Virus record (IMG/VR): IMGVR_UViG_3300043595_000031
Coordinates: 1 to 62,175 of that record
Length of the DNA: 62,175 bases
Reading direction: 5' to 3' (one strand)
DNA from: a virus
Taxonomy: Duplodnaviria > Caudoviricetes
The first letter of the stretch is position 1. The number at the start of each line of letters is the position of its first letter. Positions 1 through 62,175 of the stretch are shown one piece after another. The position numbers and the translations under genes are program-made. The notes under the pieces are model-generated. The model was not told where the DNA came from. It saw only the letters and a program-made list of their open reading frames with translations, and did not search any database.

Positions 1-1637
1 TGGCGAGCAAGGGTAAGGTCTCACTCGAAGAGCTCATGCAGATCGGCGAGGCCGTCCCCGGCTTCAGCGCGGTCGCGGCGATCGCCGAGTCCATGGGCAT
101 CACCACCGCGGCGGCGATGGAGAAGATCTCCGCCGGTGAGGTCGACGCGACGACGGGCATCCAAGCACTTCTCGCCGGAATGGCGAAGTTCCCGGGCGCC
201 GCGGGCGCGATGGAGAAGCAGTCGCAGACGCTCCTCGGCGTCTTTTCCACGTTCAAGGACACCATCGGTCAGGCACTCTCCGACTCATTCGCACCGGCGA
301 TTCCCGCGATCAAAGAGGGCCTCAAGCTCCTCACGCCGATCCTCGGCGATGCGCTCCGCGAGTTGGCCCCCCCGCTGGGTGGCATCGTCGCGTCACTCGC
401 ACCCGTCCTCGGCCAGGTCATCAAGGCGATCGTGCCGATTCTCACACCGCTGCTCAACGCACTCGGCCCGGCGCTCGAGACGATCGGTCCGTCGCTGCAG
501 CCACTCGGTGAGGCACTCGGAAAGATCGTCGAGGCGCTCGGCCCGATCCTGCCACTTCTCGCTGAGTTCATCGTCTCGCTCGTGCTTCTCGCCACTCCGG
601 TGATCGAGCTTCTCGTTCCCGTCTTTCAGCTGCTCACTCCCATACTGCAGTTTGCCGCCGATGCGATCGCGGAGTTCAATAAGTTCCTCATGCAGACGGA
701 CTGGGGTGCCGTGGGTAATGAGATCGGCGGATCCTTCCTCGACGCGTGGGAAGACGTGTCTGGGTTCTTCGTTGGCATCTGGGAGTGGCTTAAGAAGGTG
801 CCCAGCGCGATCTCAGACTTCTTCACGTCGCTGCCAGATATGGTTGTGAAGTTCGTCAACCTAATGATCGATCGCGCGCTGATGGCGATCGGCGTGGGCA
901 TTGGGCTCATCATGGCGTGGTTCATCAAGTTCCCACAGATGGTCGTCTTCGCGATTCAGAACCTGCCGGGCCTGGTGTGGGGCATCATCACGAACCTCGT
1001 CACGGGTGCGAGAGAGCGAATGACCGCGTGGGGCTTCTCGATCATCGAGTTCTTCAACTCACTGCCGGAGAGAGCGGGCGCCGCACTCCTCGCACTTCGC
1101 GACACAGTCGTCAGGTTCTTCACGGACGCGTTCGATCGCGGTAAGTCGATCGTCGCCACCAAGATTAATGACATCGTCGCGTTCGTCAAGTCGATTCCGA
1201 GTCGCATCGGTGACTTCGCGGCGGACATTGGTGCACGCATCGTCGGCTTCTTTAAGAGCTTCCTGAACCGCGCCATCGACGGCATCAACCGCGGAATCGC
1301 GATGATCGATAACGGGATCCCAGGCATCAACCTGCCGCGCATCCCACGCCTCGCACACGGCGGTATCGCCTTCGGTCCGGCGATGATCGGTGAGGATTCG
1401 TCCACCGGTCCCGAGGCAGCGATCCCGCTGGGTGATCAGCGAGCGATGGCACTACTTCGCGACGCACTCGGCTCGACCGGCAGTGAAGGCATCACCTTTG
1501 AGGCGGGCGCGATCACGGTGAATGTGAAGGGTGCGCTATCGGAGAAGGAAGCTGCGAACGTGGGTAAAGCGCTGGGTGATAACATCGCGTCGACACTGGC
1601 GGCGCGCGGAGTTCGTACCGCTGTGAGGATGGCATAA
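1..1637 (+). CDS. Tape measure protein, C-terminal part (5'-truncated; N-terminal part at 61442-62175)
   Basis: Frame open from position 3 (ASKGKVSLEELMQIGE, tape-measure motif); Ala/Leu/Pro-rich helical repeats; C-terminal IPRLAHGG; followed by tail genes. Confidence 0.93.
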   Translation, partial: ASKGKVSLEELMQIGEAVPGFSAVAAIAESMGITTAAAMEKISAGEVDATTGIQALLAGMAKFPGAAGAMEKQSQTLLGVFSTFKDTIGQALSDSFAPAIPAIKEGLKLLTPILGDALRELAPPLGGIVASLAPVLGQVIKAIVPILTPLLNALGPALETIGPSLQPLGEALGKIVEALGPILPLLAEFIVSLVLLATPVIELLVPVFQLLTPILQFAADAIAEFNKFLMQTDWGAVGNEIGGSFLDAWEDVSGFFVGIWEWLKKVPSAISDFFTSLPDMVVKFVNLMIDRALMAIGVGIGLIMAWFIKFPQMVVFAIQNLPGLVWGIITNLVTGARERMTAWGFSIIEFFNSLPERAGAALLALRDTVVRFFTDAFDRGKSIVATKINDIVAFVKSIPSRIGDFAADIGARIVGFFKSFLNRAIDGINRGIAMIDNGIPGINLPRIPRLAHGGIAFGPAMIGEDSSTGPEAAIPLGDQRAMALLRDALGSTGSEGITFEAGAITVNVKGALSEKEAANVGKALGDNIASTLAARGVRTAVRMA

Positions 1638-4600
1638 TGGGCGAGTATAACCCACACGTTCCGATCATCCTCGGTCAAGAGTGGGTCGGCATTCGCGATG
1701 AGACGCTGACGTTTGAACCGACTATTAACACATCAGAGCAGGGACACAGCTTCACACTCACCGCGGCAACGCAGGTCAGTCAAGCGCGGATGTACATCGA
1801 CTCAATACCCGTGAACGGTGGCAACGGATCCGTCGCGGCCGTGTCCGTTTACCCAGCGGGCAGAGCCGCCAACTCGGGTCCGATTCGCACCGTGGACATT
1901 CCACTCTCGTCGGTCATCGTCACGGGTGACTCACCCGCGGCGATCGCCACAGTGTCGGTGAACGGCGCATCCACCGCGCTCGGAGCGCTCTACGCGCAGG
2001 GCACGGATTCGTCCGTGCGATTCGCCGGGACGTTCTCGGACTTTCGCTGGCTGTCGTGCCTCTTCGACATCACGCGCTTCGCGGGTCTTCTCCAGAATAA
2101 GAGGATCCTGAACATTCAGCTGATGTACACGGCCAACTGCACGGACAATCTCATTGAGCTCGATCCACAGCAGAACTTCGGCATTCCGAACAGCATCTTC
2201 AATACGAACGTCAACTGGACGCCGAACACGAGCCCGTTCGCGAGTAACAGTCCATTCCTCGGTCGCATCATTGCCGCACCCGACACGGGATACATCGCCG
2301 ACCTAGGTGAACTGAACTTTCACTTCAGTGGGCAAACTCCGAGTGCGAACATAAACACGACACCCGATCGAATGAACTGGAACTGGGCAGAACTCGTACG
2401 CATGGCGGGCACGGGTTCACCGTTCATCTACGTGGTGCTCGGTATGGGTGGCACCATCACACTGAGCGACAGTGTGTTCATATACTTCGTTGGACTGCGC
2501 ATTACGTACTGCGACGAGCAGCGAGTCTTGTACGGCGCGTCGGCCATTGGAAATCACAATAATAACACGGCCGGCAAGGTCGCGGTACCGGGTGCGTTCA
2601 CCATTACACTGCGATCAGCGACGACGATGGCAGCGAACATCGTCTTGCCCGCCGGTGCGTATGACGTCGTTGTCTCGTCCGCAACGCAGGCCACACCGCT
2701 TCAGCCCGTGAACGTGTTTCCACCGATCAACGCACTGCGCGAACTCTACTCGATGCCCGCGCATACGCCCGTCAAGACACGCATTCCGTTCCCGCTGGAC
2801 AACGCTCTCGGTCAAGTGTTCGATGAGCAGACGACGTCGATTCTGCCGCAGCTCTCACTTCACACAACGGGCAGCGTCATCGTTAACCCACACGCGTACG
2901 GACGCCAGGCCGCCGCGCAAGTGTACGGCGTGAACACGGCGATTCAGGACATCTACGACGTGCCAGTTGGTGGCGCGGCGTCGTTCCCACAGGTGCGGTA
3001 CTACGCGCGTCGCTTCGGTGACACATCACACCCACTCGTACTGAGCACCACGTCACCGACGATTTCCGGTAGCACGGTCTCTCTCACACCCGGCGCATTC
3101 GACGCACTCGACACCAACATCGTCGACGGGTGGAAAGACATCACACTGCGCTTTGCGTCGCCGCCTACGATGGGCACGGGACTCATTCCACGGTGGATGT
3201 GGTCGGCGACCGGCGAGACGTCATCCAGTGACCGCTGGGAGGTCATGGGTGTCTGCGCGTACGCCATCACGGGTCTTCCGTCAAATGGGCTCACACTCGT
3301 CGCGTCGCCTCAGAATCCGAGCACCGCGACGTACGGCACACCCATTTCCGGCAACGTCGTCGATCTCGACTGGATGCCGGGCAAGGCACCCACGGTAACG
3401 GGTACGACGGACGATCCGTCGACGGATGCTGTCCTCATCTTCTCGCAAGATCCAACAACGATCACTGGGCTTACGATCACACCGTCGTCAATGGCCGTCA
3501 GTGGGTTCACCGAGTGCTTTAAGGCGCCGTGCTGCACGCCGACGGCCATCGCGTACAACCGCGTGTCGTGGTCCACGCCACCACCACTCAACGCATTCTT
3601 ACTCGACACGTTCAGTCGCGTCACGGTGACGGGTACGTGGGGCACATCCGACAGCGGTAACACGTACACACTCGACGTGGGAAACACGGGCGCAGTGTAC
3701 GTGAACGGCACGCAGGGCGTGATTCAGCCGGTCGTAGTCACGGACGACTACGTCGTCTACACAAACGTCGGTTCGCCCAACCAGGACATCCGCGGCATCG
3801 TCACCATCGGTGATACGTTCGACGCCACGGGTAACCTGCGCAGTGGACTGCTGGGACGAACTACGGACGGCTCAAACTTCTACAGCCTCGAGATCAGGTA
3901 CACACCTACGGGAACATTTGAGCTGCGACTGCGAGAGCGCGTTGCCGGTGTGCAGAACGACATCATCATTATCACTCCGACGGGATTCACTCCCGCAGCG
4001 GGTGTGCCGTACAACATGCGATTCCAGCTTGACGGGCCCTCACTTCGCGGTAAGATCTGGGCGCTCGGAGTCGATGAGCCGAGCGATTGGATGATCACTA
4101 CGACCGACTCATCGCTTACGACGGGCAACAACGCGGGTGTGTTCGTGCGCGATGACTCCAGCGTTGGCACAACGACGTTCACATTCGACAACCTGACTGT
4201 GGGTCCGCCGGACTACAACTTCGGCTCGTATGAACTTCAGCGCTACGACGACATTGGGGCAGAGTGGCAGACGATCATGCTCGCCACGTCACCGGTGATC
4301 ACGGGCTTCAATGACTACGAGGCTCGCGTGGGTGTCCTCTCGTCTTACCGCGTTCGGCAGAATAACGTGCTCAACTTCTCGGGTCTGTGGTCCGTCACCG
4401 GAACGGGTACGGTTGCTGAACCGGGCGTGACGCTTCCGAGCTGCGGAGCGAGTAAGCGCGGTGTGCTCATCTTCACGAGCAACGAGGTGCAGGACGGATC
4501 ACGCAACCTTGCATATGCGATGACGTGGGATAGCGACGTCGTTGAGGACTTCGACTTCAACGAGGCGGGAACGGTCGACATTCAGCGTCACCACGACCGA

Positions 4601-4888
4601 GACTTCCAAGTCGCGTTCCACGGCAGTGAGCGCGGCGGTGAGACGTTCAGCCGGCGACTGCTTCTCGCGAATGCGGCGATCGCACTTCCACGTCTCGGTA
4701 ACACGCATGCGCTGCGAGATCTCGCGTGGGACGATCTCTCATACATCTGCGTACGTGACGACATTGGCGATCGCTGGCTCGCCGCGGTCATCGTGCCACG
4801 CGCCGAGGTGCGACGTAAGCGTCGTCTCTACAACGCAGACATCACGGTGATCGAGGTTACCGACACGCCGACGCCGGTGAACCCGTGA
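1637..4888 (+). CDS. Large minor tail protein (distal tail/baseplate, probable carbohydrate-binding domains)
   Basis: 1083 aa, Thr/Gly/Ser-rich beta-type composition, directly after the tape measure gene with TAATG overlap. Confidence 0.7.
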   Translation: MGEYNPHVPIILGQEWVGIRDETLTFEPTINTSEQGHSFTLTAATQVSQARMYIDSIPVNGGNGSVAAVSVYPAGRAANSGPIRTVDIPLSSVIVTGDSPAAIATVSVNGASTALGALYAQGTDSSVRFAGTFSDFRWLSCLFDITRFAGLLQNKRILNIQLMYTANCTDNLIELDPQQNFGIPNSIFNTNVNWTPNTSPFASNSPFLGRIIAAPDTGYIADLGELNFHFSGQTPSANINTTPDRMNWNWAELVRMAGTGSPFIYVVLGMGGTITLSDSVFIYFVGLRITYCDEQRVLYGASAIGNHNNNTAGKVAVPGAFTITLRSATTMAANIVLPAGAYDVVVSSATQATPLQPVNVFPPINALRELYSMPAHTPVKTRIPFPLDNALGQVFDEQTTSILPQLSLHTTGSVIVNPHAYGRQAAAQVYGVNTAIQDIYDVPVGGAASFPQVRYYARRFGDTSHPLVLSTTSPTISGSTVSLTPGAFDALDTNIVDGWKDITLRFASPPTMGTGLIPRWMWSATGETSSSDRWEVMGVCAYAITGLPSNGLTLVASPQNPSTATYGTPISGNVVDLDWMPGKAPTVTGTTDDPSTDAVLIFSQDPTTITGLTITPSSMAVSGFTECFKAPCCTPTAIAYNRVSWSTPPPLNAFLLDTFSRVTVTGTWGTSDSGNTYTLDVGNTGAVYVNGTQGVIQPVVVTDDYVVYTNVGSPNQDIRGIVTIGDTFDATGNLRSGLLGRTTDGSNFYSLEIRYTPTGTFELRLRERVAGVQNDIIIITPTGFTPAAGVPYNMRFQLDGPSLRGKIWALGVDEPSDWMITTTDSSLTTGNNAGVFVRDDSSVGTTTFTFDNLTVGPPDYNFGSYELQRYDDIGAEWQTIMLATSPVITGFNDYEARVGVLSSYRVRQNNVLNFSGLWSVTGTGTVAEPGVTLPSCGASKRGVLIFTSNEVQDGSRNLAYAMTWDSDVVEDFDFNEAGTVDIQRHHDRDFQVAFHGSERGGETFSRRLLLANAAIALPRLGNTHALRDLAWDDLSYICVRDDIGDRWLAAVIVPRAEVRRKRRLYNADITVIEVTDTPTPVNP

Positions 4889-5949
4889 CAACGCTGACGA
4901 CCTTCCCATTCAACAAGTGGCTCGACCTGCCGCGCTACCGCGGGCAGCGCGTTGAGCGCTTTCGCTTCGAGTGGCGAAACGGGCTCACCAACGAGACGCT
5001 TGGCTGGTTGCAGCCGCTGAAGGATTCGTCACCGCCGACGCTATCACACGACACGTCATCATCCATTAAGCGTCGCTTCTCCATTGCACTCGGCGTGCGT
5101 GACACCGCGGCGATCAACCCCATCACCGATCGCATCCTACCGTGGTTGGAGATCGGCGACGATGTGTGGCCACTCGGCCGGTACATGTTCACGGACGACA
5201 CGCGCGTCGAGTCGACGCGCGGGCAGCGTGGCACGTTCGTACTCATGGACGAGGGCTTCGCCATCGACCAGGAACTGACGACGAACTACGCGTCCACGCA
5301 GGCCGTGAGCTCGGCGGTCAGCGGTCTCGTCGATCAAGTGAATTTCATCACACAGCAGCTCGAGGCGACAGAGTTCGCGGCGACGGGTGCGTTCACCGCC
5401 GGGTCGACGCGCGGACAGGCGCTTGACGCGTACTCACAGCAGGGTGATTACTTCCCGTACTGGATGGATCACACTGGACTCTTCCGAATGATCCGCACGT
5501 TCGACCCGGGCAAGGAGATCCCGAATCTTGACTACGATGAGAACCCACGCGTAAGACGAGGGAGCATCGCCCGGAGCTCAGACGTCCTCAACGCGCCCAA
5601 CAGATTTGTCGTGATTGGCAACGGCGGTGAGTCCGCGACGGCCGCGATCTCGGGCGTGTACGACGTGCCGCCCAGCGCACCGCACTCCATCGTCAACCGC
5701 GGATTCATTCAGCAGAAGACGGAGCAGCTGCAGGTCACAAGCTCGAATCAGGCCGCGGCGGTCGCGCGGAACATGGGCATTCGCCAGACGATCTACGAAC
5801 GCATCTCGTTCGAGACGCCGATCGATCCACGTCACGACTCGTACAACGTGGTTCGTCTTCAGGACGCGAACTGGCTCGAACTCTCATGGTCCATCACAAT
5901 GATGCAGGGTGCTCCCATGCAGCACTTGGTGCGGAAGGCGTACGAATGA
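4885..5949 (+). CDS. Minor tail protein (Tal/hub-like)
   Basis: 354 aa, GTGA-coupled; PLGRY and PNRFVV segments typical of actinophage minor tail proteins; position. Confidence 0.7.
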   Translation: MTTLTTFPFNKWLDLPRYRGQRVERFRFEWRNGLTNETLGWLQPLKDSSPPTLSHDTSSSIKRRFSIALGVRDTAAINPITDRILPWLEIGDDVWPLGRYMFTDDTRVESTRGQRGTFVLMDEGFAIDQELTTNYASTQAVSSAVSGLVDQVNFITQQLEATEFAATGAFTAGSTRGQALDAYSQQGDYFPYWMDHTGLFRMIRTFDPGKEIPNLDYDENPRVRRGSIARSSDVLNAPNRFVVIGNGGESATAAISGVYDVPPSAPHSIVNRGFIQQKTEQLQVTSSNQAAAVARNMGIRQTIYERISFETPIDPRHDSYNVVRLQDANWLELSWSITMMQGAPMQHLVRKAYE

Positions 5950-6692
5950 TCGCCGACGAAGACATCATCACACTCATTGGCGCTCTGCAGGAAAACGCCC
6001 AGCGGTTGGGGCTTACGTGGACGCTCACACCCGGCGTCGTCTACTCAACCTTGCCACTCTCAGCCATCCCCGACTCGCCGGATGATACGGCGATCCCCAT
6101 ACCCGTCGTCTCACTCGTTGGGCACGTGGGCATTGGTGTACGTGTGATGATCTGCGCCGTCCCACCCGCTGGGCAGTACGTCATCGGTCGGCTGAACACA
6201 GACGTGCAGATCCTCGGTGCGAATGCAACGAACAACGGCACAGTTGCCACCGCCGTGTCGGCGACGCCGGTGCCCGTGGCTTCCGCGTCGTGGGACTCAG
6301 AACCCACATTTAAGTTTCCCAACGGACATCTCTTCAAGATTACGTTCACGGGTAACACCGCAACGGCCGGTGCCACCGCGATGTCGGGTGCCGTTCAGAT
6401 TCGTAAGGGATCCGCGTCGGCCGCGGGAACGCTTCTCATCAACTGGGCAGACGGCATTCCCGCGGGTTTCGCCAACGTCATCATCTTCAAGACGTTCGTC
6501 GGTTACATCAAGAACACGTCGGGAACCGACGTCTCGTCGGCACTCACAGTCGCCGCAGTGCGAAACACCGCGGCCAGTAACTTCTCCATCTACGGTGACG
6601 GCGCGAATCCTGTTGTCATGACAGTGGAAGACATCGGACTCGTCACGGCGCAACCGACACTCGCGATCGCCGCACAGGCCATCAGCGTCTAA
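5946..6692 (+). CDS. Minor tail protein
   Basis: ATGA overlap at 5946; last gene of the tail block; beta-rich C-terminus. Confidence 0.55.
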   Translation: MIADEDIITLIGALQENAQRLGLTWTLTPGVVYSTLPLSAIPDSPDDTAIPIPVVSLVGHVGIGVRVMICAVPPAGQYVIGRLNTDVQILGANATNNGTVATAVSATPVPVASASWDSEPTFKFPNGHLFKITFTGNTATAGATAMSGAVQIRKGSASAAGTLLINWADGIPAGFANVIIFKTFVGYIKNTSGTDVSSALTVAAVRNTAASNFSIYGDGANPVVMTVEDIGLVTAQPTLAIAAQAISV

Positions 6693-6730
6693 GTTCTCGC
6701 TATGTCGCAGTGAACGGATAGAATGATCAC

Positions 6731-7414
6731 ATGCTCTTTATCGTACCCACACGTGGACGACCGGACAACGCACGCGGACTTCTCAACGCGTGGGCCGATA
6801 CTCGCACGTTCGCCGAGCTCTTACTCGCCGTCGACTTCGATGATCCAGAGGTGAATGAGTACCAGCGACTCAAGTTTCAACTTCCGGAGTGGGCGAAGCT
6901 CGTCGTGGGGCCAATGCACATCACCCAGCGGGGAATGGTCGCGGCACTCAACCACTGGGCACTTCAGACGAACCACACGCATGAGCACATCGGATTCATG
7001 GGTGACGATCACCGTCCGCGCACGTTTGGGTGGGACGCGCACATGGCCGTCGACTCAATGACGTACGCGAACGACACGATCCAGGGTCAGAATCTTCCCA
7101 CGCAGGTGTGTATGCCTGTCCGCTGGGTATACGCGATGGGTAAGATGTGTCCGCAAAGCCTCATTCACCTTTACGTGGACAACTACTGGCGTGAACTCGG
7201 TACTCGCGTCGGTAAGCTCACGTATCTAAGTGATGTGACCATCGAGCACATGCACCCCGTCGCCGGAAAGGCCGAGTGGGACGACGGGTATAAGCGCGTT
7301 AACGACGGTAGCGTGTACGCGCACGACGCCGATGCGTACGCAAGGTACGTGAACGAAGGGCACCTCGAGGAAGATGTCACAGCGATCTTAAGGAGCATGC
7401 GCAGTGGAGTATAA
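6731..7414 (+). CDS. Glycosyltransferase, GT2/GT-A fold
   Basis: IVPTRGRP start, FMGDD (DxD-like), HLYVD and IEHMHP motifs. Confidence 0.85.
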   Translation: MLFIVPTRGRPDNARGLLNAWADTRTFAELLLAVDFDDPEVNEYQRLKFQLPEWAKLVVGPMHITQRGMVAALNHWALQTNHTHEHIGFMGDDHRPRTFGWDAHMAVDSMTYANDTIQGQNLPTQVCMPVRWVYAMGKMCPQSLIHLYVDNYWRELGTRVGKLTYLSDVTIEHMHPVAGKAEWDDGYKRVNDGSVYAHDADAYARYVNEGHLEEDVTAILRSMRSGV

Positions 7415-8027
7415 GCTCTTTGAGGGTGACGTAGCCCCCGTCTCAACGTACGAGTTTCACGAGCACCGCGATCGCGCACCGCACCTCGAGCAGGGTGTGC
7501 ACCAGGGTCGCCTCGGAATGGCGGCGGACTTCGTGCACAAGGCGGTTCTCACCGTTCGCGAGGTCGTCGCCGATCCGACACGCATCGTGAAGGTCGTCGA
7601 CCTCGGCTGCGGTGACGGTGGCCTTCTCAGTGTGATCGGTCAAGACATGAGCATCGCGCCTGTGGGCTATGACTTTCAACCCAGCAACATCGTCGGCTGG
7701 GCAGAGCGTGGACTTCTTCACAACACGTTCGCGATGAACTTTGTGGAGAACTGGCCGGTCGTCATCGACGCGGACGTGTACGTCATCACGGAGTGTCTCG
7801 AGCACCTCACGGATCCGCACGCGATGGTTCGCAACATCCGGGCGCGAAACGCGATCATCATCGCGTCGTCACCGTTCACGGAGCATCTGTCATCGCACGA
7901 CGAGTGTCACGCCTGGGCCTGGGATCCCGCTGGGTACTGGAAGCTCCTCGACGATGCTGGATTCGACGTGGTGGAACACGATCGCACGGGCATGTTTCAG
8001 GTGATCCGGGGTGAGCCGCGTGCGTAA
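7404..8027 (+). CDS. Class I SAM-dependent methyltransferase
   Basis: VVDLGCGDG motif I; TECLEHL motif. Confidence 0.88.
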   Translation: MEYKLFEGDVAPVSTYEFHEHRDRAPHLEQGVHQGRLGMAADFVHKAVLTVREVVADPTRIVKVVDLGCGDGGLLSVIGQDMSIAPVGYDFQPSNIVGWAERGLLHNTFAMNFVENWPVVIDADVYVITECLEHLTDPHAMVRNIRARNAIIIASSPFTEHLSSHDECHAWAWDPAGYWKLLDDAGFDVVEHDRTGMFQVIRGEPRA

Positions 8028-8565
8028 GCTTCGACGCTTTCACAGTTCCGCCGACCTCAGGAAGATCTACGATCACACGTATAACTCGGGGCAGTGGCCG
8101 GAGCACGTACGACGTGTCGCGTTCACGCGTGACCTCATCCAGGAACTCGTCTCCGAGCACGGACTCACGTCACTCGCTGATCTGTCCTCCGGCGACGCCG
8201 AGGTGACGAAGTCGGTGCGTGGACTGGACAGTCGGCACTACCGTGACTACAGCGATCACGGTGAAGACATCCTCTCACTGCTCAACGGACTGCTGCAGCC
8301 CGTCGACCTCTTCGTCTGCACCGAGACGATCGAGCACCTCGAGGCGCCGTGGACCGTGATTGAGAAGATCCGGGAGAAGACGAAGTGGCTCGTGCTCTCA
8401 TGTCCTAACGGTGAGAAGAACACGGAGAACTGGGAGCACTACTGGTCATTCACACAGAATGACGTTCTCGACATGCTCACGCAGGCCGGGTTCACAGAGA
8501 CGAAGTGTCACGGCCTCTGGGAGCCCGGGTGGAACTACGACTATCAGATCTGGACGGCAAGATGA
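8011..8565 (+). CDS. Class I SAM-dependent methyltransferase-like protein
   Basis: ADLSSGD variant of motif I; CTETIEHL; EHYWSF. Confidence 0.75.
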   Translation: MSRVRKLRRFHSSADLRKIYDHTYNSGQWPEHVRRVAFTRDLIQELVSEHGLTSLADLSSGDAEVTKSVRGLDSRHYRDYSDHGEDILSLLNGLLQPVDLFVCTETIEHLEAPWTVIEKIREKTKWLVLSCPNGEKNTENWEHYWSFTQNDVLDMLTQAGFTETKCHGLWEPGWNYDYQIWTAR

Positions 8566-9188
8566 AGACCTGGTCACACGAGATCGGCGTGGTGATGCCG
8601 ACGCACCCGTCACGCACAGCGAAGTTCATGACCCAGCGGGCGGTGCAGTCCGCGCTGGACCAGCAGTTCCCTGCGAGTGGGATCTCCGTGTATAATGACG
8701 TGGATCACCGCGGCGCACCGTACGCGCGACAGCGAGCGCTCGAGGCGAACACGTGTGAGTGGACCGCGTTTCTCGACAGTGATGACTACTTCTTACCGCA
8801 CCACCTCCGCACGCTCGTCAACGCGCAGCTGGAGTCGGGAGCCGACTACGTCTACTCGTGGTACATCCTCGAGCGACTCGGTGTGCGACTCGGCGACGTC
8901 GATCCGGTGTTTCCACCGGGTCACCGCTGGGATCCGTGGAACCCGGATGCCCCACGGCAGACGACCATTACGATGCTCGTTCGCACGGAGTTGGCGAAGA
9001 GCATTGGCTTCTGGGCGCCGTCCGACGAGGAGGAGTTTGAGGACGGACACCGCGTGGGAGAGGACTACAACTTCACCCTCGAGTGCAACCGGCTCGGCAA
9101 GATCTACCACATCCCGGACCAGACGTGGGTTTGGGCGCATCACGGCGCGAACACGTCGGGTCGCGGGAACCAGGGAGATGCGGGATGA
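8562..9188 (+). CDS. Glycosyltransferase, GT2
   Basis: VVMPT, GAPYARQ, AFLDSDD and GEDY motifs; ATGA-coupled start. Confidence 0.88.
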   Translation: MKTWSHEIGVVMPTHPSRTAKFMTQRAVQSALDQQFPASGISVYNDVDHRGAPYARQRALEANTCEWTAFLDSDDYFLPHHLRTLVNAQLESGADYVYSWYILERLGVRLGDVDPVFPPGHRWDPWNPDAPRQTTITMLVRTELAKSIGFWAPSDEEEFEDGHRVGEDYNFTLECNRLGKIYHIPDQTWVWAHHGANTSGRGNQGDAG

Positions 9189-10285
9189 AGGTCGTCGTGT
9201 ACCCGTCAGACCTCGGCGGCTGCGGGTACTATCGTCTCATCTGGCCGGCGAAGGTCCTGCAGAAGATGGGGCACGACGTCACCATCGTTCACCCGAAGAA
9301 CGTGAACAAGATCTCGGGTAACACGGACGAGACGGGTAAGCTCGTCGGTGTGAACATTCCAAAGGGCGCCGACGTGATGGTCTTCCAGCGCGTTACGTCC
9401 AAGAACATCATCGACGCGATCGGCATCATGCGCGACAACGGCATCGCCGTCGTCCTCGACGTGGATGACGACATGTCGACGATTCACCCGTCCAACCCCG
9501 CGTGGGCAGCACTACATCCTAAGAACGAGGCCACTCTGGAGTACAGTTGGAATCACGCGGCGAAGTCCTACGATCTCGCATCTCATGTGACTGTGTCATC
9601 CACCGCGCTCTTAAAGAAGTACGCGAGTCACGGCCGCGGAACAATTCTACACAACTTCGTACCGCAGATCATGACGGAGATTCCGCACATCGAACAGGTG
9701 AACACGATCGGGTGGGGTGGTTCCATGCACTCCCACCCGGATGACCCACAGGTCGTAGGTAACGCGATGGCTCGGATCGTACGTGAAGGCTATCGCTTTC
9801 AGATCGTCGGCCCGCCGTGGGGTACGAAGCGCGCATTCGGACTTGATGATGAACCGCTGTCCACGGGACCCGTGCCGATCGAGAACTACTGCCACACGCT
9901 GGGACGACTCGCCGTGGGTGTCGCGCCGCTGAATGACACGAAGTTCAACGCAGCGAAGTCGTGGCTCAAGATGCTCGAGTACGCGGCGGTCGGTGTTCCG
10001 TGCATTGGCTCACCGCGACCCGAGTATGTGCGACTCAATAAGATGGGCATCGGTCTCCTCGCGCAGACACCGCGTGACTGGTATCGCAATGCACGGCGAC
10101 TCCTCGATGACTTCAACTACCGGATGGACATGTCCCAGCGGGGGCGAGACATCGTACGTGAGCACTTGACCATCGAGGCCAACGCGCACAAGTGGTGGGA
10201 AGCGTGGTCTGCGGCCCTGGCGATCGAGCGTGGCCCGCTGGGCCAACGGAGCATCCAGTCGGCCGTTGGTACCGTATCGGACTGA
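9185..10285 (+). CDS. Glycosyltransferase, GT-B fold (GT4-like)
   Basis: GCGYYRL, DVDDD, APLNDTKFNAAKSWLKMLEYAAVGVP motifs. Confidence 0.88.
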   Translation: MKVVVYPSDLGGCGYYRLIWPAKVLQKMGHDVTIVHPKNVNKISGNTDETGKLVGVNIPKGADVMVFQRVTSKNIIDAIGIMRDNGIAVVLDVDDDMSTIHPSNPAWAALHPKNEATLEYSWNHAAKSYDLASHVTVSSTALLKKYASHGRGTILHNFVPQIMTEIPHIEQVNTIGWGGSMHSHPDDPQVVGNAMARIVREGYRFQIVGPPWGTKRAFGLDDEPLSTGPVPIENYCHTLGRLAVGVAPLNDTKFNAAKSWLKMLEYAAVGVPCIGSPRPEYVRLNKMGIGLLAQTPRDWYRNARRLLDDFNYRMDMSQRGRDIVREHLTIEANAHKWWEAWSAALAIERGPLGQRSIQSAVGTVSD

Positions 10286-10299
10286 TCCTGTAGATGCCA

Positions 10300-10325
10300 C
10301 CGGGACGACCTGACGGTCGTCCCGG
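10300..10325. terminator. Hairpin between convergent transcription units
   Basis: CCGGGACGACC-TGAC-GGTCGTCCCGG, 11-bp perfect stem. Confidence 0.75.
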
Positions 10326-10339
10326 AGTGTGGTTGGATC

Positions 10340-10675
10340 TTAGATTGCCCAGCTCAGTCCGCAACTCAGGCAGACCTCGGTTCGCCCGTCTTCCATGACG
10401 CGATCGCTTCGACAGTCCGGGCACTTGACTCGGCTTCTCGTCCGGTCGACTGCCGCTCGCTGATCCTGGTTGAGTCCTCCCCAGATTCCGAACTCCTGAT
10501 CCGTGGCGAACGCCCAGTCGCGGCACTGCTCCTTGACCTCGCAGCGCTGACACGCAGCGATTGCGGCCGGGTCTGTGAGGAACGTGTACTCTGGGAAGAA
10601 GATGTCCCGGTTCATTCCGGCACACGCTGCCTTGATCATCCAGTCGACGTCGGCGCGATCCATGACGATGCTCAC
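10340..10675 (-). CDS. whiB: WhiB-family transcription factor with C-terminal Zn ribbon
   Basis: AAC...FFP...CQRC...C...GIWGG pattern, then CPDC/CLSC; GTG start overlapping the upstream stop. Confidence 0.92.
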   Translation of the reverse strand: MSIVMDRADVDWMIKAACAGMNRDIFFPEYTFLTDPAAIAACQRCEVKEQCRDWAFATDQEFGIWGGLNQDQRAAVDRTRSRVKCPDCRSDRVMEDGRTEVCLSCGLSWAI

Positions 10676-10989
10676 TTTACCCGCTGCTGTCGCGAAACCA
10701 GTGGTGGCGGGAAGATGGGTCGCTCGAGGAGACCGCCAATGCCCCACATGATCGCTTCCTGTGCGGTGCGATCAAGTTGCGTTTGAAGATCTTGGCACTC
10801 GGGATCCTTGGCGATCAGCGCGTTTCCGCTGTGTGTGACGCGCTCGTCCTCGGACTTCCAGTCGCCCTGGCCCTGTGGTGGCCGACTCGCAGCGAGTCTC
10901 CGAAGGCCGTCCTTCCGCTCTCGCAGCGACTTCGTCAGCTCCGCATACCTGACGACCGCGTCACTGTATGCCTGTGTGTAGCTACTCAT
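10672..10989 (-). CDS. Hypothetical protein
   Basis: ORF coupled to both neighbours by 4-bp overlaps. Confidence 0.65.
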   Translation of the reverse strand: MSSYTQAYSDAVVRYAELTKSLRERKDGLRRLAASRPPQGQGDWKSEDERVTHSGNALIAKDPECQDLQTQLDRTAQEAIMWGIGGLLERPIFPPPLVSRQQRVK

Positions 10990-11732
10990 GCTGTGATCCC
11001 CCTACTCGATCCGCCCACCCGGCTCTGTCCGACGTCGGCGCGCTGACCGGCGGCCTTACCGGCTGCCATCCCGTTTGGCGTGGCCTTGCGCGGTGGCGTC
11101 TTACGGAGGTTGACGTTCTGATCCACCCAGGCGTCGACCTTCGCCTTCCTGCTGACCAGTACCAGGTCGGTTCCCGGTCCCGTCTCCTCGACGAACTGGC
11201 GCCGCGTATCGCGGAGCTTCTGTCCGATCGCCTTGGCGAACCCGCGTACGAATGAGCGGCGGTGGTTGAACTTGTCTGTGCCGTTCATGTACGACGGGAA
11301 GTACGTGGTCGCCATCTCCCTCGTCAGTGACATCTGGCACTGTAGTGCGATGCTCTCAACGAGCTGCTGGACGAGTGTCACATCGGACTTGAAGCCGACG
11401 ACGTTGCCGTCTGTCTTGTTGTCCCCGCGACGAAGGAAGTATGCGGAGCAGTTGAGGGCTTGAGCGATCTCCACCGTGACCATCGTACCCTCGAACGAGT
11501 AACCCTTCGGAAAGGTGGTGATGATCGTTACGTTGATGATCTCTTCCTGCTGAGCGCGATCGGCATCGGCGATCGTTGCCTCCTCGATGCCCCACTGGAG
11601 CATGAGCTTCGCAGCCTTGGCGTTGTACGCGTCTCGCTCTTCGTCGGACGTGTTCGCGTGGTTCGCCTTGTCGAGGAGCTTCTTGATGATCAGCGTGCGA
11701 TTCGCCGCGCGATCTTCAGTTGACTGAGTCAT
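10986..11732 (-). CDS. DUF2786-domain protein
   Basis: IKKLLDKA...EERDAYNAKAAKLMLQWGI N-terminus; RRSFVRGF; G-rich C-terminus. Confidence 0.8.
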   Translation of the reverse strand: MTQSTEDRAANRTLIIKKLLDKANHANTSDEERDAYNAKAAKLMLQWGIEEATIADADRAQQEEIINVTIITTFPKGYSFEGTMVTVEIAQALNCSAYFLRRGDNKTDGNVVGFKSDVTLVQQLVESIALQCQMSLTREMATTYFPSYMNGTDKFNHRRSFVRGFAKAIGQKLRDTRRQFVEETGPGTDLVLVSRKAKVDAWVDQNVNLRKTPPRKATPNGMAAGKAAGQRADVGQSRVGGSSRGITA

Positions 11733-11763
11733 TTCGTTCCCTTCGTTTTCGTTCGTTGAGACG

Positions 11764-11792
11764 ATCGTATCAGGTCGGAGACGAGATGTAAA
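11764..11792 (-). promoter_or_regulatory. SigA-type promoter
   Basis: TTTACA-17 bp-TACGAT upstream of the DUF2786 gene. Confidence 0.65.
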
Positions 11793-11795
11793 ACA

Positions 11796-11823
11796 GGCCA
11801 CACCACTGGTGCGTGGTGTGGCC
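11796..11823 (-). terminator. Intrinsic terminator-like hairpin
   Basis: GGCCACACCAC/GTGGTGTGGCC stem followed by TGTTTT on the minus strand. Confidence 0.65.
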
Positions 11824-11834
11824 CGTTCAGTCGA

Positions 11835-12773
11835 TCACGCGCGGGAGAGGAGCTGCCCGGTGACCTTGTTGATCGCGCGGTGTGTCTGACCCTGCAGTGC
11901 GGCGAGGAAGCGTGACTCGGATGACCCGCCCGTGCGGTCCCACTCGAAGTACTCGGAGACGGCGTTGACGAGTCCCCAGCCGGTACCCGCGTAGCCCACG
12001 GTCTCCGTGCGCGACTGCCAGTTGATCAGGATCTTGCCGATCGTCTCCGCGCGACGAGGACGGTCGGGCAGGACGCGCGTCAGGATCTGCGTCGCGTTCT
12101 CCGTGTCCACCATCGTCTTGACCAGTCGCTGAACGTTGTCGGTGTAGATCGCGGCGTACTCGGTGAGGCGAGTCATCGACTCATTCACAGCAGCGAGCTT
12201 GGACTTGACGTCACCCGTGTGCGTGACGGTCCAGCGGTGCTCCACACCCTTACGGAAGGATGCAAGCGTCAGCTGGTTCATGCAGCGCTGGCGAAGCGGC
12301 ATCACCATCACCTCGACGGCGCGTGAGCAGTCGTGGCTCGTGCGAAGCGTCGCGAACATCTCGTGTGGGTCATCGCCCAGCGGGTCGAATGAACCCGTCG
12401 GAGTCCGCACGACCATGAAGGCCTGCCGACCACCGCGGAGTCCGCCTGCCGCAACGAAGTGTGGGGAGACGGTGTCCATGAAGTCGAACGCCTCGCCGTA
12501 CTGGACGACGGGATACGACTTGCTGACGATGCTGAGCCAGTCGCCCGTGTCATCGCGGACGATGGCCTTACGACCCTCCACCTTGGTGAACTTGGGTGGT
12601 GCACCCTCCTTTTTGACGGAGAAGTACACAGGCTGCTGCGAGACGGTGAAGTTGATCCCACCCATCTCGGCGGCAGCCATCGCGGTGACGGGCTCGTCGA
12701 CGAGCTTACCCAGCTTCATCCACGGGACCTCGCGGGCGGAGAACATCGTGTCGGTGTCGGGTGCTGCGGTCAT
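11835..12773 (-). CDS. DUF932 / phage-plasmid TIGR03299-like protein
   Basis: PWMKLG, YPVVQ, TSHD, CMNQL and GTGWGLVNAVSEY motifs. Confidence 0.88.
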   Translation of the reverse strand: MTAAPDTDTMFSAREVPWMKLGKLVDEPVTAMAAAEMGGINFTVSQQPVYFSVKKEGAPPKFTKVEGRKAIVRDDTGDWLSIVSKSYPVVQYGEAFDFMDTVSPHFVAAGGLRGGRQAFMVVRTPTGSFDPLGDDPHEMFATLRTSHDCSRAVEVMVMPLRQRCMNQLTLASFRKGVEHRWTVTHTGDVKSKLAAVNESMTRLTEYAAIYTDNVQRLVKTMVDTENATQILTRVLPDRPRRAETIGKILINWQSRTETVGYAGTGWGLVNAVSEYFEWDRTGGSSESRFLAALQGQTHRAINKVTGQLLSRA

Positions 12774-12811
12774 CAGTGGCTCCTTCGTTCGTTTGGTTCG
12801 TTGGTAAGTTC

Positions 12812-12840
12812 ACTGTAGCACTGCGATGCGGTTGTGTCAA
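12812..12840 (-). promoter_or_regulatory. Near-consensus SigA promoter
   Basis: TTGACA-17 bp-TACAGT. Confidence 0.8.
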
Positions 12841-13032
12841 CTACGCGGCCTGCGCGCTGTCCCGGTGGAACTTATTGCAGCTGACGTCGTCCGTACGGAC
12901 GATCTTCCAGTCCGTGGGGCTACCTGGGGCGGCGGCCAGAACGGCGTTCTCAGCCTCTTCTGCCGTCCCCGCCTCGACCTCCAGAAAGAAGTACTGCGGC
13001 TTTGTCAGCTCTACGTAAAAGATCTTCTTCAT
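12841..13032 (-). CDS. Hypothetical protein
   Basis: 63 aa with strong AGGAGG RBS. Confidence 0.7.
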   Translation of the reverse strand: MKKIFYVELTKPQYFFLEVEAGTAEEAENAVLAAAPGSPTDWKIVRTDDVSCNKFHRDSAQAA

Positions 13033-13068
13033 TCGTACACCTCCTAAGTTAACTGTACCAGGTCGCAG

Positions 13069-13098
13069 CGAAGGCCGTCACAGCGGTGACGGCCTTCG
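13069..13098. terminator. Terminator-like hairpin
   Basis: CGAAGGCCGTCAC/GTGACGGCCTTCG 13-bp stem. Confidence 0.65.
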
Positions 13099-13099
13099 T

Positions 13100-13467
<368 letters not shown>

Positions 13468-13468
<1 letters not shown>

Positions 13469-13761
13469 TAGAAGCCCATGTCCTCGAGCGACGTCCAGCC
13501 ACGATCCCACTTGGAGTTCGTAGTGGACTTGGCTCGTTTCGTACGTGCTCCGCGCTCGGCGAACTTGAGAGTCTCGTAGTGCTTCTGACGGCAGGCCTCG
13601 ATCGTCCTGCTCAGCGTCTCTGCGATCTCCTCGAGGGTGGCCTCGCTCCAGCATTCCATGAGGAGGTCGGTCTCGTGAGCTTCCCAGAGTTCGCCGTGTG
13701 CCTCGGCGGTTTCGCGACTCTGCTCGTTCGCTTCCTGACGGGCAGCGTAATTGTGAGACAT
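13468..13761 (-). CDS. Small HTH/Myb-like DNA-binding protein
   Basis: WEAHETDLL...TLEEIAETLSRTIEAC pattern. Confidence 0.6.
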
Positions 13762-13846
13762 ACTTTCACTCCTTCGTTCGTTCCTCCAGATCGATCTGGA
13801 TTCCGAGCCACCCGGCTTTCACCGGGTGGAACGGGAACCAGACGAG

Positions 13847-14494
13847 CTACGCGGTTGTGGAAGTCTTGATGACGTGCTTGACCCAGCCGGGCTTAACACC
13901 AACCTTAACTGCGATCTCCTCGGGCGTGGGCGTGGGGATCGCGGCTGCCAGTGCGAGAATCTTCGTCTTTCCGCTCTCCGGCTTGGCGGTCACTGCCTGG
14001 GTTGGCGTCGTCACCGGGGTGACGGTGGCAGTGGCGTGTACCGGCTCGGGCGTTGATTCGACTGGCTGGACAGTGGTCGCAACGGCGACCTGTACTCGGG
14101 CAACGTAGGTTCGTAGGCGGCTCGCAATAAGCTCGGCAAGCATGTATGCGAGAACGGGCCAGGCGTGCGCCGCGGCGGCACCCGCACCAACTTCGAGACC
14201 AGCGATGATGTTAGCCGTGATGCTCGTGCTAAGCGCGATCACCAGGATCCATCCTACCAGCTTGCGATCCGGAAATCCGGGCACCTGGAGCGCGATGGCC
14301 GCGCAGATGGCGAGAATGTCGATCGTAGCGGCAATCCCCCACGCAAAAGCCGTGGTGAGGGACCAACTCTTAAGGAGTTCCACCTGGGTCCCGAAGCTGG
14401 TTACCGCCCCAATCACGGCGATCAGGTAAGCCAGCTTCTTAACGGACTTGGCTGCCTTGAGTACGTACTCAACCGGAATAGTGGTGAGGTCCAT
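13847..14494 (-). CDS. DUF2637/SpdA-like membrane protein with C-terminal HTH
   Basis: About four hydrophobic segments (SFG..., IAATID, SITAN, AWP), Thr/Pro linker, PEEIAVKVGVKPGWV HTH. Confidence 0.65.
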   Translation of the reverse strand: MDLTTIPVEYVLKAAKSVKKLAYLIAVIGAVTSFGTQVELLKSWSLTTAFAWGIAATIDILAICAAIALQVPGFPDRKLVGWILVIALSTSITANIIAGLEVGAGAAAAHAWPVLAYMLAELIASRLRTYVARVQVAVATTVQPVESTPEPVHATATVTPVTTPTQAVTAKPESGKTKILALAAAIPTPTPEEIAVKVGVKPGWVKHVIKTSTTA

Positions 14495-14544
14495 ACTGAT
14501 TCCTTTCGTTCGTTTCTGTGGAGTTGTCAAGTGTCCAACCGCTT

Positions 14545-14599
14545 GGACTCATCAGGACCGGAGTACCGGCCGACGCCCTGTGGAAGCGGCGTTTCGTCC
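14545..14599 (-). ncRNA. Type II hammerhead ribozyme
   Basis: Minus strand: GGAC-GAAA-[CGCC/GGCG]-TC-[GGCCGG/CCGGTC]-CTGATGA-GTCC; predicted cleavage after C at 14572. Confidence 0.92.
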
Positions 14600-14788
14600 T
14601 TAGCTGTGAAGCTTGCAGGTTCGCTGGCCGTGAATCTTGATGATCCCCAGGTTGACGGTGATCGGGCCACAGTTGCAGGTCGTGTCGTAAACCCGGTTCA
14701 AGGTCTTCCGTGTGTCGAGGATGATGAAGATCGTTACGATCGATACGAGGATCGACGTGCCGGTGAGGATCAGTGCGACTGCGTTCAT
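14600..14788 (-). CDS. Small membrane protein
   Basis: N-terminal TM helix; AAGGA RBS; upstream TATAAT. Confidence 0.6.
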   Translation of the reverse strand: MNAVALILTGTSILVSIVTIFIILDTRKTLNRVYDTTCNCGPITVNLGIIKIHGQRTCKLHS

Positions 14789-14837
14789 TGCTTCAATTCC
14801 TTCGTTTGTAGTTGTTCTTCTAGTTCTATTATATCAC

Positions 14838-14871
14838 ATACCGTCCCGCCGTGCAACCGGCGGGACGGTAT
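14838..14871. terminator. Terminator-like hairpin
   Basis: ATACCGTCCCGCCG/CGGCGGGACGGTAT 14-bp perfect stem. Confidence 0.7.
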
Positions 14872-14970
14872 TTATCTCGTTTTCTTACGAACTGTCGGGA
14901 ACTTGACAGCGTTTTGAGCGCTATCCTTCACCCACGGATCAGCCCCTCCTCCACGATCGACCTCCTTCGC

Positions 14971-15915
14971 CTAGGCTGGGATGTCTGGACCCGTCTGACT
15001 CGTGAGCGTCTGCGACGCAGTCGTGAGGGAGATCGCGTGCCTGTGCGGTCCGGCATCTCCGTCGTCTCCACCGCCGACGGTGCCGTCCGCGTTGATTACG
15101 CGGCGCCGGCCCAAGATCCGGTCAACCTCGTCGACGGACCAGTTACTGAGCACCGACTCCGGCCAGCCGTTCGCGTTCGGTTTTGGCAGCGCGCGGATGC
15201 CTGGGTGGGCGAGTGTCAGCTTCCCGTAATCGTCGTTGTCCCTGATCAGCTCGCGCCACCCACCTTGACTGATCCAGAACCCGTCGTTCTCCGCACCGTG
15301 TACGGCCGCGCTAAGCCAGAACGTGTTCACCGTCATGTCGTCGTCTTCTCCTCCTGCCAGCCACTGGGCCAGCGTCTCACCCTTCAAGATCGAGATCATC
15401 GCCCGGTACACGGACAGCGTTCGCAGGAACTTACGAAGGACGCTAAAGTGCATGTGCCAGGTGTGGGTGGCATCCGGGGTTCGCTCTGTCCACGAGACGA
15501 AGTCGTAGCCGTCGGCGGAGACGTCTGGATCTCCTTGACACAGCACCTCACGCCAGCCTTTGAGGCGCGGATCATGCGCGGCCCACGCGGCGCGAATGCG
15601 ACCGCCGTACTTACGGAAGTTCGTGAAGTTCCCGGCCTGCGCGGACAAGAACGTCCAGTCCACCGCGGCGCCGAACTGCTCCAGTGGTGTGCCGCCCACC
15701 TTGTCGTCCGGCAGCTTAATGGAGTAATCATTGCGCCAGATGAAGGCGCCATCGACCTTGTGATTCCACAGCTCCCAGTAGTCACAGTGGTAGCCCGGCT
15801 TAAATCGCCCCCACGCACCGGCGAACACCGTGTCCTTCGACTCGATGCGCTCAAGCTCCTCGACGAACCACCACATCTCAGCCGTGATGTGAGCCGGCTG
15901 CGGGTTGTTGGCCAT
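14971..15915 (-). CDS. Putative endolysin (M15/LAS-type Zn peptidase)
   Basis: GYH...AAVD...HTWHMHFS metal-ligand pattern; catalytic domain followed by GGEDDDM linker and a second domain, the usual actinophage lysin layout. Confidence 0.6.
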   Translation of the reverse strand: MANNPQPAHITAEMWWFVEELERIESKDTVFAGAWGRFKPGYHCDYWELWNHKVDGAFIWRNDYSIKLPDDKVGGTPLEQFGAAVDWTFLSAQAGNFTNFRKYGGRIRAAWAAHDPRLKGWREVLCQGDPDVSADGYDFVSWTERTPDATHTWHMHFSVLRKFLRTLSVYRAMISILKGETLAQWLAGGEDDDMTVNTFWLSAAVHGAENDGFWISQGGWRELIRDNDDYGKLTLAHPGIRALPKPNANGWPESVLSNWSVDEVDRILGRRRVINADGTVGGGDDGDAGPHRHAISLTTASQTLTSQTGPDIPA

Positions 15916-15939
15916 ACGACGATTCTACCACAGACACAA

Positions 15940-15967
15940 ACATGGCGGCCACTGTGGGCCGCCGTGT
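15940..15967 (-). terminator. Terminator-like hairpin
   Basis: ACATGGCGGCC/GGCCGCCGTGT stem after the 15982 stop. Confidence 0.5.
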
Positions 15968-15981
15968 CTGAAGTGCGTGAC

Positions 15982-16278
15982 TTACTCCGTGGGTGCCACC
16001 GGCGCCTCGGGCGCTGCCGGCACCTCGGGCGCGACGTAGTCGACCGACTGCCACACAGAGCCGACCTTCTTGATCTTCGGCGGGCCCGCACGCGAGAGGC
16101 GGTAGAGGCTCAGGTACACCTCGTTGCCGGCCAGCCCTGTGCGATCCACCAGCTGCTTGCGCGTGCCGGGCGCCTCGACGATTACGGCGAGAACCTTCTC
16201 GTCGCGCTCGATGGTCGAATCCGGTCGCGGACGGCCGCGGGTGGCGGTGTCGGTGGCCGGAGCCTCAGGCTCAGTCAT
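15982..16278 (-). CDS. Winged-HTH DNA-binding protein
   Basis: RGRPRP, then TRKQLVDRTGL..NEVYLSLYRL. Confidence 0.65.
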   Translation of the reverse strand: MTEPEAPATDTATRGRPRPDSTIERDEKVLAVIVEAPGTRKQLVDRTGLAGNEVYLSLYRLSRAGPPKIKKVGSVWQSVDYVAPEVPAAPEAPVAPTE

Positions 16279-16313
16279 CTTGTCTCCTTCGCTGATTTTG
16301 CTTGTCTCGACTA

Positions 16314-17513
16314 CTATATCAAGCTTGGGTGATCGTTGGTTGTGTTGATGTCATACTCTCTCTCCGCGATGAGAGTTCCGGTGTACGATCCGGGGGCACC
16401 GTCCAGCGCCGCACGGATCCAGCCACCGATCCAGTGGCCACAGTCGACCGTGATGCCCTTACCCCAGGTCATGTTGAGTCCGCTGACTCCGCGCAGTGGG
16501 AGGATGCGCCAGTCGTCGGGGAATCCGAGGATGCGGGCCGTCTCACGGTGAGTGATCGTACGATCCAGACGAGGATGCACCACATTATGAAGGCCGCCGC
16601 CAGTGATGACTCGACCACTTTTCTGCCCATCCCAGCGGACGGGGGTTGTGAACCCCATGAAGAAGTCATTCTTGATCACCTTCTCTTCGGTCGCTCGCCA
16701 CGAGTCTGGAAGCTTGCCGTGCTTCGTCCAGTATGCGCGTGCGACCTCGCCGATCGCCATGCTTGGCTTCCAGTCGACACCGGCCATGAGGTCGCGCATG
16801 CGCCTGGTGAGTGGGTTGTCCAGCCCCACGTGCCCGTCTACGGAGCCGCCGTCCGACCGCCGACCAACTGACCACCAGGTCGGTGGCATCCGGTACGGCT
16901 GGGCCTGCCACGTCGAGCTCAGGTTCTCGAGGTCTCCGATAACGTCGTTCAGTCGAGGAATTCGCCTAAGCGCTGGACGCTCGATACCGAAAGGCACCCG
17001 TGAGGCAAGCCAGAAGTAGCGTCGTCGTACCGCTGCTCCGCCAACGGCGAGTGCGTTATGACGAATGTGATAAAGGGTCCATACGTCGCCAGTACGCTCA
17101 GTAAGACGCTCTCGCAGTGCCCGCATAAGGGCGTGTCCGTCGACGGAGGTGTAAGCGTTCTGAACGGACTCGAAGACCGCCATCTGCGGTCGTACGCGAG
17201 CTGCATAGTCTGCGAACGCCCACATGCAGTGATTGATCTTCGAATCCGCGCCGCGAAAGTCTCGCGCGGACATGACGCTGAAACCTGAACACGGCGGATT
17301 GCCAAAGACGACGTCAGCGTCGACGGTCGTCCACGCCTCGGGGACAACCGCCTCAGCTCGCCAAGTATCTCCGAGGAGATGGCGGTTATGTTCACAGTTC
17401 GCGACACCGAACCCTCCCTTCATTTCACGCTTGCCGACGAGTGTGAAGCCCGCCTGGACCATGCCCAGCGTGAAACCACCCGCGAAGCCTTGACAGTCAA
17501 CCGCTCGATACAC
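16314..17513 (-). CDS. DNA (cytosine-5) methyltransferase homolog with diverged motifs
   Basis: GNPPCSGFS (motif IV), FESV (VI), RRRYF (VIII), TITHRETARILGFPD (IX); GTG start at 17513 with GGGAG RBS. Confidence 0.85.
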   Translation of the reverse strand: MYRAVDCQGFAGGFTLGMVQAGFTLVGKREMKGGFGVANCEHNRHLLGDTWRAEAVVPEAWTTVDADVVFGNPPCSGFSVMSARDFRGADSKINHCMWAFADYAARVRPQMAVFESVQNAYTSVDGHALMRALRERLTERTGDVWTLYHIRHNALAVGGAAVRRRYFWLASRVPFGIERPALRRIPRLNDVIGDLENLSSTWQAQPYRMPPTWWSVGRRSDGGSVDGHVGLDNPLTRRMRDLMAGVDWKPSMAIGEVARAYWTKHGKLPDSWRATEEKVIKNDFFMGFTTPVRWDGQKSGRVITGGGLHNVVHPRLDRTITHRETARILGFPDDWRILPLRGVSGLNMTWGKGITVDCGHWIGGWIRAALDGAPGSYTGTLIAEREYDINTTNDHPSLI

Positions 17514-17673
17514 GACGCCGCTCCCTGTGCGTTCGAACGCAGTAGAGATCCTTATCGTACGACCGCAGGTCGGCGCAGGGCGCGCCGGGTGGAGCGTTGC
17601 ACTTCGGACACATACACGCACGCGCAAGCGTAATGAGCTCTCGTACGCTGTGTGTCCGAAGTGTTGGCCGCAT
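17497..17673 (-). CDS. Small Zn-finger protein
   Basis: CPKCNAPPGAPC...H-x-x-R pattern. Confidence 0.6.
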   Translation of the reverse strand: MRPTLRTHSVRELITLARACMCPKCNAPPGAPCADLRSYDKDLYCVRTHRERRRVSSG

Positions 17674-17683
17674 GATCTGGATT

Positions 17684-18160
17684 CTATACCGCCCGTGATC
17701 CGAGGTACGCACCGCAGACGCAGTGTATGTCCACCCGCTGGGTGGATTGTGCGAAGACTTCCTTCGCGTCCATGTCGTCCAGTGCGCGCTGGCAGTTGAG
17801 GCACTTCGTCGCGACACCGTCGTAGCCGTTCTCCTGGCGTTCGATGTTCGTCGCCAGCTTCGTCACGTACTTCTCGTAGAGCTCGTCGGAGTCGACGCCC
17901 ATGTGAAGGAGGAGGTTCATGAAGAAGTGCCAGGCGTCGATGAGCTCCTTCACCGCTGCGTCGCGGTTGATGTGGCGTGAGGTTGCCCACTCCTTCCAGC
18001 CCATCTCGTTGATGGCCTCGTACAGTTCGGCGATCAGTGCGAACATCGAGATCTTGAAGTTCGTGATGCGCTGCTCTTCCGTCTGCTCTTCGAGTGTGTA
18101 GCCATTGAGCTTCTCTTGGAACGAACGCTGCATCTCAAGCATACTCGCAAGCCGGTCCAT
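17684..18160 (-). CDS. Dimeric all-alpha dUTPase/dCTPase (MazG superfamily) with C-terminal Cys motifs
   Basis: ELYEAINE..WKEW..KELIDAWHF..NIERQENGY. Confidence 0.85.
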   Translation of the reverse strand: MDRLASMLEMQRSFQEKLNGYTLEEQTEEQRITNFKISMFALIAELYEAINEMGWKEWATSRHINRDAAVKELIDAWHFFMNLLLHMGVDSDELYEKYVTKLATNIERQENGYDGVATKCLNCQRALDDMDAKEVFAQSTQRVDIHCVCGAYLGSRAV

Positions 18161-19020
18161 TAGTGTCCCTTCAGTGCGCGTGCGATGCCTTCTTCGAGCG
18201 TGATCTTCGGTGTGTAGTGCATGTGCAGTCGGTCCGTGTTACCCACGCGGTAGAACACACCCAGCGGTGCGTCGCGGTCCACGTCCAGATCGGGCTCATA
18301 CCCGGCCGAGTTGGTGATCATCCGAGCCAGCTCTCCCATCGACGTGGGACGGCCTGTGCACAGGTTCACGGGCTTCTGCATTCCGTCCGCGATGAGCTTC
18401 ACGATGGCGTCGCAGATGTCGTCGATGTGGATGAAGTCGCGAACCTGCTCCGCGCTGCCCCAGATCTTGAACGGATCATCGCGGCGGCGTGCGCGCTCAA
18501 TGAACGCGCGGAACGGGAAGTCCTCCGACTGGTCCGTGCCGTACCCGGAGAACGGTCGCACGATGGTACCGTCGAGTCCGTTCGCAATCGCCGTCATCAT
18601 GAGGCGCTCACCGACGAGCTTCGTGAACCCGTACGTGTCGGCGGGTTCGTCGACGGAGTCTGTGTCTCTCTCTTGAAGTTTCGTCGGCACCTCCTGCATC
18701 CACGCCGGGTAGACGGCCGATGACGAGAGGTACACGAAGTGCCGCTGCCGCGTGCGCGCTGCCCACTCAATCATCGACGCATCGAGCTTGACGTTGTACG
18801 CGAAGTGTTCCGGCTGGGTGTCGATTGCGCGGCGGTTTGGTCCGGCGGCCGCCGCGTGGATGACGAGATCAAACTCGCGGCCGGTCTCACGCACGTAGTG
18901 CATCGCGTCGAGACCGTGTTGCGCGTCGATGCCCGTGACGTCCCAGCCGTCATCGGCGAGACGACTGAGCATGTGACGACCGACGAAGCCGGCGTGCCCC
19001 GTGATCAGTGCCTTTTTCAC
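18160..19020 (-). CDS. NAD-dependent NDP-sugar epimerase/dehydratase (extended SDR)
   Basis: GHAGFVG, SSSAVY, YGFTK, RDFIHIDD. Confidence 0.93.
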   Translation of the reverse strand: MKKALITGHAGFVGRHMLSRLADDGWDVTGIDAQHGLDAMHYVRETGREFDLVIHAAAAGPNRRAIDTQPEHFAYNVKLDASMIEWAARTRQRHFVYLSSSAVYPAWMQEVPTKLQERDTDSVDEPADTYGFTKLVGERLMMTAIANGLDGTIVRPFSGYGTDQSEDFPFRAFIERARRRDDPFKIWGSAEQVRDFIHIDDICDAIVKLIADGMQKPVNLCTGRPTSMGELARMITNSAGYEPDLDVDRDAPLGVFYRVGNTDRLHMHYTPKITLEEGIARALKGH

Positions 19021-20024
19021 AGTGTCTTCCAATCTGCGACCCACGCCTTGGCGAACGCCGTGGTGTCACGGGGTAGGATGTCGCCGGTGGCGTAGACGAG
19101 TTCGTCCCACGCGTGCCACAGTGGCATGCTGGCGGAGATGTGTGCGTTCTGCAGCGCGGTGATGAAGTCGAACGTGTGGTGCATTCCCCACAGCTCTGCG
19201 CGTAGATCGTTCACGAGGTTGTGTTCGTTGCGATCCTGTCGCACGACCGGTTCACCGACGAAGAGCCCGACATTGTGCTCACGCGCGATGCGGTGGAAGA
19301 GGAACGACGCGAAGATGTCGTCGAACCGGCCGATGCCCGGTAGGCAGACCATGAGTGGCGCCCACTTGATGTCCCACATCGTCGCCTGCGTGTTGAACGC
19401 CGCGTACACACCGGGACGAATCACCGCGTTCGTTCGCACTGCCTTCACGTCGGGAGCGTGCGCCATGCGCTCAATGGCGTCGCAGTCTGGGTCGCCGAGC
19501 ACTTGGGCCTGCGCCACGACGACGCGGCAACCCTCGTTCGCGCGAACGATGATGGGTGTCGTAGCGACACCGTACGGCACACCACGCTGGTGGAACATGG
19601 GTGAGCACAGCGCACCCGTGTTGAGAAACGGCGACTTGGACGAGATGAACGTGAGCTGCTCGGGGAACGCTGCGAAGTTGCGCAGGTGTCCGTCGATGAA
19701 CTCCGTGACGTTGGGTAGTGGAAAGTTATCGTCGTCGACGGTGATGACGTAGTCGTACTGCTTCCGGCGAAGCACCTCCATGATGGCGGCACTGCGCCGC
19801 TGAATCTTGTTCCAGCCCAGGAGTTCCGACCAGGCGAACTCGGCGGACTGGTACTCGGGCGAGAGGTAGATGCCGTCGACGTCCGTGAGGTAGTCACGGA
19901 GCATGAGTGGTGTCTTGCGATCACCGGCAACGATGAGGTCTACGCGGTCGTCGGACGACCACGCCTCGTACGCGGACGGAGCCGCGTTGATGCTGGTGCT
20001 CACCACGGCGATGTTACGCGTCAC
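19017..20024 (-). CDS. GT75 / RGP (UDP-arabinopyranose mutase)-STELLO-like protein
   Basis: VAGDRKTP, TVDDDN, RGVPY, GDPDCDAIER, FNTQAT, GRFDDIF. Confidence 0.7.
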   Translation of the reverse strand: MTRNIAVVSTSINAAPSAYEAWSSDDRVDLIVAGDRKTPLMLRDYLTDVDGIYLSPEYQSAEFAWSELLGWNKIQRRSAAIMEVLRRKQYDYVITVDDDNFPLPNVTEFIDGHLRNFAAFPEQLTFISSKSPFLNTGALCSPMFHQRGVPYGVATTPIIVRANEGCRVVVAQAQVLGDPDCDAIERMAHAPDVKAVRTNAVIRPGVYAAFNTQATMWDIKWAPLMVCLPGIGRFDDIFASFLFHRIAREHNVGLFVGEPVVRQDRNEHNLVNDLRAELWGMHHTFDFITALQNAHISASMPLWHAWDELVYATGDILPRDTTAFAKAWVADWKTL

Positions 20025-21387
20025 CGTAAATCCTCTTCTCGATCATCTTCATGTATGTGAGGTCCTTGAGTGCTCGGTCGAAGTGCTCTCGCTGGAGTGC
20101 GACGAGCTCGCGCCACTTAAGTGGGTTGACGGCGAGGCTGTCGATCCGGTCCCTGAGCTCCTTTGGCGTCTTCACGCGGAGCCACCACTGCAGCTCCGCG
20201 GACGCGTCGCCGAGGATGTTGTTCTGCGTGTCGTACTCCGGGTGAAAGAAGCACACAGTCCCGGCGGCGAACGCCTCCCACGGCTTCGCGGTTGCCCATC
20301 CACTTCCGGATGAGGGAGTGGTGAAGGTGCACCGGACGCTGTGAAGTTTCGGGTAGTACTGATCCCACGGTGCGGGCTTGATCATCTCGTGGTAGCCCGA
20401 CTCCTTCGACCACGTGCCGTGAACGAAGTGCGGCTTCAGTGGCATCACCCAGTCGCGGAGGATGTTCTTACGCTGGAGCTCGGGTCGGATCCCGATGGCG
20501 CGTGCCTCATTAATGAACAGTCCGAAGTCTCCCGACCGCTGCCAATCGTCGTTAAATGATATGAGGTCACCGAACGGCGTTCCGGGCCGAAGTCCGTTGA
20601 TCTCGAGACGAGCGTACGTGTCGCGCACGGTTGACAGCCACGTCTCTGACGGATAATCACCGATCTGCGTCGCGTAGTGCGTCCACTCTTGCCCCGGCCA
20701 GCCAGGCGTGACGGGCTCACGGAAGTCACCGTAACGGTGATGCTTAAGCGGTTTTTCACTGTTGAACTGCGCGAGGATCGGATGACGAAGCGGCCACTTC
20801 ATGTCGCGCATCTTGTGGCGGTTGCGCGCGTCCGCGTTGAGACAGATCTCCTCGCGGTTCCACGGGTCGACGTCGCGCCAGCGATTGATGCCGCGGAGCA
20901 TGAAGCCGGAGTACCACGCGCACCAGTCCTGCGGCTTCGTCAGCTGCGTCGGATCCTCTACCTTCGGGATCGGCGTGTTCGACGTGCCGTGCTGGCCGAC
21001 CCACATCACCATCGCATCGAGCGACTCGAAGGTCTTGAACGTGATGTCATCGAAGATCTTCGCCAACCGGAGCTGGCGAGCGGGTGTGAGCGTCTCACCC
21101 TTAATGTCGCCGTCAGCTGCGATCGCCGCATCGAGTTGCGGCTTCCACGGTCCGCCGCCGTACGGGTAGTGCACGTTCCACGGGTTGTGAACGTTCTCCG
21201 GAAGTCCGACGTCTTGCGGGTTCTCACCGCTGTTACGCCCGATCAGGATGTACGCGTTGTCCGGGTGTCGCAGTGCCATCTCCTTGACGACCGCGACCAT
21301 CTCGACGTCGCCGCCGAGGTTGCCGCATCGCTCCAGTGTGAGCGGCATGGAACGTCCTAGCTTTCCGTAGCCGATGATCTTGCCCAT
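20014..21387 (-). CDS. GT-B fold glycosyltransferase, candidate DNA base glycosyltransferase
   Basis: C-terminal ATAKPWEAFAAGTVCFF GT-B signature; sits with nucleotide-sugar and dNTP genes. Confidence 0.6.
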   Translation of the reverse strand: MGKIIGYGKLGRSMPLTLERCGNLGGDVEMVAVVKEMALRHPDNAYILIGRNSGENPQDVGLPENVHNPWNVHYPYGGGPWKPQLDAAIAADGDIKGETLTPARQLRLAKIFDDITFKTFESLDAMVMWVGQHGTSNTPIPKVEDPTQLTKPQDWCAWYSGFMLRGINRWRDVDPWNREEICLNADARNRHKMRDMKWPLRHPILAQFNSEKPLKHHRYGDFREPVTPGWPGQEWTHYATQIGDYPSETWLSTVRDTYARLEINGLRPGTPFGDLISFNDDWQRSGDFGLFINEARAIGIRPELQRKNILRDWVMPLKPHFVHGTWSKESGYHEMIKPAPWDQYYPKLHSVRCTFTTPSSGSGWATAKPWEAFAAGTVCFFHPEYDTQNNILGDASAELQWWLRVKTPKELRDRIDSLAVNPLKWRELVALQREHFDRALKDLTYMKMIEKRIYGDA

Positions 21388-21402
21388 GCTTATCCTTCCT
21401 AA

Positions 21403-21437
21403 GACCGAGGACCCGCACAGCAGTCGGGTCCTCGGTC
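21403..21437. terminator. Hairpin between the SSB-like gene and the modification genes
   Basis: GACCGAGGACCCG/CGGGTCCTCGGTC 13-bp stem. Confidence 0.6.
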
Positions 21438-21447
21438 GGCTCGGATG

Positions 21448-22044
21448 TTAGAACGCGGGAGTGGGAGGTGAAGTGGCGGGTGGTGCGGCCGGCATCGCAC
21501 CGATCGTCGGAGTGGTGGGCGCGGCCGGCGTGGACGGAACCGGCGGCCCCGACGGAACGCTCGGTGTCGACATCGGGGAGGCTGAGCTGCCCGAGGTGGC
21601 ACCGTACTTGGCCGGCCCGACAACCAATCCAGGCGGTGGCGGACCGGTCAGTACAAGCGGAGCAATCCGCTTGATCTCGTTAAGCGTCGCCCCCTGCCAC
21701 TCCCGCTGACCCAGCGTCAGGTGAGCACCGCGGTTGAGAAGGGCGGCCGCTACGTCGTCCGGCTTCGGGCTGGCGGCGAAGAAGTCCGTGTCCAGTCCGA
21801 GCAGCGCCATCTGGTCGAAGAAGATACGCAGAGCCACGGACGACTCGGCGGAGATGGTGAAGTTAGAGCTCACAGCCCGCTTCTCATACGGGCCGCCGAT
21901 GATCCGCCACTTCGTCTTGATCATCGGCTTGCCGTTGGACGACGTCGTCGCCGTGGCCTCGACGATGATCGCGTCGTAGTCGCCGTCCGGCATGGCGCTG
22001 CCGGCCTTCGCCGTCTGCTGCAGTGCAGACCAGTCGATTTCCAT
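21448..22044 (-). CDS. DUF669 SSB-like protein
   Basis: MPDGDYDA..SSNGKPMI..REWQG..NEIK; Pro-rich tail ending in F; next to AAA ATPase. Confidence 0.75.
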   Translation of the reverse strand: MEIDWSALQQTAKAGSAMPDGDYDAIIVEATATTSSNGKPMIKTKWRIIGGPYEKRAVSSNFTISAESSVALRIFFDQMALLGLDTDFFAASPKPDDVAAALLNRGAHLTLGQREWQGATLNEIKRIAPLVLTGPPPPGLVVGPAKYGATSGSSASPMSTPSVPSGPPVPSTPAAPTTPTIGAMPAAPPATSPPTPAF

Positions 22045-22047
22045 TCA

Positions 22048-22809
22048 CTACTCCTTTGGGTAGATCGTGTCCATCATACCGGACACGCTTGGGTTGACGA
22101 TGTTGTCGGGAAGCATGCCCTGCACGCGCTCTCCCGACTCGAACTGCTCGTGTGACCCGACGAACAGGTTCACGATCTTCTGTGTGAGGTTGCCGTCCGC
22201 GTCGGGTCCACGCGTCTGGTAGAGGTAGCCGCAGATGTCGACCCAGTACGGGAGCGACGTCGCGATCTGTCCCTGCATGTACGGGCGCCACTTGCCGTTC
22301 AGCTCACGCGTCTCGGCAATGAAGATGACGCACCGCGTCGGCTGGTGCGGGTTGATGGTGAGGTCACGGATGCCGCGGATGAGCTGATCCATCCGGGCAA
22401 GGACCGCGCCCCAACCGTCGTAGCCCTTCACGATGCCGTCGCCGCTGATGTTCGTCTTTAGTCGGCGCTGCAGCTCAGTGATGCTGTCCAGGACGATCGA
22501 CACGAAGTCGTGCTGCCCGGACAGCAGCCACGCCACCACCCGCTGGATGTCCTCCCAACTTGTGATGCTCACGTACGCGACGTCCCACGTTCCGTCGTGG
22601 CGCGGTGGTGCCTCCACTGGGTTCCACGTCATCTTGCGCAGTGGGATGCCCGACCTGAATCCCTGCTCACGGATGAACTTCCACGAACCCTCCGCGTCGA
22701 TGACGAGGAGAGGGAGTGGTGCGGTCGACGTCACCGTCGATTTACCCGCCTTGCTCGCGCCGTGAATGAGCATGCTAATGACGCGATCATCCTTCACTTG
22801 GTTTCCCAC
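22048..22809 (-). CDS. AAA_24 / Sak4-like ATPase
   Basis: GASKAGKS Walker A; IVLDSITE Walker B. Confidence 0.85.
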   Translation of the reverse strand: MGNQVKDDRVISMLIHGASKAGKSTVTSTAPLPLLVIDAEGSWKFIREQGFRSGIPLRKMTWNPVEAPPRHDGTWDVAYVSITSWEDIQRVVAWLLSGQHDFVSIVLDSITELQRRLKTNISGDGIVKGYDGWGAVLARMDQLIRGIRDLTINPHQPTRCVIFIAETRELNGKWRPYMQGQIATSLPYWVDICGYLYQTRGPDADGNLTQKIVNLFVGSHEQFESGERVQGMLPDNIVNPSVSGMMDTIYPKE

Positions 22810-23093
22810 TGGATGTTGCGTGTCACCGCAAAGACATCTACGTCGGTGATCACAGAAAGCTTACGATCGATGTCGGTGATGTTAGCACCGCGTGCGGTGT
22901 ACACCCAGCCGACGAAGTGTCCATCGTAGTTCGTGAAGAGCTCTCCGGCCCAGCGATCGTTTGCAGCGTCCATGAGAATATCGAATTTCTCAACTGCCGC
23001 TTCTTCGACAACGACGAGTGCATACTGCGTCGTCACTGGTTTCTGCGTCGTCTCCACTTCAGCGGTGCGCACGTGATTTACGTACTTGCTCAT
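22794..23093 (-). CDS. Hypothetical protein
   Basis: Fills the gap in the operon with overlaps. Confidence 0.6.
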   Translation of the reverse strand: MSKYVNHVRTAEVETTQKPVTTQYALVVVEEAAVEKFDILMDAANDRWAGELFTNYDGHFVGWVYTARGANITDIDRKLSVITDVDVFAVTRNIQWETK

Positions 23094-24367
23094 TCGTTCA
23101 CTCCCAGCACTTCGTTCTTGTAGTAGTCGAGTGGATCACCCTCGTCGTAGTACTGCTTGATCATGTCCTCCACTCTGGAGCCGTCGTCGAACATCGGGCA
23201 GATGGCGAGGAACGGGCAGTCCCACGCGCAGTCACGCGTCGGTGACGGATACGCGACGGTGTGGTGTGATGCTCCCGCGTTGAGCTGGTCGGCCACCTCC
23301 ATCATGTCAGTGATCTCGCCGACGATGCGCCGGCGGTAGTTCTCCACGGTGTGAACGTTGTGGCGAACCTCGACGCGCTCGAAGAACGGCGGCTTCGCCG
23401 CGGCCGTGCGTCGCACGCGGCGCATCATGTTGTAGAGCGCACCCTCAGTTCGCAGTCCGTCGTCACCCAGTGCCATCGCCTCGAGGAGGTGGTAGTGCAT
23501 CATCTGCTCGTTCAGCGGAAGCATGCGCACGAGGTCGCCGAAGGACGCGACGGACTTGTGATCCATGAAAAGATACACGTTGTCGATCTTTCGCCGCAGC
23601 CGCACATCCAGCTTGCCGATGATGGCGACCTTGTCGTCGAACTCGGCGAGACCCGCCTCCACGTACTGCTCGGCGGCGACCACCTCGAGCTCGGAGTCGG
23701 CACCCGTCTCCGCGATCCACTGGAGGTATCCCTCCATCATGATGCGCTCGAGGTCGGCCTCCTTCTCGAACTTCGCCCGCACATCATCGTTGACGAGTGG
23801 GTTGCCCTCCATCGCTGCGCGATCCTGGAGGATGAGTCCTTCCAGCGCGGCGAGGAGGTCGATCGGCCCGCTGGGTGAGTAGTGAAACTGGAGCGCACGG
23901 TGTAAGCGGTTGCCGATCTGCCGTGGGCCGATGGGTGACTCGTGCCTGAGGTGAAGTCCACGGTGCCACGCCAGCCACCACTTGCGGCGGCAGCGCTTGA
24001 ACGACTGGATCTCCGAGTTAGACACGTAGCGCTCGTAGCGCTTGTCCATCACCCTGACGAGTGCGGCGAAGTCCACCTCCTCCACCACGGGAGTAAGTGG
24101 TAGGAAGTTGTCTTGCGTCTCGTTCACCGTGATAATGGCGACGGGTGGCGGTGCCGGCGGTGGGATGCGGATGGGTTGACCCGGCAGTGTGTTCCCGCTG
24201 GGTATCACGCCCACGAGGTCGAGTGCGGTTCGCTCGTCATCGTGAATGACGTTCTTATTCTCGATCCGCCACACCTTCCCCTCGGTGAGGCCACACGCGG
24301 CCGCCAGTGCCTTTCGCGACATGTTCCGGCGACGACGGTAGTCGATGACGTCCGCACCGGTCATCAT
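23090..24367 (-). CDS. PD-(D/E)XK Cas4/RecB-like exonuclease with N-terminal XRE HTH
   Basis: SNSEIQSFKRC, GKLD..DHKS, CAWDCPFLAIC; N-terminal MSRKALAAACGLTEGKVWRIE. Confidence 0.85.
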   Translation of the reverse strand: MMTGADVIDYRRRRNMSRKALAAACGLTEGKVWRIENKNVIHDDERTALDLVGVIPSGNTLPGQPIRIPPPAPPPVAIITVNETQDNFLPLTPVVEEVDFAALVRVMDKRYERYVSNSEIQSFKRCRRKWWLAWHRGLHLRHESPIGPRQIGNRLHRALQFHYSPSGPIDLLAALEGLILQDRAAMEGNPLVNDDVRAKFEKEADLERIMMEGYLQWIAETGADSELEVVAAEQYVEAGLAEFDDKVAIIGKLDVRLRRKIDNVYLFMDHKSVASFGDLVRMLPLNEQMMHYHLLEAMALGDDGLRTEGALYNMMRRVRRTAAAKPPFFERVEVRHNVHTVENYRRRIVGEITDMMEVADQLNAGASHHTVAYPSPTRDCAWDCPFLAICPMFDDGSRVEDMIKQYYDEGDPLDYYKNEVLGVNE

Positions 24368-24450
24368 AGCACGATCAGTCCTACGATGACGACCAGCGTT
24401 GCGCAGATCATTCCGAGTGCGAGCAGTCCGGCCTTCGTACTGGGTGTCAC
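24364..24450 (-). CDS. Tiny single-TM peptide (28 aa)
   Basis: VTPSTKAGLLALGMICATLVVIVGLIVL; exact GTGA and ATGA coupling on both sides. Confidence 0.5.
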   Translation of the reverse strand: MTPSTKAGLLALGMICATLVVIVGLIVL

Positions 24451-26264
24451 AACTTCACCGCCATGATGCGTGCCTCCTCGGCATCGAGTTCGTCGGGTCT
24501 TCCACCCGCGGCGATGATCGTAGCACGATCACGCGTGATCTCCTGCAGCCGCAGGAACTTCTCAGTCAGCGAGACGATCTGCTTCTCCTCGACCGTTCCT
24601 CTCGCGACGATGTCAATGACGTGGATGGACTCGTGAATCTCCGAGCCGATGCGGTGCACGCGGTCCTCGGCCTGCTTGTTGTCGATCATCGAGTCGCTAC
24701 GCTGTAAGAAGACGATGGTGTCGGCCGCGGTCATCGTCAGGCCCGTACCGCCGGCCTTCAGGGTGAACAGCAGCACACGGAGCTTCCCGGCCTGGAACTG
24801 CTCCAGTGTGAGCTTCCGCTCGTACTCAGTGATGGCTCCGGTGATGAGGCCGTACGAGATCCTCAGCTTGTCGAGTCGGGCGGCCGCCAGGTCGATGAGC
24901 TTACGCTGCTCGGCGCACACCACGATGGGAGCGTCACCGTGCTCCTCGAGCACGAGCTCCAGTTCGTCGAGCTTGGGCGACGGCTCGCAGGGTATCCACG
25001 TCGTGTCATCGATCTTCACCATCGACGAGGCGATCTGCATGTGACGAATGCGTGCGACGAGTTGGTCCGTGACGCTTACGTTCGTTCCGTCGACGTTCAC
25101 GACGACCTGGTCGTCGAGCTGACGGTACACCTTCGCCTGCGCGGGGGTTAGATCCACCCAGCGTGTCGTACGTATCTTGGCAGGCAGTTGGCTAAGAACG
25201 AGCGCCTTCGGCATGCGCCGGAAACGCGAATCGAGCAGTTGGTCGAACTCAGCTCGTGCGGCGGGGTTGATCCCAACGATGTCGAGACCTCCGAAAGCGT
25301 TCCATGACTGCAGGCAATAACGGTCAACGAAGTGTCCTCGTGCTGGAAAGTCGAGCGGCGAGATCGCGTGAAGGATCGACCACAGATCTCCCGGATGATT
25401 TGCGAGTGGTGTGCCTGTGAGTGCCCAACGTTGCCGCACGCTATGCTGATGCGCCACGGCCCACACCGATCGTGTCTGCTTCGACTGGGGATTCTTAATT
25501 CGGTGTGCCTCATCAATGATCACCGTTCGAAAGGGGATCCGGTTGAGCTCCTTGGGATGCACCTCGCACTGGGCCGGCTTGAGCGTCTGCTCACCGTTCG
25601 TCTTGTCGCACTCACGGCAGCGACGGAGACGGATGCTCCCGTAACCGGTGAGCCGTGAGAGGAGACGTACCGACTCGATGTTCACGATGACGACGGCACT
25701 GGGATCCTGCGCCGCGGCCTCGAGCACCTTCTTACGTCCGACCGCACCGCCCGTGACGACGTACGGTACACCCTCCGCCGTCCACCGCGCGGTCTCGTCG
25801 GCCCAGTTCGTCTTCACCGAGTTCGGGCAGATGACGAGTGCGGGGTACTGGTCCGACACGTCCAGTGCGTTCAGCACCTGGATCGTCTTGCCCGTTCCCA
25901 TCTCATCGGCGAGGAGTGCCTCACTCGCAAGCTGGACGAACGTCGAGCCGACGCGCTGAAAGTCGTAGAGCCGATCATCGCGGTCAACCCAGGCGTCGCC
26001 GGGTAGCTTCGTCAGGTTGCGCATCGCCATGAGTCGCTCGATGCGCGGTCGCTGCAGCCACGCCCAGTCGTTGAGATCTCCACCGACGACGAGCTTCTCT
26101 GCGAACACACCGCGTAAGACGACGCACGAGGTCCACGTCAGTGGCATGTGCCAGAACTTATTCACCGGATCCCAGCGGGCTCCGGGTACGAGCTTGATCA
26201 GCTCACGCTCATTCCACTGGGTGTGAACGATGATGCGATTGGCGTTAACGTCGGCGGTAGGCAC
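24447..26264 (-). CDS. SNF2-family (SF2) helicase
   Basis: LADEMGTGKT, DEAH, LTGTP, QAEDRVHRIG. Confidence 0.93.
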   Translation of the reverse strand: MPTADVNANRIIVHTQWNERELIKLVPGARWDPVNKFWHMPLTWTSCVVLRGVFAEKLVVGGDLNDWAWLQRPRIERLMAMRNLTKLPGDAWVDRDDRLYDFQRVGSTFVQLASEALLADEMGTGKTIQVLNALDVSDQYPALVICPNSVKTNWADETARWTAEGVPYVVTGGAVGRKKVLEAAAQDPSAVVIVNIESVRLLSRLTGYGSIRLRRCRECDKTNGEQTLKPAQCEVHPKELNRIPFRTVIIDEAHRIKNPQSKQTRSVWAVAHQHSVRQRWALTGTPLANHPGDLWSILHAISPLDFPARGHFVDRYCLQSWNAFGGLDIVGINPAARAEFDQLLDSRFRRMPKALVLSQLPAKIRTTRWVDLTPAQAKVYRQLDDQVVVNVDGTNVSVTDQLVARIRHMQIASSMVKIDDTTWIPCEPSPKLDELELVLEEHGDAPIVVCAEQRKLIDLAAARLDKLRISYGLITGAITEYERKLTLEQFQAGKLRVLLFTLKAGGTGLTMTAADTIVFLQRSDSMIDNKQAEDRVHRIGSEIHESIHVIDIVARGTVEEKQIVSLTEKFLRLQEITRDRATIIAAGGRPDELDAEEARIMAVKL

Positions 26265-26297
26265 TCATTCGCTCCGTTCATTTCGGTGCTTTCTGTT

Positions 26298-26738
26298 TTA
26301 GATCGTACCAAGCGCCGTCTGCACCAGGCTGTGGTCGGGCCACCGCTGGGCGAGTCCGAGGAACGCGTGACGCGCGGCCTGATTGACGTGATCCTTGCCC
26401 GGCACCCACCAGTCGATGACGGCGAGTTGCTCACGCGTGACGCGCATACGCTCACTGCGACCCTGCAGTGTGAACGTCTCACCCGTCTTATAAGCGAGGT
26501 AGCGAAGAGCACCGATGATCTCCAGCGCCTCCGGCTGCTGCGTGTGCTTGCCCGACGTCATCGTGTACCGTTCACAGTGAATGTGAATGGCACCCTGCGT
26601 CGCGCGGTGGATCTCCAGCAGACGATCCACCTCGGACACGCAGTCGATCGCCTCGAGCTCGGTGCCGAACGAGTAGCTCGTCTTTTCGTTCACGACGAAC
26701 AACCCGGACATCTTACCGGGATCCACGGCGATGATCAC
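26298..26738 (-). CDS. RuvC-like Holliday junction resolvase
   Basis: IIAVDPGKMSG, CER, DHVNQAARH; GTG overlapping the polymerase stop. Confidence 0.7.
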   Translation of the reverse strand: MIIAVDPGKMSGLFVVNEKTSYSFGTELEAIDCVSEVDRLLEIHRATQGAIHIHCERYTMTSGKHTQQPEALEIIGALRYLAYKTGETFTLQGRSERMRVTREQLAVIDWWVPGKDHVNQAARHAFLGLAQRWPDHSLVQTALGTI

Positions 26739-28501
26739 TCCCACTCCTTCTTTGAGCCCCACGAGTTTCCCCACGACACGGACGAAGAGAGCGGCACCGT
26801 GAACATTGTGTCGTCGTTCATCGTCTTCTTCAGGATGTCCGCGACGTCCGCGGCCGACTCGCGCGGAACGTCGAGGATAATCTCGTCGTGCACGGGTACG
26901 ACCATCCACTCACCGAGGCCGGCGTTGTCCAGCTCAATGATCTTCTTCTTGAGCACCGCGGCGGCCGCGCCTTGGATGAGGAAGTTGACGAGTGCGTACT
27001 CTTTGCCAGGATCGCTAACTTGCTTGCGTCGCGTGATGGGACAGCGAACGTACGGGAGACCCTCGTTCACCCGCCGCTGGGTGGCCACGGACTGCACGCT
27101 TCGCTGGAACTTAAGAACGTCCGGGAAGAGTTCGTCCCAGCGGGCGCGGACGGCGCGACCCTGCTCGACCGGGATGCCGGCCGTCTTGCTGAACTTCTCC
27201 ACACCCGCGCCGTAGATGGTCGCGTACCCAGCGTTCTTGACGACCTGCCGTCGCACGTCAGACTTGACGATGTTCTCATCGCCGTACACCATGCGGGCGA
27301 GAGCGACGAAGAAGTCAGTGTCGCCCTTGAACGCCGCGATCATCGACGCCTCGCCGGCCATTGACGCCAGCATCCGCATCTCCACCTGGTCGAAGTCGCA
27401 CATCATCATGACGTTGCCCGGTCGCGCCGTGACGCAGTTGCGACACGTCTCGGCCGCCGGTTGGTTATCGTTCTTCCGCGGGAGGTTCTGAAGATTTGGT
27501 CGCTCCATAGACATCCGTGAAGTCCGAGCACCCAGTACGTTGATGGAGGGATGGATGAGGTGATCGGCGTCAACCTCCGTGACGAAGTGCCCCAGGTACG
27601 TCGACGCCAGCTTCTGTAGCTGACGACGCTGAAGGACCGTCTGGGCAAGAGGATGATCGATGGCGCCGAGAACTTCCTTGTCCAGAGCCAGAGCGCCCGA
27701 GGCCGTCTGCTTGTCGAACTCATAGCCCGCCTCCTGCAGGATCTTGATGACCGACGCGTTCGCTCCCGCGGAGATTCCGTACGTCGACTTCACCCACGCG
27801 GCGGACTCGTCGACGTAGCGCGTGAACGCGGCCAGCTTCTCTTGCGCGTACGGCAGGTCGATGTGCGCGCCGTACCGCTCCATCCGCTCGATGATCCAGC
27901 TAACGGTGTTCTCCAGCTCAAAGGCGTCCGGGCACTCCGCCTGCACCTGCGGCCAGAGGATCTCCGCGACCTTCCACGTCAGCACCGCATCGAGCGCGCC
28001 GTACGTCCAGTACGGCTGGTACGTGATGGGAACCGTCGCCCACGTCCACGCCGTGTCCTTCAGCTCCGTCTGGAGTGACGCGGCCTGCGCGTCGACGAGA
28101 CGAGACGCTACGTTCTTGAGGGCGGTGGAGTAGTGGGGCGTGAGGCAGTGTGACATGATTCGCGTGTCACGGACACGGTCACGCGGCATGGTGATACCCG
28201 CGTGGTCAAGCATACCCACGTCGAACTTCGCGTTGTGAGCCAGCCAGTGGCCGTCCCACCGCCTGACGATGTCGCCGAACAGACCGTGCCAACCGTCGAA
28301 AGGAATAGCCCAGCCGTGAACACCGTCTCCCACCTGGACAAGACGGACCCGATCCTGACCAACGATGAGCCCAGTCGTCTCAGTGTCGAATGCGAGAGCG
28401 TGAATCTCACGGCGATTTCCCATCCACTCGTGGAGCTTGAGCACCTCATCGATGCTGTCGACGAGATGCAACTTGACGTCACCCAGACTCACGGGTATCA
28501 A
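26735..28501 (-). CDS. polA: Family A DNA polymerase with 3'-5' exonuclease
   Basis: FDTETTG, HNAKFD, DFDQVEMR, KNAGYATIYG, VHDE. Confidence 0.95.
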   Translation of the reverse strand: MIPVSLGDVKLHLVDSIDEVLKLHEWMGNRREIHALAFDTETTGLIVGQDRVRLVQVGDGVHGWAIPFDGWHGLFGDIVRRWDGHWLAHNAKFDVGMLDHAGITMPRDRVRDTRIMSHCLTPHYSTALKNVASRLVDAQAASLQTELKDTAWTWATVPITYQPYWTYGALDAVLTWKVAEILWPQVQAECPDAFELENTVSWIIERMERYGAHIDLPYAQEKLAAFTRYVDESAAWVKSTYGISAGANASVIKILQEAGYEFDKQTASGALALDKEVLGAIDHPLAQTVLQRRQLQKLASTYLGHFVTEVDADHLIHPSINVLGARTSRMSMERPNLQNLPRKNDNQPAAETCRNCVTARPGNVMMMCDFDQVEMRMLASMAGEASMIAAFKGDTDFFVALARMVYGDENIVKSDVRRQVVKNAGYATIYGAGVEKFSKTAGIPVEQGRAVRARWDELFPDVLKFQRSVQSVATQRRVNEGLPYVRCPITRRKQVSDPGKEYALVNFLIQGAAAAVLKKKIIELDNAGLGEWMVVPVHDEIILDVPRESAADVADILKKTMNDDTMFTVPLSSSVSWGNSWGSKKEWE

Positions 28502-28691
28502 TCCTCACCATCGTCTGAATCGACACCTTGTGTTCGGTCCCGGCTATGTGAAGGCCGGCCCACACGTCACGCTCTGCGCGAACATCGAACGGCATCTCAA
28601 GTTCGCAGCCCTCACAGTTCGCCATGTGAAACACCGTCACGTCGGCGCTCGCCTGAAGTAAGATCGCCTGTCTCACAGCTCCGTCACCCAC
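28479..28691 (-). CDS. Small Cys/His protein
   Basis: CEGC...H...H pattern; fills operon gap. Confidence 0.5.
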   Translation of the reverse strand: MGDGAVRQAILLQASADVTVFHMANCEGCELEMPFDVRAERDVWAGLHIAGTEHKVSIQTMVRIDTRESG

Positions 28692-29236
28692 AGTCCGCAG
28701 CTCATCATGAAGTCCATCGCCCTCTGCGGACTGCGGTGTGAGTCGTCGATCGCGGGCCTCGCGTAGAAGACCTTGAGCAGTCCGCTGTTCGCGATCAACT
28801 TAGCGCAGCCGAAGCACACCGTGGAGGAGACGTAGATGCTACCACGTACCCGCTGGGCGCGATCACCGAACATTAGCGCGTTCGCCTCGGCGTGGAGCGA
28901 CGGGCAGTCGGAGTAGTCCGCTGCGAGCGTACGCCCGGTGAGAACTTCCACCGCTCTTCCCTGAATCTCACGCTCGAACGTCGTCTGCGTTCGCCCACGC
29001 TCGCACCACCACTCGCAGGTGGGACGGTTAATGTCCGCGCCACCGCCGCAGTTCGCGGGTGAGAACCCAGCGGGTGGCCCGTTGTACCCCGTGTCGACGA
29101 TCCGGTTCTCGGCAGAGACGATCACGGCTCCGACCTGGTCACGGGCGCACAGCGACCGGCGACCAACCGCCTTCGCCGTGTCCATCCACAACTGGTCCCA
29201 GGTAGGACGCGAAGACCTTGCGATACTGTCGTTCAC
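28673..29236 (-). CDS. dCMP deaminase
   Basis: RPTWD, RSLC, VGAVIV, TGYNG, HAEANA, CFGC. Confidence 0.92.
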   Translation of the reverse strand: MNDSIARSSRPTWDQLWMDTAKAVGRRSLCARDQVGAVIVSAENRIVDTGYNGPPAGFSPANCGGGADINRPTCEWWCERGRTQTTFEREIQGRAVEVLTGRTLAADYSDCPSLHAEANALMFGDRAQRVRGSIYVSSTVCFGCAKLIANSGLLKVFYARPAIDDSHRSPQRAMDFMMSCGLWVTEL

Positions 29237-30035
29237 TGCTCGTCTCCTCCACGTTCTCTGCGTTCGTTGTGAGCACGCGTGCGCGCTTCATCATGGTGGT
29301 AAAGCTGTCGCTCGGTCGGCCGATACCCGAGAAGACGAGCTCGTCGAGCTTCGGCTCGCGGAGCGGTCGGAAGTCGCAGTCCAAAGCCTTCGACACATCC
29401 TCGACGTAGATGTGCATGGACATCGTGACGTGGCGGTAGCGCCCGGGCTCGAGTCCGAGTGCGCGGGCGACGGTGCACTGGAGCTGGGTGAACTGGAACA
29501 GGTCGTACGGTAGTCCCAGCCAGACGTCGTTGCTCCGCATGACGACGGTCATACACAGGAGGTCGCGCCGGTTGATCTCAAAGTGGAGCATCACCGTGCA
29601 CGGGTAGTCCTTCTTGTCCTCGAGGTTATCGAGCACGGGATCCCAGAGGGTGACGATGGCCTGCCGCGTCTCCGAATCCTCCTTGAGCTTGCGTACGACG
29701 CTCGCTACCTGGTACCGCACGCGGCTGCCGTACGAGCCGTGGAAGTGACCGTCGGGTTCCAGAAAGTCGTTGAACTTTACCGCGGCCTTCGTCAGGAGGT
29801 CCGTGTTGGTGAACCCACCGATCAGCTGAACGGCCTCGGCCACCGCGATGCGCATGGTCAGGCCGGGACGAAGACCCAGCGGGAACGCGTAGTACGGTGT
29901 CTCCAGCTCAATGACCGTGAATCCTAGATCCCGTGTCTTGCGTCCGCGCGGTTCACGCGGAACACCCTGCACGATTACGCTGTGGACAACGTCGCCGTAG
30001 ACGTCCTGGCCGTGGAGGGCTTCGAAGGTCGCCAC
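29139..30035 (-). CDS. Thymidylate synthase homolog, probable dCMP hydroxymethylase or other dCMP C5-modifying enzyme
   Basis: TRQA, DYPC, MRSNDVWLGLPYD (Asp at the base-specificity site), SMHIY; GTG start at 30035. Confidence 0.8.
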   Translation of the reverse strand: MATFEALHGQDVYGDVVHSVIVQGVPREPRGRKTRDLGFTVIELETPYYAFPLGLRPGLTMRIAVAEAVQLIGGFTNTDLLTKAAVKFNDFLEPDGHFHGSYGSRVRYQVASVVRKLKEDSETRQAIVTLWDPVLDNLEDKKDYPCTVMLHFEINRRDLLCMTVVMRSNDVWLGLPYDLFQFTQLQCTVARALGLEPGRYRHVTMSMHIYVEDVSKALDCDFRPLREPKLDELVFSGIGRPSDSFTTMMKRARVLTTNAENVEETSSERQYRKVFASYLGPVVDGHGEGGWSPVAVRP

Positions 30036-30961
30036 TTGAGTTCGTTCCTCTCGGTTCCGCTTACGCTCCTGATGAGTTGACCGTACTCGGCGACCGCATG
30101 GTTGTGGAAGCGCCGAACGTACTGGGGGTGCGGCACCGCGGCGTGAGGCACGCCACACTCCGTGAGTCGCTCGGAGGCCTTCACACCGAGTGCGACGGTC
30201 GTGGGTCGTCCGAGGTCGACCCACAGTGCGTCGGAGAGGTCCACGTCGCAGGCGTTCGCCACCGCGACCCCGTCCGGTAGCGGATCCAGTGCGCGGAAGA
30301 GGAACTCCCCCGACGTCGCCGGATAAGGCATGAACGCGGGGCCCGCTACGTCGTGTGGCGTCTTGTGCTTACACGTCTGCCCGTCGCACGCGCGAACGTC
30401 GCCCATGAGGAGCACGTTGGGCCTGGGGGATCCGATCCACGTCGTGTACGTCTTTCGGAGATACTCGACGGATGCCTCACGGAGTGAGGCAGTGCTCATC
30501 ACCATGTTCGGCGGCTGAATCGTCTTTGTGCGTAGGAAGCATTGGATTCCGCGGAATCCGTGAGCGGCCTCGAGAAGCTGTCCCGCATTGACGAAGTCGT
30601 CGCCTCGTTCGATGAAGCGACACATGAGGATCTCATCGGTTTGATCGAGCACAAGCGTGGTGGCGCCGCGCGACTGCAGGAAGAGCTCAATGTAGTCGAG
30701 GACTCCCGGCGTCATGCGCGTCGACCGTCCCATGACGGTCGGGTACACGGCCTCGCCCACGTGCCAGCGATCGCAGAGCACGACGTCGTGCGGACCGAAG
30801 CAGAGAAGCGGTACGACGTACGCGTCGAGCGGATGGATCTTGCCGGGTGGTCCTGCTTGAAACCAGTGGTACGGCTGGCGGGAGCTCACGAAGTTCGCGG
30901 AGATATTCTCGGCGAGTGTCGACTTGCCGACGCAGTCGGGTCCCTCTAAGATGATAAGCAC
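29975..30961 (-). CDS. dNMP kinase fused to a uracil-DNA-glycosylase-superfamily domain
   Basis: EGPDCVGKST and CDRWH kinase motifs; C-terminal LLMGD..AF..SGEFL..VALG..HP. Confidence 0.75.
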   Translation of the reverse strand: MLIILEGPDCVGKSTLAENISANFVSSRQPYHWFQAGPPGKIHPLDAYVVPLLCFGPHDVVLCDRWHVGEAVYPTVMGRSTRMTPGVLDYIELFLQSRGATTLVLDQTDEILMCRFIERGDDFVNAGQLLEAAHGFRGIQCFLRTKTIQPPNMVMSTASLREASVEYLRKTYTTWIGSPRPNVLLMGDVRACDGQTCKHKTPHDVAGPAFMPYPATSGEFLFRALDPLPDGVAVANACDVDLSDALWVDLGRPTTVALGVKASERLTECGVPHAAVPHPQYVRRFHNHAVAEYGQLIRSVSGTERNELKWRPSKPSTARTSTATLSTA

Positions 30962-31028
30962 AGTCTCACGATCTCCCAGGTAACGTACGCAACGAAGACA
31001 CCGAGCAGCGCGAGGTACAAGATGAAGA

Positions 31029-31664
31029 TTAGACCGAGTGTAGCAGACGCGGGCTTTCGGACAGGTTGCGTGCGACGTGATCGACGGGCATGACGTGGGT
31101 AGTTACGTTGAACGTCATGCCCGTACAGATAACGAGTGCCTTCTCGGACATGCGAGACAACGTAGGTACGAGATCCCAGGCGTTTCCGGACGTCGCTAAT
31201 GTGGGCCAGTTCTGTGTGTCGTACTCTGCCCAGCGGTTCCGCCACTCGGTGCGCTGTGACACCTCTTCGTAGCGGCGCCTGCCGTGGTATGTTCGCTTTC
31301 GTTCGTTCGTCCATGACTCTTCCCACCACTCGGTGAACTCGTTCGACAGTGTGGGTGACATCGCCCAGCGGGCGACGTCGTCGACGTACTTACGCACAAC
31401 GCTAGTGATCATCGTAAGCGCGGACACAGTGAGGAAGACGAGTGCGTTCATCTCCCAGTCGATGTCTGCGCGAATGCGGTGTGACGCGCGGCGCGAGCGA
31501 ACGCGACCGTGTTCAGCGAGTGTGATGAGGCGTGCCGGTAGCCGGTATGACAGCAGCGGCGGCCACGAGCGCGATCGCAGTAGCGTGTCCTGCTCGGCCA
31601 GAACGTTCGCGGCGACGCAGATCGCGATGAACACGACACCGATCGTAAAACCCATAAAGATCAT
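31029..31664 (-). CDS. Hypothetical membrane protein
   Basis: Two hydrophobic segments; ATGA-coupled. Confidence 0.55.
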   Translation of the reverse strand: MIFMGFTIGVVFIAICVAANVLAEQDTLLRSRSWPPLLSYRLPARLITLAEHGRVRSRRASHRIRADIDWEMNALVFLTVSALTMITSVVRKYVDDVARWAMSPTLSNEFTEWWEESWTNERKRTYHGRRRYEEVSQRTEWRNRWAEYDTQNWPTLATSGNAWDLVPTLSRMSEKALVICTGMTFNVTTHVMPVDHVARNLSESPRLLHSV

Positions 31665-32086
31665 GACGACTCCACGGTGTGTGACTTCTTGGCCGCCAGG
31701 ATAGTGGGTGCCTCACGGTACGCCTCGAGGCAGTCATCGTCCCACTGGGCGGCCTGCGCGAGTGCGCGAGTCGACTGCTGAGGAAGGTAGATCTTGTCGT
31801 GGTGGTTGACGATGAGAGCGTCGACGATCTCGAAGGCAGATCGCGTTCGCAGGATGCGAGTGTACGTGGTCTCATCCACAACGCTGGTCATACCGCGCGT
31901 GTGGACGAAGTACTCGCCGTCGTCCTGGCGGTAGATGTCCACCTCGAACCAGCGTAGCTTGCCCGCGCGGTGAGACGAACCGTGTCCGAGGCGCCGCGCA
32001 ACGATTACCAGCGTCTCATCACGGCCGTATAACACGTATGTGGAAAGCGCGGGACCGGTGGTCGCCGCGTTGACTGTTCCTGACAT
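31661..32086 (-). CDS. Hypothetical protein
   Basis: ATG at 32086 with AAGGAG/AGGAG RBS and upstream TATAGT. Confidence 0.65.
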   Translation of the reverse strand: MSGTVNAATTGPALSTYVLYGRDETLVIVARRLGHGSSHRAGKLRWFEVDIYRQDDGEYFVHTRGMTSVVDETTYTRILRTRSAFEIVDALIVNHHDKIYLPQQSTRALAQAAQWDDDCLEAYREAPTILAAKKSHTVESS

Positions 32087-32127
32087 CTCCTGACTCCTTC
32101 GTTCGGTTCGCTCAGTTCTACTATACG

Positions 32128-32163
32128 GACGGACCACTCCGCTGTGTTGCGGAGTGGTCCGTC
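32128..32163. terminator. Strong hairpin closing the RNA-gene cluster
   Basis: GACGGACCACTCCGC/GCGGAGTGGTCCGTC 15-bp stem. Confidence 0.7.
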
Positions 32164-32224
32164 TGCCGCGTATCTTCCCGGTGTCGTCTCTTGCCCGAAG
32201 GCTCACCGTCCCAGTTCACGCGTC

Positions 32225-32298
32225 GCCCGGCAGGACCGTCTTGAACGGCCGTCCTCCCGCAGTCAAGCGGGCGCTCTGTCCCCTGAGCTACTGTCGGA
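32225..32298 (-). tRNA. tRNA-like RNA with 6-nt anticodon loop (TTGACT; pseudo-Val?)
   Basis: Acceptor CCGACAG/CTGCCGG (1 mismatch), D arm GCTC/GAGC, anticodon stem CCCGC/GCGGG, T arm GGCCG-TTCAAGA-CGGTC. Confidence 0.65.
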
Positions 32299-32396
32299 GT
32301 CCGCGGGTAGCCAACCAATGACCACGTGCCTTTCGAGCCGCGCATCTCGCAGACCAGTCTCGTTTCCCCCGGTGGCTAACCGGATCTCGAGACTCG

Positions 32397-32472
32397 AAGC
32401 GGGAGCCGGATTCGAACCGGCGACCTTCGGCTTATAAGGCCGACGAGCACAACCGAGCTGCTCCATCCCGCC
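32397..32472 (-). tRNA. tRNA with TAT (UAU) anticodon, nominally Ile, on an initiator-Met-like body; no encoded CCA
   Basis: GGCGGGA/TCCCGCT acceptor, GAGC/GCTC D stem, TCGGC-CTTATAA-GCCGA, GCCGG-TTCGAAT-CCGGC. Confidence 0.85.
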
Positions 32473-32476
32473 GAGC

Positions 32477-32641
32477 GGCCGAGATCGCAACAACCTGGGG
32501 CGGTAGGAGCGATCCCGGCCTGGCCTCGCGTAACCACGAACGGGGGTTGTCGTAGGTGGTGCGACCCGAACGCGAGGCAAGTAAGCAGTGGGCGGTCGAC
32601 CCCGACCCGTGTCTTCCCCTTCCGAGGTCGACCTCCCACTG
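32477..32641 (-). ncRNA. Three consecutive stem-closed RNA modules upstream of the tRNA
   Basis: Stems at 32477-32520, 32523-32578 and 32586-32641; two contain G-U pairs on the minus strand that are A-C mismatches on the plus strand. Confidence 0.5.
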
Positions 32642-32746
32642 GCTCAACCGTATCAGGATGCCATCTCGCGGTGTCGCAGATGATGATCTCCGAGCTGGTA
32701 GTGTTGAAGTAGCAACCATAAGTTCACGAAAGACCGAGGAGGACCC

Positions 32747-33721
32747 GTGTCACGGTCGTGGAAGTACTTCGTACTTAAGCCCGACAAGACGCCCTTTCCC
32801 AACTGCGCGGAGTGTGCCGTCGCCGACGCGACACACAGTCGCGAGGACTGCACCTGCCTCACGTGCCACGGCTTCTACGCCGCGACGGACAATCCTACGA
32901 TCATGCGAGCAATGGTCGACAGGTACCCGGACTCCCGCTGGGCGGTGCGCACGGGACTCGCGTCGGGCATCATCGTCATGGACGCAGAGGGTGGGCTGCA
33001 GTCGCAGGGAGTCACGGGGATCCAGGTTCTGGACGACTTTGAGAACTGGACGGGTGGCCTGGCACTACCGACGACCGGGCTGATCGCGTCAACACCCAGC
33101 GGGGGTGTCCACCGCTATTACCGCTACGTTCCGGGCGTGAAGAGCAAGAACCGGATCCTGCCGGGCGTCGACATTAAGTCGGACGGCGGGTACGTTCTCG
33201 TTCCGATGCAGAGTGAGACCGTTCGCGCCGGTGAGCACAACGTCACGCTCGACCGCGACCGTGAGTGGTTCCTGGACGGTGAGGTCGGGGACCTGTCCGA
33301 GGCCGTAGTAGACTGGTTGACCCAGCGGCGGGGGATGCCTGGCGGAGGCTCGGTGGGCAGCGCCGGTGGCGGCGACCACACAGACGGCTACGACTTTGAG
33401 AAGTTCGCGCACAACGGCTGCCCGGGCGGTGTCCGCGATGAGTTCTTCAATGAGCTCATCTTTCGCTACCGGAAGGCGGGACTGGAGCGCGGTGAGGTCA
33501 CGGTGAAGGTGCGGGACCACTGGAAGCGCGCCGCCCAGCCGCCGAACGCGGAGTACTACATGCCGTTTCACCACGTCGAGTACAAGATCGAGCGGATCTG
33601 GCGAACGGTGGAACCCGACCGCGTTCCGGAGGGTCTTCGCGAGTGGGCGGAGCGCATGACCGCCGGCGGTGAGAAGATCACGGGACGTCGCGTCACACTG
33701 GTCGCTCGGGGTGAGGAGTGA
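32747..33721 (+). CDS. Bifunctional DNA primase/polymerase (Prim-Pol)
   Basis: HGFYAAT, AVRTG, VMDAE, TPSGGVHRYY, GVDIKSDGGYV. Confidence 0.9.
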   Translation: MSRSWKYFVLKPDKTPFPNCAECAVADATHSREDCTCLTCHGFYAATDNPTIMRAMVDRYPDSRWAVRTGLASGIIVMDAEGGLQSQGVTGIQVLDDFENWTGGLALPTTGLIASTPSGGVHRYYRYVPGVKSKNRILPGVDIKSDGGYVLVPMQSETVRAGEHNVTLDRDREWFLDGEVGDLSEAVVDWLTQRRGMPGGGSVGSAGGGDHTDGYDFEKFAHNGCPGGVRDEFFNELIFRYRKAGLERGEVTVKVRDHWKRAAQPPNAEYYMPFHHVEYKIERIWRTVEPDRVPEGLREWAERMTAGGEKITGRRVTLVARGEE

Positions 33722-35205
33722 CCGCCCCGGACATCCCACCGCCGCCGAGCGTAGACGACATCATCGGACTGAACCGGCTGGACGACGTTAACGCGACGGA
33801 CACGGGCAACGCGAAGCGATTCGTCAACCGCTTCCGCGACGTCGTCCGGTACTCGCCGGAAAACGAGCTGTGGTACGTGTGGAACGGTACACACTGGGAA
33901 CCGGACGTCTTGGGCAAGGCATTCGCCCTCACGGCCGCTGTGCTTCGCGACATCCGCGACGAGGCGCTGGCCGCCGCGGACGAGCCGGGTGAGGGTGGGT
34001 TAAGCCCACGGCAGCGCTTACTGGCGCACGCGACGAGAACGGAGTCTGAGGGAGCACGTCGTCGCATGCTCAGCGTCGCGCCTGAGGACCCGCGGATCGT
34101 GGTTCGCGCGGACGACCTGGACCCAAACGACGACGTCATCACATGCCCCAACGGTGCTGTGAACCTGCTCACGGGCGAGCTGCGCCCGAACCGGCCCGCG
34201 GACATGTCCACGGCCTGCACGCTCGCGTCGTACGCGGAGGGAGCTAAGAGCGGAGAGCTCAACCGCTACCTCGACACGTTCGTACCGGACCCTGTGGACC
34301 AGGACGTACTGTTCGCCCTGCTGGGTACGGCGCTCCGGGGTGGCAACCACTGCCGGATGCTTCCCATCCTGCTGGGTGGAACGACGTCCGGTAAGTCGCA
34401 GCTCATGGCCGCGATCGCTCGCTTACTCCGGGGCTACGCCACCGCCGTGAACGTCTCTGTGTTCCGCGGCAACCTGGACGATAAGCCGCGACCGGACCTC
34501 GTCAAGGCGATGTTCACACGGATCGCGTACGCCACGGAAGCGAGCAAGGTCTGGGAGCTTCACGCGGACCAGGTGAAGCGCCTCACTGGGGGTGACTCCA
34601 TACCATACCGCGATCTCTACGGAAAGGGTGTGGAGGCAACGCCGCGGTTCACGCCGGTCATCGTCACCAACGCGATGCCGCGCGTGAAGGGCGCGGACGA
34701 AGCGTTTAAGCGCCGGATGATCGTCTTTACGTTTGAACACAGCTTACCCAGCCGTGACGAGGATCCGAACATTAAGGACCGATTCATTAAAGACGAGAGA
34801 TGCCTCGCAGCGATCCTCGCTCGACTCGTCGCTGGAGCGCGGTCGCCGCTGTTTGCGCACGGTATCAAGTGGGATCTGATACCGACGAAGTTCGTACACG
34901 GCACGATGGACTCGTTCGAGGAGCTGGATAACATCGCGGAGTTCTTACGGTGGATGGTGGAACTGGGTCACCTGTCACCCGCGAACCCCGTGGAGACACC
35001 CGCTGTGCAGTGCGCGAAGGCCAGTGATCTACACGCGTGGTACACCCACTGGGTCAAGAAGCACGGCGACAAGACGGACCGCGACTCGCAGCTGAGTCTG
35101 CGAGACTTCTGCGGTCAACTGCGCACGCGCGGTTGGGAGTCGGCGAAGGCCGCGGGAGTGCGCTGGCTGGGATGGCGACTCGTCGACGCGGCACCGTGGC
35201 TGTAA
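33718..35205 (+). CDS. D5/P4-family SF3 helicase
   Basis: TDTGNAKRF, WYVWNG, NGAVNLLTG, GGTTSGKS, KRLTGGD. Confidence 0.9.
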   Translation: MTAPDIPPPPSVDDIIGLNRLDDVNATDTGNAKRFVNRFRDVVRYSPENELWYVWNGTHWEPDVLGKAFALTAAVLRDIRDEALAAADEPGEGGLSPRQRLLAHATRTESEGARRRMLSVAPEDPRIVVRADDLDPNDDVITCPNGAVNLLTGELRPNRPADMSTACTLASYAEGAKSGELNRYLDTFVPDPVDQDVLFALLGTALRGGNHCRMLPILLGGTTSGKSQLMAAIARLLRGYATAVNVSVFRGNLDDKPRPDLVKAMFTRIAYATEASKVWELHADQVKRLTGGDSIPYRDLYGKGVEATPRFTPVIVTNAMPRVKGADEAFKRRMIVFTFEHSLPSRDEDPNIKDRFIKDERCLAAILARLVAGARSPLFAHGIKWDLIPTKFVHGTMDSFEELDNIAEFLRWMVELGHLSPANPVETPAVQCAKASDLHAWYTHWVKKHGDKTDRDSQLSLRDFCGQLRTRGWESAKAAGVRWLGWRLVDAAPWL

Positions 35206-35507
35206 CGAGATGTTACAGACGTGGGTACAGCCGGGCGGACCGTCGTTACAGAATCGAGAGAATTTGGCGATGCGATCACATAAGAAAGGATGAGAGATGG
35301 GATCTGTAACATCGACTGAAGCTAGGCTGTAAGGTGATGTTACACCCAGTTGATCTTCGTTGTACCAGGTTAGAGCTAGTTTATTTATTCTTCTGTAACC
35401 TTGTAACAGATGAGTGGGTAAACTACATGGAGGGCCTTGGATGGATTGTGGATCTAGCTCCGGAGACCTACGGTAGTTTTTGGGCAACCAGACGTTACAG
35501 GTTACAG
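35200..35507. repeat. Putative replication origin: TGTAAC/GTTACA repeat cluster in a low-GC intergenic region
   Basis: Nine exact hexamers at 35201, 35212, 35245, 35305, 35339, 35394, 35402, 35494, 35501; TTTATTTATTCTT tract; directly after the helicase. Confidence 0.6.
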
Positions 35508-35515
35508 AGGGCACA

Positions 35516-36244
35516 ATGAGACGGAGATCGAGCCCACCAACGGATGAAGACCGGGAGCGAGGTAAGCGGAGGGCTGAGTACGAGCTCACGCAGCACGCGA
35601 CGTGGGGGTACCCGGCGGTTACGTGGGATGAGGAGCTCGGAATTCCCACTCCGGTGCGAAACGGACCCGATGCGCTGGGATGTGCGGGTACGAACCGAGA
35701 CGGGACACCGTGCGGAAGAAACGCGGGCGCGGCAACCGTGCACCCGGGTGTAGGTAACTGTGGTCGACACAGCAACGGCATCATGCGAGTGGTAGGAGCG
35801 TGGACGATGGCACATCTCATAGCGAGGCAGCTGGACGTGAGTCCGTGGGAGGCACTGCTGCTCACGGTGAAGAGGGCGGCGGCGTGGTCGCAGTTCTACG
35901 AGACGAAGTTGGCGGAGTGCACGGACGATGAGGAGCTCAGGCCGGGAGGCGTGTTTCACGACTGGGTCGTAGCGTACGAGCGAGTCACGGATAAGCTCGC
36001 ACGGTACTCGAAGATGGCCGTGGACGCGGGAGTCGCCGCCATCATGGTCCAGCAGGCACGGAGTGAGGGCGAGACGATCGCACGCGTCCTGAACCAGGCG
36101 ATCGGGGCCGCGGGACTGGACGAGGACACAGAGCAGCGACTGCGCACGGCACTGCGAGCCGCGCTGCTCGAGGTGAACGCGGAGTCGCAGGAGGTGACGT
36201 CACTCACCGCTGGGACGATTGAGTCTGATGGTGAGATCGCCTGA
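35516..36244 (+). CDS. Putative terminase small subunit
   Basis: CAGTNRDGTPC...GNCGRH Zn knuckle (HGGxSTG-like) followed by a helical domain. Confidence 0.55.
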   Translation: MRRRSSPPTDEDRERGKRRAEYELTQHATWGYPAVTWDEELGIPTPVRNGPDALGCAGTNRDGTPCGRNAGAATVHPGVGNCGRHSNGIMRVVGAWTMAHLIARQLDVSPWEALLLTVKRAAAWSQFYETKLAECTDDEELRPGGVFHDWVVAYERVTDKLARYSKMAVDAGVAAIMVQQARSEGETIARVLNQAIGAAGLDEDTEQRLRTALRAALLEVNAESQEVTSLTAGTIESDGEIA

Positions 36245-36256
36245 TAGGATCATCTC

Positions 36257-36361
36257 ATGGAACACTACGGTATTCTTGTGTGTTCAGTGCTCGCCGGCGT
36301 GGTGATATGGCAGCTGATCAAGTACGTGTGGAAGCGAAGGAGAGAAGGCAGTGGCAACTAA
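36257..36361 (+). CDS. Small single-TM protein (34 aa), leaderless
   Basis: TAGGAT 6 nt before ATG; TM helix then KRRR. Confidence 0.5.
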   Translation: MEHYGILVCSVLAGVVIWQLIKYVWKRRREGSGN

Positions 36362-36848
36362 GATCGCACCCCTCATCGTGAAGTTCTTGCGCGACGCCGA
36401 GGGTAAGACGGTGTACAACGACGTCATCGCGAGCAAGCTCAAGCTCACGCGCGGTCAGGTGCGCAACTCCGTGCGGCAGATGATCCGCGATCACCCGGAG
36501 TTCGGAGTGATGGAGACGTCGCCGTACTACTACGTGTGGCGAGACGGCGAGACCGTTCCCACCGCGGGGTTGGCTCCCACGTCGGGAGTGCCACACATTC
36601 CCACGTACGAGGAGCTGGGTGGGGAACCGGCTGCGGGACTGGACCGCATTTTCGCGCAGGACCGCGTCGCGAACCCGGGTAAGTACCCGCCCGTGACTGA
36701 GCCCACACTGGCGATGCGGGTTCACGCTGCATCTGTGGGGGCCGTCACGGGTACGTCGGCCTGCGAGTTCACCGTTGTCACGCGGCGTGGGGACGTCGTC
36801 ATCCTGTCCGACGAGTACTCCGCACTGTGGGCGGCCAAGAAGCTGTGA
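36351..36848 (+). CDS. HTH-domain protein
   Basis: DVIASKLKLTRGQVRNSV. Confidence 0.6.
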   Translation: MATKIAPLIVKFLRDAEGKTVYNDVIASKLKLTRGQVRNSVRQMIRDHPEFGVMETSPYYYVWRDGETVPTAGLAPTSGVPHIPTYEELGGEPAAGLDRIFAQDRVANPGKYPPVTEPTLAMRVHAASVGAVTGTSACEFTVVTRRGDVVILSDEYSALWAAKKL

Positions 36849-36900
36849 TGTGACGTCCTGCTAGGATCGTCGTAGGCAAGCAACGAACGAGGAGAAGAAA

Positions 36901-37632
36901 ATGACCGAACCGCAGAAGAGTCACATCGACGTGGTGCTCGAGGTCGTGCGCGGCGGCGTGAGCCCGCTGGGTGATAAGACGTGGACCACGGAGAGCATTG
37001 CGAAGCAGACGAGCCTCTCATCGAAGCAGGTCGCGAACGCCATCTCAAAGCTCCGGCAGTTCGCACGGGCGCAGAACCACGAACCGGAGCTGCGTCGCAC
37101 GGAGAAGGGCGTGTACGTCTACGCGGGTCCACTCAAGCGCGGACGTAAGAAGGCCAACGGCGTTCACGCGGCCGAGGTTCCCGCCGAGGACTTCAGCGAT
37201 ATGAATCTGCTGGACATGGACGCGCAACTCGCTAGTGAGGACACGGTGGTCATCGTCGACGTCGCCGCGAACGAGGGCGTGAAGCCGCAGCCCACACTCG
37301 TCGAGGGGTTCGCGCAGATCGGGGAGAAGTTCCACGCCGCGTTCGGCGACATTCGCGTCGCACTCGGGGTGACGGGGGTGGATGACGCGATGCGATCGGC
37401 CGTCGAGGCAGAGAAGGCCGCGGTCCGGGAGAAGGCCGTCACCGTCAAGCCCAACAAGGTCAGCCGGGTTCGGCGTCTCATGCGGGAGCTGGAGCTGGAG
37501 ATGCGCTACCTGGAGAACGAGTGGGACGCGCTCGCGGAGAAGGGCCGCCGCTACGACAAGATGACGATGACGATGTTCGGCTTCTCGTCGAACGACCCGG
37601 CGGCCGTGGACAAGATTGCGACGGGCGAGTAG
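36901..37632 (+). CDS. HTH-domain protein with C-terminal coiled coil
   Basis: TTESIAKQTSLSSKQVANAISKL; strong RBS. Confidence 0.65.
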   Translation: MTEPQKSHIDVVLEVVRGGVSPLGDKTWTTESIAKQTSLSSKQVANAISKLRQFARAQNHEPELRRTEKGVYVYAGPLKRGRKKANGVHAAEVPAEDFSDMNLLDMDAQLASEDTVVIVDVAANEGVKPQPTLVEGFAQIGEKFHAAFGDIRVALGVTGVDDAMRSAVEAEKAAVREKAVTVKPNKVSRVRRLMRELELEMRYLENEWDALAEKGRRYDKMTMTMFGFSSNDPAAVDKIATGE

Positions 37633-37676
37633 CACTGGGTCACACTCACTGCCCGGTTTCCTGGTAAGATAGTTAC

Positions 37677-38201
37677 ATGAATGAATCTAAGAGGTACGCG
37701 GTGCTGGGTCTCATGTCCGTCTCGGCTCTCACGCTGGGCGCATGCGGACCCAGCGGTGCGTCCGACCCAGTGAACTGGCACTACGCCATCGAGATCGGGT
37801 TCACGAACAACGTGGGCGACCACGTCGCCGCCTCGAGCCTGATCGTCCAGGGTAATGGGAGCCACAAGGGTGCACCCGGCATCTACGCGAACGGCAACAC
37901 CGTTATGCCGTTCGTCGACCGCGGACCCTGTGCGGCCGGCTCTCCCTGCTGGGTCGGAGTCGTCGTCGTACCCCGGGACGGGCAGCACGAGTTCAGCATT
38001 ACGGCGTCGGTCAAGACCACACCCGCCGAGTGGCGCATCCTCGCCTTCGACGGCGACCACGACGTCTCGCACAACCTGTACTGCCAGCTTACCCGCGACG
38101 GCAGGGTCGTGAGTCTGATCGACAACACGGGCGTGGGATACTCCGTGACTCCCGTGCAGACGTCCGGTGAACACAGCGTTACGTGCAGCGCACACAACTG
38201 A
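37677..38201 (+). CDS. Lipoprotein
   Basis: Signal peptide with LGAC lipobox. Confidence 0.7.
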   Translation: MNESKRYAVLGLMSVSALTLGACGPSGASDPVNWHYAIEIGFTNNVGDHVAASSLIVQGNGSHKGAPGIYANGNTVMPFVDRGPCAAGSPCWVGVVVVPRDGQHEFSITASVKTTPAEWRILAFDGDHDVSHNLYCQLTRDGRVVSLIDNTGVGYSVTPVQTSGEHSVTCSAHN

Positions 38202-38214
38202 AGGAGAGAACACA

Positions 38215-38793
38215 GTGAACGTGAAACTCGCGGCGGGCACCGTCGCACTCGTCGGACTCATCACACTCGCGTGTGAGGGTGGCAAGACTCCCGGAGGCGA
38301 GCAGGCGCACGACGCGGCCGGAGCCTGCCAGACTCACCCGCTGGACGTGGACCCGGTGAAGTACGCTCCCGGAGGTTGGACCTACGTCTACACCGCGCGC
38401 ATCCTCGACGCGGACTGCAACGTTCTCGAGACGAGTGAAGGTGACGTGATCTACGTCGACCTCATGGGGCATCGGCAGACCGACGCGGACGCCCGGCGCA
38501 ACGTTAACAAGACGACTATAGCGTTCTGGGATGTGCACCGAACGTTCAACTCCCCGTACCAGACCCAGCCGGTCACCATCCCGAGGGTGCTCCACGCCAT
38601 CGTCTCGTTCGCGAATGTGCACATGGACGCGGACGTCATGGACGACATCGGCGCGGAGTTTCTCGAGTGCGTCCTCTACCGCGACGGTCGACCCGTGGCC
38701 AACGACGTTCGCGCCGTAGGTCGCGAGATCAAGCCCATCCGACCCGGCACCGACACCAGCGTGGAGTGCTTCCTCCACGGTGAGTCGGACTGA
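38215..38793 (+). CDS. Lipoprotein
   Basis: GTG after AAGGAG; signal peptide with TLAC lipobox. Confidence 0.65.
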   Translation: MNVKLAAGTVALVGLITLACEGGKTPGGEQAHDAAGACQTHPLDVDPVKYAPGGWTYVYTARILDADCNVLETSEGDVIYVDLMGHRQTDADARRNVNKTTIAFWDVHRTFNSPYQTQPVTIPRVLHAIVSFANVHMDADVMDDIGAEFLECVLYRDGRPVANDVRAVGREIKPIRPGTDTSVECFLHGESD

Positions 38794-38885
38794 GCTGACG
38801 ATGTGCTAACCTGGTAGGATCTAGCTGTGGGCGACTCAAACTCTTGGTCGGGTTTCCGGGTCGCCCACACACCTAAGCGAACACA

Positions 38886-39203
38886 GTGAAGGAGTCGCCG
38901 GTGAAGCTTCCACCCGCTCGCCGTCGCAAGACCTGCGACTGCCGGTCGCACCCGAGCCTCAACTGCTATAAGAAGCACGGGTGCGGCTGCGTCGTCTGCC
39001 GTGAACTCAACCGCCAGGACGGGAAGGACGAGCGCGCCCGGCAGAAGCGGATTCGCGAAGAGCGCATTCGCACTGAGATTCGCGACCGTGAGGTTGCCGA
39101 CCTCGAGGCCGCACTGCGCGGTGAGGGACCCGAACCCACCGGCAGAGTTCTGGCGCCAGACGAGCTCACGCGACTGAGACGCATAGTCGGGATCGTGGAG
39201 TGA
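38886..39203 (+). CDS. HPS-x2-CY-x2-H-x-C-x-C-x2-C protein, paralog 1
   Basis: HPSLNCYKKHGCGCVVC. Confidence 0.7.
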   Translation: MKESPVKLPPARRRKTCDCRSHPSLNCYKKHGCGCVVCRELNRQDGKDERARQKRIREERIRTEIRDREVADLEAALRGEGPEPTGRVLAPDELTRLRRIVGIVE

Positions 39204-39421
39204 TGCTGACGCGCCACCCACCCGAGGCAACGGGACATCCCAGCTATCACTGCTACCGCTACCACAAGTGTCGCTGCGCCGACTGCGTCGAGTGTCAGCG
39301 CGTGGTCCGGGCACGGTACTACGAGAAGGTTCGCGCGCGGCGACACGCGCGACCGCGGCCCATGCCTACGACGATCGTCCGGCTCTACCGGGAGATCGGT
39401 CTCAAGTGGCCCCTGTCGTGA
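39200..39421 (+). CDS. Cys/His motif protein, paralog 2
   Basis: HPSYHCYRYHKCRCADC. Confidence 0.7.
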   Translation: MMLTRHPPEATGHPSYHCYRYHKCRCADCVECQRVVRARYYEKVRARRHARPRPMPTTIVRLYREIGLKWPLS

Positions 39422-39618
39422 GTACCCGCTGGGCGAAGCCGGGTCGACCGCACGTTCACCCCAGTGAGACGTGTTATAAGATTCACAAGTGTCGCTGCAC
39501 GGAGTGTCGCCGACTCAACACACTCGCCCGGCAGCGTGAGCGCGCCGGCATCATTCTTACGGAGCCGACGAGCGTCCGACCGCGGGGTAGGCCCAAGAGT
39601 GAAGACGAGACGGGATAG
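39418..39618 (+). CDS. Cys/His motif protein, paralog 3
   Basis: HPSETCYKIHKCRCTEC; RPRGRP tail. Confidence 0.7.
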   Translation: MSTRWAKPGRPHVHPSETCYKIHKCRCTECRRLNTLARQRERAGIILTEPTSVRPRGRPKSEDETG

Positions 39619-39627
39619 AATCCAACC

Positions 39628-39957
39628 ATGAGGAAGTTCGTCTGCGAGCTGGGTGGGTACGAGGTTCTCCTGCGAGGCAACGCGAGTGACGCGCGCCGCG
39701 CCGCGGTTGCCCGGCTCGCCGAACACGGTCCGGTTACGATGCACGACGACTCCCTGCAGCGCGCCGTGGATCGTCTCGCAGACTGGTGGCGAACGGGAGT
39801 GCTGTGGTGGGGGCCGGGTGTTGGCCGCGAGGCGATCGTCGACTGGTTCACGCGCAAGCGCTACGAGATCGATGTGGGTGGTGTGCCCACAGTGGTTCCG
39901 CTCTACGCCGCCGAACTCTGGCGCGCACGGGAACGAATGAAGAGGAGTGCAGAGTGA
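39628..39957 (+). CDS. Hypothetical protein, leaderless
   Basis: TAGAAT 6 nt before ATG; coupled to thyX. Confidence 0.6.
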
Positions 39958-40703
39958 AGGTCGTACTGATTGCATCGACAGTGGTGGACTGGGAGAAGAT
40001 CGACGACACTCCCTGGGTGGCGTACGAGAACGACGGCGAGCACTTTCACGACTGGGTCTACGACGCCGACGACCTCGCCGAGTTCGCGGGTCGCGCGTGC
40101 TACGAGTCGTGGAACCGACCCAACCCAGCGACGAACACGAACGCGACGTACCTCGAGCACATCCTCGAGGTCGGGCACGAGTCCGTCCTGGAGCACGCCT
40201 CCGCGTCGTTCTACGTCACCGGGGTCTCACGGAGCCTGCTGGCCGAGCTAACCCGGCACCGGCACCTCTCGTTCTCCGTACGCTCCCAGCGGTTCGTGGA
40301 CGAGTCAAATCCGATCGTCGTTACTCCGCCGGCGATCGTCGAAGATTTCAAGGCGCGTGGCAACACGACGCAACTTCTGCTCGACGCGGCAACGGATCGC
40401 GCCATTGGAACGTACCGTGAGCTCGTAGGGCGTCTCACAGCGGCAGGACTAGCGCGCAAGCAGGCCCGCGAGGCCGCACGCTCCGTTCTCCCGCAGGCGA
40501 CGGAGACGCGATTCGTCGTGACGGGCAACATGCGGGCGTGGCGCGAGGTCATTAAGAAGCGTCTCCACCCGCAGGCCGACGCGGAGATCCGGGAGCTCGC
40601 CGCGGAGATCCTGCGGCAGCTCGCCGGGCTGGCGCCCAGCACCTTCCAGGACTTCGACTGCGAGGAGAGAGTCCCAACGGCACCTGAGCACCACCCCATA
40701 TAA
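39954..40703 (+). CDS. thyX: Flavin-dependent thymidylate synthase
   Basis: [40 protein letters not shown]. Confidence 0.96.
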
Positions 40704-40733
40704 CGCACCACCGTGTTAACGAAGGAGAACGAA

Positions 40734-41165
40734 GTGCTCAAGCGCATCATTCTGATTCTGACCGCCGCGGTGGTCATGGTTGGACTCGCTGCCGTGCCGG
40801 CGCAGGCGGCGCCCTCATGTCCGCTCGAACACATGTGCATCTACGAAGCGAGCAACTACCAGGGTCGCAGCTACGTGTTCAACATGCTGCAGTTCTCGGG
40901 TGGGCAGTGCGTGCTTCTGGGCACCGACCCGACCGGGTTCAACTGGAATGATCACGTCAACTCGGTGTTCTACAGCGACGCCCCGTGGAATGACACGCAG
41001 GCGCAGTTCCGCAAGGACTGGCCGTGCGTGGGCACGTTCGTGACGTTCGTGCAGAACAGTTCGAGTTCGTCGCTGAGTCAGCACTCATGCGTGCAGCCCA
41101 AGGTTCAGTGGGACGGGCCGTGCGGTAGCTCGGGGATCACGGCATTTAAGGTCGTGTGGTTCTGA
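40734..41165 (+). CDS. Secreted peptidase-inhibitor I36 / beta-gamma-crystallin-like protein
   Basis: Signal peptide ending PAQA; CP..MCIYEASNYQG..C..WNDHVNSV. Confidence 0.7.
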   Translation: MLKRIILILTAAVVMVGLAAVPAQAAPSCPLEHMCIYEASNYQGRSYVFNMLQFSGGQCVLLGTDPTGFNWNDHVNSVFYSDAPWNDTQAQFRKDWPCVGTFVTFVQNSSSSSLSQHSCVQPKVQWDGPCGSSGITAFKVVWF

Positions 41166-41177
41166 TCACGTAGGTCG

Positions 41178-41207
41178 GAGGCCGTCTCATGAGAGTGAGG
41201 CGGCCTT
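41178..41207 (+). terminator. Terminator-like hairpin
   Basis: GAGGCCGTCTCA/TGAGGCGGCCTT. Confidence 0.55.
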
Positions 41208-41417
41208 CGCTATGTGATCTTGTTACAGTAGTGATTGTGAACACAGTGCGGTACCTCGTCACAGGGTTTCCCAGCGCACTCGCGGAGTGTACCCGCTGGG
41301 TGGACCGCCACAGCCTCGGCATGATCGACGGACTACTCTCCGCGCTCTGCCTGCCGGGCTCCAGCGTTCACCGCGCCTGCGTTGCACTACGTGACGAAGT
41401 CCTGGTAGAATCACTGT

Positions 41418-41681
41418 ATGATGGAACCCAGCGAAAGCAAGCGCGTGTACGAGGAGCTACTCCGCGACACGCGGCCCGTCGTCGACATGGCCCGCGACCA
41501 GTACGCGGTCTACCTCGCGCAGTTCGGCGGTGACGACGAGAAGGCGTTCCACGCGATGGTGGCGTGGTTCGACAACCTCAAGATCTCAGGTGCGAACGAG
41601 AAGACGTACGTCGCCCTCTGCGCCTTCATGGCGCGGCGCCTCCAGTACCACGTACCGCGACTCGTAGGGAGCATGAACTGA
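41418..41681 (+). CDS. Hypothetical protein, leaderless
   Basis: CCTGG-TAGAAT 6 nt before ATG. Confidence 0.65.
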   Translation: MMEPSESKRVYEELLRDTRPVVDMARDQYAVYLAQFGGDDEKAFHAMVAWFDNLKISGANEKTYVALCAFMARRLQYHVPRLVGSMN

Positions 41682-42088
41682 TGGAAGCGCCCAAGATGAT
41701 TCGCATCGTCCGCACCGTCACCACCGTCACGGACGTCGACCTGACGTCGTACTTCGACGTCGTACTCGGCGAGTTCATCACCAGTGAGGGCAAGACGGTA
41801 CACTCGCACAAGAGGCAGTGGACCGCCGAGGAGGCGATCGCCTTCGAGCGGAGCCGCGGCCAGTCGGACCAGCAGGAGGCATTCGAGCTCGCGATGCAGA
41901 ACGACGAGTACGACGGCTGTCGGCTGTCGTTTGACATCGTCACGCTCACGCCCAGCCGGGACGTTGACCTGGCCGACGCGCAGCGCAGCACGATCGATCG
42001 CATCAAGGCGGGTCAGCGACCCGCTGGGCTTAGCGACGCCGAGTGGGAGTGGGTACGCGAACATCCCGTTGAGGCCGTTACCCGGTAG
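41681..42088 (+). CDS. Hypothetical protein
   Basis: TGATG coupling; GGGAG RBS. Confidence 0.6.
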   Translation: MEAPKMIRIVRTVTTVTDVDLTSYFDVVLGEFITSEGKTVHSHKRQWTAEEAIAFERSRGQSDQQEAFELAMQNDEYDGCRLSFDIVTLTPSRDVDLADAQRSTIDRIKAGQRPAGLSDAEWEWVREHPVEAVTR

Positions 42089-42103
42089 ATCTCGTTCGAA
42101 GGC

Positions 42104-42133
42104 AGGCCCCAGCACCCAGCTGGGGCCTCTTTT
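42104..42133 (+). terminator. Intrinsic terminator
   Basis: AGGCCCCAGC/GCTGGGGCCT plus CTTTT. Confidence 0.75.
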
Positions 42134-42189
42134 GGCTTCCACTTGGTACGGTTGTAACGGCCGGTTCTACCCGCCGAAAGAGGACACCC

Positions 42190-42483
42190 GTGACGGCCGC
42201 AATCATCACCGCAATCGCATCACTCTTCACCGCGCTCGGCCTGCTGATCACGGCGTTCACGGTGCTACTCCCACTGCTTCGCCGCACGAAGGTCATCGAG
42301 GAGAAGGCGCACGCCATCGAGACCAAGACGGAGCACATGACGAAGCTCGTCAACTCCAACCACGAGGCGATGCTCCGCCGTGAGGAAGAGTTGATCGCCA
42401 CGCTCCAGTCGGCGGGTGTAAAGATCCCACCGAACGAGGACATCAAGAAGAAGCCTTCCGAGCCTGCTACGATCGAGGCATGA
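42190..42483 (+). CDS. Membrane protein (lysis-associated candidate)
   Basis: N-terminal TM helix then charged coil with LVNS. Confidence 0.55.
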   Translation: MTAAIITAIASLFTALGLLITAFTVLLPLLRRTKVIEEKAHAIETKTEHMTKLVNSNHEAMLRREEELIATLQSAGVKIPPNEDIKKKPSEPATIEA

Positions 42484-42716
42484 GCATACTTCATCCGGAA
42501 GACCTCACGCCCGATCCCGGCTGGACGTCGGCGCCGACCCTCGTCGAGGAGAAGCCGACCGTCGCGAAGGCCGTCGCCGCCGGCGTCACTGTGCTTGCCG
42601 CGCTACTGATCACCGCACTCGCGGACAACGGCATCACCGCCACGGAGTGGGTGACCGTCGCAGCCGGCACGATCCTCGCGGTGGCCGGCGTCTGGGCCAC
42701 CTCCAACAAGCCGTAG
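42480..42716 (+). CDS. Holin-like protein
   Basis: KAVAA..two TM helices separated by DNGITATEW; ends GVWATSN. Confidence 0.65.
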   Translation: MSILHPEDLTPDPGWTSAPTLVEEKPTVAKAVAAGVTVLAALLITALADNGITATEWVTVAAGTILAVAGVWATSNKP

Positions 42717-42727
42717 GGAGAGTCACC

Positions 42728-42865
42728 GTGGACATCGTTCTCATCGTCATCGCCATCATCCTCTTCGTCGTCGCCGCGGTGGGCACGTACATCGCGAAGC
42801 CGGCGCTGGCGGCCATGGGCTGGGTGGGTCTCGCGGCGCTCGCGCTGACCTTCGTCGTCCCGTAA
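42728..42865 (+). CDS. Small two-TM membrane protein
   Basis: GTG after GGGAG; almost wholly hydrophobic. Confidence 0.6.
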   Translation: MDIVLIVIAIILFVVAAVGTYIAKPALAAMGWVGLAALALTFVVP

Positions 42866-42866
42866 A

Positions 42867-44360
42867 GTGCAGCAGACGACCTCGAGGTTCGCCGTCGCGG
42901 CGGACCTCATCGACCCGCCCGAGGCGCGGTGGCGGAAGAATCCCATCGCATGGCTCGAGGAGCGTGCGAAGGCCGAGGTCTGGAGCAAGCAGCGTGAGAT
43001 CATTCAGAGTGTCCGGGATCATCACAACACGGCTGTGCATTCGTGTCACGAGGTCGGGAAGAGCTGGATCGCGGCTGCCACCGCGGCGTGGTGGCTGGAC
43101 ACTCATCCCATTGGCGAGGCGAGGGTCGTCACCACAGCGCCCACGCAGGCCCAGGTCGAGGCCATCCTCTGGAATGAGATCAACGGTTTTCACGATCGCG
43201 CGGGACTCGCAGGTCGACTGAACCTCACGGAGTGGTACTTCGGTAAGTACCTCGCCGGCCTGGGTCGCAAGCCATCTGAGCACAGTCCCGCGGCGTTTCA
43301 GGGACTCCATGCCCGGTACCTCCTGCTGATCCTCGACGAGGCGTACGGCATCCCCAAGAACATCTGGGACGGCGGCTCGACGCTCGCCGCGAACGAGCAC
43401 TCCCGGGTCCTGGTGATCGGGAACCCGGACGGACCCGGTGAGTTCGAGGAGGTGTGCCGCCCGGACAGCGGGTGGAACGTCATTCACATCGGTGCGAACC
43501 ACTCACCCAACTTCACGGGTGAGCCCGTGTCCCAGTTCCTGCGCGACATGCTGATCCACCCCCGCTGGGCGACGGAGCGTGCCAAGAAGTGGGGTAAGGA
43601 CTCAGCGCTCTATCAGTCGAAGGTCGACGGGAAGTTCCCGACGGGTGGTGACCCGTTCGCGGTGATCCGCTACGACTGGGCGCGAACCTGCCAGCTCACA
43701 GACTTCCCAGCGGGTGAGCCCGCTGAGGGTGGCATTGACGTCGGCGCCGGCGGCGACCGGACGGTACTCCGGGAACGGCGTGGTATGCGCGCCGGGCGCG
43801 AGCTGGAGTTCATCGACGCGGACCCGATGCGGAGCGTCGGCGAGCTGGCAATGGCGATCTCCGAGTGGGGCCTGACGAAGATTAAGATCGACTCCACGGG
43901 CATCGGCTGGGGCGTCGCGGGGCGACTCCGCGAGCTCTCGAGTAAGCACAATCCCACGGGTGAGCGAACGCACGACGCCGAGGTCGTCGCGGTGAACTTT
44001 GGTGCGGGACCCACGGAGGGTAAGGAGGATAAGTTCCTCAACAAGCGCGCCGAGATCTGGTGGGGAGGCCGCGAGCGCAGTCGACCGGGCGTGGAGGCGT
44101 GGGACCTGAGCGCGGTGGAGGATGACGTTATACACGAGCTGTGTTCGTCGAAGTACGAGGTTCTGGACTCGAAGGGCAAGATCAAGATCGAGCCGAAGGC
44201 GAAGCAGATCAAGCGACTCGGCTTCTCACCCGACCGTGCGGAGGCGCTTCTCCTTGCGTACCTCGAGACCGTCTCGTTCGCCGAGATTGTCACACCTAGT
44301 GGGTTGTCGTCCGTTCGCTTGAGCGGCGGCTTCAGTCGTGCGGGCATACCCACCTTGTAG
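42867..44360 (+). CDS. terL: Terminase large subunit
   Basis: WSKQ, HEVGKS Walker A, LILDEA, IGNP, GIDVG, SPDRAEA. Confidence 0.92.
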   Translation: MQQTTSRFAVAADLIDPPEARWRKNPIAWLEERAKAEVWSKQREIIQSVRDHHNTAVHSCHEVGKSWIAAATAAWWLDTHPIGEARVVTTAPTQAQVEAILWNEINGFHDRAGLAGRLNLTEWYFGKYLAGLGRKPSEHSPAAFQGLHARYLLLILDEAYGIPKNIWDGGSTLAANEHSRVLVIGNPDGPGEFEEVCRPDSGWNVIHIGANHSPNFTGEPVSQFLRDMLIHPRWATERAKKWGKDSALYQSKVDGKFPTGGDPFAVIRYDWARTCQLTDFPAGEPAEGGIDVGAGGDRTVLRERRGMRAGRELEFIDADPMRSVGELAMAISEWGLTKIKIDSTGIGWGVAGRLRELSSKHNPTGERTHDAEVVAVNFGAGPTEGKEDKFLNKRAEIWWGGRERSRPGVEAWDLSAVEDDVIHELCSSKYEVLDSKGKIKIEPKAKQIKRLGFSPDRAEALLLAYLETVSFAEIVTPSGLSSVRLSGGFSRAGIPTL

Positions 44361-44370
44361 ACTAGATCAT

Positions 44371-44661
44371 ATGACCAGCACCGATCTGCACATCCACATT
44401 CACGTTGGCGATGAGGCCCGCGTGATCGCACTGGAGGAGAGAACCTTGTCCGTCGAAACCGATCTCACCGCTCTGCAGACCACCGTGACCGAGTTCAACG
44501 AGGACATCGCCGCGAAGGTAGCGGCGCTGGAGGCGGCCCAGGGCGAGTTCACTCCCGCGGGTCAGGCCGCGTTCGACGCGCTGAAGGCAACCGTCGACGC
44601 CGGCGTCACCGCCGTGGGCGACGCTGATGCGGACGGGAACCCGGTTACGCCGACCCCGTAA
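44371..44661 (+). CDS. Hypothetical coiled-coil protein
   Basis: TAGACT 7 nt before ATG; acidic Ala-rich. Confidence 0.55.
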   Translation: MTSTDLHIHIHVGDEARVIALEERTLSVETDLTALQTTVTEFNEDIAAKVAALEAAQGEFTPAGQAAFDALKATVDAGVTAVGDADADGNPVTPTP

Positions 44662-44713
44662 GTTCTGGAACGCGTACGACACCGTCCGCAGGACGTAAGG
44701 CACCAGACACAGA

Positions 44714-44743
44714 GAAGCCCGGCCAAAGATCTGGCCGGGCTTC
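44714..44743. terminator. Hairpin between convergent genes
   Basis: GAAGCCCGGCCA/TGGCCGGGCTTC. Confidence 0.75.
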
Positions 44744-44751
44744 CTTGTGTC

Positions 44752-44955
44752 CTACTGGACGTCGACGGTCTCCATGCACATCCGGAGCACCTCGTCGTAG
44801 CTTTTGAGTTCCATCGCGTCGTGCGCGAACTGCTTGGCCTCGTTCTTCAGCCCAGCGCCCTTAAGTGCGAGTTGCACTTTGCCGATGATGCCGAACACGT
44901 TGCCGTCCGTGCTCGTCAGCTTCACATGGATCTTGGGGTACTTGACGTCGCTCAC
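44752..44955 (-). CDS. Small conserved-looking phage protein
   Basis: DGNVFGIIG..AL..SYDEVL; coupled to the upstream gene. Confidence 0.7.
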   Translation of the reverse strand: MSDVKYPKIHVKLTSTDGNVFGIIGKVQLALKGAGLKNEAKQFAHDAMELKSYDEVLRMCMETVDVQ

Positions 44956-45134
44956 TTCGTCTCCTCCAGGTTCTTAAGTTGTGCGGTCCAGTTGCGGCCG
45001 TTGCCGATCACGTTGTACGCCGTTCCCCGCCGCTGGGTGCCGAACCACGAGGTCACGAGTTCCGTGACGACGCAGTCCGTGCTCCGACCCGATAGGGGAT
45101 CGGTGTAAGTTACCACCGATCCCTTGCCGATCAT
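44952..45134 (-). CDS. Small beta-rich protein
   Basis: 60 aa with 4-bp overlaps on both sides. Confidence 0.6.
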   Translation of the reverse strand: MIGKGSVVTYTDPLSGRSTDCVVTELVTSWFGTQRRGTAYNVIGNGRNWTAQLKNLEETK

Positions 45135-45544
45135 CGCTGGCCTCGCCGCGGGTTGTAGCGGTAGAGGATGGGCGAGTCGTACGCGTCCGCGACGATCCCC
45201 CAGATGCGGTTGTAGACGTCGTGGAGCTTCTTACCACCGCGGCCCTTGAGGAGCGACACGGGCTTAAACTTCTCGTAGTCGATCTCGGTGATCATCAGGT
45301 TGACGATGTACCCGAAGTCGACGGCGAGAACGTACATGCGGTAGTCGTAGTCGAGCTGCGGGGTGGCGACGATGTCGCTGACGACCATGTGCTCGGCGAG
45401 CATCCGCTTACGGAGCTTCGTGAGAACTCGCTTATCGCGAGCGCGAACCTGCTGGTCCCAGTCGTAACCGTTCGCGTTCCACGGACCGTTCGCGGCCGGA
45501 ACGGCCGCCGGCATCAGGATGCCGTCGGGTGTCATGATCCACAT
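45131..45544 (-). CDS. Hypothetical protein
   Basis: MWIMTPDG..QVRAR..DYDYR..IDYEKFK; AAGGG RBS. Confidence 0.7.
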   Translation of the reverse strand: MWIMTPDGILMPAAVPAANGPWNANGYDWDQQVRARDKRVLTKLRKRMLAEHMVVSDIVATPQLDYDYRMYVLAVDFGYIVNLMITEIDYEKFKPVSLLKGRGGKKLHDVYNRIWGIVADAYDSPILYRYNPRRGQR

Positions 45545-45576
45545 GTGTGCTTTCCCTTCGTTCATTGGGTGGTGCG

Positions 45577-45707
45577 TGGACCCCGGGTGGAATCGAACCA
45601 CCTTCTCTCGCAGGCAGTCGAAGGTACCGGCTTAAACGGGCGTCCCCGGTTACCGATCGGATCGACGGTGCACAACTGCGAGTGCACTACCTTAGTGCTA
45701 CGGGCCC
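45577..45707 (-). ncRNA. tRNA-like RNA with a 62-nt structured insert replacing the anticodon loop
   Basis: GGGCCCG..CGGGGTCC-A acceptor (one bulge), GCAC-TAAGGTA-GTGC D arm, CTCGCAG/CTGCGAG stem, GGTGG-TTCGATT-CCACC T arm. Confidence 0.75.
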
Positions 45708-45822
45708 TTCCTCAGCGGACTGGCGCCCGTTGCAGGGCGCCCGCCCTCTGTACTCCCACTTGCGAACCGGGTTCGTAACACAAGATCTGCCATAGGAGGT
45801 CCCGGTTCTTCCTGCTACGTCA

Positions 45823-45852
45823 ACTATACCAATTAGTCTCATCGTTGTGCAA
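45823..45852 (-). promoter_or_regulatory. SigA-type promoter for the inverted cassette
   Basis: TTGCAC-18 bp-TATAGT. Confidence 0.55.
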
Positions 45853-45900
45853 TAGGTTCGCTCAAGATCTTTCGCCACTCCGCCTTGATACACTAGAGCC

Positions 45901-46254
45901 GTGCCGGTTGCCCTGACGTACCTCCTCATCTGCCTCACCACGTTCAGCCTCACCCGGCTGATCATCAAGGACTCGTTTCCGCCCATCGCCACACCGCGGG
46001 ACTGGATCTTGAACTGGTTCGAGCCGGACGGTGAGTGGCAGCTAGAGCACCCAGACACTCGTCCCCACCTCGGCCCGCTGGGTCGATCGCTCGCATACCT
46101 CCTGACGTGTCCGTGGTGCATGAGCATCTGGATCGGCGCACTCGTCGTGTACGGGTTCACGTGGTTCGTCAGCGTTCCACTTCCCGTCGTCGCCGTCATC
46201 GTTGCGCGAGCCGTCACCGGTCTCATCGCCGTCAACCTCGACCCGGACGACTAA
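45901..46254 (+). CDS. DUF1360-like membrane protein
   Basis: LTRLIIKD..LLTCPWCMSIW. Confidence 0.8.
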   Translation: MPVALTYLLICLTTFSLTRLIIKDSFPPIATPRDWILNWFEPDGEWQLEHPDTRPHLGPLGRSLAYLLTCPWCMSIWIGALVVYGFTWFVSVPLPVVAVIVARAVTGLIAVNLDPDD

Positions 46255-46272
46255 GCCTCAGAGGAGGTCGAC

Positions 46273-47784
46273 ATGGCCGACGTGCTCGCTCGGCGACGTC
46301 GCGGCGATACACTTCGTCGCGGTTCCACAGTGCGCAGGGCTCTCACGTCCTCCGCGACCATCCTGCGTCCCAACCGGATCCTGCGACTTTCCGACTTCCA
46401 GTGGCAGCGAGAGCTGTGGGACTTCTACGAGTCGCTCGAGGAACTGCGCTTCGCCATGCTGTGGCACTCGCAGACGATGTCGCGGGTTCGCCTCACCGCC
46501 GCACGCATCACACCCGACGGCGAGGAACCGGAGCTCCTCGAGTCGGGCATCGCCGTCGACCTCATGCGCGACTTCTTCGGAGGCACTTCCGGGCAGTCGG
46601 ACTACCTCAAGGAGATGGACGTCCAGCTGGGAGTTCCCGGTGAGGGCTACGTCGTCGCGTACGATGACGAGGACGGTGAGCGTCACTGGTCCGTGAAGGC
46701 GAAGGACGAAATCCGCGTGGGCAGTGGCCGCGTCAACGTCGACGGCCGCGCCAAGACGATGGACATCTGGGAAGTCGAGGTCGACGAGGGCGCGTGGCTT
46801 CCGCTACCGCACGAGACGCTCGTCTTCCGGCAGTGGCGACCCAGCGCGCGGAAGCACTACCTTCCGGACTCGCCCGCGAAGGCCGCGCTGAACACGATGC
46901 GCGTTCTGCGCATGCTCGACCGGCGCGTCATCGCGCAGGCCGTGTCGCGGCTGGCGTCGAACGGGCTCCTCCTCTACCCGCAGGAGGTAACGTTCCCGCC
47001 GAAGCCTGGGTTCGAGAAGGAGGCCGACCCGTTCACTGCAGAGTGGATCGACATCGCGGGTAAGGTCATCGCCGATCCGGGTTCCGCACTCGCTGCGATC
47101 CCGCTTCCCATCAAGGTGCCGAAGGAATACATTGAGTCCTTCCGGCACATGGACTTCGCGAACTCGTACGACGAGCGGCTGATGGAGCTCATCAACCTCT
47201 ACCGCGACCGCCTCGCCACTGGGATGAACGTGCCCAAGGAAGTCATCACGGGCATGGGCGATACGAGCCACTGGAACGCGTGGACGCTCGACGAGCAGGG
47301 CATCAAGGTCCACGTCGCTCCCGAGGCGGAGTTGATCTGCGGTGGTGTCACCGCCGGATGGCTCCATCCGGCGATGAAGCTGCAGGGAGAGTCCGTCATC
47401 GACAGCGACGGTGCGCGGATCATCTGCTGGTACGACACGTCCGAGCTCAACACGCCGCCCAACCGCTCCGAGTCCGCGGAGCAGGCGCACGACCGATTCG
47501 CCATCACGACCGAGGCATACCTCCGCGAGAAGGGACTCGACTCCGCGGACATGCCCGACGACACGGAGCTTCGCCGCCAGATCCTCATCTCCATGGCGAA
47601 GGACCCGGCGCAGGCGGGAGCCGCAATCGATGCGCTGGAGCTCCCGGGACCCCCAGTGGCCGGTGCGACAACCGGCCCAGGTGGTGTGGACGCGGAAAAC
47701 CCGTCTGCTCCCACACCGGCCGCTGGGCCCCCGGACCAGCCGGAGCCCGAGGACAACCAGCCATCCGGTACACGCTCTCCGTAG
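46273..47784 (+). CDS. Portal protein
   Basis: 503 aa between terminase and MuF; RLATGMNVPKE, HWNAW; Pro-rich tail. Confidence 0.8.
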   Translation: MADVLARRRRGDTLRRGSTVRRALTSSATILRPNRILRLSDFQWQRELWDFYESLEELRFAMLWHSQTMSRVRLTAARITPDGEEPELLESGIAVDLMRDFFGGTSGQSDYLKEMDVQLGVPGEGYVVAYDDEDGERHWSVKAKDEIRVGSGRVNVDGRAKTMDIWEVEVDEGAWLPLPHETLVFRQWRPSARKHYLPDSPAKAALNTMRVLRMLDRRVIAQAVSRLASNGLLLYPQEVTFPPKPGFEKEADPFTAEWIDIAGKVIADPGSALAAIPLPIKVPKEYIESFRHMDFANSYDERLMELINLYRDRLATGMNVPKEVITGMGDTSHWNAWTLDEQGIKVHVAPEAELICGGVTAGWLHPAMKLQGESVIDSDGARIICWYDTSELNTPPNRSESAEQAHDRFAITTEAYLREKGLDSADMPDDTELRRQILISMAKDPAQAGAAIDALELPGPPVAGATTGPGGVDAENPSAPTPAAGPPDQPEPEDNQPSGTRSP

Positions 47785-47801
47785 CAGACGGGTAGGTTGG
47801 T

Positions 47802-50800
47802 ATGGCCAGAATCCAAGGGTACACCGAGGATGACCTGGACGTCTTGATCGCCGACTTTGAAGGCGTCGTCGAGGAGTCACTTCGCAGCGTCGCGCGGGGT
47901 GTGGCGGACAACCTCCGGCCCGCTGTCACCGCCGCATCGTCCGCGGGCCTCGGTCCGGCCGACGTGATGATCGCGCAGCAGCTGTGGCAAGAGGAGGTCG
48001 ACGGCGTCATCACACCGTACGTTGGTGAGGTGTACACGGGCAGCGCGGTGCAAGTCGCCATCGGACTCGGTGACTCGTTCCCAGACGGTGCGCTACCCGG
48101 CATCCCACTGGTCGCCGACGAGTTTGCCGTCACGTACATGAAGACGGTGACGAACCGCCTCAGCGGTGTGGGCAATGAGGTCTGGGAGGACATTCGCAAC
48201 GAGCTCCTCGACGGCATTCACGACGGTCTCTCTGTGGAGCAGATCGCGGACCGCATCGCGAACCTGGCGAACTTCGAGGAGACGCGCGCACACCGGATCG
48301 CACGCACCGAGATTCACGCGGCGAGTGAGTCCGGGTCACTGGCGCAGATGCTCTTCATGGGCTATGATCAGGGCACGGTCACGAAGGAGTGGATCTCCAC
48401 CCGTGACGGCCGGACGCGTGAGACGCACAAGTTTGCGAACGGGCAGCAGGTCGGCCTCGACGAGATGTTCCTCGTTGGGCTGTCGCACCTCCAGTTTCCG
48501 GGTGATCCGTCGGGGGCGCCCGGTGAGACGATCAACTGCCGCTGCACCACGACGTTCGAGGTCGACGAGCCGCCGAAGTTCCGCTGCGGTGACGGCTACG
48601 GAAATCTCGTAGCGGCGACGACCGGCGTCTCATCGCACTGCGTCGTACCCACGCCGCAGGCGAACATCTCACACATCGCCGAGGCACTCCGTGAGGCTCT
48701 GTTCACGGCGTTCATGCTGCACAAGATCTCGCCGGCCTTCGGCGGAGCGAAGATTCACAAGGTGCTCGCGGACGTCCGCGACACAGTGGGCGAGGGGCAG
48801 CTCACCGGGATCGACGACTTTCAGATTCTGCAGGTTGTGGATCACAAGTACACGGGCGCGGCGAAGGGCTCGTACCTCGGTAAGTACACGGAGTGGCTCC
48901 AGACACCCGCTGGGAAGAAGGCGTCCGGCGGCGTGACGGTCCCCAAGCCGGCGACGCACGTCGTCGCTCCGACGAACATCGACGTGAACCTTCCTCCGAC
49001 GACCCAGCCGGGACCGGCGGTCGGGTTCGCGCCACTGCCGCCCGTGCCGTCGCAGCCCGCACTGTCTGACCTTACGTTCACGGGCAAGGTGTTCGCCACG
49101 GCCAGTAAGGCCGAGGTGTGGGTCGACTCGAGTGGACGGAAGTGGCTCTTTAAGCCGATCAAGGGACAGTCGTACTCTTCGAAGTTCCTTGTCGAGATCG
49201 ACATCGCGACGTCACGCCTCGCTTCGAAGGCGCTCATGCAGCGGCCGGGCGTCTATGAGGTCACGCTAGGTGGGAAGCACGGCACACTGCAGTCGATGTT
49301 CGACAGCGTGGATGCGTTCCCGGGTGGGAGCTTTGACCCGCTTAAGTTGAGCGCCGAGGACCTCCTCGTGATGCAGCGTGAGCAGATCTTCGACTGGCTC
49401 ATCTCCAACCACGACACGCACAGTGGGCAGTGGGTGCGCACGAGCACCGGTCAGCTCGTCGGGATCGACAAGGGTCAGTCGTACAAGTTCTTCGGTCACG
49501 ATAAGCTCGACTGGGCGTACACGCCGGTCACACCGCTAGGCGGCGACAAGCTTACGTACTCGTCGATGTGGAAGGCGTTCGTCGCGGGCAAGAACATCGA
49601 CTTGCACGATCCGACCCAAGGCCCGCTGGGTGACTACATGCTTCAGCTTATGTCGATCCCGGACGATGAGTTCAAGGCTCTCTTGCGGCCGTACTTCGAG
49701 TCTCGCGTCGCGCAGGGTATGGGCACCGACGTGGAGAAGTTCCTCGACATGGCGGTGAAGCGTAAGAACAACCTGAAGAAGGACTTCTCGGCGTTCTACG
49801 CGAAGGCAGTGAAGGCGCGGCAGCAGTCCGGTGGTGTACCCTCACCCACACCCGCGGTGAAGGTCGCCGCGAAGAAGGCTGAGCCGTTTCCAATCTCGTA
49901 CATACCCGCGAAGCCCGCGACACCACTGCCAGTGTCGATTCCCACGCCCGCAGTTGTCGGCGTTGACTTGGGTGACATCTCGGGTGTGAGTCTCTCAACG
50001 AAGCAGTTCATCGCACTCAAGTGGGTGGATCTCGGAGGTGGTAAGAAGGTCACGCCGGGGTGGGGCGGTTCAAAGATCTGGAAGCTCCTCACGGAGCTCG
50101 AGGCCGACACGTCCATTCCGGACGTCGCGGGTCTCAATCATCTGCAGCTGCTTCGCATCCTCGATGAGATGGGTGGGTTTAAGGGTAAGCCCAAGACGTA
50201 CGAGTCCGTTCTCATCGAGTGGCTCGAATCGCCCGCCGGAATGAAAGTCGTCAAGCCGGGATCCGTCACCTCACTTAAGAAGACTGTACCCGCTGCGAAG
50301 GCTGCGCCCACACCCACACCGTCGGCGAAGTCCCCGTCGGCGATTCAAGGCAAGTTCGCCGGTGACGAAGTCACACCCGGTGAGCTTTCATACTGGTACA
50401 TGAACGAGACGACACCCAACTCTGTGGGTGCAACGTGGACGTTCAGTGGTGATCAGTACCGCGTCATCCTGAAGATGGACTCAACTGGCTTCACGAAGGC
50501 GTACATTGAGCGGTTTAACGCCGTGACGGGTGAGTGGTTCGACGTTAAGTCGGTCTACAACCTCACAGAACTGTACCAGTATGAGCTCAAGGCCGCCGCG
50601 AAAGATCTCGTCACACCCACGCCTGTGACACCCGTCGTACCCGTGAGTAACGCAGTGAAGACTGTGAATGATCTGCCGTCCGGCTCGGTTATCACGACCG
50701 AAGACATTCACATGAGTTCATTCGGAAGCATCTGGGAAGAGGACGACGTCTTCGCAGTTGGCACGTCGACTGCAGCCGGCGTCGAGTATCGCATCATTGC

Positions 50801-52997
50801 CAAGCCAAGCACGCCGAATAAGTATGTCATCCAGTACAAGACGGCTATGACCCACTGGAATAACACCGCGTCGGCACTCGACGATGCGTGGGTGAAGGCC
50901 GCGACGTGGAAGGTTCCGGGAACTTCCGGCATCTCACCACCCGCCGCTAAGATGATGCCGACGAAGGTGTACGGAAAGGGACCCGACGACTCGGTAACAC
51001 CCGCCGAGCTTGGACTTAATGCGCATCTCTTCGAAGACGGCGACATCATGGCGACCGCCGTGGATCCGTTCACGAAGGCCCAGTGGCGAGTGCTCTACGA
51101 CGGAAAGGGCGGTGGTGGGTATAAGTTTGAGATCAAGACGACGGGCGGCGACTGGACACCGACCACCGCGATGACCGCACCCGTTGAGCACTACGACTGG
51201 AAGCTCACGGGTGACGTCCTCATCAATAAGACGAAGTCGAAGTTGCCCGGTAAGAACGTGGGTGACAAGCTTACGGGCAAAGATGTCTGGGATCTCGCAT
51301 GGGGAAACGTAAGTCAGGGCGACGTCATCGCCTACGCGTGGGATGACACGACGGGTACGATGTACCGGCTTCTGCTCGATTTTGACGGTGACATGAAGAT
51401 GGGCACACTCGCGCCGTCCGGTAAGTGGAATCCCGCGTCCATCGTGTACGCCGAAGATGACATCGCAAACATGGACTGGTACGTAGCGCACCCGACGAAG
51501 CTTGAGATTCCCGATCCGCTCAAGGTGTATGCGCAGACGCCGGTGACCGCACCGCCATTCACACCGAAGTCTCCACTCGCTTCACCTAAGAAGGCGAAGG
51601 CCGCAGCGAAGAAGGCCGCGGCCACGCAGGCTGCGCTTAAGCCACCGCTGTCCGGCACGGCGACGCACATTCCCGGTAAGAGCGTCGGAGATCCGCTGGC
51701 TAAAGACGAGATCATGAAGCACGCGTCGAAGTACGCGGACGGTGAGGTCGTCGCGCAGTACACGACGAAGGGTTGGAATAAGGAGTCGTTCCGACTCGTC
51801 TGGACGGACGACGGACTCGTCAAGCAGAAGCAGCTCTCCAGCGGTGCGTGGAAGTCCGAGGACGTCATCGGACAGGGTGAGGACTGGAAGCTTTACGGCC
51901 AGTGGGAGGCGGCAAACGGTCTCGCGACGAAGCCGCAGATCACAGCGATGAAGAAGTTCATTACGAAGAAGACGGGTGGGTACGTGCCGCCCGCGAAGAA
52001 GGCAGCGTACACACCACACGTTGCTCCCACTCCGTCCGCGACGTATCCGACGCTCACACAGGGTCAGCTCGCGCACGTCGATCTCACGCTATGGGACGGA
52101 ACTGAGCAGGCGGAGATCGTCGACTACCTGGCGGGTCTCAACCCATCATCGACACCGGAGATCGTGTGGGGGAAGCTTCAGCAGGCCAAGTCACACTTCG
52201 CTGCGAAGTACAAGGGTAAGTATCTCGGACTGAATGAACTCGAGATCTTGCGCATGCTCGATGCGGCGAACGCGCTCAAGGGCGGGAAGACCGATCTTCA
52301 CATTCTTGAGGCGAAGATCGTTAACTGGCTGCAGACAGCGAACGGAAAGTTCTTTACGAGTCGTCGCATCGACGCACCCATTATGTCGCCGGACGTTCCC
52401 GTGCCCGTGTCGGCGTACGCCGACTACGGTCCACCCGACTCGCAGCAGTATGACGTCATCTCGACGTCGCAGGCGCTCGCGTACCGCGCGGAGTCACACG
52501 CGAAGTACGGTGACTGGAAGCCAGGCGAGAAGGAAGCGACGAAGGTCTACACGGGTGGCTCGTACACCGCGTGGAACGACGCCATTCGCAAGGGTGATCT
52601 CAAGTCGTACAAGTCGAAGATCTACGCGACACAGCGAGGTATGCGCCCGTCGACGCGCCCCATCCTGCTTCACCGTGGCACGAGTTTTCTCGAGTTCAAT
52701 GATCCCAGCATTACGAGCTACGAGTCGCTGCTTCCGTACGTTGGCCGCACGTACGTTAACCGTGGCTTCAACTCCACATCAGTCGGCGGCAACCCGGCCT
52801 TCGGTGGACAGCTCCTCATTGAGTACGAGGCACCCGCCGGGACGCCTATGTCGTACGTGGATGACTTCTCACATCACAAGGGAGAGCGTGAGATGTTGCT
52901 TCCCACACACATGACATACGAGATCATTAGTGTCACTAAGAAGAGTAGCACGACAACCGTCATGCGAGTACGAGTGCTAGGACCGGCGACACCATGA
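47802..52997 (+). CDS. MuF minor head protein fused to a kinase-like domain, internal repeats and an ADP-ribosyltransferase
   Basis: MuF: RIARTE, KEW..DGRTRETH, INCRC; kinase: WLFKP, NHDTH, GIDKG; ART: LHRG, FNSTS, ERE. Confidence 0.88.
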   Translation: MARIQGYTEDDLDVLIADFEGVVEESLRSVARGVADNLRPAVTAASSAGLGPADVMIAQQLWQEEVDGVITPYVGEVYTGSAVQVAIGLGDSFPDGALPGIPLVADEFAVTYMKTVTNRLSGVGNEVWEDIRNELLDGIHDGLSVEQIADRIANLANFEETRAHRIARTEIHAASESGSLAQMLFMGYDQGTVTKEWISTRDGRTRETHKFANGQQVGLDEMFLVGLSHLQFPGDPSGAPGETINCRCTTTFEVDEPPKFRCGDGYGNLVAATTGVSSHCVVPTPQANISHIAEALREALFTAFMLHKISPAFGGAKIHKVLADVRDTVGEGQLTGIDDFQILQVVDHKYTGAAKGSYLGKYTEWLQTPAGKKASGGVTVPKPATHVVAPTNIDVNLPPTTQPGPAVGFAPLPPVPSQPALSDLTFTGKVFATASKAEVWVDSSGRKWLFKPIKGQSYSSKFLVEIDIATSRLASKALMQRPGVYEVTLGGKHGTLQSMFDSVDAFPGGSFDPLKLSAEDLLVMQREQIFDWLISNHDTHSGQWVRTSTGQLVGIDKGQSYKFFGHDKLDWAYTPVTPLGGDKLTYSSMWKAFVAGKNIDLHDPTQGPLGDYMLQLMSIPDDEFKALLRPYFESRVAQGMGTDVEKFLDMAVKRKNNLKKDFSAFYAKAVKARQQSGGVPSPTPAVKVAAKKAEPFPISYIPAKPATPLPVSIPTPAVVGVDLGDISGVSLSTKQFIALKWVDLGGGKKVTPGWGGSKIWKLLTELEADTSIPDVAGLNHLQLLRILDEMGGFKGKPKTYESVLIEWLESPAGMKVVKPGSVTSLKKTVPAAKAAPTPTPSAKSPSAIQGKFAGDEVTPGELSYWYMNETTPNSVGATWTFSGDQYRVILKMDSTGFTKAYIERFNAVTGEWFDVKSVYNLTELYQYELKAAAKDLVTPTPVTPVVPVSNAVKTVNDLPSGSVITTEDIHMSSFGSIWEEDDVFAVGTSTAAGVEYRIIAKPSTPNKYVIQYKTAMTHWNNTASALDDAWVKAATWKVPGTSGISPPAAKMMPTKVYGKGPDDSVTPAELGLNAHLFEDGDIMATAVDPFTKAQWRVLYDGKGGGGYKFEIKTTGGDWTPTTAMTAPVEHYDWKLTGDVLINKTKSKLPGKNVGDKLTGKDVWDLAWGNVSQGDVIAYAWDDTTGTMYRLLLDFDGDMKMGTLAPSGKWNPASIVYAEDDIANMDWYVAHPTKLEIPDPLKVYAQTPVTAPPFTPKSPLASPKKAKAAAKKAAATQAALKPPLSGTATHIPGKSVGDPLAKDEIMKHASKYADGEVVAQYTTKGWNKESFRLVWTDDGLVKQKQLSSGAWKSEDVIGQGEDWKLYGQWEAANGLATKPQITAMKKFITKKTGGYVPPAKKAAYTPHVAPTPSATYPTLTQGQLAHVDLTLWDGTEQAEIVDYLAGLNPSSTPEIVWGKLQQAKSHFAAKYKGKYLGLNELEILRMLDAANALKGGKTDLHILEAKIVNWLQTANGKFFTSRRIDAPIMSPDVPVPVSAYADYGPPDSQQYDVISTSQALAYRAESHAKYGDWKPGEKEATKVYTGGSYTAWNDAIRKGDLKSYKSKIYATQRGMRPSTRPILLHRGTSFLEFNDPSITSYESLLPYVGRTYVNRGFNSTSVGGNPAFGGQLLIEYEAPAGTPMSYVDDFSHHKGEREMLLPTHMTYEIISVTKKSSTTTVMRVRVLGPATP

Positions 52998-53656
52998 CAC
53001 AGAGTTTCTTTCCGACGATGCCCGAGCTGGGTGCGATGGAGTTCCTACCACCAGTCACGGTGGGTTGGACGTATGATGAGGCATATGCACTCCTCACGGG
53101 TAAGATGCCGTACATCGACGTGATCATCGCTGCGGCCGACGTGCAGACGGGTGCGATGATCGCGTTCATTCCAGCGTCGGACGACCTCGCGGAGCTCGTC
53201 CTCGACGGTGAGGACACAGAGCCGCTCGAGGAACTTCACTGCACGGCGATCTACCTCGGTGACGCCGACGAGTACGACGATGAGATGCGGCAGATGATTT
53301 ACACGGCCGTCGCGGCGTACGCCGCGAGCCAGCCGAGCATCCGCGGAGACCTCTTCGCATACTCTGTGTTCAACCCCGAGACGGAGGACTCGTGTCTCGT
53401 GGCGGACGTGGGTGGTGTCGACCTCGAGGATGCGCAGGCGGCGATGCTCGAGCTGTGTGATGATCTCGAGCTGGGCATCCCGAATCAGCACGTTCCGTGG
53501 CGACCACACATCACACTCGCATACACCGAGGATCCACGCACTCTCATGACCGACGAGCTTATGACGAAGACGGGTCCCATGATCTTCGATCGCGTGCGAG
53601 TCGCATTCGCGAGTGTCGTCACGGACTACCCGCTGGGTGAGCCACTCCCGGCGTAG
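52994..53656 (+). CDS. 2H phosphoesterase (LigT/Acb1-like)
   Basis: Two HxT motifs: LHCTAIYLG and PHITLAY. Confidence 0.85.
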   Translation: MTQSFFPTMPELGAMEFLPPVTVGWTYDEAYALLTGKMPYIDVIIAAADVQTGAMIAFIPASDDLAELVLDGEDTEPLEELHCTAIYLGDADEYDDEMRQMIYTAVAAYAASQPSIRGDLFAYSVFNPETEDSCLVADVGGVDLEDAQAAMLELCDDLELGIPNQHVPWRPHITLAYTEDPRTLMTDELMTKTGPMIFDRVRVAFASVVTDYPLGEPLPA

Positions 53657-53713
53657 AGATCTTGAGATGGACGGACAGGCTACAATGACATTGGGTCGGA
53701 CAATGGAGGAACG

Positions 53714-55393
53714 GTGACGCAGGTAGCTATCGCCGCCGCTGGGCCAGCGGTAACCGGCGGCGACGTTTACGCCGAGGTGCCAATGACGGGTACGCCGTGG
53801 TCGGGTGCGTTGGCGATGGAGGGCACCGAGACCGGTGACGGTCGGATGTTCTCGTTCAATTCACTGACGTGGCCGGACCCAGTGGAGACGGTGATCCCGC
53901 TTCGGCGCAACATCGAGGACTCACACGGTGGGCAGCCGTCAACGACGACCGTTCTCGTAGGACGCATCACGAAGATCTGGCGCGACCTCGCGGATCCAAT
54001 GAAGATCATGGGCTCCGGCGTGTTCGACGACAACGGTGTGGAGGGTGCGGAGGCGCTTCGCCTCGTCCGCGATAAGTTCCTCGCGGGCATCTCCATCGAC
54101 CCGGACTCCATCAAGGACGCCGACGTTGAACTCGTCTTCCCAGAGGGGGACGGTGAGCCATCCGATGAAGACGAGATGCTCATGGAGATGTTCGCCGCTC
54201 CCGAGCTGACGATCTTTCACGCCGGTCGGATTCGCGCCGCGACGCTCGTCGACATTCCCGCATTCGTTGAGGGCGCGATCAAGCTCGGTGAGGCCGCGGA
54301 GCCGGCACTCATCGCGGACGCGGCGCACTACGAGCACCTCAGCGACAAGGCGTGGAACGGCGCGGCGCACGAGGCACGCCTGCAGTCGGTGGGTATGAAC
54401 ATCCGCGCGGCACGCACGGCGTTCGCACACGTGCAGTCGGGTAAGGGTTCCGACGTGAGCCGAATCTCAACGCGCTTCCTTCACCACGAGGTGTCGCCGG
54501 AGGGTCACATCAGTCACGCGAACCTCGCGGCCTGCACGGCCGGCATCGCGGCGCTGAACAACGGACGGGCGACGACGCTCTCCGCCGCCGACCAGCACGC
54601 GGCGTACGAGCACATGTCCCAGCACCTCCGCGCCGCCGGTCTCGTACCTCCGCCGTACTCCGGCGGTGAGGTGATCCTCGCGTCGTCGTATGATCATCTC
54701 GTCAGGCCGTCGACCGAGTGGTTCAGGGACCCGGGGTTCAGCGAGCTCACACCGTGGACCGTCACGGATGAGGGTCGCGTCTTCGGTCACGGTGCCGGCT
54801 GGGGAACGTGTCACACGGCGTTCGGCGATGCGTGTGTCACCGCACCGCATGAGGGCGAGCACGTCTACTACCGCCTCGGCGAGGTCGTCACGGCCGATGG
54901 AAGTCGCATCGCCGTTGGTCACATCACGCTGGGTACGGGTCACGCTCCCGTTCACGGAATGTCCGCCAGTCGCGCCGCCGAGCACTACGACAACACGGGC
55001 ACCGTGGTGGCGGTCGTTGCGAGTGGTGAGGACGCGCACGGCATCTGGGTCGCGGGTGCGATCCGACCGGGCACCTCCGAAGCGCGAGTCGCGGAGCTTC
55101 GCGCGGCCGCACTGTCGGGTGACTGGCGACGCATTGGCGGCCAGCTTCGACTCGTCGCGTTCCTGGCCGTAAACCGACCGGGCTTCCCCGTGCCGCGCAC
55201 GCAGACGTTCGTGTCGAAGAAGAACCAGCTGAGTCTCGTCGCCGCCGGCATCGTTACGCAAGAGCAGCGACGACTCACTCGCACGGACGCGGGCGTGGAC
55301 GCAGCGCTCGCCCGCATCGCTAAGGGCATCGGTCGCGACCCAGTGTCGCGGCTCGCTGAATTGAGAGATCGAGTGAAGGGACAGTCATCGTGA
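53714..55393 (+). CDS. Capsid maturation protease-like head assembly protein
   Basis: TGDGR, ATLVDIPAF, GRVFGH, SGDWR, AVNRPGF; directly before the capsid genes. Confidence 0.7.
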   Translation: MTQVAIAAAGPAVTGGDVYAEVPMTGTPWSGALAMEGTETGDGRMFSFNSLTWPDPVETVIPLRRNIEDSHGGQPSTTTVLVGRITKIWRDLADPMKIMGSGVFDDNGVEGAEALRLVRDKFLAGISIDPDSIKDADVELVFPEGDGEPSDEDEMLMEMFAAPELTIFHAGRIRAATLVDIPAFVEGAIKLGEAAEPALIADAAHYEHLSDKAWNGAAHEARLQSVGMNIRAARTAFAHVQSGKGSDVSRISTRFLHHEVSPEGHISHANLAACTAGIAALNNGRATTLSAADQHAAYEHMSQHLRAAGLVPPPYSGGEVILASSYDHLVRPSTEWFRDPGFSELTPWTVTDEGRVFGHGAGWGTCHTAFGDACVTAPHEGEHVYYRLGEVVTADGSRIAVGHITLGTGHAPVHGMSASRAAEHYDNTGTVVAVVASGEDAHGIWVAGAIRPGTSEARVAELRAAALSGDWRRIGGQLRLVAFLAVNRPGFPVPRTQTFVSKKNQLSLVAAGIVTQEQRRLTRTDAGVDAALARIAKGIGRDPVSRLAELRDRVKGQSS

Positions 55394-55530
55394 GCTGTGG
55401 ATGTGGTAAGCGAAACACTCCCACCGTCGAGACGGTCGAGACGGCCCAGCAGGCCGCCGATCGTCGTCGAGCCACCCAGGAGGCGCAGCGTAGTTCTGCT
55501 GAGAACGCGCAGGCCAACGCGGGGGCGTGA
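55390..55530 (+). CDS. Small CGCG-start protein (46 aa)
   Basis: VSCGCGKR...; GTGA-coupled. Confidence 0.55.
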   Translation: MSCGCGKRNTPTVETVETAQQAADRRRATQEAQRSSAENAQANAGA

Positions 55531-55599
55531 AGCACTCTCTCGTCATTGTGGAGTGTTGTACTATCTACTCGGGCCGGCTGATCGACATCGAGGTTATAA

Positions 55600-57336
55600 G
55601 TGGACAAGAAGAAGGATGAGGGCGTTGTGGAGATGCCCGCTGACCTCACCTCGCTGAGCGATGCGGACCTCGACAAGCTCGAGGAGAAGGCGACGAAGGA
55701 ATTCGACGCCCACCTCGACTCGGGTGAAGGCGATCCCGACGCGCGCCTCACGCGAGCAAGTGAGCTCGCTGACATCATCGATGCTGCTCGCGGCGAAAAG
55801 GGCGTTCGCGCCGAAGCCGCCACCCAGCGCGATGCCGACGCACAGGCCCTCCGCGATCGCGTCCGTCCGCCGGCCGCCGAGCCTGAGCCTACGCCCGAGC
55901 CCGAGCTGGTACCCGCCGCGGAACCCGCTCCCGTACCCGTTCCCGTCGCGGCGACGACGCAGCAAACGCAGCAGCCAGTTGCGAACGGAGTCACCGACAC
56001 TCTCCTCGCCGGTGGCCCGATTCGCGAGGCGCCGCGCAAGCTGAACCCGACGCTGTCCGACATTCAGCGCCAGAACGCATCGCTGAAGGGTGCCTCACGG
56101 CGCAACCCGTCGGTGCTCGTCGCGTCCGCCGAGATCCCGAACGTCCAGCAGGGTTCGCAGCTGAAGGACATGGACGCGCTCGTCGCCGCCATGCACCTTC
56201 GCGCACGCTCACTGCCGGTCGGCAAGGCGGGTATCGACGCCACGATGTACCCGGTCGCGTCGATGCAGCTGGACCACCGGTTCACGCTGGATCTGCTCGC
56301 CGATCCCGCGGAGGTCAACGAGGTTCTTCAGGCCTCCGCCGACGTCGACGCACTCGTTGCGGCCGGCGGCTGGTGCTCGCCGTCCGAGATCTCGTACGAC
56401 TTCTACAACATCGTCTGCGAGGACGGCATGCTCGACCTGCCGACCGTGGGCATCAACCGCGGCGGTATGCGCTGGCCCACGTCGGCGTCGTACGGCGACA
56501 TCGTCAGCAACTACTGGTCGTGGAACGAGACACAGGACATTGCCGCTCTGACGGGCACCGCCCAGTCGGGTACGAAGGTCTGCTACCGCGTTCCGTGCCC
56601 GGCCTTCAACGAGGAGCGACTGCACTGCGACGGCTTCTGCCTCACGGTCGGTAACCTCATGGAGGACTCGTTCCCGGAGCTGATCGCGAACCACACGCGA
56701 CTGCTCTTCGCGGGTCACGCGCACCGCATGAACACGCTGCGCATCAACACGCTGATCAGCGCCGCGATGTCGACGGGTGTCACGGGTAACGTGGCCGGCG
56801 GCAACGGCGTGGTCGCGCCGGTTCTCGGATTCCTCGAGCTGCAGGCGATCGACTACCGCGAGAAGTACCGCATGTGCGAGGACGCCGTCCTCGAGGTGGT
56901 GCTCCCACGGTGGCTGCGCGGGGCAATGCGGTCCGATCTTCGCAAGCGGACGGGCATGGGTCTCGAGGCGCTCGCCGTCACCGACGCGATGCTGATGAAC
57001 ATGTTCGACCTGCTCAACATCCGCATCCAGTGGGTGACGGACTGGCAGGTCGGAACGACTGGGTTCCCGGGCGGCACCGCCGCGCTGACGCTGTGGCCGA
57101 CGACGGTGCAGTTCCTCATGTACGCTGCGGGCACGTTCGTCCTCGGTCGCGGACTCCAGCTCAACCTGGGCGTTATCCGCGACTCGGTGATGAACCTCAC
57201 AAACGACCACACCGCGGAGTGGATGGAGGAGTGCTGGCTGATCGCTAAGATCGGTCATGAGTCCCGACTCGGCACCATCTCGATCTGCCCCGACGGCACC
57301 ACTGGTGCGGCCGACCTGACCGCCTGCGCGGTCTAA
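55600..57336 (+). CDS. Major capsid protein with N-terminal scaffold-like region
   Basis: Acidic helical N-terminus, Pro linker, AGGWCSPSE..YD motif; position. Confidence 0.85.
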   Translation: MDKKKDEGVVEMPADLTSLSDADLDKLEEKATKEFDAHLDSGEGDPDARLTRASELADIIDAARGEKGVRAEAATQRDADAQALRDRVRPPAAEPEPTPEPELVPAAEPAPVPVPVAATTQQTQQPVANGVTDTLLAGGPIREAPRKLNPTLSDIQRQNASLKGASRRNPSVLVASAEIPNVQQGSQLKDMDALVAAMHLRARSLPVGKAGIDATMYPVASMQLDHRFTLDLLADPAEVNEVLQASADVDALVAAGGWCSPSEISYDFYNIVCEDGMLDLPTVGINRGGMRWPTSASYGDIVSNYWSWNETQDIAALTGTAQSGTKVCYRVPCPAFNEERLHCDGFCLTVGNLMEDSFPELIANHTRLLFAGHAHRMNTLRINTLISAAMSTGVTGNVAGGNGVVAPVLGFLELQAIDYREKYRMCEDAVLEVVLPRWLRGAMRSDLRKRTGMGLEALAVTDAMLMNMFDLLNIRIQWVTDWQVGTTGFPGGTAALTLWPTTVQFLMYAAGTFVLGRGLQLNLGVIRDSVMNLTNDHTAEWMEECWLIAKIGHESRLGTISICPDGTTGAADLTACAV

Positions 57337-57388
57337 GCCACGGTGAACAGATCGCTAGTTCATCTGACGACGGAAGTGAGGTCGGATC

Positions 57389-58309
57389 ATGGAAGTGTAC
57401 GAACCGATCTCTCTTCCTGACCTCTGGGTTCCCGGTGAGTACGGTCTCGCGTCCGTCGTCAACTGGGTGACGGGACCGGCTCACTGGGGCGGCGGAGTTC
57501 AGTACGACGAGGACTGCGCCGAGGTCAACGTCACCGTCTCGCCGTGCATCTCCGGTGCGCCGGAGATCGCGGCGAAGGACATCACGTGGTCACATCGTAC
57601 TCGCGGTGCGCGACCCTTCGACGTCTTCGCCCGAGCGGACTGCTCACCCGGCGGATCGACGTGGTGGGACGACGCACAGACGAAGGTGCTCAAGTCGCTG
57701 GCCCAGGAGGGTCCGACCCAGATGGAGGCGACGTTCTGGACGGGTGCGGTCGACAACCCACCACTCCTGAACTACCCCAACCTGGCGAGCACCGGGCCGG
57801 TGTTCGACTCGACCGGTCGCATCTTGCTGCAGCCGGCGAATCAGGCGATCATCAGTGGCACCACGCCACTGGACATCGTCGAGGGCCTCGGACGACTCGA
57901 GGCTGCGCTGGGTACGCAGTACAGCGGACAGGGAGTCATTCACGCGCCGAAGATCCTTGGGCCGGCGCTCTCCGCGCAGAAGCTCATCTACGAGAAGAAC
58001 GGGAAGCTCTACACGTACTGCGGAAACCTCGTCGCCGTCGGCAACGGGTACCCGTCGAACGTGGGTCCGGGCTTTACCACTCCTCCCGCTGGGTCGACGT
58101 GGATGTTCGCGACGGGTCCCATCTTCGGACTTCGCGGACAACCTAAGACGTTCACCCGCGACGAGTCGTTCAACCGTCCCGTGAACACGCTCCAGATGAT
58201 CGCGGAGCAGAAGATCCTCTTGGGCTACTTGTGCGGCCTCGCCGCCGTCCTCGTCACCTCCGGTGGCGAACCGGCCGGGCAACCGAACACACCACTGATC
58301 GCAACGTAG
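57389..58309 (+). CDS. Second capsid protein (pentamer-type candidate)
   Basis: GLGRLE..GVIH..GNLVAVGNGY..N..IAE; follows the major capsid gene. Confidence 0.55.
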   Translation: MEVYEPISLPDLWVPGEYGLASVVNWVTGPAHWGGGVQYDEDCAEVNVTVSPCISGAPEIAAKDITWSHRTRGARPFDVFARADCSPGGSTWWDDAQTKVLKSLAQEGPTQMEATFWTGAVDNPPLLNYPNLASTGPVFDSTGRILLQPANQAIISGTTPLDIVEGLGRLEAALGTQYSGQGVIHAPKILGPALSAQKLIYEKNGKLYTYCGNLVAVGNGYPSNVGPGFTTPPAGSTWMFATGPIFGLRGQPKTFTRDESFNRPVNTLQMIAEQKILLGYLCGLAAVLVTSGGEPAGQPNTPLIAT

Positions 58310-58317
58310 GAGATCAC

Positions 58318-58992
58318 ATGGCGGACCAGAGTGCCGTTCCCGTCAAGGGACGCGTCATGCGGCTCATACAGCTTGACGTGTGTGGCAACCCGATCACCGG
58401 CGCCTCCGGGCTGCAGGTCATCACCAAGGGTTTCATTCAGATCCAGATGGACCCGCAGTACGAGGACGGCGAGCAGCTTCGACAGAAGCTCGCGGACGGC
58501 ACGCTCTGTGTGAACGATGATGATGACGACCAGTTCACGATGATGCAGCTCACCGTGGACATGTGCGGCGTCTGCCCGTCGGTTGAGCAGATCGTCAACG
58601 GAGCTCGCCTCCTCGGAACGGGCGCGCCGGTCACCGGCACGGGTGCGGCGTACGGTGAGGGAATCATCTCGAACCGCTTCTCACTCGAGGTGTGGCAGAG
58701 CGTCACGGGTCGCGGTAACTGCGATCCGGCGACGGGCCTTCCGCGCTACGTGTACTGGTCGTTCCCGAACCTGGGTCACTCCCGTCGCGGAGCGTCGACG
58801 ATCGAGAACGCGGGTCTGACAATGCAGTTCGTCGCCAAGACGGACGCCGTCGGCATCTTCTGGGGCGACGGACCCGGCACACTCGGACCGTGGGCTCCGA
58901 CGTTCTTGGCCGACGAGCACTACCTGTGGAACATCACCACAGTCGCACCACCCACGATTCCGACGAACTGCGGCGCGACTGTTATCACATAA
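58318..58992 (+). CDS. Major tail protein
   Basis: GRVMR..LDVCG..G.LCV..FSLEVW..Y..FP; strong RBS; position. Confidence 0.7.
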   Translation: MADQSAVPVKGRVMRLIQLDVCGNPITGASGLQVITKGFIQIQMDPQYEDGEQLRQKLADGTLCVNDDDDDQFTMMQLTVDMCGVCPSVEQIVNGARLLGTGAPVTGTGAAYGEGIISNRFSLEVWQSVTGRGNCDPATGLPRYVYWSFPNLGHSRRGASTIENAGLTMQFVAKTDAVGIFWGDGPGTLGPWAPTFLADEHYLWNITTVAPPTIPTNCGATVIT

Positions 58993-59003
58993 GAGGAGCG
59001 TCC

Positions 59004-59816
59004 ATGGTCAGAAGCGCGGGACCGTGCGAGCCGTGGACACCGCTCACGTGTGTTGAGATCCCGATCAACGAGGCCTCGGTTGCGATCACCGGCGACATGC
59101 TGGAGATCGCAACCGAGATTCTGTGGGCGAAGTCCGGACGGCAGTTTGGCGAGTGCACGACGACACTTCGTCCGTGTCGTGAGGACTGTTGGGGTGGATC
59201 CTGGCCGTTCTTCGACCGGTGGAATGAGTGGGGTCGTGCGTGGCCGTACCCGTATAACTACAATGGGCAGTGGTTCAACCTCGGCTGCGGTGGGTGCCCG
59301 GGTTCCTGCTCGTGCACCGTCCTCCATCAGGTGAAGCTTCCCTTCCCCACATCGAGCATTGTGGAGGTGAAGGTTGACGGCTCGCCGCTGGTTACGGGAT
59401 CTTATCTCGTCTATGACTACGAAACACTCTTACGTGTGGACGGTGAGCCGTGGCCTCTGTGCAATGATCTCAACAAGACGGACGACGAGGTCGGAACGTG
59501 GTCGATCACGGCCACGACGGGCACGGAGGTCCCCGCGTTGGGTCGGCTGGCGGTAGGTGAACTGTTCGCCGAGCTCACCCTGGCGTGCATTGGTGATGAT
59601 GCATGCAAGCTACCCAGTCCCGTGCAGCAGCTCGTGCGACAGGGTGTCTCGCTGACGTTCCTCGACCCGAATGAGATGTGGGCCGACGGAAAGATCGGAC
59701 TCTTCAACAGCGATCTCTTCATCAGCACGTTCAACCCAGCGGGTCTCCAGGATCGCGCACGCGCCTACGACGTCGACGGCTACCGAACACCGCGGAGGCT
59801 GACGTGGCCACCCTGA
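59004..59816 (+). CDS. Head-to-tail adaptor
   Basis: ATEILWAKSGRQFG, CKLP..RQGVS. Confidence 0.7.
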   Translation: MVRSAGPCEPWTPLTCVEIPINEASVAITGDMLEIATEILWAKSGRQFGECTTTLRPCREDCWGGSWPFFDRWNEWGRAWPYPYNYNGQWFNLGCGGCPGSCSCTVLHQVKLPFPTSSIVEVKVDGSPLVTGSYLVYDYETLLRVDGEPWPLCNDLNKTDDEVGTWSITATTGTEVPALGRLAVGELFAELTLACIGDDACKLPSPVQQLVRQGVSLTFLDPNEMWADGKIGLFNSDLFISTFNPAGLQDRARAYDVDGYRTPRRLTWPP

Positions 59817-60328
59817 CCCCGTACGAGGTCGCGGTCGCGATCGTCGACTGCGTGTACGCGGCTGTGGATAACGTTGCACCCAACGCGATCAACCGCAAGG
59901 GTGTGGTGCCGGGCGAGATCGCGTGGGACGACTGCCAGTGTGGGCAACTCGTCATATCCGAGAACCGCCGCTTCCCATCTCGCAACTTTCCGCTCGAGGA
60001 AGTGGACCACTCCGCCGAGTGTGGTGAGCCGTGGATCGTCGTCGAGTACACACTGTCTCTAACACGGTGTGTTGCGAGTCCGACCGCAAATGCGAAGGCA
60101 CCGGCGATCACCGACCTGCAGTCTGCGGCGCAGCAGCTCAGCGAAGACATGACGAAGACGCGTAAAGCCGTGATGTGCTGTCTCACAACGATGTTCGATG
60201 AGATGGGTACGGGCAACCGGATCGAGGCGTTTGAGCTCGGGCAGCAGGACACGGTTGGCCCTGAGGGCGGATGTGTTGGTCACGAGCTTCTCATCTTCGT
60301 CGGGTGGACACAAGACTGCGGGTGCTAA
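59804..60328 (+). CDS. Neck/tail completion protein
   Basis: AWDDC..C..GPEGGCVG; position. Confidence 0.55.
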   Translation: MATLTPYEVAVAIVDCVYAAVDNVAPNAINRKGVVPGEIAWDDCQCGQLVISENRRFPSRNFPLEEVDHSAECGEPWIVVEYTLSLTRCVASPTANAKAPAITDLQSAAQQLSEDMTKTRKAVMCCLTTMFDEMGTGNRIEAFELGQQDTVGPEGGCVGHELLIFVGWTQDCGC

Positions 60329-60757
60329 GTGGGGACGACGAAGGTTCACCACGTGTCCAACCCGCGCAACCTCGCGGCGTACCTGTCGTCACCCGCTGGG
60401 CCGGTCGCGAAGGATCTCTTTCGTCGCGGTAAGAAGGTCGAAGCGCGAGCGAAGAAGAACCTCGACAACCGCTCACCACGCCGCGTCGACACGGGTCGTC
60501 TTCGCTCATCCATCACCACGCAGCTTCTCAATGTCAGCGGCAAGCCGGTCGTGCGCGTCGGAACGAATGTGTTTTACGCACTGTGGGTTCACGACGGCAC
60601 CGGCATCTACGGGCCAAAGGGAACGTACATCTACGCGAAGCGTGCGAAGTACATGTCGTGGAAGTCAAAGGGTGGGAAGCGCGTCTTCGCTGTAAAGACG
60701 AAGGGTATGAAGCCGAACCCGTTCCTCAAGGATGCTGTGATGGCGGCCAGAGATTGA
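60329..60757 (+). CDS. HK97 gp10-like neck protein
   Basis: VDTGRLRSSI, YALWVHDGT, PNPFL. Confidence 0.85.
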   Translation: MGTTKVHHVSNPRNLAAYLSSPAGPVAKDLFRRGKKVEARAKKNLDNRSPRRVDTGRLRSSITTQLLNVSGKPVVRVGTNVFYALWVHDGTGIYGPKGTYIYAKRAKYMSWKSKGGKRVFAVKTKGMKPNPFLKDAVMAARD

Positions 60758-60798
60758 CGAGTGTCAAACTGTGTCAGGTAGTGGATAGAGTTGGAACC

Positions 60799-61188
60799 AT
60801 GACGACGGACATTGTACGGTTCAAGGACTTCACTCCCGACGCGGGAGATCCACCCACGTTTGCCATCTACGACGTCACGTACGTGTGTCTCGCTGACATT
60901 CCGCTCGACTCACTCGCCGACATGGCGACCTTCAATGATGTCGCGGTGAGTAGCACCGAGAAGGTCGCGAAAATGGTGGACTTCCTCGTCAGTGTACTCA
61001 CCGACGAGACGGGCAAAGTGTTTCGTGAAAACACGGCGCGAGGCTCACAACATCCCATTGGCGTACGAACGATCCAGCAGCTCGTTCCCTGGCTGATGGA
61101 GCAGTATGGGCTCCGCCCTACCCAGGAGTCATCCGAATCATCGGATGGCTCAGCCGACGACGATGGCAATTTGACGGGTGGTGCCTGA
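60799..61188 (+). CDS. Tail assembly chaperone (G)
   Basis: Small acidic ORF before the tape measure gene; WLMEQYGLRPT. Confidence 0.75.
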   Translation: MTTDIVRFKDFTPDAGDPPTFAIYDVTYVCLADIPLDSLADMATFNDVAVSSTEKVAKMVDFLVSVLTDETGKVFRENTARGSQHPIGVRTIQQLVPWLMEQYGLRPTQESSESSDGSADDDGNLTGGA

Positions 61189-61439
61189 GTCATGGCATCG
61201 ACATCCTCACGCTGCCGACTGCGCGAGTGCTGAACGTGGCGATGCATCTGATGATCGAAGAGACCGAGCCGGAGCATCGCCAGAATCTCGTCAACCAGCT
61301 CACCGGCCGGTTTCGCACGATGGGCGATAAGCCCGTCGACACCGAGGATCTCAACGCACCGGCGTGGTGGCACGGTGATGAAGATGCGTATGAGGGCATG
61401 ATGGCTGCGACACGCAGTCTTCCGCAACGTCGGAGGTAA
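61110..61439 (+). CDS. Tail assembly chaperone T segment (probable -1 frameshift product)
   Basis: The -1 frame stays open across the end of G (IIGWLSRRRWQFDGWCLSHGID...) to 61439; the start coordinate is approximate. Confidence 0.55.
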   Translation, partial: APPYPGVIRIIGWLSRRRWQFDGWCLSHGIDILTLPTARVLNVAMHLMIEETEPEHRQNLVNQLTGRFRTMGDKPVDTEDLNAPAWWHGDEDAYEGMMAATRSLPQRRR

Positions 61440-61441
61440 GT

Positions 61442-62175
61442 ATGCCACGCAAGATCGACACTGCGGTCATCGAGTACATCCCGGACTTCTCGAACTTCGA
61501 GCGTGTGGCGGATCGTGAACTCGCCTCTACGTTCCGGCAGATTGAGCGGACGGGTACGACGAGTGCCAACGTGGTCGATCGCGTGTTCACGGACACGGCG
61601 TTTGACATCACTGCAGCGTTTAAGAAGACGGCGATGAACGTCGACATCTCGCTCAATGAACTTGGGCGAGATGCCGACGCGACGGCCGAGGAGGTCGGCG
61701 ACGACTTTCAGCACGCGGGTGAAGTGGCTGAGCGGGCGTTCTCAGAGCTCCGCCGGTCGGCCGCTATGGATCTGGCGAGGATGCAAACGGCGAGCTCTGT
61801 CGCGGCCGGGGGTATGTCAAAGAAGTTCTCCGGGATGGCTGCTCTGGGTGGCGCGGCCTTCCTGGGCATCGGTGCGGCGGCGACTGCGGGACTCGGAGCG
61901 ATCACCGCCTTCGGCCTCATGAGCGCCGCGACGATGGAGCAGACGAGGATCTCGTTCGACGCACTCGCGGGTTCGGCGGAGGCCGGCGCCAAGATCTTCG
62001 AGGACCTGAAGAAGTTCGCGGCCGTGACGCCCTTCGAGTTCCCTGAGGTTGCCGACGCGGCGAAGCGGTTCCTCGCGTTCAACCAGACCATCGGCATGAC
62101 GGACTCGCAGCTGCAGGGATTCCTCACAACGATCGGCGACCTCGCATCCGTCACGGGCGCGGGCGCAGAGGGTAT
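61442..62175 (+). CDS. Tape measure protein, N-terminal part (3'-truncated)
   Basis: ATG after GGAGG; open to the window end; MEQTRISF..FAAVTPFE..IGDLAS tape-measure motif. Confidence 0.92.
   Translation, partial: MPRKIDTAVIEYIPDFSNFERVADRELASTFRQIERTGTTSANVVDRVFTDTAFDITAAFKKTAMNVDISLNELGRDADATAEEVGDDFQHAGEVAERAFSELRRSAAMDLARMQTASSVAAGGMSKKFSGMAALGGAAFLGIGAAATAGLGAITAFGLMSAATMEQTRISFDALAGSAEAGAKIFEDLKKFAAVTPFEFPEVADAAKRFLAFNQTIGMTDSQLQGFLTTIGDLASVTGAGAEG

What the first reader, a model, noticed from the sequence alone, without database searches (positions are those of the whole stretch)
14533..14599. Hammerhead ribozyme A with a competing hairpin
Seen: compact type II hammerhead starting right after the TAA of gene 14600-14788. 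The stem II strand GTCC can alternatively pair in GTCCAA-GCGG-TTGGAC just downstream. Inference: a kinetic or translation-coupled switch, or a protective fold for the 3' product.
Basis: partly seen in the sequence, partly recalled or inferred. Interest (0 to 1): 0.7.

Follow-up and report, generated by a model that had tools for sequence, protein, structure and literature searches.

The report
Phage hammerhead ribozyme with competing hairpin
This is very probably a genuine self-cutting hammerhead RNA sitting between a small add-on gene and the next gene of a soil phage; it belongs to a common, already known kind, and its extra hairpin fits a wider habit of such phage ribozymes to fold back on themselves, though this particular hairpin is unproven.

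Summary
On the minus strand, 14545-14599 is a complete type II hammerhead (HH-A). It has every core nucleotide, a 5-bp stem III, a 6-bp stem I and a 4-bp open stem II (GGAC/GUCC), and it starts right after the TAA of ORF 14600-14788. The cut is predicted between 14572 and 14571. GUCC can instead pair in GUCCAA-GCGG-UUGGAC (14533-14548).

HH-A scores below Rfam's cut-off (25.9 bits against 37). This subclass has a GGAC/GUCC stem II, sits flush with stop codons and lacks the published loop I/tail pseudoknot.

About a third of that subclass carries a 3' fold-back helix onto the ribozyme's own 3' half (31% against 8.5% in shuffles). In the commonest register, core position 7 covaries with the tail (U7 with A 33 times and G 3 times; C7 with G 11 of 11 times). 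Competing hairpins are therefore selected in the subclass.

HH-A's own hairpin uses a register seen only in HH-A and its identical orthologue. It has no covariation and is borderline by shuffling (9 of 200). Energy models put it near the ribozyme fold.

I read it as a post-cleavage trap and 5' protective fold. An attenuator role or chance are live rivals. Translation coupling found no support. This scan reported the same lock earlier on other DNA (e1-6048749, e1-3483521).

The parts
14600..14788 (-). Small accessory ORF (62 aa; N-terminal hydrophobic helix, C-terminal Cys/His-rich tail); TAA at 14602-14600 abuts the ribozyme
   Evidence: ORF list. No Pfam or PHROG match. Only 4 proteins, including itself, among about 5.8 billion. 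Absent from relatives L004 and L005.
14545..14599 (-). Type II hammerhead HH-A: GGAC (stem II 3' strand), GAAA, stem III hairpin, GUC cut site (14572|14571), stem I hairpin, CUGAUGA, GUCC (stem II 5' strand)
   Evidence: Sequence reading. RF02276 at 25.9 bits. Descriptor found 2 times against 0.04 expected. Stem pairs checked.
14533..14548 (-). Competing hairpin GUCCAA-GCGG-UUGGAC; its 5' arm contains the stem II 5' strand
   Evidence: -6.6 kcal/mol alone, z -2.32. The palindrome occurs once in the window. Identical in L003.
14495..14532 (-). Leader of the downstream gene, with SD AAGGAA (14505-14500). ACUC/CAG (14524-14516) and AUCAG (14500-14496) are complementary to GAGU/CUG and CUGAU of the ribozyme core
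   Evidence: The extended fold-back helix scores -9.1 kcal/mol but z is only -0.71.
13847..14494 (-). Downstream gene, DUF2637-like membrane protein (215 aa from ATG 14494)
   Evidence: Pfam DUF2637 E 0.0044, below its cut-off. Relatives L003-L005.
14828..14838 (-). Promoter-like TGTGATATAAT (extended -10) ahead of the 62-aa ORF; GATATAATAGAACTAG is shared with L003, L004 and L005
   Evidence: Read by eye as a consensus match; the sigma-70 scan did not list it.
13402..13468 (-). Second type II hammerhead HH-B; its first G is the G of the TAG of ORF 13468-13761. It marks the 5' edge of a cassette missing in the close relative
   Evidence: RF02276 at 22.4 bits. Sequence. The indel 13097-13467 is mapped.

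Best explanation
HH-A is a working type II hammerhead. It cuts the early polycistronic RNA between a swappable 62-aa accessory gene and the conserved DUF2637-like gene. In type II topology the two cleavage products are held together only by the 4-bp stem II (shown from the anatomy). The hammerhead fold is available as soon as GUCC is made. The hairpin's 3' arm emerges 6-15 nt later (modelled). After cutting, stem II melts and GUCC is taken up by UUGGAC, or by the longer fold-back with the leader (inferred). This keeps the products apart. It also leaves the downstream mRNA with a 5'-OH end buried in two adjacent hairpins, stem I and the trap, ahead of a free ribosome-binding site. The upstream mRNA ends in the stem III hairpin. 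The element would thus act like a natural insulator placed next to an inserted gene. Shown: the motif, the competition on paper, and selection for fold-back helices in the subclass. Inferred: cleavage itself, the order of events, and protection of the mRNA end.
For: The core and the three stems are complete. The descriptor is far above chance.

The subclass is real. 245 of 282 unique pattern hits, found without any pairing requirement, have at least 4 bp in both stems I and III, against 1 of 282 after shuffling. They show 128 different stem I arms.

Stem II is exactly 4 bp in 324 of 443 type II hits.

Fold-back helices of at least 6 bp onto the core or stem II strand occur in 31.3% against 8.5% of shuffled tails (sd 1.3, maximum 11.8 in 30 shuffles).

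Among tails reading C-N'-UCAG, U7 pairs with A 33 times and G 3 times, and C7 pairs with G 11 of 11 times (Fisher p 2e-8). The C7 cases come from 8 loci with different stems, and one contig holds both C7-G and U7-G copies.

The related copy in L004 has core U4C, and its tail reads CAUCGA, which restores that pair.

For HH-A, the hammerhead fold scores -21.7 and the hairpin fold -25.4 kcal/mol, and the hammerhead fold is the MFE at most lengths until the 3' arm is out. Stem I has probability 0.93-1.0 at the very 5' end of the modelled product.

Cassette context: the 62-aa gene plus HH-A are absent in L004 and L005, where the same promoter-like motif runs straight into the same leader. HH-B sits exactly at an indel edge.

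Type II hammerheads of D. vulgaris cleave in vivo (PMC8782182, passages read). Tandem bacterial ones cleave in polycistronic RNA (PMC3088659, passages read).
Against: There is no cleavage or RNA-end data for this element.

The hairpin's register is unique to HH-A and its identical orthologue among 246 subclass members, so it has no covariation. Alone it is only z -2.32 (9 of 200 shuffles).

In a 112-nt model of the 3' product the hairpin has probability only 0.13-0.15, because a different fold-back wins. That extended fold-back is itself not significant (z -0.71, 39 of 200).

In non-GUCC hammerheads, hairpins on the stem II strand do not follow the strand's sequence (10.1% real against 9.0% permuted).

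A 4-bp stem II should let the products part without any trap.

HH-A's loop I (UACU, 4 nt) departs from the subclass norm: a 5-nt U..G loop in 115 of 246, and 4-nt loops in only 4 of 246. No pseudoknot is available (at most 2 bp). Fast cleavage at cellular Mg is therefore not assured.

On an unselected sample of 150 sequences, the count of structure pairs gave only modest support for the commonest lock. Cells paired were 53.8% against 35-39% for slid partners, but slid versions reached similar covariation scores.
Confidence: 0.42

Rival explanations
1. The hairpin acts before cleavage as an attenuator or switch. It competes with stem II in the uncut RNA, so only a set fraction is cut, either co-transcriptionally or when something shifts the balance. 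A ribosome terminating at the abutting TAA could cover GGAC and favour the hairpin.
For: The hairpin fold is 3.7 kcal/mol below the hammerhead fold when stems I and III are fixed. In a 122-nt precursor the pair probabilities are 0.36 for the hairpin and 0.13 for stem II. The stop codon abuts GGAC, as in 104 of 136 subclass members against about 14% at random places. The subclass locks hide catalytic bases, which suits an off state. PMC2817708 (listing abstract only) reports that adjacent mRNA structures exchange rapidly in vivo, which would let a downstream competitor act.
Against: A flush stop codon and the presence of a lock are not associated (odds ratio 1.10, p 0.77). The 74-nt and 91-nt contexts give the hammerhead fold back as the MFE, with flat ensembles. 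Tertiary contacts are not in the energy model. There is no covariation for this hairpin.
Confidence: 0.25
2. The hairpin is incidental: a chance palindrome or a by-product of how the cassette joined the leader. On this reading HH-A simply cuts constitutively, as other phage hammerheads are thought to do.
For: 9 of 200 shuffles of the 23-nt piece fold as well. 4.9% of shuffled tails give a helix of at least 6 bp on the stem II strand. The register is unique. 55% of subclass members have no fold-back of at least 5 bp. HH-B has none of note (z 0.2).
Against: Fold-back helices are clearly enriched in the subclass and covary in the main register. HH-A lacks that main lock, and a substitute would make sense. 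The hairpin, ribozyme and leader are identical in L003 while the ORF just upstream differs (81% aa). However, that whole block is 90.6% identical, so this argument is weak.
Confidence: 0.25
3. HH-A is an inactive relic or a look-alike, and nothing is cut.
For: It scores below Rfam's gathering score. Loop I is atypical and there is no pseudoknot. The related copy in L004 carries a core change, U4C.
Against: Every core position is canonical and all stems are intact. The placement is typical: flush with a stop codon, on the coding strand, with SD and ATG downstream. The low Rfam score comes from the model's stem II and tail columns, which this whole subclass lacks (alignment).
Confidence: 0.08

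Closest known systems
Type II hammerhead ribozymes of bacteria and (pro)phages (Rfam RF02276; Perreault et al. 2011, PMC3088659, passages read)
   Same: Same core and the same order of parts (GAAA block, cut site, CUGAUGA block). [quoted passage not shown] Same setting: intergenic, near phage genes, often several per operon (two here).
   Different: Below the Rfam cut-off (25.9 against 37 bits). It has no loop I/3'-tail pseudoknot, which that paper reports for a majority of type II examples. In my sample the pseudoknot is enriched only outside the GGAC/GUCC subclass (32% against 12% permuted there; 4.5% against 7.3% within the subclass). The passages I read do not mention a fold-back hairpin.
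Core-hiding lock of GGAC/GUCC phage hammerheads (CUGANG-AGUC-CN'UCAG and NGAGUC-loop-GRYUYR registers). No paper describing it turned up
   Same: The 3' flank folds back on the ribozyme's 3' half and excludes stem II. Same subclass, same flush stop codon, same flanking A residues.
   Different: HH-A's hairpin starts at G10.1 and leaves CUGAUGA single-stranded. The register is unique and not supported by covariation.
RiboJ-type synthetic insulators (hammerhead plus a 23-nt 3' hairpin; described in PMC7536230, passage read)
   Same: A hammerhead followed by a hairpin ahead of an RBS. Cutting removes the upstream context from the next gene's 5' UTR.
   Different: RiboJ is engineered from a satellite-RNA hammerhead of another topology (recalled, not checked). 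Its hairpin is separate from the ribozyme and was added to stabilise folding, not to compete. This is a likeness in how it may work, not membership.
Viroid hammerheads whose self-cleavage depends on co- versus post-transcriptional folding (PMC1636495 and PMC3185496, listing abstracts only)
   Same: Self-cleavage is governed by folding during transcription.
   Different: Those are circular replicating RNAs with type III hammerheads, not phage mRNAs.

Membership tests
Hammerhead ribozyme, type II (RF02276) | Conserved core: C3 U4 G5 A6 N7 G8 A9; G12 A13 A14; A15.1-U16.1; H17; G10.1-C11.1 | tested here: met
   All positions were read on the minus strand: CUGAUGA 14555-14549, GAAA 14595-14592, GUC 14574-14572, G14548 paired with C14596.
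Hammerhead ribozyme, type II (RF02276) | Three helices around the core in the order GAAA block, cut site, CUGAUGA block; stems I and III capped by loops, stem II open | tested here: met
   One search lists the pairs: stem III 5 bp, stem I 6 bp (one G-U), stem II 4 bp.
Hammerhead ribozyme, type II (RF02276) | Score at or above Rfam's gathering threshold (37 bits) | tested here: not met
   25.9 bits; absent from the gathering scan. The alignment deletes the model's stem II and tail columns.
Hammerhead ribozyme, type II (RF02276) | Pseudoknot of 4 or more bp between loop I and the 3' tail (reported for a majority of type II examples; PMC3088659) | tested here: not met
   The longest Watson-Crick match between loop I (with its closing pair) and the tail is 2 bp. 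The GGAC/GUCC subclass lacks it generally (4.5% real against 7.3% permuted).
Hammerhead ribozyme, type II (RF02276) | Stems supported by covariation among relatives | tested here: inconclusive
   Met for the subclass (245 of 282 against 1 of 282 shuffled; 128 stem I arms). HH-A's only orthologue, L003, is identical. Other runs showed no difference shared by two or more runs in 14334-14608, but that table was cut.
Hammerhead ribozyme, type II (RF02276) | Site-specific self-cleavage leaving a 2',3'-cyclic phosphate and a 5'-OH | not testable with these tools
   No RNA run was listed for this DNA.
GGAC/GUCC phage subclass (defined here) | 4-bp stem II GGAC/GUCC flanked by A on both sides; 6-bp stem I; stop codon ending within -1 to +2 nt of GGAC | tested here: met
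   HH-A reads UAA|GGAC ... GUCC|A. In the subclass: 5' A in 238 of 246, 3' A in 164 of 246, 6-bp stem I in 176 of 246; flush stop codon in 104 of 136.
GGAC/GUCC phage subclass (defined here) | Loop I of 5 nt beginning with U and ending with G | tested here: not met
   HH-A has UACU. The 5-nt U..G loop occurs in 115 of 246; 4-nt loops occur in 4 of 246, one of them the orthologue.
GGAC/GUCC phage subclass (defined here) | Core-hiding lock CN'UCAG directly after GUC(C) (present in about a sixth to a third of members) | tested here: not met
   HH-A's tail is CAAGCGG.... It has a different fold-back register. AUCAG occurs only 45 nt further on (14500-14496).

The most novel reading that the evidence does not exclude
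Fold-back locks may be a general, selected state of phage type II hammerheads. On this reading the ribozyme fires once during transcription, then its 3' half refolds into a hairpin that hides the core or stem II strand. Each downstream cistron is left with a 5'-OH, hairpin-capped, context-free leader. These ribozymes would then be natural insulators that travel with swappable accessory genes. HH-A would show that when the usual lock is lost, a new one in another register is recruited. That would give the unexplained bacterial and phage hammerheads a concrete, testable job.
Probability: 0.3. Interest if true: 0.65.

Novelty: new member of a known kind. Interest (0 to 1): 0.4.

Why it matters
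A 2019 review (PMC6765202, passages read) calls the biological roles of bacterial self-cleaving ribozymes 'largely elusive'.

This locus offers a compact natural test case. One ribozyme sits at the edge of an inserted gene and carries a competitor hairpin. A second ribozyme, 1.1 kb downstream at another cassette edge, has none.

The subclass-wide result matters more than this single hairpin. Fold-back helices are enriched, and in the main register core position 7 covaries with the tail. That points to a selected alternative state.

As far as my searches go, no paper describes such a state. This scan has seen it before on other DNA.

If the locks control cutting or protect the new 5' end, they would explain why these ribozymes cluster between small phage genes. 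They could also supply ready-made insulator parts for synthetic biology.

Tried and rejected
Orthologues of HH-A. An exact 24-nt stem III pattern found only the two contigs already in hand. A pattern fixing stem I found only L039 and the orthologue in IMG/VR and nothing in genome contigs. Homologues of the 62-aa protein: 4 including itself. So there was no covariation test for this hairpin.

Cultured relatives. blastn and tblastn with the DUF2637-like protein found nothing in INPHARED. The DUF932 neighbour reaches only about 30% identity to Arthrobacter, Microbacterium, Streptomyces and Mycobacterium phages. An actinobacterial host is therefore only a guess.

Expression. No RNA holder was listed. 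The contigs laid are DNA and cannot show RNA ends.

Rejected ideas:
- Repeated operator or DNA palindrome: the motif occurs once in the window.
- Intrinsic terminator: no terminator-like site in 12700-15100 and no U tract.
- Pseudoknot switch: 2 bp at most.
- General covariation of stem-II-strand hairpins: not seen.
- Translation coupling through a stop/lock association: not seen.
- Further hammerheads in the window with relaxed cores: my script found none beyond HH-A. It missed HH-B because of the tandem G-A mismatch in its stem III.
- HH-B's small UCUC/GAGA hairpin over its SD: not significant (z 0.2).

Supplementary files of papers were closed. The alignments of PMC3088659 (Dataset S1) may show or discuss the 3' tails, and I could not see them.

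Full report
WHAT IS THERE

The window is an IMG/VR virus record of 62,175 bp, about 60-64% G+C. It has only remote protein relatives among actinobacteriophages.

On the minus strand the order is as follows:
- a 314-aa ORF (14971-15915);
- a perfect hairpin (14840-14869);
- a promoter-like TGTGATATAAT (14828-14838);
- a 62-aa ORF (14600-14788);
- HH-A;
- a 215-aa DUF2637-like gene (13847-14494);
- a 97-aa gene (13468-13761);
- a second hammerhead, HH-B (13402-13468);
- two small overlapping ORFs (13216-13383 and 13100-13219);
- a hairpin, then further early genes (DUF932, DUF2786).

HH-A reads UAA|GGAC-GAAA-C GCC..GGC GUC|GGCCGG-UACU-CCGGUC-CUGAUGA-GUCC-A. Every core position is canonical. Stem III has 5 pairs, stem I has 6 and stem II has 4.

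Rfam's type II model matches at 25.9 bits, under its 37-bit cut-off, because the model's stem II and tail columns are deleted. The simple descriptor occurs twice in the window against 0.04 expected.

THE FAMILY

The same happened with N7 set to A, C or G (120 stretches).

Of 282 unique hits, 245 have at least 4 contiguous pairs in both stems, against 1 of 282 after shuffling. They show 128 different stem I arms. These are real ribozymes, not pattern noise.

In a broader sample of 443 type II hits, stem II is exactly 4 bp in 324.

Subclass traits:
- A stop codon ends within -1 to +2 nt of GGAC in 104 of 136, against about 14% at random places.
- An A stands 5' of GGAC in 238 of 246, and an A stands 3' of GUCC in 164 of 246.
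- Stem I has 6 bp in 176 of 246, and loop I is a 5-nt U..G loop in 115 of 246.
- An SD plus start codon lies within 60 nt downstream in 197 of 246.

The loop I/tail pseudoknot that Perreault et al. 2011 report for a majority of type II hammerheads (PMC3088659, passages read) is enriched in my non-GUCC sample (32% against 12% permuted). It is not enriched in the GGAC/GUCC subclass (4.5% against 7.3%).

The subclass also occurs in 42 stretches of prokaryote genomes from many phyla. These include three copies each in a Streptomyces and a Phycicoccus strain.

FOLD-BACK LOCKS

Tails of the subclass fold back on the ribozyme's 3' half far more often than shuffled tails do. Helices of at least 6 bp occur in 31.3% against 8.5%, and helices of at least 5 bp in 45.1% against 22.9%.

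There are two main registers:
- CUGANG-AGUC-CN'UCAG, directly after GUC.
- (A)NGAGUC, a 6-7-nt loop, then GRYUYR.

In the first register the free tail position follows core position 7. U7 goes with A 33 times and G 3 times; C7 goes with G 11 of 11 times (Fisher p 2e-8). The C7 cases come from 8 loci with unrelated stems, and one contig holds both C7-G and U7-G copies.

With a looser 5-bp register, 38 of 41 U7 cases and 21 of 26 C7 cases can pair.

A formal count on a random 150 of the 282 is diluted, because most members lack this lock. Cells paired were 53.8% against 35-39% for slid partners, and no shuffle of 500 reached the observed value. But slid versions reach similar covariation scores. 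The clean signal is therefore the conditional one.

Hairpins that use the stem II strand do not track that strand's sequence in the non-GUCC set.

Locks are not associated with flush stop codons.

I found no paper describing these locks (searches; passages of PMC3088659, PMC6765202 and PMC8782182). Supplements were closed. Earlier notes of this scan report the same thing on other DNA.

HH-A'S OWN HAIRPIN

It begins at G10.1, leaves CUGAUGA free, and is the only one of its register among 246 members; the row is the identical orthologue L003.

Energies:
- With stems I and III fixed, the hammerhead fold scores -21.7 and the hairpin fold -25.4 kcal/mol.
- Pair probabilities in a 122-nt precursor are 0.13 for stem II and 0.36 for the hairpin.
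- The hammerhead fold is the MFE at transcript lengths 62, 65, 68 and 74, and the hairpin fold at 77-83.
- In 74-nt and 91-nt contexts the hammerhead fold returns as the MFE, with a flat ensemble.
- The leader can form a longer interrupted fold-back (CUG/GAGU/CAAG with CUUG/ACUC/CAG, -9.1 kcal/mol, z -0.71), or CUGAU can pair with AUCAG next to the start codon.
- In a 112-nt model of the product the simple hairpin has probability only 0.13-0.15.

So the 3' half of the ribozyme is predicted to be paired in one way or another after cutting. The model cannot say which fold wins before cutting.

CASSETTE CONTEXT

L003 (97% identical DUF2637-like protein) has the same 62-aa gene (81% aa identity) and an identical HH-A, hairpin and leader. 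It lacks 13097-13467, which holds HH-B and two small ORFs. That indel starts at HH-B's first base.

L004 and L005 (68% and 63%) lack the 62-aa gene and HH-A. There the same promoter-like motif runs into the same leader.

L004 instead has another small membrane ORF followed by a hammerhead, placed between the DUF2637-like gene and the 97-aa gene. The first 28 nt of that hammerhead equal HH-A. Its stem I differs, its core is U4C, and its tail CAUCGA restores pairing with C4.

Ribozymes thus sit at the edges of swappable small genes.

Contigs from other soil runs cover HH-A and show no difference shared by two or more runs between 14334 and 14608, but that table was cut.

READING

Most likely, HH-A cuts the early transcript between an add-on gene and a core gene. 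Because type II products are held together only by stem II, the short stem and the fold-back would make cutting one-way. They would also leave a hairpin-capped 5'-OH leader.

This works like the engineered RiboJ insulator, a hammerhead plus a 23-nt hairpin (PMC7536230, passage read). It is not a member of that design.

An attenuator role for the hairpin, or no role at all, remain serious rivals. Only cleavage assays with arm mutants can decide.

The hammerhead itself is an ordinary member of a known and very common kind.

Noticed in passing
window 13097-13467 (-): HH-B plus two small overlapping ORFs (55 aa at 13216-13383; a very basic 39 aa at 13100-13219, joined by an ATGA overlap) form a block of about 370 nt. 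The block is missing in the close relative L003/L126. The indel begins at HH-B's first base after the TAG.
   Followed up: partly
L004 3728-3935: A relative lacking the 62-aa gene and HH-A carries another small membrane ORF plus a hammerhead at a different intergenic spot. Its first 28 nt are identical to HH-A and its stem I is unrelated. Its core is U4C (CCGAUGAG), and its tail CAUCGA restores pairing with C4.
   Followed up: partly
IMG/VR loci L006-L352: In the GGAC/GUCC hammerheads, core position 7 covaries with a tail position (U7 with A 33 times and G 3 times; C7 with G 11 of 11 times). This supports a hairpin that hides CUGANG. A second register, NGAGUC-loop-GRYUYR, recurs in about 30 members.
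   Followed up: yes
IMG/VR loci, subclass level: The GGAC/GUCC subclass lacks the loop I/tail pseudoknot reported for a majority of type II hammerheads. In this window both members score below Rfam's cut-off (25.9 and 22.4 bits). If that holds for the subclass, standard annotation would miss much of it.
   Followed up: partly
window 14820-14838 (-); L003 2661-2676; L004 2934-2949; L005 2915-2930 and 3746-3761: A conserved promoter-like motif (G)GATATAATAGAACTAG precedes early genes in all four relatives. It occurs once in this window. A perfect 11-bp hairpin (14840-14869) stands just upstream.
   Followed up: no
window 14600-14788 (-): The 62-aa protein has one hydrophobic helix and invariant C38, C40, H53, C58 and H61 across five sequences. 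Only 4 proteins including itself were found among about 5.8 billion. No family match.
   Followed up: partly
Genome-contig loci L359, L364, L363: The same hammerhead subclass occurs three times within a few kb in Phycicoccus jejuensis and in Streptomyces iakyrus, and once in a haloarchaeal chromosome (Halorarius litoreus). These are cultivated strains usable for RNA-end mapping.
   Followed up: no
window 13256-13398, run X3: A relative in another soil run keeps HH-B but has 144 other letters in place of 143 letters covering the leader and 5' half of the 55-aa ORF. This is another swap right next to a hammerhead.
   Followed up: no
window 32397-32472 (-): One tRNA gene (61.8 bits), the only Rfam match at gathering level in the window.
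   Followed up: no

What the first reader, a model, noticed from the sequence alone, without database searches (positions are those of the whole stretch)
16314..30961. Probable sugar-hypermodified cytosine pathway in an actinophage with its own nucleotide-sugar genes
Seen: one minus-strand run holds dNMP kinase, a dCMP-type TS homolog, dCMP deaminase and PolA, then a GT-B transferase, a GT75-like protein, an SDR epimerase, a dimeric dNTPase and a C5-MTase homolog. Known: T4 uses dCTPase, dCMP hydroxymethylase, dNMP kinase and a GT-B transferase to make glucosyl-hmC. Inference: the same logic, but the epimerase and mutase-like genes suggest a non-glucose donor, possibly a furanose or pentose, so the base may be undescribed.
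Basis: partly seen in the sequence, partly recalled or inferred. Interest (0 to 1): 0.85.

Follow-up and report, generated by a model that had tools for sequence, protein, structure and literature searches.

The report
Phage pathway for sugar-decorated hydroxymethylcytosine DNA
An uncultured soil phage of high-GC bacteria carries a T4-like gene set for replacing cytosine by hydroxymethylcytosine, plus a T4-beta-glucosyltransferase-like enzyme and its own route to an unusual ring-contracted (furanose) sugar donor, so its DNA probably carries a sugar-modified base not yet described.

Summary
The window is a complete 62,175-bp phage genome from a soil metagenome. One minus-strand run (16314-30961) encodes:
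- a thymidylate-kinase-like kinase;
- a ThyA-fold enzyme with the residue signature of dCMP hydroxymethylases (L143D, D169 kept, N177D, as in T4 gp42);
- dCMP deaminase and PolA;
- a GT75 protein homologous to the NDP-pyranose/furanose mutase MtdL (profile E 2.4e-55, TM 0.85);
- an NAD-type SDR that lacks the 3,5-epimerase acid/base residues, so it looks like a 4-epimerase;
- a gp56-like d(C/U)TPase;
- an atypical C5-methyltransferase homolog.

In 47 of 47 complete related loci, the slot beside the glucosyltransferase-like gene holds one of five NDP-sugar cassettes.

Best reading: nucleotide-level replacement of C by hmC, then DNA glycosylation with a furanose donor made by epimerase plus mutase. 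The sugar's identity and the role of the methyltransferase homolog are open. That homolog is present in 47 of 49 loci, and earlier notes of this scan flagged it in other genomes. Nothing here is chemical proof.

Phage hmC glycosylation, epimerase-GT pairs and a flavin-type mutase are already published. A GT75 mutase and furanosyl-hmC were not found in print. Verdict: new variant of a known kind.

The parts
29975..30961 (-). Nucleotide kinase (thymidylate-kinase/YorR-like P-loop, residues about 1-165), proposed to phosphorylate hm-dCMP. It is fused to a C-terminal domain of about 150 aa of unknown function (UDG-like lead only).
   Evidence: phrog_761, E 8.6e-10. PDB YorR 2axp/3kb2, E 0.006, with LIILEGPDC..KST matched. 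The same PDB entry is the top hit for the DLP3 'nucleotide kinase' in Table 1 of PMC13326640. C-terminal domain: no Pfam or PDB hit; ESM-Atlas nearest clusters are viral with PF03167 UDG in 19-36% of members, score 0.89 (lead only). Both halves are conserved in relatives.
29139..30035 (-). ThyA-fold enzyme, predicted dCMP hydroxymethylase (5-hm-dCMP synthase).
   Evidence: PF00303, E 7e-26. Nearest solved relative is CMP hydroxymethylase MilA, E 9e-18. Alignment with E. coli ThyA and T4 gp42: catalytic Cys kept, L143->D, D169 kept, N177->D, and MRSND identical to T4. The same three residues occur in 36 of 36 TS homologs found in the 71 related loci. The start at 30035 is chosen from the Shine-Dalgarno.
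28673..29236 (-). dCMP deaminase (HAE and C..C zinc motifs, with an insert). It feeds dUMP to ThyX for dTMP, as cd does in T4.
   Evidence: PF00383, E 1.4e-13. phrog_174, E 1.5e-33. Sequence.
26735..28501 (-). Family A DNA polymerase with 3'-5' exonuclease. It must accept the modified dCTP.
   Evidence: PF00476, E 2e-64, and PF01612, E 1.8e-13. Best cultured-phage relatives are Actinomycetia, Microbacterium, Micrococcus and Arthrobacter phages at 35-38% identity.
21448..26909 (-). Replication/recombination genes that sit between the nucleotide genes and the sugar genes: RuvC-like ORF, SNF2 helicase, PD-(D/E)XK nuclease, 99-aa ORF, AAA_24 RecA-like ATPase, DUF669.
   Evidence: Pfam. The same order occurs in related loci and in Micrococcus phage Kurnik as annotated.
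20014..21387 (-). GT-B glycosyltransferase, T4 beta-glucosyltransferase-like. Proposed DNA hmC glycosyltransferase.
19017..20024 (-). GT75-family protein, predicted metal-dependent NDP-sugar pyranose/furanose mutase (MtdL/UAM-like).
   Evidence: AF2 pLDDT 96. Foldseek: MtdL, E 2.7e-27, TM 0.83-0.87, 23-24% identity; then rice UAM2, E 9e-16. Family profile against MtdL, E 2.4e-55. Equivalents of the MtdL DxD motif, Arg159, Asp195, Gln229, Arg257, Asp260 and Arg289 are invariant in 53 sequences, but the Mn ligand His287 is Gln.
18160..19044 (-). Extended SDR, predicted NAD+-dependent NDP-sugar 4-epimerase (probable start 19020).
   Evidence: PF01370, E 1.7e-38. phrog_540 'nucleotide-sugar epimerase', E 8e-51. 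Nearest solved relatives are GDP-L-fucose synthase (E 6e-21), MoeE5 and GDP-mannose 3,5-epimerase; all NCBIfam hits lie far below their cut-offs. The alignments show the Tyr-x3-Lys kept, but GME Cys145 and Lys217 and the fucose-synthase Cys are replaced by Ala, Phe and Ala.
17684..18160 (-). All-alpha dimeric d(C/U)TPase-type NTP pyrophosphatase with a C-terminal Cys-rich tail. Proposed dCTPase/dUTPase that removes dCTP and supplies dCMP.
   Evidence: PF08761, E 1.8e-13. phrog_18650, E 3e-34. BLASTP against T4 gp56, E 4e-11, 40% identity over 42 aa. Present in 45 of 49 related loci with enough flank.
16314..17513 (-). Atypical C5-cytosine methyltransferase homolog, a conserved member of the module. 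Function unresolved.
   Evidence: PF00145, E 9.5e-15. Weak PDB matches to DNMT1, M.HaeIII and M.HhaI, E 1e-7 to 1e-3. The FAGG, NPPCS, ESV, RRR, RETARILGFPD and GKG motifs are conserved in 50 sequences. Present in 47 of 49 loci. Start at 17513.
39786..40703 (+). It supplies dTMP, so the ThyA-fold enzyme is free for cytosine chemistry.
   Evidence: TIGR02170, E 2.6e-54, above its cut-off. PF02511, E 4e-53.

Best explanation
The module works like the T-even phage cytosine-replacement pathway, with a different sugar supply.

Inferred steps:
1. The gp56-like pyrophosphatase turns dCTP (and dUTP) into the monophosphate.
2. The ThyA-fold enzyme hydroxymethylates dCMP at C5.
3. The thymidylate-kinase-like kinase and host NDP kinase raise it to hm-dCTP.
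4. The phage PolA incorporates it.
5. dCMP deaminase and ThyX keep dTMP supplied.

After replication, the T4-beta-glucosyltransferase-like GT-B enzyme flips out hmC and transfers a sugar to its hydroxyl. The donor is not UDP-glucose. A host NDP-pyranose is 4-epimerised by the SDR to a galacto- or arabino-type sugar. The GT75 mutase then contracts it to the NDP-furanose, and this is what the transferase uses. The nucleotide carrier leans towards GDP.

The predicted product is a furanosyl-5-hydroxymethylcytosine. It would shield the genome from restriction and other DNA-targeting defences.

The conserved C5-methyltransferase homolog belongs to the same module, but its step is unknown.

What is shown is gene content, folds, active-site residues and conserved synteny. 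Everything about products is inferred.
For: TS homolog: Asp at ThyA 143 and 177 with Asp169 kept, identical to T4 gp42 at these sites. The rule comes from PMC13326640, sections 24 and 28. 36 of 36 TS homologs in related loci share it.

The syntenic cultured relative Micrococcus phage Kurnik has, at the same position, a TS that is T4-gp42-like along the whole motif region.

dNTPase: similar to T4 gp56, E 4e-11.

Kinase: YorR/TMK-like, as are the kinases next to TS homologs in DLP3, RB69 and RL38JI.

ThyX is present.

GT-B: T4 BGT is the best structural match, about 5 Z units above the next family. It is the top Foldseek hit, and a BFVD model annotated 'DNA beta-glucosyltransferase' is rank 2.

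Mutase: profile E 2.4e-55 to MtdL and TM 0.85, with catalytic Arg and Asp residues invariant.

SDR: epimerase family, lacking the 3,5-epimerase acid/base residues.

Carrier: MtdL Thr13 and Asp40, which bind guanine, are kept as invariant T10 and D35.

The GT-B, mutase, SDR and dNTPase genes overlap or abut.

Comparative data: in 47 of 47 related loci with complete flanks, the gene(s) beside the GT-B are NDP-sugar genes. The split is mutase+SDR 19, mutase 10, nucleotidyltransferase+SIS 5, nucleotidyltransferase 6, nucleotidyltransferase+APH-like 7. The nucleotidyltransferase+SIS cassette resembles the published arabinofuranose route.

GC-rich 4-mer palindromes are not avoided (GATC 540 sites, O/E 1.02). 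This fits a globally protected genome but is weak evidence.
Against: - There are no chemical data. The phage is uncultured, and only assembled contigs of a soil metagenome hold it.
- The GT-B has no sequence-level family assignment. Pfam, PHROG and NCBIfam give nothing. Its profile finds no PDB chain at E < 0.5. hhalign to BGT is only a 53-residue local match at 37% probability.
- The mutase has Gln where MtdL has the Mn ligand His287. PMC9937993 notes that this His is not conserved in inactive AtRGP5. MtdL Asp87 (sugar OH contact) is Ile, and Ser86 and Asn42 are Lys in the window protein.
- 10 of 47 loci have the mutase without the SDR, so the SDR is dispensable and its substrate is uncertain.
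- A C5-methyltransferase homolog conserved in 47 of 49 loci is hard to reconcile with complete C5 substitution at the nucleotide level. Either replacement is partial or the final base is more complex.
- The dNTPase could be a plain dUTPase.
- The L143 and D169 rules are correlations drawn from a limited set of tested enzymes.
Confidence: 0.55

Rival explanations
1. The GT75-like protein is not a mutase. It is a second (GT-A fold) glycosyltransferase. The base would then be hmC with a mono- or disaccharide of ordinary pyranoses, and the SDR would only change the stereochemistry of the donor, as in the published epimerase-GT pairs.
For: GT75 proteins have a GT-A fold and self-glycosylate (PMC9937993 abstract, listing and passages). 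The Mn-ligand His287 is Gln and Asp87 is Ile in this family. Some relatives also match PF03385 (STELLO). Kurnik has two small annotated glycosyltransferases in the same slot. Epimerase-dependent GTs on 5hmC are documented (bioRxiv 10.1101/2023.12.21.572611, passages).
Against: The residues proposed for the mutase mechanism are invariant: the Arg159 nucleophile, the Asp260 base, Asp195 and Arg257. The closest solved relative by far is the mutase MtdL, at TM 0.85 and profile E 2.4e-55, against 0.35-0.45 for true GT-A transferases. Other cassettes in the same slot are donor-making enzymes, not transferases.
Confidence: 0.15
2. The three sugar genes glycosylate something other than DNA, such as virion proteins or a host envelope polymer. 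The DNA would carry bare hmC, or hmC processed only by the methyltransferase homolog.
Against: The genes lie inside the replication and nucleotide module, overlap or abut the dNTPase gene, and keep this place in all related loci. The best structural match is the DNA enzyme T4 BGT, clearly above the envelope enzymes. A hydroxymethylase without a downstream transferase would leave the conserved GT-B unexplained.
Confidence: 0.1
3. The ThyA-fold enzyme makes another C5 group (methyl or hydroxyl) or acts on dUMP, so the acceptor is not hmC.
For: 5-hydroxy-dCMP synthases look very like hydroxymethylases. Their best PDB hit is also MilA (Table 1 of PMC13326640). The product rules rest on few characterised enzymes.
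Against: Asp at position 177 argues against dUMP. Asp at 143 argues against methyl. Asp rather than Asn at 169 fails the 5-hydroxy diagnostic that held for all nine additional enzymes tested in PMC13326640. ThyX already covers dTMP.
Confidence: 0.08
4. The conserved C5-methyltransferase homolog performs an additional, undescribed step on cytosine or hmC in DNA, so the final base is more than glycosyl-hmC, or differs by sequence context. Candidate steps are exchange at the 5-methylene, transfer of a non-methyl group, or context-specific marking of residual C.
For: It is present in 47 of 49 related loci and is more conserved than the GT-B (57-83% against 40-81% identity). Catalytic PPC is kept, but motif VI is ESV and motif X is GKG, both conserved in 50 sequences. 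In 50,697 phage records it occurs in only 17, and the 12 listed are Kurnik, DSL-LC01 and Gordonia phages. DSL-LC01 and those Gordonia phages also give the best matches to the Asp-type TS homolog, and Kurnik carries an Asp-type TS of the T4 gp42 kind. A natural C5-MTase homolog that transfers carboxymethyl is known (PMC12783734, abstract and passages). Earlier notes of this scan reached the same co-occurrence on other genomes.
Against: It may be an ordinary orphan methyltransferase acting on residual C. The published carboxymethyl system needs a phage CmoA. None turned up among the roughly 40 window ORFs scanned with Pfam, and CmoA was not searched for directly. No biochemical hint is available.
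Confidence: 0.12

Closest known systems
T-even phage glucosyl-hmC pathway (T4 gp56 dCTPase, gp42 dCMP hydroxymethylase, gp1 dNMP kinase, cd dCMP deaminase, alpha/beta-glucosyltransferases)
   Same: The logic is the same, and several parts are homologous. The TS homolog has the T4 active-site signature. The pyrophosphatase is similar to gp56. dCMP deaminase is present. The transferase has the BGT fold as its best match.
   Different: The host is a high-GC Gram-positive and the genome is a 62-kb siphovirus-sized one. The TS belongs to the MilA-like branch rather than the gp42 branch. The kinase is TMK/YorR-like, not gp1-like. dTMP comes from ThyX. The phage makes its own non-glucose donor (SDR plus GT75 mutase). 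An atypical C5-MTase homolog is part of the module.
Arabinosyl/galactosyl 5-hydroxycytosine pathways of RB69, DLP3, HY126 and RL38JI (PMC13326640)
   Same: A TS homolog next to a TMK-like kinase, GT-B DNA glycosyltransferases, phage-encoded NDP-furanose supply, and, in RL38JI, a pyranose/furanose mutase.
   Different: Those TS homologs carry D169N and make 5-hydroxy-dCMP, whereas here D169 is kept. Their arabinofuranose comes from arabinose-5-phosphate isomerase, kinase/nucleotidyltransferase and phosphatase. The RL38JI mutase is the flavin UGM type (Table 1), whereas here it is the metal-dependent GT75 type.
MtdL / Hyg20 / plant RGP-UAM (CAZy GT75 NDP-pyranose mutases; PMC9937993)
   Same: Fold, DxD motif, catalytic Arg159, Asp195, Asp260, Arg257, Gln229 and Arg289.
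   Different: 23-24% identity to MtdL. The Mn ligand His287 is Gln. Asp87 is Ile. The protein is phage-encoded in a DNA-modification operon rather than an antibiotic or cell-wall pathway. Substrate is unknown.
Phage MT/TET (5mYOX)-dependent hmC glycosylation clusters with epimerase-GT pairs (bioRxiv 10.1101/2023.12.21.572611)
   Same: A GT paired with a sugar epimerase that supplies the donor for hmC glycosylation. [quoted passage not shown]
   Different: There hmC is made after replication by a C5-MTase plus TET. Here no TET-type dioxygenase turned up among the roughly 40 window ORFs scanned with Pfam, and hmC is predicted to be made at the nucleotide level. The words 'mutase' and 'furanose' do not occur in that preprint's main text.
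Micrococcus phage Kurnik (OR756649), a cultured relative
   Same: The module order is the same: kinase, TS, deaminase, PolA, RuvC-like, helicase, exonuclease, RecA-like, then a sugar slot, a MazG-like pyrophosphatase, a small ORF and the methyltransferase homolog at 40% identity.
   Different: Its TS is gp42-like. The 442-aa protein at the GT-B position is not detectably related (hhalign probability 2%). The slot holds two small annotated glycosyltransferases and no mutase or SDR.

Membership tests
dCMP hydroxymethylase branch of the thymidylate synthase (ThyA) superfamily | ThyA fold/sequence family with the catalytic Cys (E. coli C146) | tested here: met
   PF00303, E 7e-26. Cys aligned with E. 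coli C146 and the T4 Cys.
dCMP hydroxymethylase branch of the thymidylate synthase (ThyA) superfamily | Asp in place of ThyA Asn177 (cytosine instead of uracil) | tested here: met
   PYD aligned with E. coli PFN and T4 RND and with MilA VSD. The rule comes from PMC13326640, section 24.
dCMP hydroxymethylase branch of the thymidylate synthase (ThyA) superfamily | Acidic residue in place of ThyA Leu143 (water access, hydroxymethyl rather than methyl) | tested here: met
   KDYPC against E. coli ALAPC and T4 SDFMC.
dCMP hydroxymethylase branch of the thymidylate synthase (ThyA) superfamily | Product is 5-hydroxymethyl-dCMP | not testable with these tools
   Needs an enzyme assay or in vivo LC-MS.
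5-hydroxy-dCMP synthases (RB69 gp48 type) | Asn in place of ThyA Asp169 | tested here: not met
   MRSND keeps Asp. So do 36 of 36 homologs in related loci. The diagnostic comes from PMC13326640, section 28.
T4 beta-glucosyltransferase-like DNA glycosyltransferases (GT-B; the CAZy family number GT63 is recalled, not from a call) | GT-B two-Rossmann fold closest to BGT | tested here: met
T4 beta-glucosyltransferase-like DNA glycosyltransferases (GT-B; the CAZy family number GT63 is recalled, not from a call) | Sequence-level family membership | tested here: inconclusive
   No Pfam or NCBIfam hit. The profile finds no PDB chain. hhalign gives a local match of K368-P-W-E371 with the BGT R-V-W-E stretch, E 3.6e-4, probability 37%.
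T4 beta-glucosyltransferase-like DNA glycosyltransferases (GT-B; the CAZy family number GT63 is recalled, not from a call) | Transfers a sugar to hmC in duplex DNA | not testable with these tools
   Only context supports it: the gene sits in the replication/nucleotide operon next to NDP-sugar genes in 47 of 47 loci.
GT75 NDP-pyranose/furanose mutases (MtdL, RGP/UAM) | Homology and fold | tested here: met
   Profile E 2.4e-55 to MtdL and 9.6e-9 to rice UAM. TM 0.83-0.87. Relatives carry PF03214. The window protein itself has no Pfam hit at E 0.01.
GT75 NDP-pyranose/furanose mutases (MtdL, RGP/UAM) | DxD motif, nucleophilic Arg (MtdL R159), Asp195, Asp260, Arg257, Gln229 | tested here: met
   D97-D98-D99, R147, D180, D236, R233 and Q213 are invariant or nearly so in 53 sequences. 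They were mapped by hand from the alignment. Roles come from PMC9937993.
GT75 NDP-pyranose/furanose mutases (MtdL, RGP/UAM) | Mn2+ ligand His (MtdL H287) | tested here: not met
   Aligned residue is Q263, nearly invariant in the family. This lowers but does not remove the mutase reading.
GT75 NDP-pyranose/furanose mutases (MtdL, RGP/UAM) | Pyranose/furanose interconversion activity | not testable with these tools
   Needs HPLC or NMR assays with NDP-sugars.
Extended SDR NDP-sugar 4-epimerases | Epimerase/dehydratase SDR family with Tyr-x3-Lys | tested here: met
   PF01370, E 1.7e-38. YGFTK aligned with YAIAK, YGLEK and YGVTK of solved enzymes.
Extended SDR NDP-sugar 4-epimerases | Absence of the extra acid/base residues of 3,5-epimerases | tested here: met
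   GME Cys145 and the K217 position are Ala and Phe, and the fucose-synthase Cys is Ala. The absence of the dehydratase/decarboxylase acidic residues after the Ser is judged from recalled motifs only.
Extended SDR NDP-sugar 4-epimerases | Equivalog-level assignment to a named enzyme | tested here: not met
   The best NCBIfam hit is GDP-L-fucose synthase at 99 bits against a cut-off of 500; GalE scores 51.5 against 262.
Dimeric all-alpha d(C/U)TPases (dUTPase_2; T4 gp56) | Family membership and similarity to gp56 | tested here: met
   PF08761, E 1.8e-13, above its cut-off. BLASTP to gp56, E 4e-11. Substrate (dCTP or dUTP) is not testable here.
C5-cytosine DNA methyltransferases (PF00145) | Family membership and the catalytic Pro-Cys | tested here: met
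   PF00145, 55 bits against a cut-off of 22. GNPPCSGFS is conserved.
C5-cytosine DNA methyltransferases (PF00145) | Canonical cofactor-side motifs (ENV, GN(A/S)V) | tested here: not met
   ESV and GKG instead, conserved in 50 sequences. The canonical consensus strings are recalled. ENV is visible in the DNMT1 alignments.

The most novel reading that the evidence does not exclude
This widespread family of soil actinophages makes a DNA base not yet described: 5-hydroxymethylcytosine carrying a furanose. The donor is made by a metal-dependent GT75 mutase, possibly from a GDP-linked sugar. A dedicated C5-methyltransferase-derived enzyme then acts further on this base, or complements it, with chemistry that is not simple methylation. 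The 'sugar slot' beside a conserved BGT-like transferase would then be a natural cassette-exchange system generating glycan diversity on DNA.
Probability: 0.2. Interest if true: 0.85.

Novelty: new variant of a known kind. Interest (0 to 1): 0.62.

Why it matters
If confirmed, four things follow.

1. The T4 paradigm of nucleotide-level hmC replacement plus DNA glycosylation would extend to phages of high-GC Gram-positive soil bacteria. The transferase alone has 734 homologs in public data.
2. A third, chemically distinct way for phages to obtain furanose donors would be known: a metal-dependent GT75 mutase, beside the arabinose-5-phosphate route and the flavin UGM.
3. It would predict furanosyl-hmC. 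My searches did not find this in print.
4. 'GT75' genes of soil viromes, which have been counted as carbon-cycle auxiliary genes (PMC12016548), would be reinterpreted as DNA-modification genes.

Practical uses: new sugar-hmC transferases and NDP-furanose-making enzymes are useful reagents for hmC mapping and glyco-engineering. The conserved atypical C5-MTase homolog is a defined candidate for new DNA chemistry.

Caveat: the general idea of glycodiverse hmC and 5hoC in phages, including epimerase partners and a mutase, is already published. A specialist would be interested rather than astonished.

Tried and rejected
**Close DNA relatives among 50,697 phage records.** Only a 48-nt match to Micrococcus phage Kurnik was found.

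**tblastn of the 457-aa protein against the same records.** No match.

**HMM profile of the transferase family against PDB sequences.** Nothing below E 0.5. The BGT link rests on structure and one weak local hhalign match.

**Kurnik's 442-aa protein at the equivalent position.** Not related.

**Hydroxymethyl-uracil reading.** I first considered this because the best phage hits to the TS homolog include SP-10 and SPO1-like phages and a dCMP deaminase is present. I rejected it because position 177 is Asp.

**5-hydroxycytosine reading.** Considered after finding PMC13326640. Rejected on D169.

**GDP-mannose 3,5-epimerase or GDP-fucose synthase as the identity of the SDR.** Considered because these are the best PDB hits. 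Rejected because the acid/base residues are absent.

**Carboxymethyl transfer by the MTase homolog.** Not pursued. No CmoA gene was seen among the ORFs I scanned, and I ran no dedicated search for one.

**Expression and modification evidence from reads.** The only holders are two runs of one soil sample, kept as contigs, and no RNA holder is listed. Read laying was therefore not used. No complex-prediction job was sent.

**Literature searches that found nothing relevant.** 'dCMP hydroxymethylase' + 'actinobacteriophage' gave 0 papers. 'Kurnik' + Micrococcus + phage gave 0. 'arabinopyranose mutase' + bacteriophage gave 2 plant papers.

**How much of each paper I read.** PMC6024577, PMC12838424, PMC10611076 and the other listed papers were seen as search listings or abstract starts only. 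Supplementary figures of PMC13326640 (S10 and S11, the proposed sugar pathways) and of PMC9937993 were not seen and may bear on the comparison of sugar routes.

**Not done.** Most small ORFs of the genome were not scanned against Pfam.

Full report
**What the window is.** The window is the whole assembly: one contig of 62,175 bp at about 62% G+C. Only two runs of one soil-metagenome sample hold it, as contigs, so this is an uncultured phage. Other genes fit a tailed phage with its own replication module: a weak tape-measure match, Prim-Pol, a D5_N primase-helicase and ThyX. The nearest cultured relatives by PolA are phages of Actinomycetia, Microbacterium, Micrococcus and Arthrobacter, at 35-38% identity. 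Micrococcus phage Kurnik shares the order of the whole module. 'Actinophage' is therefore a reasonable inference, not a demonstrated host.

**Checking the observation.** Gene starts need correction:
- TS homolog: GTG 30035.
- MTase homolog: GTG 17513.
- SDR: probably GTG 19020.

The kinase ORF has an additional conserved C-terminal domain. Six recombination and replication genes lie between PolA and the sugar genes. The GT-B, mutase, SDR and dNTPase genes overlap or abut, so they form one translationally coupled block.

**The nucleotide branch.** The ThyA-fold protein's nearest solved relative is the CMP hydroxymethylase MilA, at E 9e-18. I aligned it with E. coli ThyA and T4 gp42, both fetched from public records. 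The result:
- The catalytic Cys is kept.
- Asp replaces Leu143.
- Asp169 is kept.
- Asp replaces Asn177.
- The MRSND stretch is identical to T4.

I read sections 24, 25, 27 and 28 of PMC13326640. That paper gives N177D as the dCMP determinant and L143D/E as correlating with hydroxymethyl products. It gives D169N as the signature of the recently found 5-hydroxy-dCMP synthases of RB69, DLP3 and others. The window's enzyme therefore passes the hydroxymethylase tests and fails the 5-hydroxy test.

The same three residues occur in 36 of 36 TS homologs detected in the 71 related loci. The other 35 loci gave no TS hit, mostly because the fetched flank ends first.

Kurnik carries, at the same position, a TS that resembles T4 gp42 along the whole active-site region. 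This is a non-orthologous replacement that points to the same product.

The rest of the branch:
- The pyrophosphatase belongs to the dimeric d(C/U)TPase family and is significantly similar to T4 gp56 (E 4e-11).
- The kinase is YorR/thymidylate-kinase-like, as are the 'nucleotide kinases' beside TS homologs in DLP3, RB69 and RL38JI (Table 1).
- dCMP deaminase and a bona fide ThyX cover dTMP.

**The transferase.** The 457-aa protein has no hit in Pfam, PHROGs or NCBIfam but has 734 homologs in public data. With 49 of them as the alignment, AlphaFold2 gave pLDDT 88 and pTM 0.89.
- Foldseek's four best PDB matches are all T4 beta-glucosyltransferase.
- The next family (BshA) scores 18.3, T4 alpha-glucosyltransferase 16.2-16.6, and the HY126 DNA arabinosyltransferase 16.4.
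- In the viral model library the second-best hit is annotated 'DNA beta-glucosyltransferase'.

Sequence evidence is thin. There is a 53-residue hhalign match over the BGT R-V-W-E nucleotide-binding stretch (E 3.6e-4, probability 37%). A plain HMM search of PDB found nothing. I therefore call it BGT-like by fold, not a proven family member.

**The sugar branch.** The 335-aa protein folded at pLDDT 96.
- It matches the GDP-sugar pyranose/furanose mutase MtdL at TM 0.83-0.87, and then rice UDP-arabinopyranose mutase.
- The family profile hits MtdL at E 2.4e-55.

I mapped the residues described in PMC9937993 (passages read) onto the alignment by hand.
- Invariant or nearly invariant among 53 sequences: the DxD motif, the proposed nucleophile Arg159, Asp195, Gln229, Arg257, Asp260 and Arg289.
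- Against the mutase reading: the Mn ligand His287 is Gln, and Asp87 is Ile.
- Kept: the guanine-binding Thr13 and Asp40. Plant UDP-specific enzymes have Pro at the Thr13 position.
- Not kept in the window protein: Asn42 and Ser86, which are both Lys.

So I lean towards a GDP-linked donor without confidence.

The SDR has the epimerase-family domain. Its best solved relatives are GDP-fucose synthase, MoeE5 and GDP-mannose 3,5-epimerase. The printed alignments show that it lacks the Cys and Lys acid/base pair of 3,5-epimerases and the Cys of fucose synthase. From the established rule that an Asp at the end of the second strand selects NAD over NADP, and from the SSSAVYP motif (rule and consensus recalled, not from a call), it looks like a redox-neutral 4-epimerase. 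A 4-epimerase would produce the axial C4-OH that PMC9937993 argues is needed for ring contraction.

**Comparative evidence.** A pattern scan of IMG/VR with the transferase alignment returned 71 loci from 70 contigs. tblastn of the window's module proteins against them shows the same gene order throughout. Counts:
- The MTase homolog is present in 47 of 49 loci with at least 4.5 kb downstream. The two without it are the most distant relatives, at 30% identity.
- The dNTPase is present in 45 of 49.
- The TS homolog is present in 35 of 42 loci with at least 9.5 kb upstream. In five of the seven misses PolA lies at the edge of the fetched DNA, so the TS gene would be outside it.

Most telling is the position beside the transferase, which is a variable 'sugar slot'. 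In all 47 loci with complete flanks it holds NDP-sugar genes (Pfam on representatives; counts):
- mutase plus SDR: 19
- mutase alone: 10
- a roughly 500-aa nucleotidyltransferase plus a SIS isomerase: 5
- a nucleotidyltransferase alone: 6
- a nucleotidyltransferase plus an APH-like kinase: 7

The SIS plus nucleotidyltransferase set resembles the arabinose-5-phosphate route to UDP-arabinofuranose described for RB69, DLP3 and HY126. At least one other cassette therefore plausibly delivers a furanose to an orthologous transferase. That loci with the mutase alone exist means the SDR is an accessory supplier.

**The methyltransferase homolog.** It keeps the catalytic Pro-Cys, motif VIII arginines and motif IX. 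It reads ESV for ENV and GKG at motif X, and these deviations are conserved in 50 sequences. It is better conserved than the transferase. In 50,697 phage records it occurs in only 17. The listed ones are Kurnik, Actinomycetia phage DSL-LC01 and Gordonia phages (GodonK, Phendrix, Sixama, GMA2, Mareelih, Forza). DSL-LC01 and those Gordonia phages also give the best matches to the Asp-type TS homolog, and Kurnik carries an Asp-type TS of the T4 gp42 kind. Earlier notes of this scan made the same point on other genomes. I confirmed the co-occurrence but not any function. A natural carboxymethyl-transferring C5-MTase homolog exists in cyanophages but depends on a phage CmoA (PMC12783734), and I did not see a CmoA here. 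This enzyme is the main unexplained part. It is also the main reason the final base might be more than glycosyl-hmC, or replacement might be incomplete.

**Other indirect evidence.** GC-rich 4-bp palindromes are not depleted: GATC has 540 sites at O/E 1.02, and GGCC, CCGG, CGCG and TCGA lie between 0.98 and 1.01. This is what one expects of a genome protected by a global modification, but it is weak evidence.

**Comparison with what is known, and novelty.** Already published:
- The T-even logic.
- Glycodiverse hmC made by MT/TET clusters, including epimerase-dependent transferases (bioRxiv 10.1101/2023.12.21.572611; abstract and passages).
- Arabinofuranosyl and hexosyl 5-hydroxycytosine, with a flavin UGM in RL38JI (PMC13326640).

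Not found in the searches I ran:
- A GT75/MtdL-type mutase in a phage DNA-modification cluster.
- A furanose on hydroxymethylcytosine.
- A BGT-like transferase in actinophages.

The only mention of phage GT75 treats it as a carbon-cycle auxiliary gene (PMC12016548). Among 50,697 phage records the mutase has only six weak matches, all annotated hypothetical, putative membrane protein, or left unannotated: four Synechococcus phage records and two uncultured megaphage records. I therefore class the finding as a new variant of a known kind.

**Verdict.**
- Confidence that the DNA carries glycosylated hmC with a non-glucose donor made by these genes: about 0.55.
- That the donor is specifically a furanose: somewhat lower.
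- Sugar identity is open. Candidates are galactofuranose, L-arabinofuranose, and L-fuco- or L-galactofuranose.
- Interest: 0.62.

Noticed in passing
window 9083-10285 (+): A second glycosyltransferase gene (400 aa; PF13692 Glyco_trans_1_4, E 1.2e-7) lies at the end of the tail-gene block, outside the finding. Its best phage relatives are annotated glycosyltransferases of Arthrobacter phages Racecar, Mimi and Talia1610 (36% identity) and of Streptomyces phages. It could add a second sugar to DNA or glycosylate virion or host structures.
   Followed up: partly
window 29975-30451 (-), C-terminal half of the kinase ORF: A domain of about 150 aa is fused to the nucleotide kinase and conserved in relatives. 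It has no Pfam or PDB hit. The nearest ESM-Atlas clusters are small viral proteins with PF03167 (uracil-DNA-glycosylase family) in 19-36% of members, at score 0.89. This is a lead only.
   Followed up: partly
window about 17500-17672 (-): A 58-aa Cys-rich ORF (MCPKC...C) lies between the dNTPase and the MTase homolog and overlaps the latter's start. Kurnik has a 58-aa hypothetical ORF at the same place.
   Followed up: no
related loci L001-L071, next to the transferase gene: This is a variable 'sugar slot'. In 47 of 47 complete loci it holds one of five NDP-sugar cassettes: mutase+SDR 19, mutase 10, nucleotidyltransferase+SIS 5, nucleotidyltransferase 6, nucleotidyltransferase+APH-like 7. The flanking genes stay constant. 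The SIS-containing loci still have the hydroxymethylase-type TS signature (D169 kept). They may therefore put arabinose on hmC rather than on 5-hydroxycytosine.
   Followed up: partly
L074 (Micrococcus phage Kurnik, OR756649) 407-1156 and 10675-15521: This cultured phage has the same module order. It differs in having a T4-gp42-like TS, an unrelated 442-aa protein and two small glycosyltransferases in the slot. It also has the MazG-like pyrophosphatase, the small ORF and the atypical MTase homolog. It is the obvious experimental handle. No paper on it was found.
   Followed up: partly
phage records (Gordonia phages GodonK, Phendrix, Sixama, GMA2, Mareelih, Forza; Actinomycetia phage DSL-LC01): The atypical MTase homolog occurs in only 17 of 50,697 phage records. 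DSL-LC01 and the listed Gordonia phages also give the best hits to the Asp-type TS homolog. In GMA2 the MTase homolog is again annotated next to a dUTPase.
   Followed up: partly
whole window: GC-rich 4-bp palindromes are not avoided (GATC 540 sites, O/E 1.02). CTAG (0.52) and a few 6-mers such as AGGCCT (0.37) and CCATGG (0.38) are low. The 9-mer CCCGCTGGG noted by another reader occurs 35 times counting both strands.
   Followed up: no
window 28673-29236 (-): The dCMP deaminase carries an insert of about 50 residues between the N-terminal region and the HAE zinc motif (sequence; the Pfam match spans 12-159 for a 102-position model).
   Followed up: no

Follow-up and report, generated by a model that had tools for sequence, protein, structure and literature searches.

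Genetic setting of the array

The window analysed here, the whole 62,175-nt stretch of record IMGVR_UViG_3300043595_000031, derives from an uncultured soil phage, and the record looks actinophage-like. At 32128–32641 its minus strand carries a compact array of structured elements, placed in a 660-nt gap between divergent prim-pol and helicase genes and a replication operon. According to a domain scan, the genes that adjoin the divergent control region of the array encode the prim-pol (PF09250) and a D5-type helicase (PF08706); the former starts with GTG at 32747, divergent from the array. Downstream of the array, a GC3-based gene call delineates a minus-strand block of replication genes of ~20 kb. 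The likely start of the first protein gene 3' of the array is the ATG at 32086, equipped with a GGAG-type ribosome site; the listed 181-aa reading frame at 31661–32206 overlaps the terminal hairpin, and the start at 32086 is likelier. The same gene call places zero genes in 32207–32746, in agreement with a preliminary description of this DNA, which saw no credible open reading frame over the region. Logan contigs of the possible source sample match 31700–33000 with 0 differences, a match that does not count as independent evidence. The features of the locus are as follows.

32696–32704, plus strand: extended −10-like element TGGTAGTGT, attributed to the divergent prim-pol gene by inspection and conservation
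32647–32655, minus strand: extended −10-like element TGATACGGT, candidate array promoter, with the hexamer TACGGT at 32652–32647
32586–32641, minus strand: M1, interrupted hairpin of ~20 bp (7 bp, a 1 × 1 mismatch, 12 bp) with a purine-rich loop
32523–32578, minus strand: M2, conserved closing stem of 8–9 bp and variable interior with a constant C-run
32477–32520, minus strand: M3, 12-bp stem, internal loop, 3-bp stem and conserved C-rich 6-nt loop
32396–32472, minus strand: initiator-type tRNA with anticodon UAU (ARAGORN, tRNA-Ile(TAT); Rfam RF00005)
32356–32394, minus strand: M5, 7-bp outer stem, asymmetric internal loop, 5-bp inner stem and YAGCC loop
32298–32355, minus strand: M6, closing stem of 5–7 bp, ending 1–2 nt before the tRNA-like RNA
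32225–32297, minus strand: tRNA-like RNA, a 73-nt full cloverleaf with 5-bp anticodon stem, 6-nt loop and no encoded CCA
32164–32224, minus strand: variable spacer (CGCGT/ACGCG, UUCG hairpin), not conserved
32128–32163, minus strand: perfect 15-bp hairpin with a 6-nt loop (fold z −9.15)
32120–32125, minus strand: −10-like TATAGT, 33 nt before the ATG at 32086, found by inspection

The preliminary description counted about seven structured modules, and most of them were found where it had placed them, on the minus strand; the one at 32164–32224 is unsupported. It also remarked on spacers of only a few nucleotides, and the gaps between modules indeed measure 1–7 nt, with closing stems lying within 1–4 nt of both cloverleaves.

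Distribution and conservation

Relatives of the locus were obtained through the helicase; a search with P0001 gave none, and one with P0002 gave just relatives at 23–50%. Among 76 related loci, array matches were limited to two metagenomic ones, L054 and L015, plus a tRNA-only match in L035. The same array occupies the same position in L054 (86.9% over 534 nt) and in L015 (67.1% over 736 nt). In the more distant L016, the tRNA and hairpins are kept without the array modules and without the tRNA-like RNA, and in other relatives (L013, L014) a small open reading frame stands where the array would be. The label of ribbon-helix-helix repressor, considered for this small frame, was dropped, as neither Pfam nor PHROG supported it. 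Since L016 lacks the modules and the tRNA-like RNA, and others have the small frame instead, the array appears to be young and dispensable for the lineage.

Exact patterns for the tRNA, the D arm of the tRNA-like RNA and the M5...M6 stretch gave 0 matches in viral and genome contig collections. A phage genome collection held no near relative, with helicase identity at or below about 29% and only generic tRNA matches. The Rfam scan suggested in the preliminary description returned one tRNA and no module family at the gathering threshold; at E up to 10 over a 1-kb region, the matches beyond the tRNA were noise-level microRNA and plastid ones.

Third codon positions of the flanking genes, 64–65% identical, provide a neutral benchmark. 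In comparison with L015, the terminal hairpin (97%), the tRNA-like RNA (89%), M3 (82%) and M5 (80%) are conserved well above it, and the drifting elements are the M2 interior (40%) and the spacer (28%). This spacer had been described as a CGCGT/ACGCG-closed module. The motif is in the sequence, yet it folds at z −1.08 (29/200 shuffles as good) and shares 27–28% identity with the relatives, whose counterparts are 40–50 nt longer and fold at z 0.14 and 0.44. Being neither above chance nor conserved, 32164–32224 was rejected as a conserved structure.

Covariation, to which the preliminary description had tied its reading, was found in several elements: compensatory pairs number 8/25 in M5 and M6 together, 5 in the tRNA, 2/21 in the tRNA-like RNA and 1/15 in M3. 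The comparison is limited to three sequences, of which two share 87% identity, so that these figures amount to about one deep comparison, and the accompanying shuffle counts should not be taken as probabilities. Being invariant, M1, the terminal hairpin and the proposed M5–M6 loop pairing give no covariation signal, and they may just as well be sites that act as DNA or bind protein. What the sequences do show is that the elements are present, conserved and covarying, in the arrangement listed.

Candidate promoters, strand and terminal hairpin

The −10-like element that the preliminary description noted upstream of the array is TGATACGGT, at 32655–32647 on the minus strand. Its TG-n-TACG[GA]T form is kept in 3/3 homologous arrays, in a promoter stretch that is otherwise only 60% identical to L015, and the proposed transcript start would fall at ~32641–32639, at the foot of M1. 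The block complementary to TGGTAGTGT is invariant in the window, L054 and L015; inspection and conservation suggest that it and TGATACGGT make up a pair of promoters placed back to back. A simple sigma-70 consensus scan called no promoter and no terminator in the array region.

A second hexamer, TATAGT, is likely to be a separate promoter of the replication operon. A TAnnnT hexamer lies 33–41 nt upstream of the homologous gene in L015, L016 and L013, and since L013 has no array, the hexamer there is a promoter candidate of the downstream gene. Because this second TAnnnT precedes the downstream gene, also in an array-less relative, the array would constitute its own transcription unit.

The 15-bp terminal hairpin of the preliminary description is present and far above chance (−32.4 kcal/mol alone, 0/200 shuffles as good), and 37/38 of its nucleotides are identical in L015, with zero stem changes. 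As an intrinsic terminator it has the GC-rich stem, lacks a U-tract and was passed over by the scan. The array transcript probably ends at this hairpin, which may in addition be a palindrome that binds protein and covers the −35 region of the promoter that follows. Its half-site is not enriched elsewhere in the genome (10 matches against 6.5 expected).

The window holds comparable GC-rich hairpins of 13–20 bp at other places, and several of these fall between called reading frames.

The position of this hairpin invites a reading of the array as a cis-acting leader of the replication operon, in which M1–M3 would modify RNA polymerase or fold co-transcriptionally and thereby control read-through of the 15-bp hairpin, the downstream genes depending on the upstream promoter. 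Such a leader would work by RNA-mediated antitermination or attenuation, after the model of HK022 put. The run of hairpins does begin where transcription would be expected to start, the hairpin that separates the array from the first gene of the ~20-kb replication block is strong and invariant in sequence, and several further strong hairpins lie inside that block. However, the −10-like hexamer between hairpin and gene, at a distance like that in array-less relatives, implies that the gene is probably self-promoted; moreover, the two cloverleaves would be unexplained and would be excised, and Rfam shows no similarity to a leader or antiterminator. A cis-acting leader is therefore considered improbable.

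Regarding the strand, the whole 660 nt folds at z −4.98 on the minus strand and z −4.95 on the plus strand (20 shuffles each), values so close that folding energy alone cannot choose between them, and M2 and M3 individually fold as well on the plus strand as on the minus. It is the G·U pairs and both cloverleaves that point to the minus strand.

The stem-closed modules

Each module was folded alone against 200 shuffles. The preliminary description had delimited three stem-closed modules at the 5' side of the array, and M1 and M3 stand well above chance (0/200 shuffles as stable for each), with M2 weaker (2/200). M1 reaches −37.0 kcal/mol (z −5.96) and folds alike in L054 and L015, where its loop carries an insertion; its stems are almost invariant and covariation is thus scant, and its G·U pairs favour the minus strand in 2/3 sequences. 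In M2 (z −2.73) the closing stem is 78–100% identical and the interior, which also varies in length, only 40–46%; the ninth pair of the stem is U-A, C-G and U·G across the three sequences. M3 (−28.6 kcal/mol, z −5.42) has 15 pairs with 100% of cells paired, one both-sided and two one-sided changes, against 22–47% paired in slid controls; its identity to L015 is that given above.

M5 corresponds to the module with AGTCTCG/CGAGACT and CCGGT/ACCGG stems of the preliminary description, which is borne out by conservation and outer-stem covariation. Folded alone it reaches z −2.26 (3/200 shuffles as good), and both-sided changes affect 3/7 pairs of the outer stem, the inner stem and loops being invariant or nearly so. 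M6 is a stem-closed module that had gone undelimited, only GGCTA having been seen there. When the three sequences are folded independently it closes in each, and in its closing stem 4/5 pairs show both-sided and 1/5 one-sided changes with 100% pairing; the inner hairpin adds one both-sided change. For M5 and M6 together, the number of compensatory changes is reached by 0/500 shuffles and compares with 0–3 in slid controls.

M6 also holds an invariant 15-nt stretch, 32304–32318, within which lies a sequence complementary to the M5 loop. The proposed match between a TAGCC loop and a downstream GGCTA stands as far as the motifs go, TAGCC lying at 32374–32378 and GGCTA within 32304–32318. The candidate loop–loop pairing, AGCC/GGCU, is invariant in 3/3 sequences and thus offers no covariation. 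Within the phage, complementary targets of the M3 loop and the M6 15-mer were not found above chance.

These patterns bear on the suggestion that the palindromes act at the DNA level, as operators of phage regulators and/or as a replication origin, with the tRNA gene merely among them. Such a role would suit a divergent control region beside a prim-pol and a D5-type helicase, and M1 and the 15-bp hairpin are conserved in sequence without compensatory change; the hairpin also overlaps the −35 of the promoter that follows it, and in L013 the corresponding position holds a small inverted repeat. Against this, the changes in M5, M6, M3 and M2 are compensatory or G·U-compatible, a signature of RNA and not of protein-binding DNA. 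Neither the M1 core octamer (5 matches against 4.0 expected) nor the hairpin half-site is enriched in the genome, and relatives swap the whole stretch for something else. A purely DNA-level role is accordingly regarded as highly improbable.

An initiator-type tRNA

The tRNA at 32396–32472, with a 7-nt anticodon loop CUUAUAA, scores 61.8 bits with RF00005 against a gathering score of 29, and ARAGORN is concordant. The preliminary description called it a UAU tRNA, and the anticodon is indeed UAU; the molecule is nevertheless of the initiator type and not an ordinary isoleucine tRNA. It matches the metY initiator of E. coli at 61/75 positions (81%), metT at 39/75 and ileX at 41/74, so that its identity to these elongator Met and Ile2 species is only 52–55%. 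The homologues in L054, L015, L016 and L035 behave likewise (69–80% to metY, 53–61% to metT/ileX), and the anticodon is CAT in all four, as opposed to TAT in the window, a reading repeated in contigs from the sample that is its probable source. The isoleucine reading was rejected on these comparisons, and so was a role as a codon supplement for AUA, which makes up 19/15,580 codons in 43 called genes.

A hallmark of initiator tRNAs is that no Watson-Crick pair forms at 1:72. In the window this pair is a G·U wobble, and the relatives have mismatches (C/A in L054, C/U in L015, U/U in L016 and A/A in L035). The discriminator base 73 is U in the window and A in the four relatives, and the D loop has a 2-nt insertion relative to them. 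Together with base 34 and the 1:72 pair, these deviations could represent decay of the window copy. Five both-sided changes were counted in the tRNA stems among three sequences.

A conserved tRNA look-alike with a six-membered loop

The tRNA-like RNA of the preliminary description was confirmed by ARAGORN, which reports a cloverleaf as "tRNA-???" with a two-base anticodon, equivalent to a 6-nt loop, in the window, L054 and L015. At 99% identity to L054 and 89% to L015, it is one of the best-conserved elements in the array; in the comparison that gives 89%, the tRNA itself reaches 68%. It has four stems, U8, a D-loop GG and a T loop of the UUCRANN type. Of its 21 pairs, 20 form in all three sequences, with two both-sided changes; a conserved A·C mismatch stands at 4:69. 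The anticodon loop, closed in 3/3 sequences by an invariant 5-bp G/C stem, has six nucleotides and so departs from the seven-membered form; U, A and C are kept at loop positions 2, 4 and 5. With a loop of six, normal decoding should be impossible. Literature searches by exact phrase for a six-nucleotide or six-membered anticodon loop found no paper, a result that does not prove the feature undescribed.

The Rfam tRNA model scores the L054 copy at 42.7 bits (threshold 29) with one loop position deleted in the alignment. The window copy, one loop base away, goes unreported by cmscan even at E up to 10, a discrepancy between near-identical sequences that is probably a filter effect; the L015 copy is unreported at the gathering threshold. 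A covariance model of the tRNA-like RNA (R1), searched against 443 kb of DNA, scores initiator tRNAs at 29–39 bits.

That last figure is compatible with an origin by duplication, as held by a rival account of the locus, a mere small phage tRNA operon in which only the tRNA is functional, the tRNA-like RNA is a decaying duplicate, and the hairpins protect the precursor, guide processing or terminate transcription. The tRNA is the one element common to the distant relatives L016 and L035; L016 has other hairpins around the same tRNA, so that hairpins as such seem exchangeable; the M2 interior diverges freely, as does the spacer; and no module belongs to an Rfam family. Conversely, a decaying pseudogene is unlikely at 89% identity when neutral positions stand at 64–65% and the real tRNA at 68%, and the 6-nt loop, the A·C mismatch and the compensated stems are kept in 3/3 sequences. 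The loops and internal loops of M3 and M5 and 15 nt of M6 are invariant while stems change, which mere structural padding would not lead one to expect. A plain tRNA operon is thus rather unlikely.

A proposed tRNA-punctuated small-RNA operon

The explanation that best accommodates the data, to which a probability of roughly 60% is assigned, is a separately promoted and terminated non-coding operon of ~525 nt, cleaved at two cloverleaves into stem-closed small RNAs. The idea in the preliminary description, a polycistronic small-RNA operon processed at tRNA-like units and possibly yielding decoys or antitoxin-like RNAs against host defence, thereby receives partial support. We infer transcription, the cut sites, any function in trans and any anti-defence role from the sequence. 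Host RNA polymerase would initiate at TG-n-TACGGT, making the M1 hairpin the 5' end of the RNA, and the 15-bp hairpin would end transcription. The transcript would hold the initiator-type tRNA and the tRNA-shaped RNA with its six-membered anticodon loop. Both cloverleaves have a 7-bp acceptor stem and a 5-bp T stem, and PMC5499578 describes bacterial RNase P as cleaving any acceptor/T-arm stack and as maturing the P4 CI and P1/P7 C4 RNAs. Host RNase P would thus be predicted to cleave 5' of each cloverleaf, with 3'-end enzymes trimming the other side. The products would be M1–M3 (~165 nt), M5–M6 (~98 nt) and a variable trailer with the terminator hairpin, their ends locked in terminal helices. 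The stems lie 1–7 nt apart and 1–4 nt from the cloverleaves, a layout to be expected if tRNA-processing enzymes release the modules.

In the relatives, the tRNA may add to the initiator tRNA available early in infection, or provide a nuclease-insensitive form of it. The tRNA-like RNA, M3, M5 and M6 may work in trans as small RNAs that bind protein or RNA; the first three are conserved well above neutral expectation, and M6 contains the invariant 15 nt.

A more specific version holds that the tRNA-like RNA, perhaps with M5–M6, is a decoy delivered in the first minutes of infection. It would bind and disarm a host defence or toxin aimed at tRNA, for example an anticodon nuclease or a VapC-type enzyme that cuts initiator tRNA, while the initiator-type tRNA refills the pool. 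Initiator tRNA is a known target of VapC-type toxins (PMC10264068). This version is speculative and judged unlikely. Literature searches found no description of a counter-defence RNA of the decoy kind. Repeats of the ToxI-like type III antitoxin kind were also sought in the region; Tandem Repeats Finder returned 0 rows, and there were 0 direct-repeat families. If the look-alike is read as a tRNA, the U, A and C kept in its loop would give valine-type anticodons (GAC, GAC, CAC), and the idea that it is charged and used for non-triplet decoding is scarcely credible.

Comparison with known phage and bacterial RNAs

One close parallel lies in RNAC and RNAD (species 1 and 2) of phage T4, structured non-tRNA RNAs placed among phage tRNA genes and matured together with the tRNAs. 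PMC9697503 still describes their function as unknown. T4 has eight tRNAs and two such RNAs, whereas the present locus combines a single tRNA and a non-canonical cloverleaf with four or five stem-closed modules; the array also differs in sitting in an actinophage divergent early control region, and its modules match no Rfam family.

P4 CI and the P1/P7 C4 RNAs offer a second parallel. These RNAs are cut from an untranslated operon leader and base-pair with complementary stretches of that transcript. The M5 loop and its M6 complement are a formal parallel to that pairing, with 4–6 nt of complementarity that is invariant here. In both P4 CI and P1/P7 C4, host RNase P cleaves a small phage RNA (PMC5499578), a cut that is only predicted here, and the same paper presents them as hairpin-like substrates lacking a T loop, in contrast to the true cloverleaves that would serve as handles in the array. 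The array further differs in having no Rfam match and no complementary phage sites above chance.

The Y RNAs (YrlA, Yrn1) resemble the tRNA-like RNA in being non-coding tRNA mimics that copy the D and T arms. In the model of D. radiodurans Yrn1 given in PMC4201824, a stem of 5 bp carries an "anticodon loop" of 6 nt, and phage YrlA RNAs listed in the supplement of that paper may bear on the comparison. Y RNAs, however, are encoded beside Ro60 and have a Ro-binding helix, whereas the tRNA-like RNA forms a full cloverleaf that its own 5' and 3' ends close. A scan of 52 of the 67 reading frames in the window, all but 15 small ones, detected no TROVE/Ro60 domain, and Rfam gave no Y RNA match.

Nuclease-escaping phage tRNAs share with the tRNA-like RNA their phage origin, an unusual anticodon loop and an early expression that is predicted here. 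They keep a 7-nt loop and decode, whereas the tRNA-like RNA has 6 nt; since such a loop should abolish normal decoding, it would be a decoy and not a replacement. The actinobacterial 6C sRNA consists of stem-loops presenting C-rich loops, and the array is alike in loop composition only, with C-rich loops in M2 and M3 of all three sequences; the architecture differs, and no Rfam match appeared at E up to 10 over the 1-kb region.

Significance of the locus

The array is a real, functionally unexplained cousin of the small stable RNAs found in phage tRNA clusters. Phage tRNA genes are now being reinterpreted as weapons against host defences that cleave tRNA. Against this background, the locus provides a compact comparative handle on phage tRNA-cluster RNAs in actinophages, bringing together an initiator-type tRNA, a selectively kept non-canonical look-alike and at least three new structured motifs (M3, M5 and M6) that covary or keep their loops. 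If the look-alike is a decoy, it would represent a new mode of RNA-based counter-defence; if it is not, the locus would still define new RNA families and a predicted tRNA-punctuated mode of small-RNA production in a phage.

Genomic Setting and Architecture of the Array

The array of minus-strand RNA modules is real, conserved and RNA-like. It occupies a gap between divergent gene blocks:

32087-32746: array-bearing gap, 660 nt
right of the gap (+): prim-pol (PF09250) and D5-type helicase (PF08706), by domain matches
left of the gap, ATG at 32086 (-): 141-aa protein, first of the minus-strand block by gene call

After the 141-aa gene, the minus-strand block continues with a thymidylate-synthase-like gene, DNA polymerase, SNF2 helicase, PD-(D/E)XK nuclease and others. 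The gene call placed no gene in 32207-32746, in agreement with the earlier statement that no credible ORF covers the array.

The 62,175-bp linear virus record (completeness estimate 86%, G+C 59-66%) encodes a WhiB-type regulator, tape-measure and MuF-like head genes, family A DNA polymerase, SNF2 helicase, ThyX and dUTPase. Among isolates, mycobacteriophages come closest in helicase protein (about 29% identity), and the genome therefore belongs to an uncultured actinophage-like lineage, which was detected in soil metagenome runs. The genome has both a ThyA-type thymidylate-synthase-like gene (29139-30224 (-)) and ThyX (39786-40703 (+)), plus dUTPase (17684-18160 (-)); together with a glycosyltransferase (9083-10285), a methyltransferase (7404-8027) and an NAD-dependent epimerase (18160-19044), this set hints at modified nucleotides or sugar chemistry. 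Furthermore, a 1731-aa protein (47802-52997 (+)) joins a Mu F-like head morphogenesis domain (PF04233) to a C-terminal ADP-ribosyltransferase domain (PF03496), and its stop is overlapped by a 2H phosphoesterase/LigT-like 'RNA ligase' gene (52994-53656 (+); PF13563; PHROG RNA ligase families). This pair may represent a virion-borne toxin with its antidote, or RNA repair bearing on tRNA conflicts.

Distribution among Relatives

In IMG/VR, queries with the flanking small protein and prim-pol returned no close relatives, and the helicase query returned three, at 53-58% identity. Their alignment led to 64 metagenomic loci. A sensitive blastn search of all 76 loci with the 660-nt gap gave matches in three: L054 (86.9% over 534 nt, array cut by the contig end), L015 (67.1% over 736 nt, full array) and L035 (match limited to the tRNA). 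ARAGORN, run on 21 of the new loci, placed a tRNA(CAT) at the homologous position in L015, L054, L016 and L035, and a six-loop cloverleaf in two of these, L015 and L054. L013 and L014 are more distant, and their gap contains a short promoter region and an ORF without Pfam or PHROG family instead of the array:

L013 4640-4846 (+): 59-64-aa ORF, then hairpin
L014 4620-4814 (+): 59-64-aa ORF, then hairpin

The array thus characterises a single sub-lineage, where it is inserted between a pair of divergent promoters; the small ORF may be a regulator that it displaced. L014, from IMG/VR, and L021 are apparently one and the same 39,108-bp contig. L015 (3405-3516 (-)) and L054 (1-102 (-)) share a segment of about 30 nt between the tRNA-like RNA and the terminal hairpin that the window lacks, and in L015 it contains a TTGACA-like hexamer.

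Folding, Conservation and Covariation

Most of the elements in the preliminary description were found on the minus strand, but the CGCGT/ACGCG module (32164-32224) folded no better than chance (z -1.08). Folded alone against shuffles, M1 (z -5.96), M3 (z -5.42) and the 15-bp terminal hairpin (z -9.15) were far more stable, and M2 (z -2.73) and M5 (z -2.26) moderately so. Taken as a whole, the region folds as well on one strand as on the other, so stability by itself is no proof of RNA; it is the minus strand that carries both cloverleaves and the wobble pairs. The array region contained neither direct nor tandem repeats.

Table. Array elements, 5' to 3' on the minus strand, with window-L015 identity
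32586-32641 (-): M1, 68%, loop insertion counted
32523-32578 (-): M2, interior 40%
32477-32520 (-): M3, 82%
32396-32472 (-): tRNA, 68%
32356-32394 (-): M5, AGTCTCG/CGAGACT module, 80%
32298-32355 (-): M6, 53%
32225-32297 (-): tRNA-like, 89%
32164-32224 (-): spacer, 28%
32128-32163 (-): terminal hairpin, 97%
Neutral benchmark, third codon positions: prim-pol 64%, helicase 65%

In the M5 and M6 alignment of window, L054 and L015, whose structure was written from independent folds of the three sequences before pairs were counted, 97.3% of 75 cells were paired and 8 of 25 pairs had changed on both sides, a count reached by none of 500 shuffles (slid controls, 0-3). The M6 closing stem is fully compensated in four of five pairs. 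Among the same three sequences, the tRNA has five compensated pairs, the tRNA-like RNA 2 of 21, and M3 1 of 15 plus two G.U transitions; as the sequences represent two lineages, each compensated pair counts as one event. M1, the terminal hairpin and a possible M5-loop/M6 pairing are invariant, and hence carry no covariation signal for or against. The ninth pair of the M2 closing stem reads U-A, C-G and U.G across the three, and M2 may act as a constant clamp that holds an exchangeable insert. Inside the variable M2 interior of L015 (within 3815-3868 (-)) lies a G/C hairpin of 5 bp with a 3-nt loop, which may resemble the stem of some CRISPR repeats.

The Two Cloverleaves

Rfam reports only the first cloverleaf, which ARAGORN calls tRNA(TAT). 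The UAU anticodon described earlier is present, but the tRNA-Ile(UAU) label fails: aligned with the three annotated E. coli K-12 tRNA(CAU) classes, the window tRNA matches initiator metY at 61/75, metT at 39/75 and ileX at 41/74, and the tRNAs of four relatives show the same pattern. Judged by these alignments, it is an initiator-type tRNA. All relatives (L054, L015, L016, L035) have a CAU anticodon and are mismatched at 1:72; the window copy alone has UAU, G.U at 1:72, U73 rather than A73, and a D loop 2 nt longer. Contigs of the probable source sample reproduce the TAT anticodon, and AUA is rare in window genes (19/15,580 codons). This divergent copy may reflect either relaxed selection and decay or a change of identity.

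The second cloverleaf has a two-base 'anticodon', that is, a six-membered loop (ARAGORN). Its four stems, U8, D-loop GG, UUCAAGA T loop, A.C mismatch at 4:69 and six-membered loop occur in all three genomes, and within the loop U, A and C at positions 2, 4 and 5 are constant among otherwise varying bases. This cloverleaf is thus being kept non-canonical and is not decaying. Rfam cmscan of 32205-32345 gave no tRNA match to it with E values of up to 10 allowed; the copy in L054, differing by one loop base, scores 42.7 bits as tRNA, and the missing match is probably a filter artefact. A model built from the tRNA-like RNA detected no additional copy in related phage DNA (443 kb). Its 118-nt match in locus L033 (11162-11279 (+), 28.6 bits), and the 97-nt 'tRNA-His(ATG)' calls by ARAGORN in L014 (2707-2803 (-)) and L020 (1486-1582 (-)), could be either insertion-bearing tRNAs or false positives.

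Proposed Transcription, Processing and Function

A TG-n-TACG[GA]T element (32655-32647 (-)), kept in all three arrays, stands back-to-back with the conserved TGGTAGTGT of the prim-pol gene; the start expected from it is the foot of M1. Beyond the terminal hairpin, the window, L015, L016 and L013 each have a TAnnnT hexamer 33-41 nt upstream of the first protein gene. L013 has no array, so there this hexamer is a candidate promoter of the gene. With this separate TAnnnT and the conserved -10-like element, the array can be read as a putative transcription unit of its own, ended by the 15-bp hairpin. A simple consensus scan of the region called neither promoter nor terminator, and hairpins of 13-20 bp occur elsewhere in the genome, several between called ORFs. 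That the terminal hairpin is 97% identical at 35% neutral divergence suggests that its sequence itself is also read, a repressor at the -35 region being one candidate reader.

M3, M5 and M6 have closing stems whose ends lie at a distance of 1-4 nt from the cloverleaves. Bacterial RNase P, according to PMC5499578, cleaves any acceptor/T-arm stack and matures phage regulatory RNAs. We infer, as the most economical reading, that a precursor would be cut at both cloverleaves, releasing M1-M3, the tRNA, M5-M6, the tRNA-like RNA and a trailer, the ends of each locked in a helix. That the loops are conserved and the six-loop cloverleaf is maintained speaks for trans-acting roles of the non-tRNA products.

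Where membership in the sequence families of the closest known systems could be checked, it was rejected: there were no Rfam hits beyond tRNA and no repeats, and the 52 ORFs scanned, out of 67, included no Ro60 gene. Among the closest systems are T4 RNAC and RNAD, located inside a tRNA cluster and described in PMC9697503 as still of unknown function, and the RNase P-matured P4 CI and P1/P7 C4 RNAs; in the array itself, processing is predicted. Y RNAs, also among the closest, are tRNA mimics, one of them modelled with a 6-nt 'anticodon loop' in PMC4201824, comparable to that of the tRNA-like RNA. A possible role as decoy for tRNA-directed host defences would fit current ideas, as outlined in PMC10264068. 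The parts of the array represent new families, and their arrangement is of a known type.
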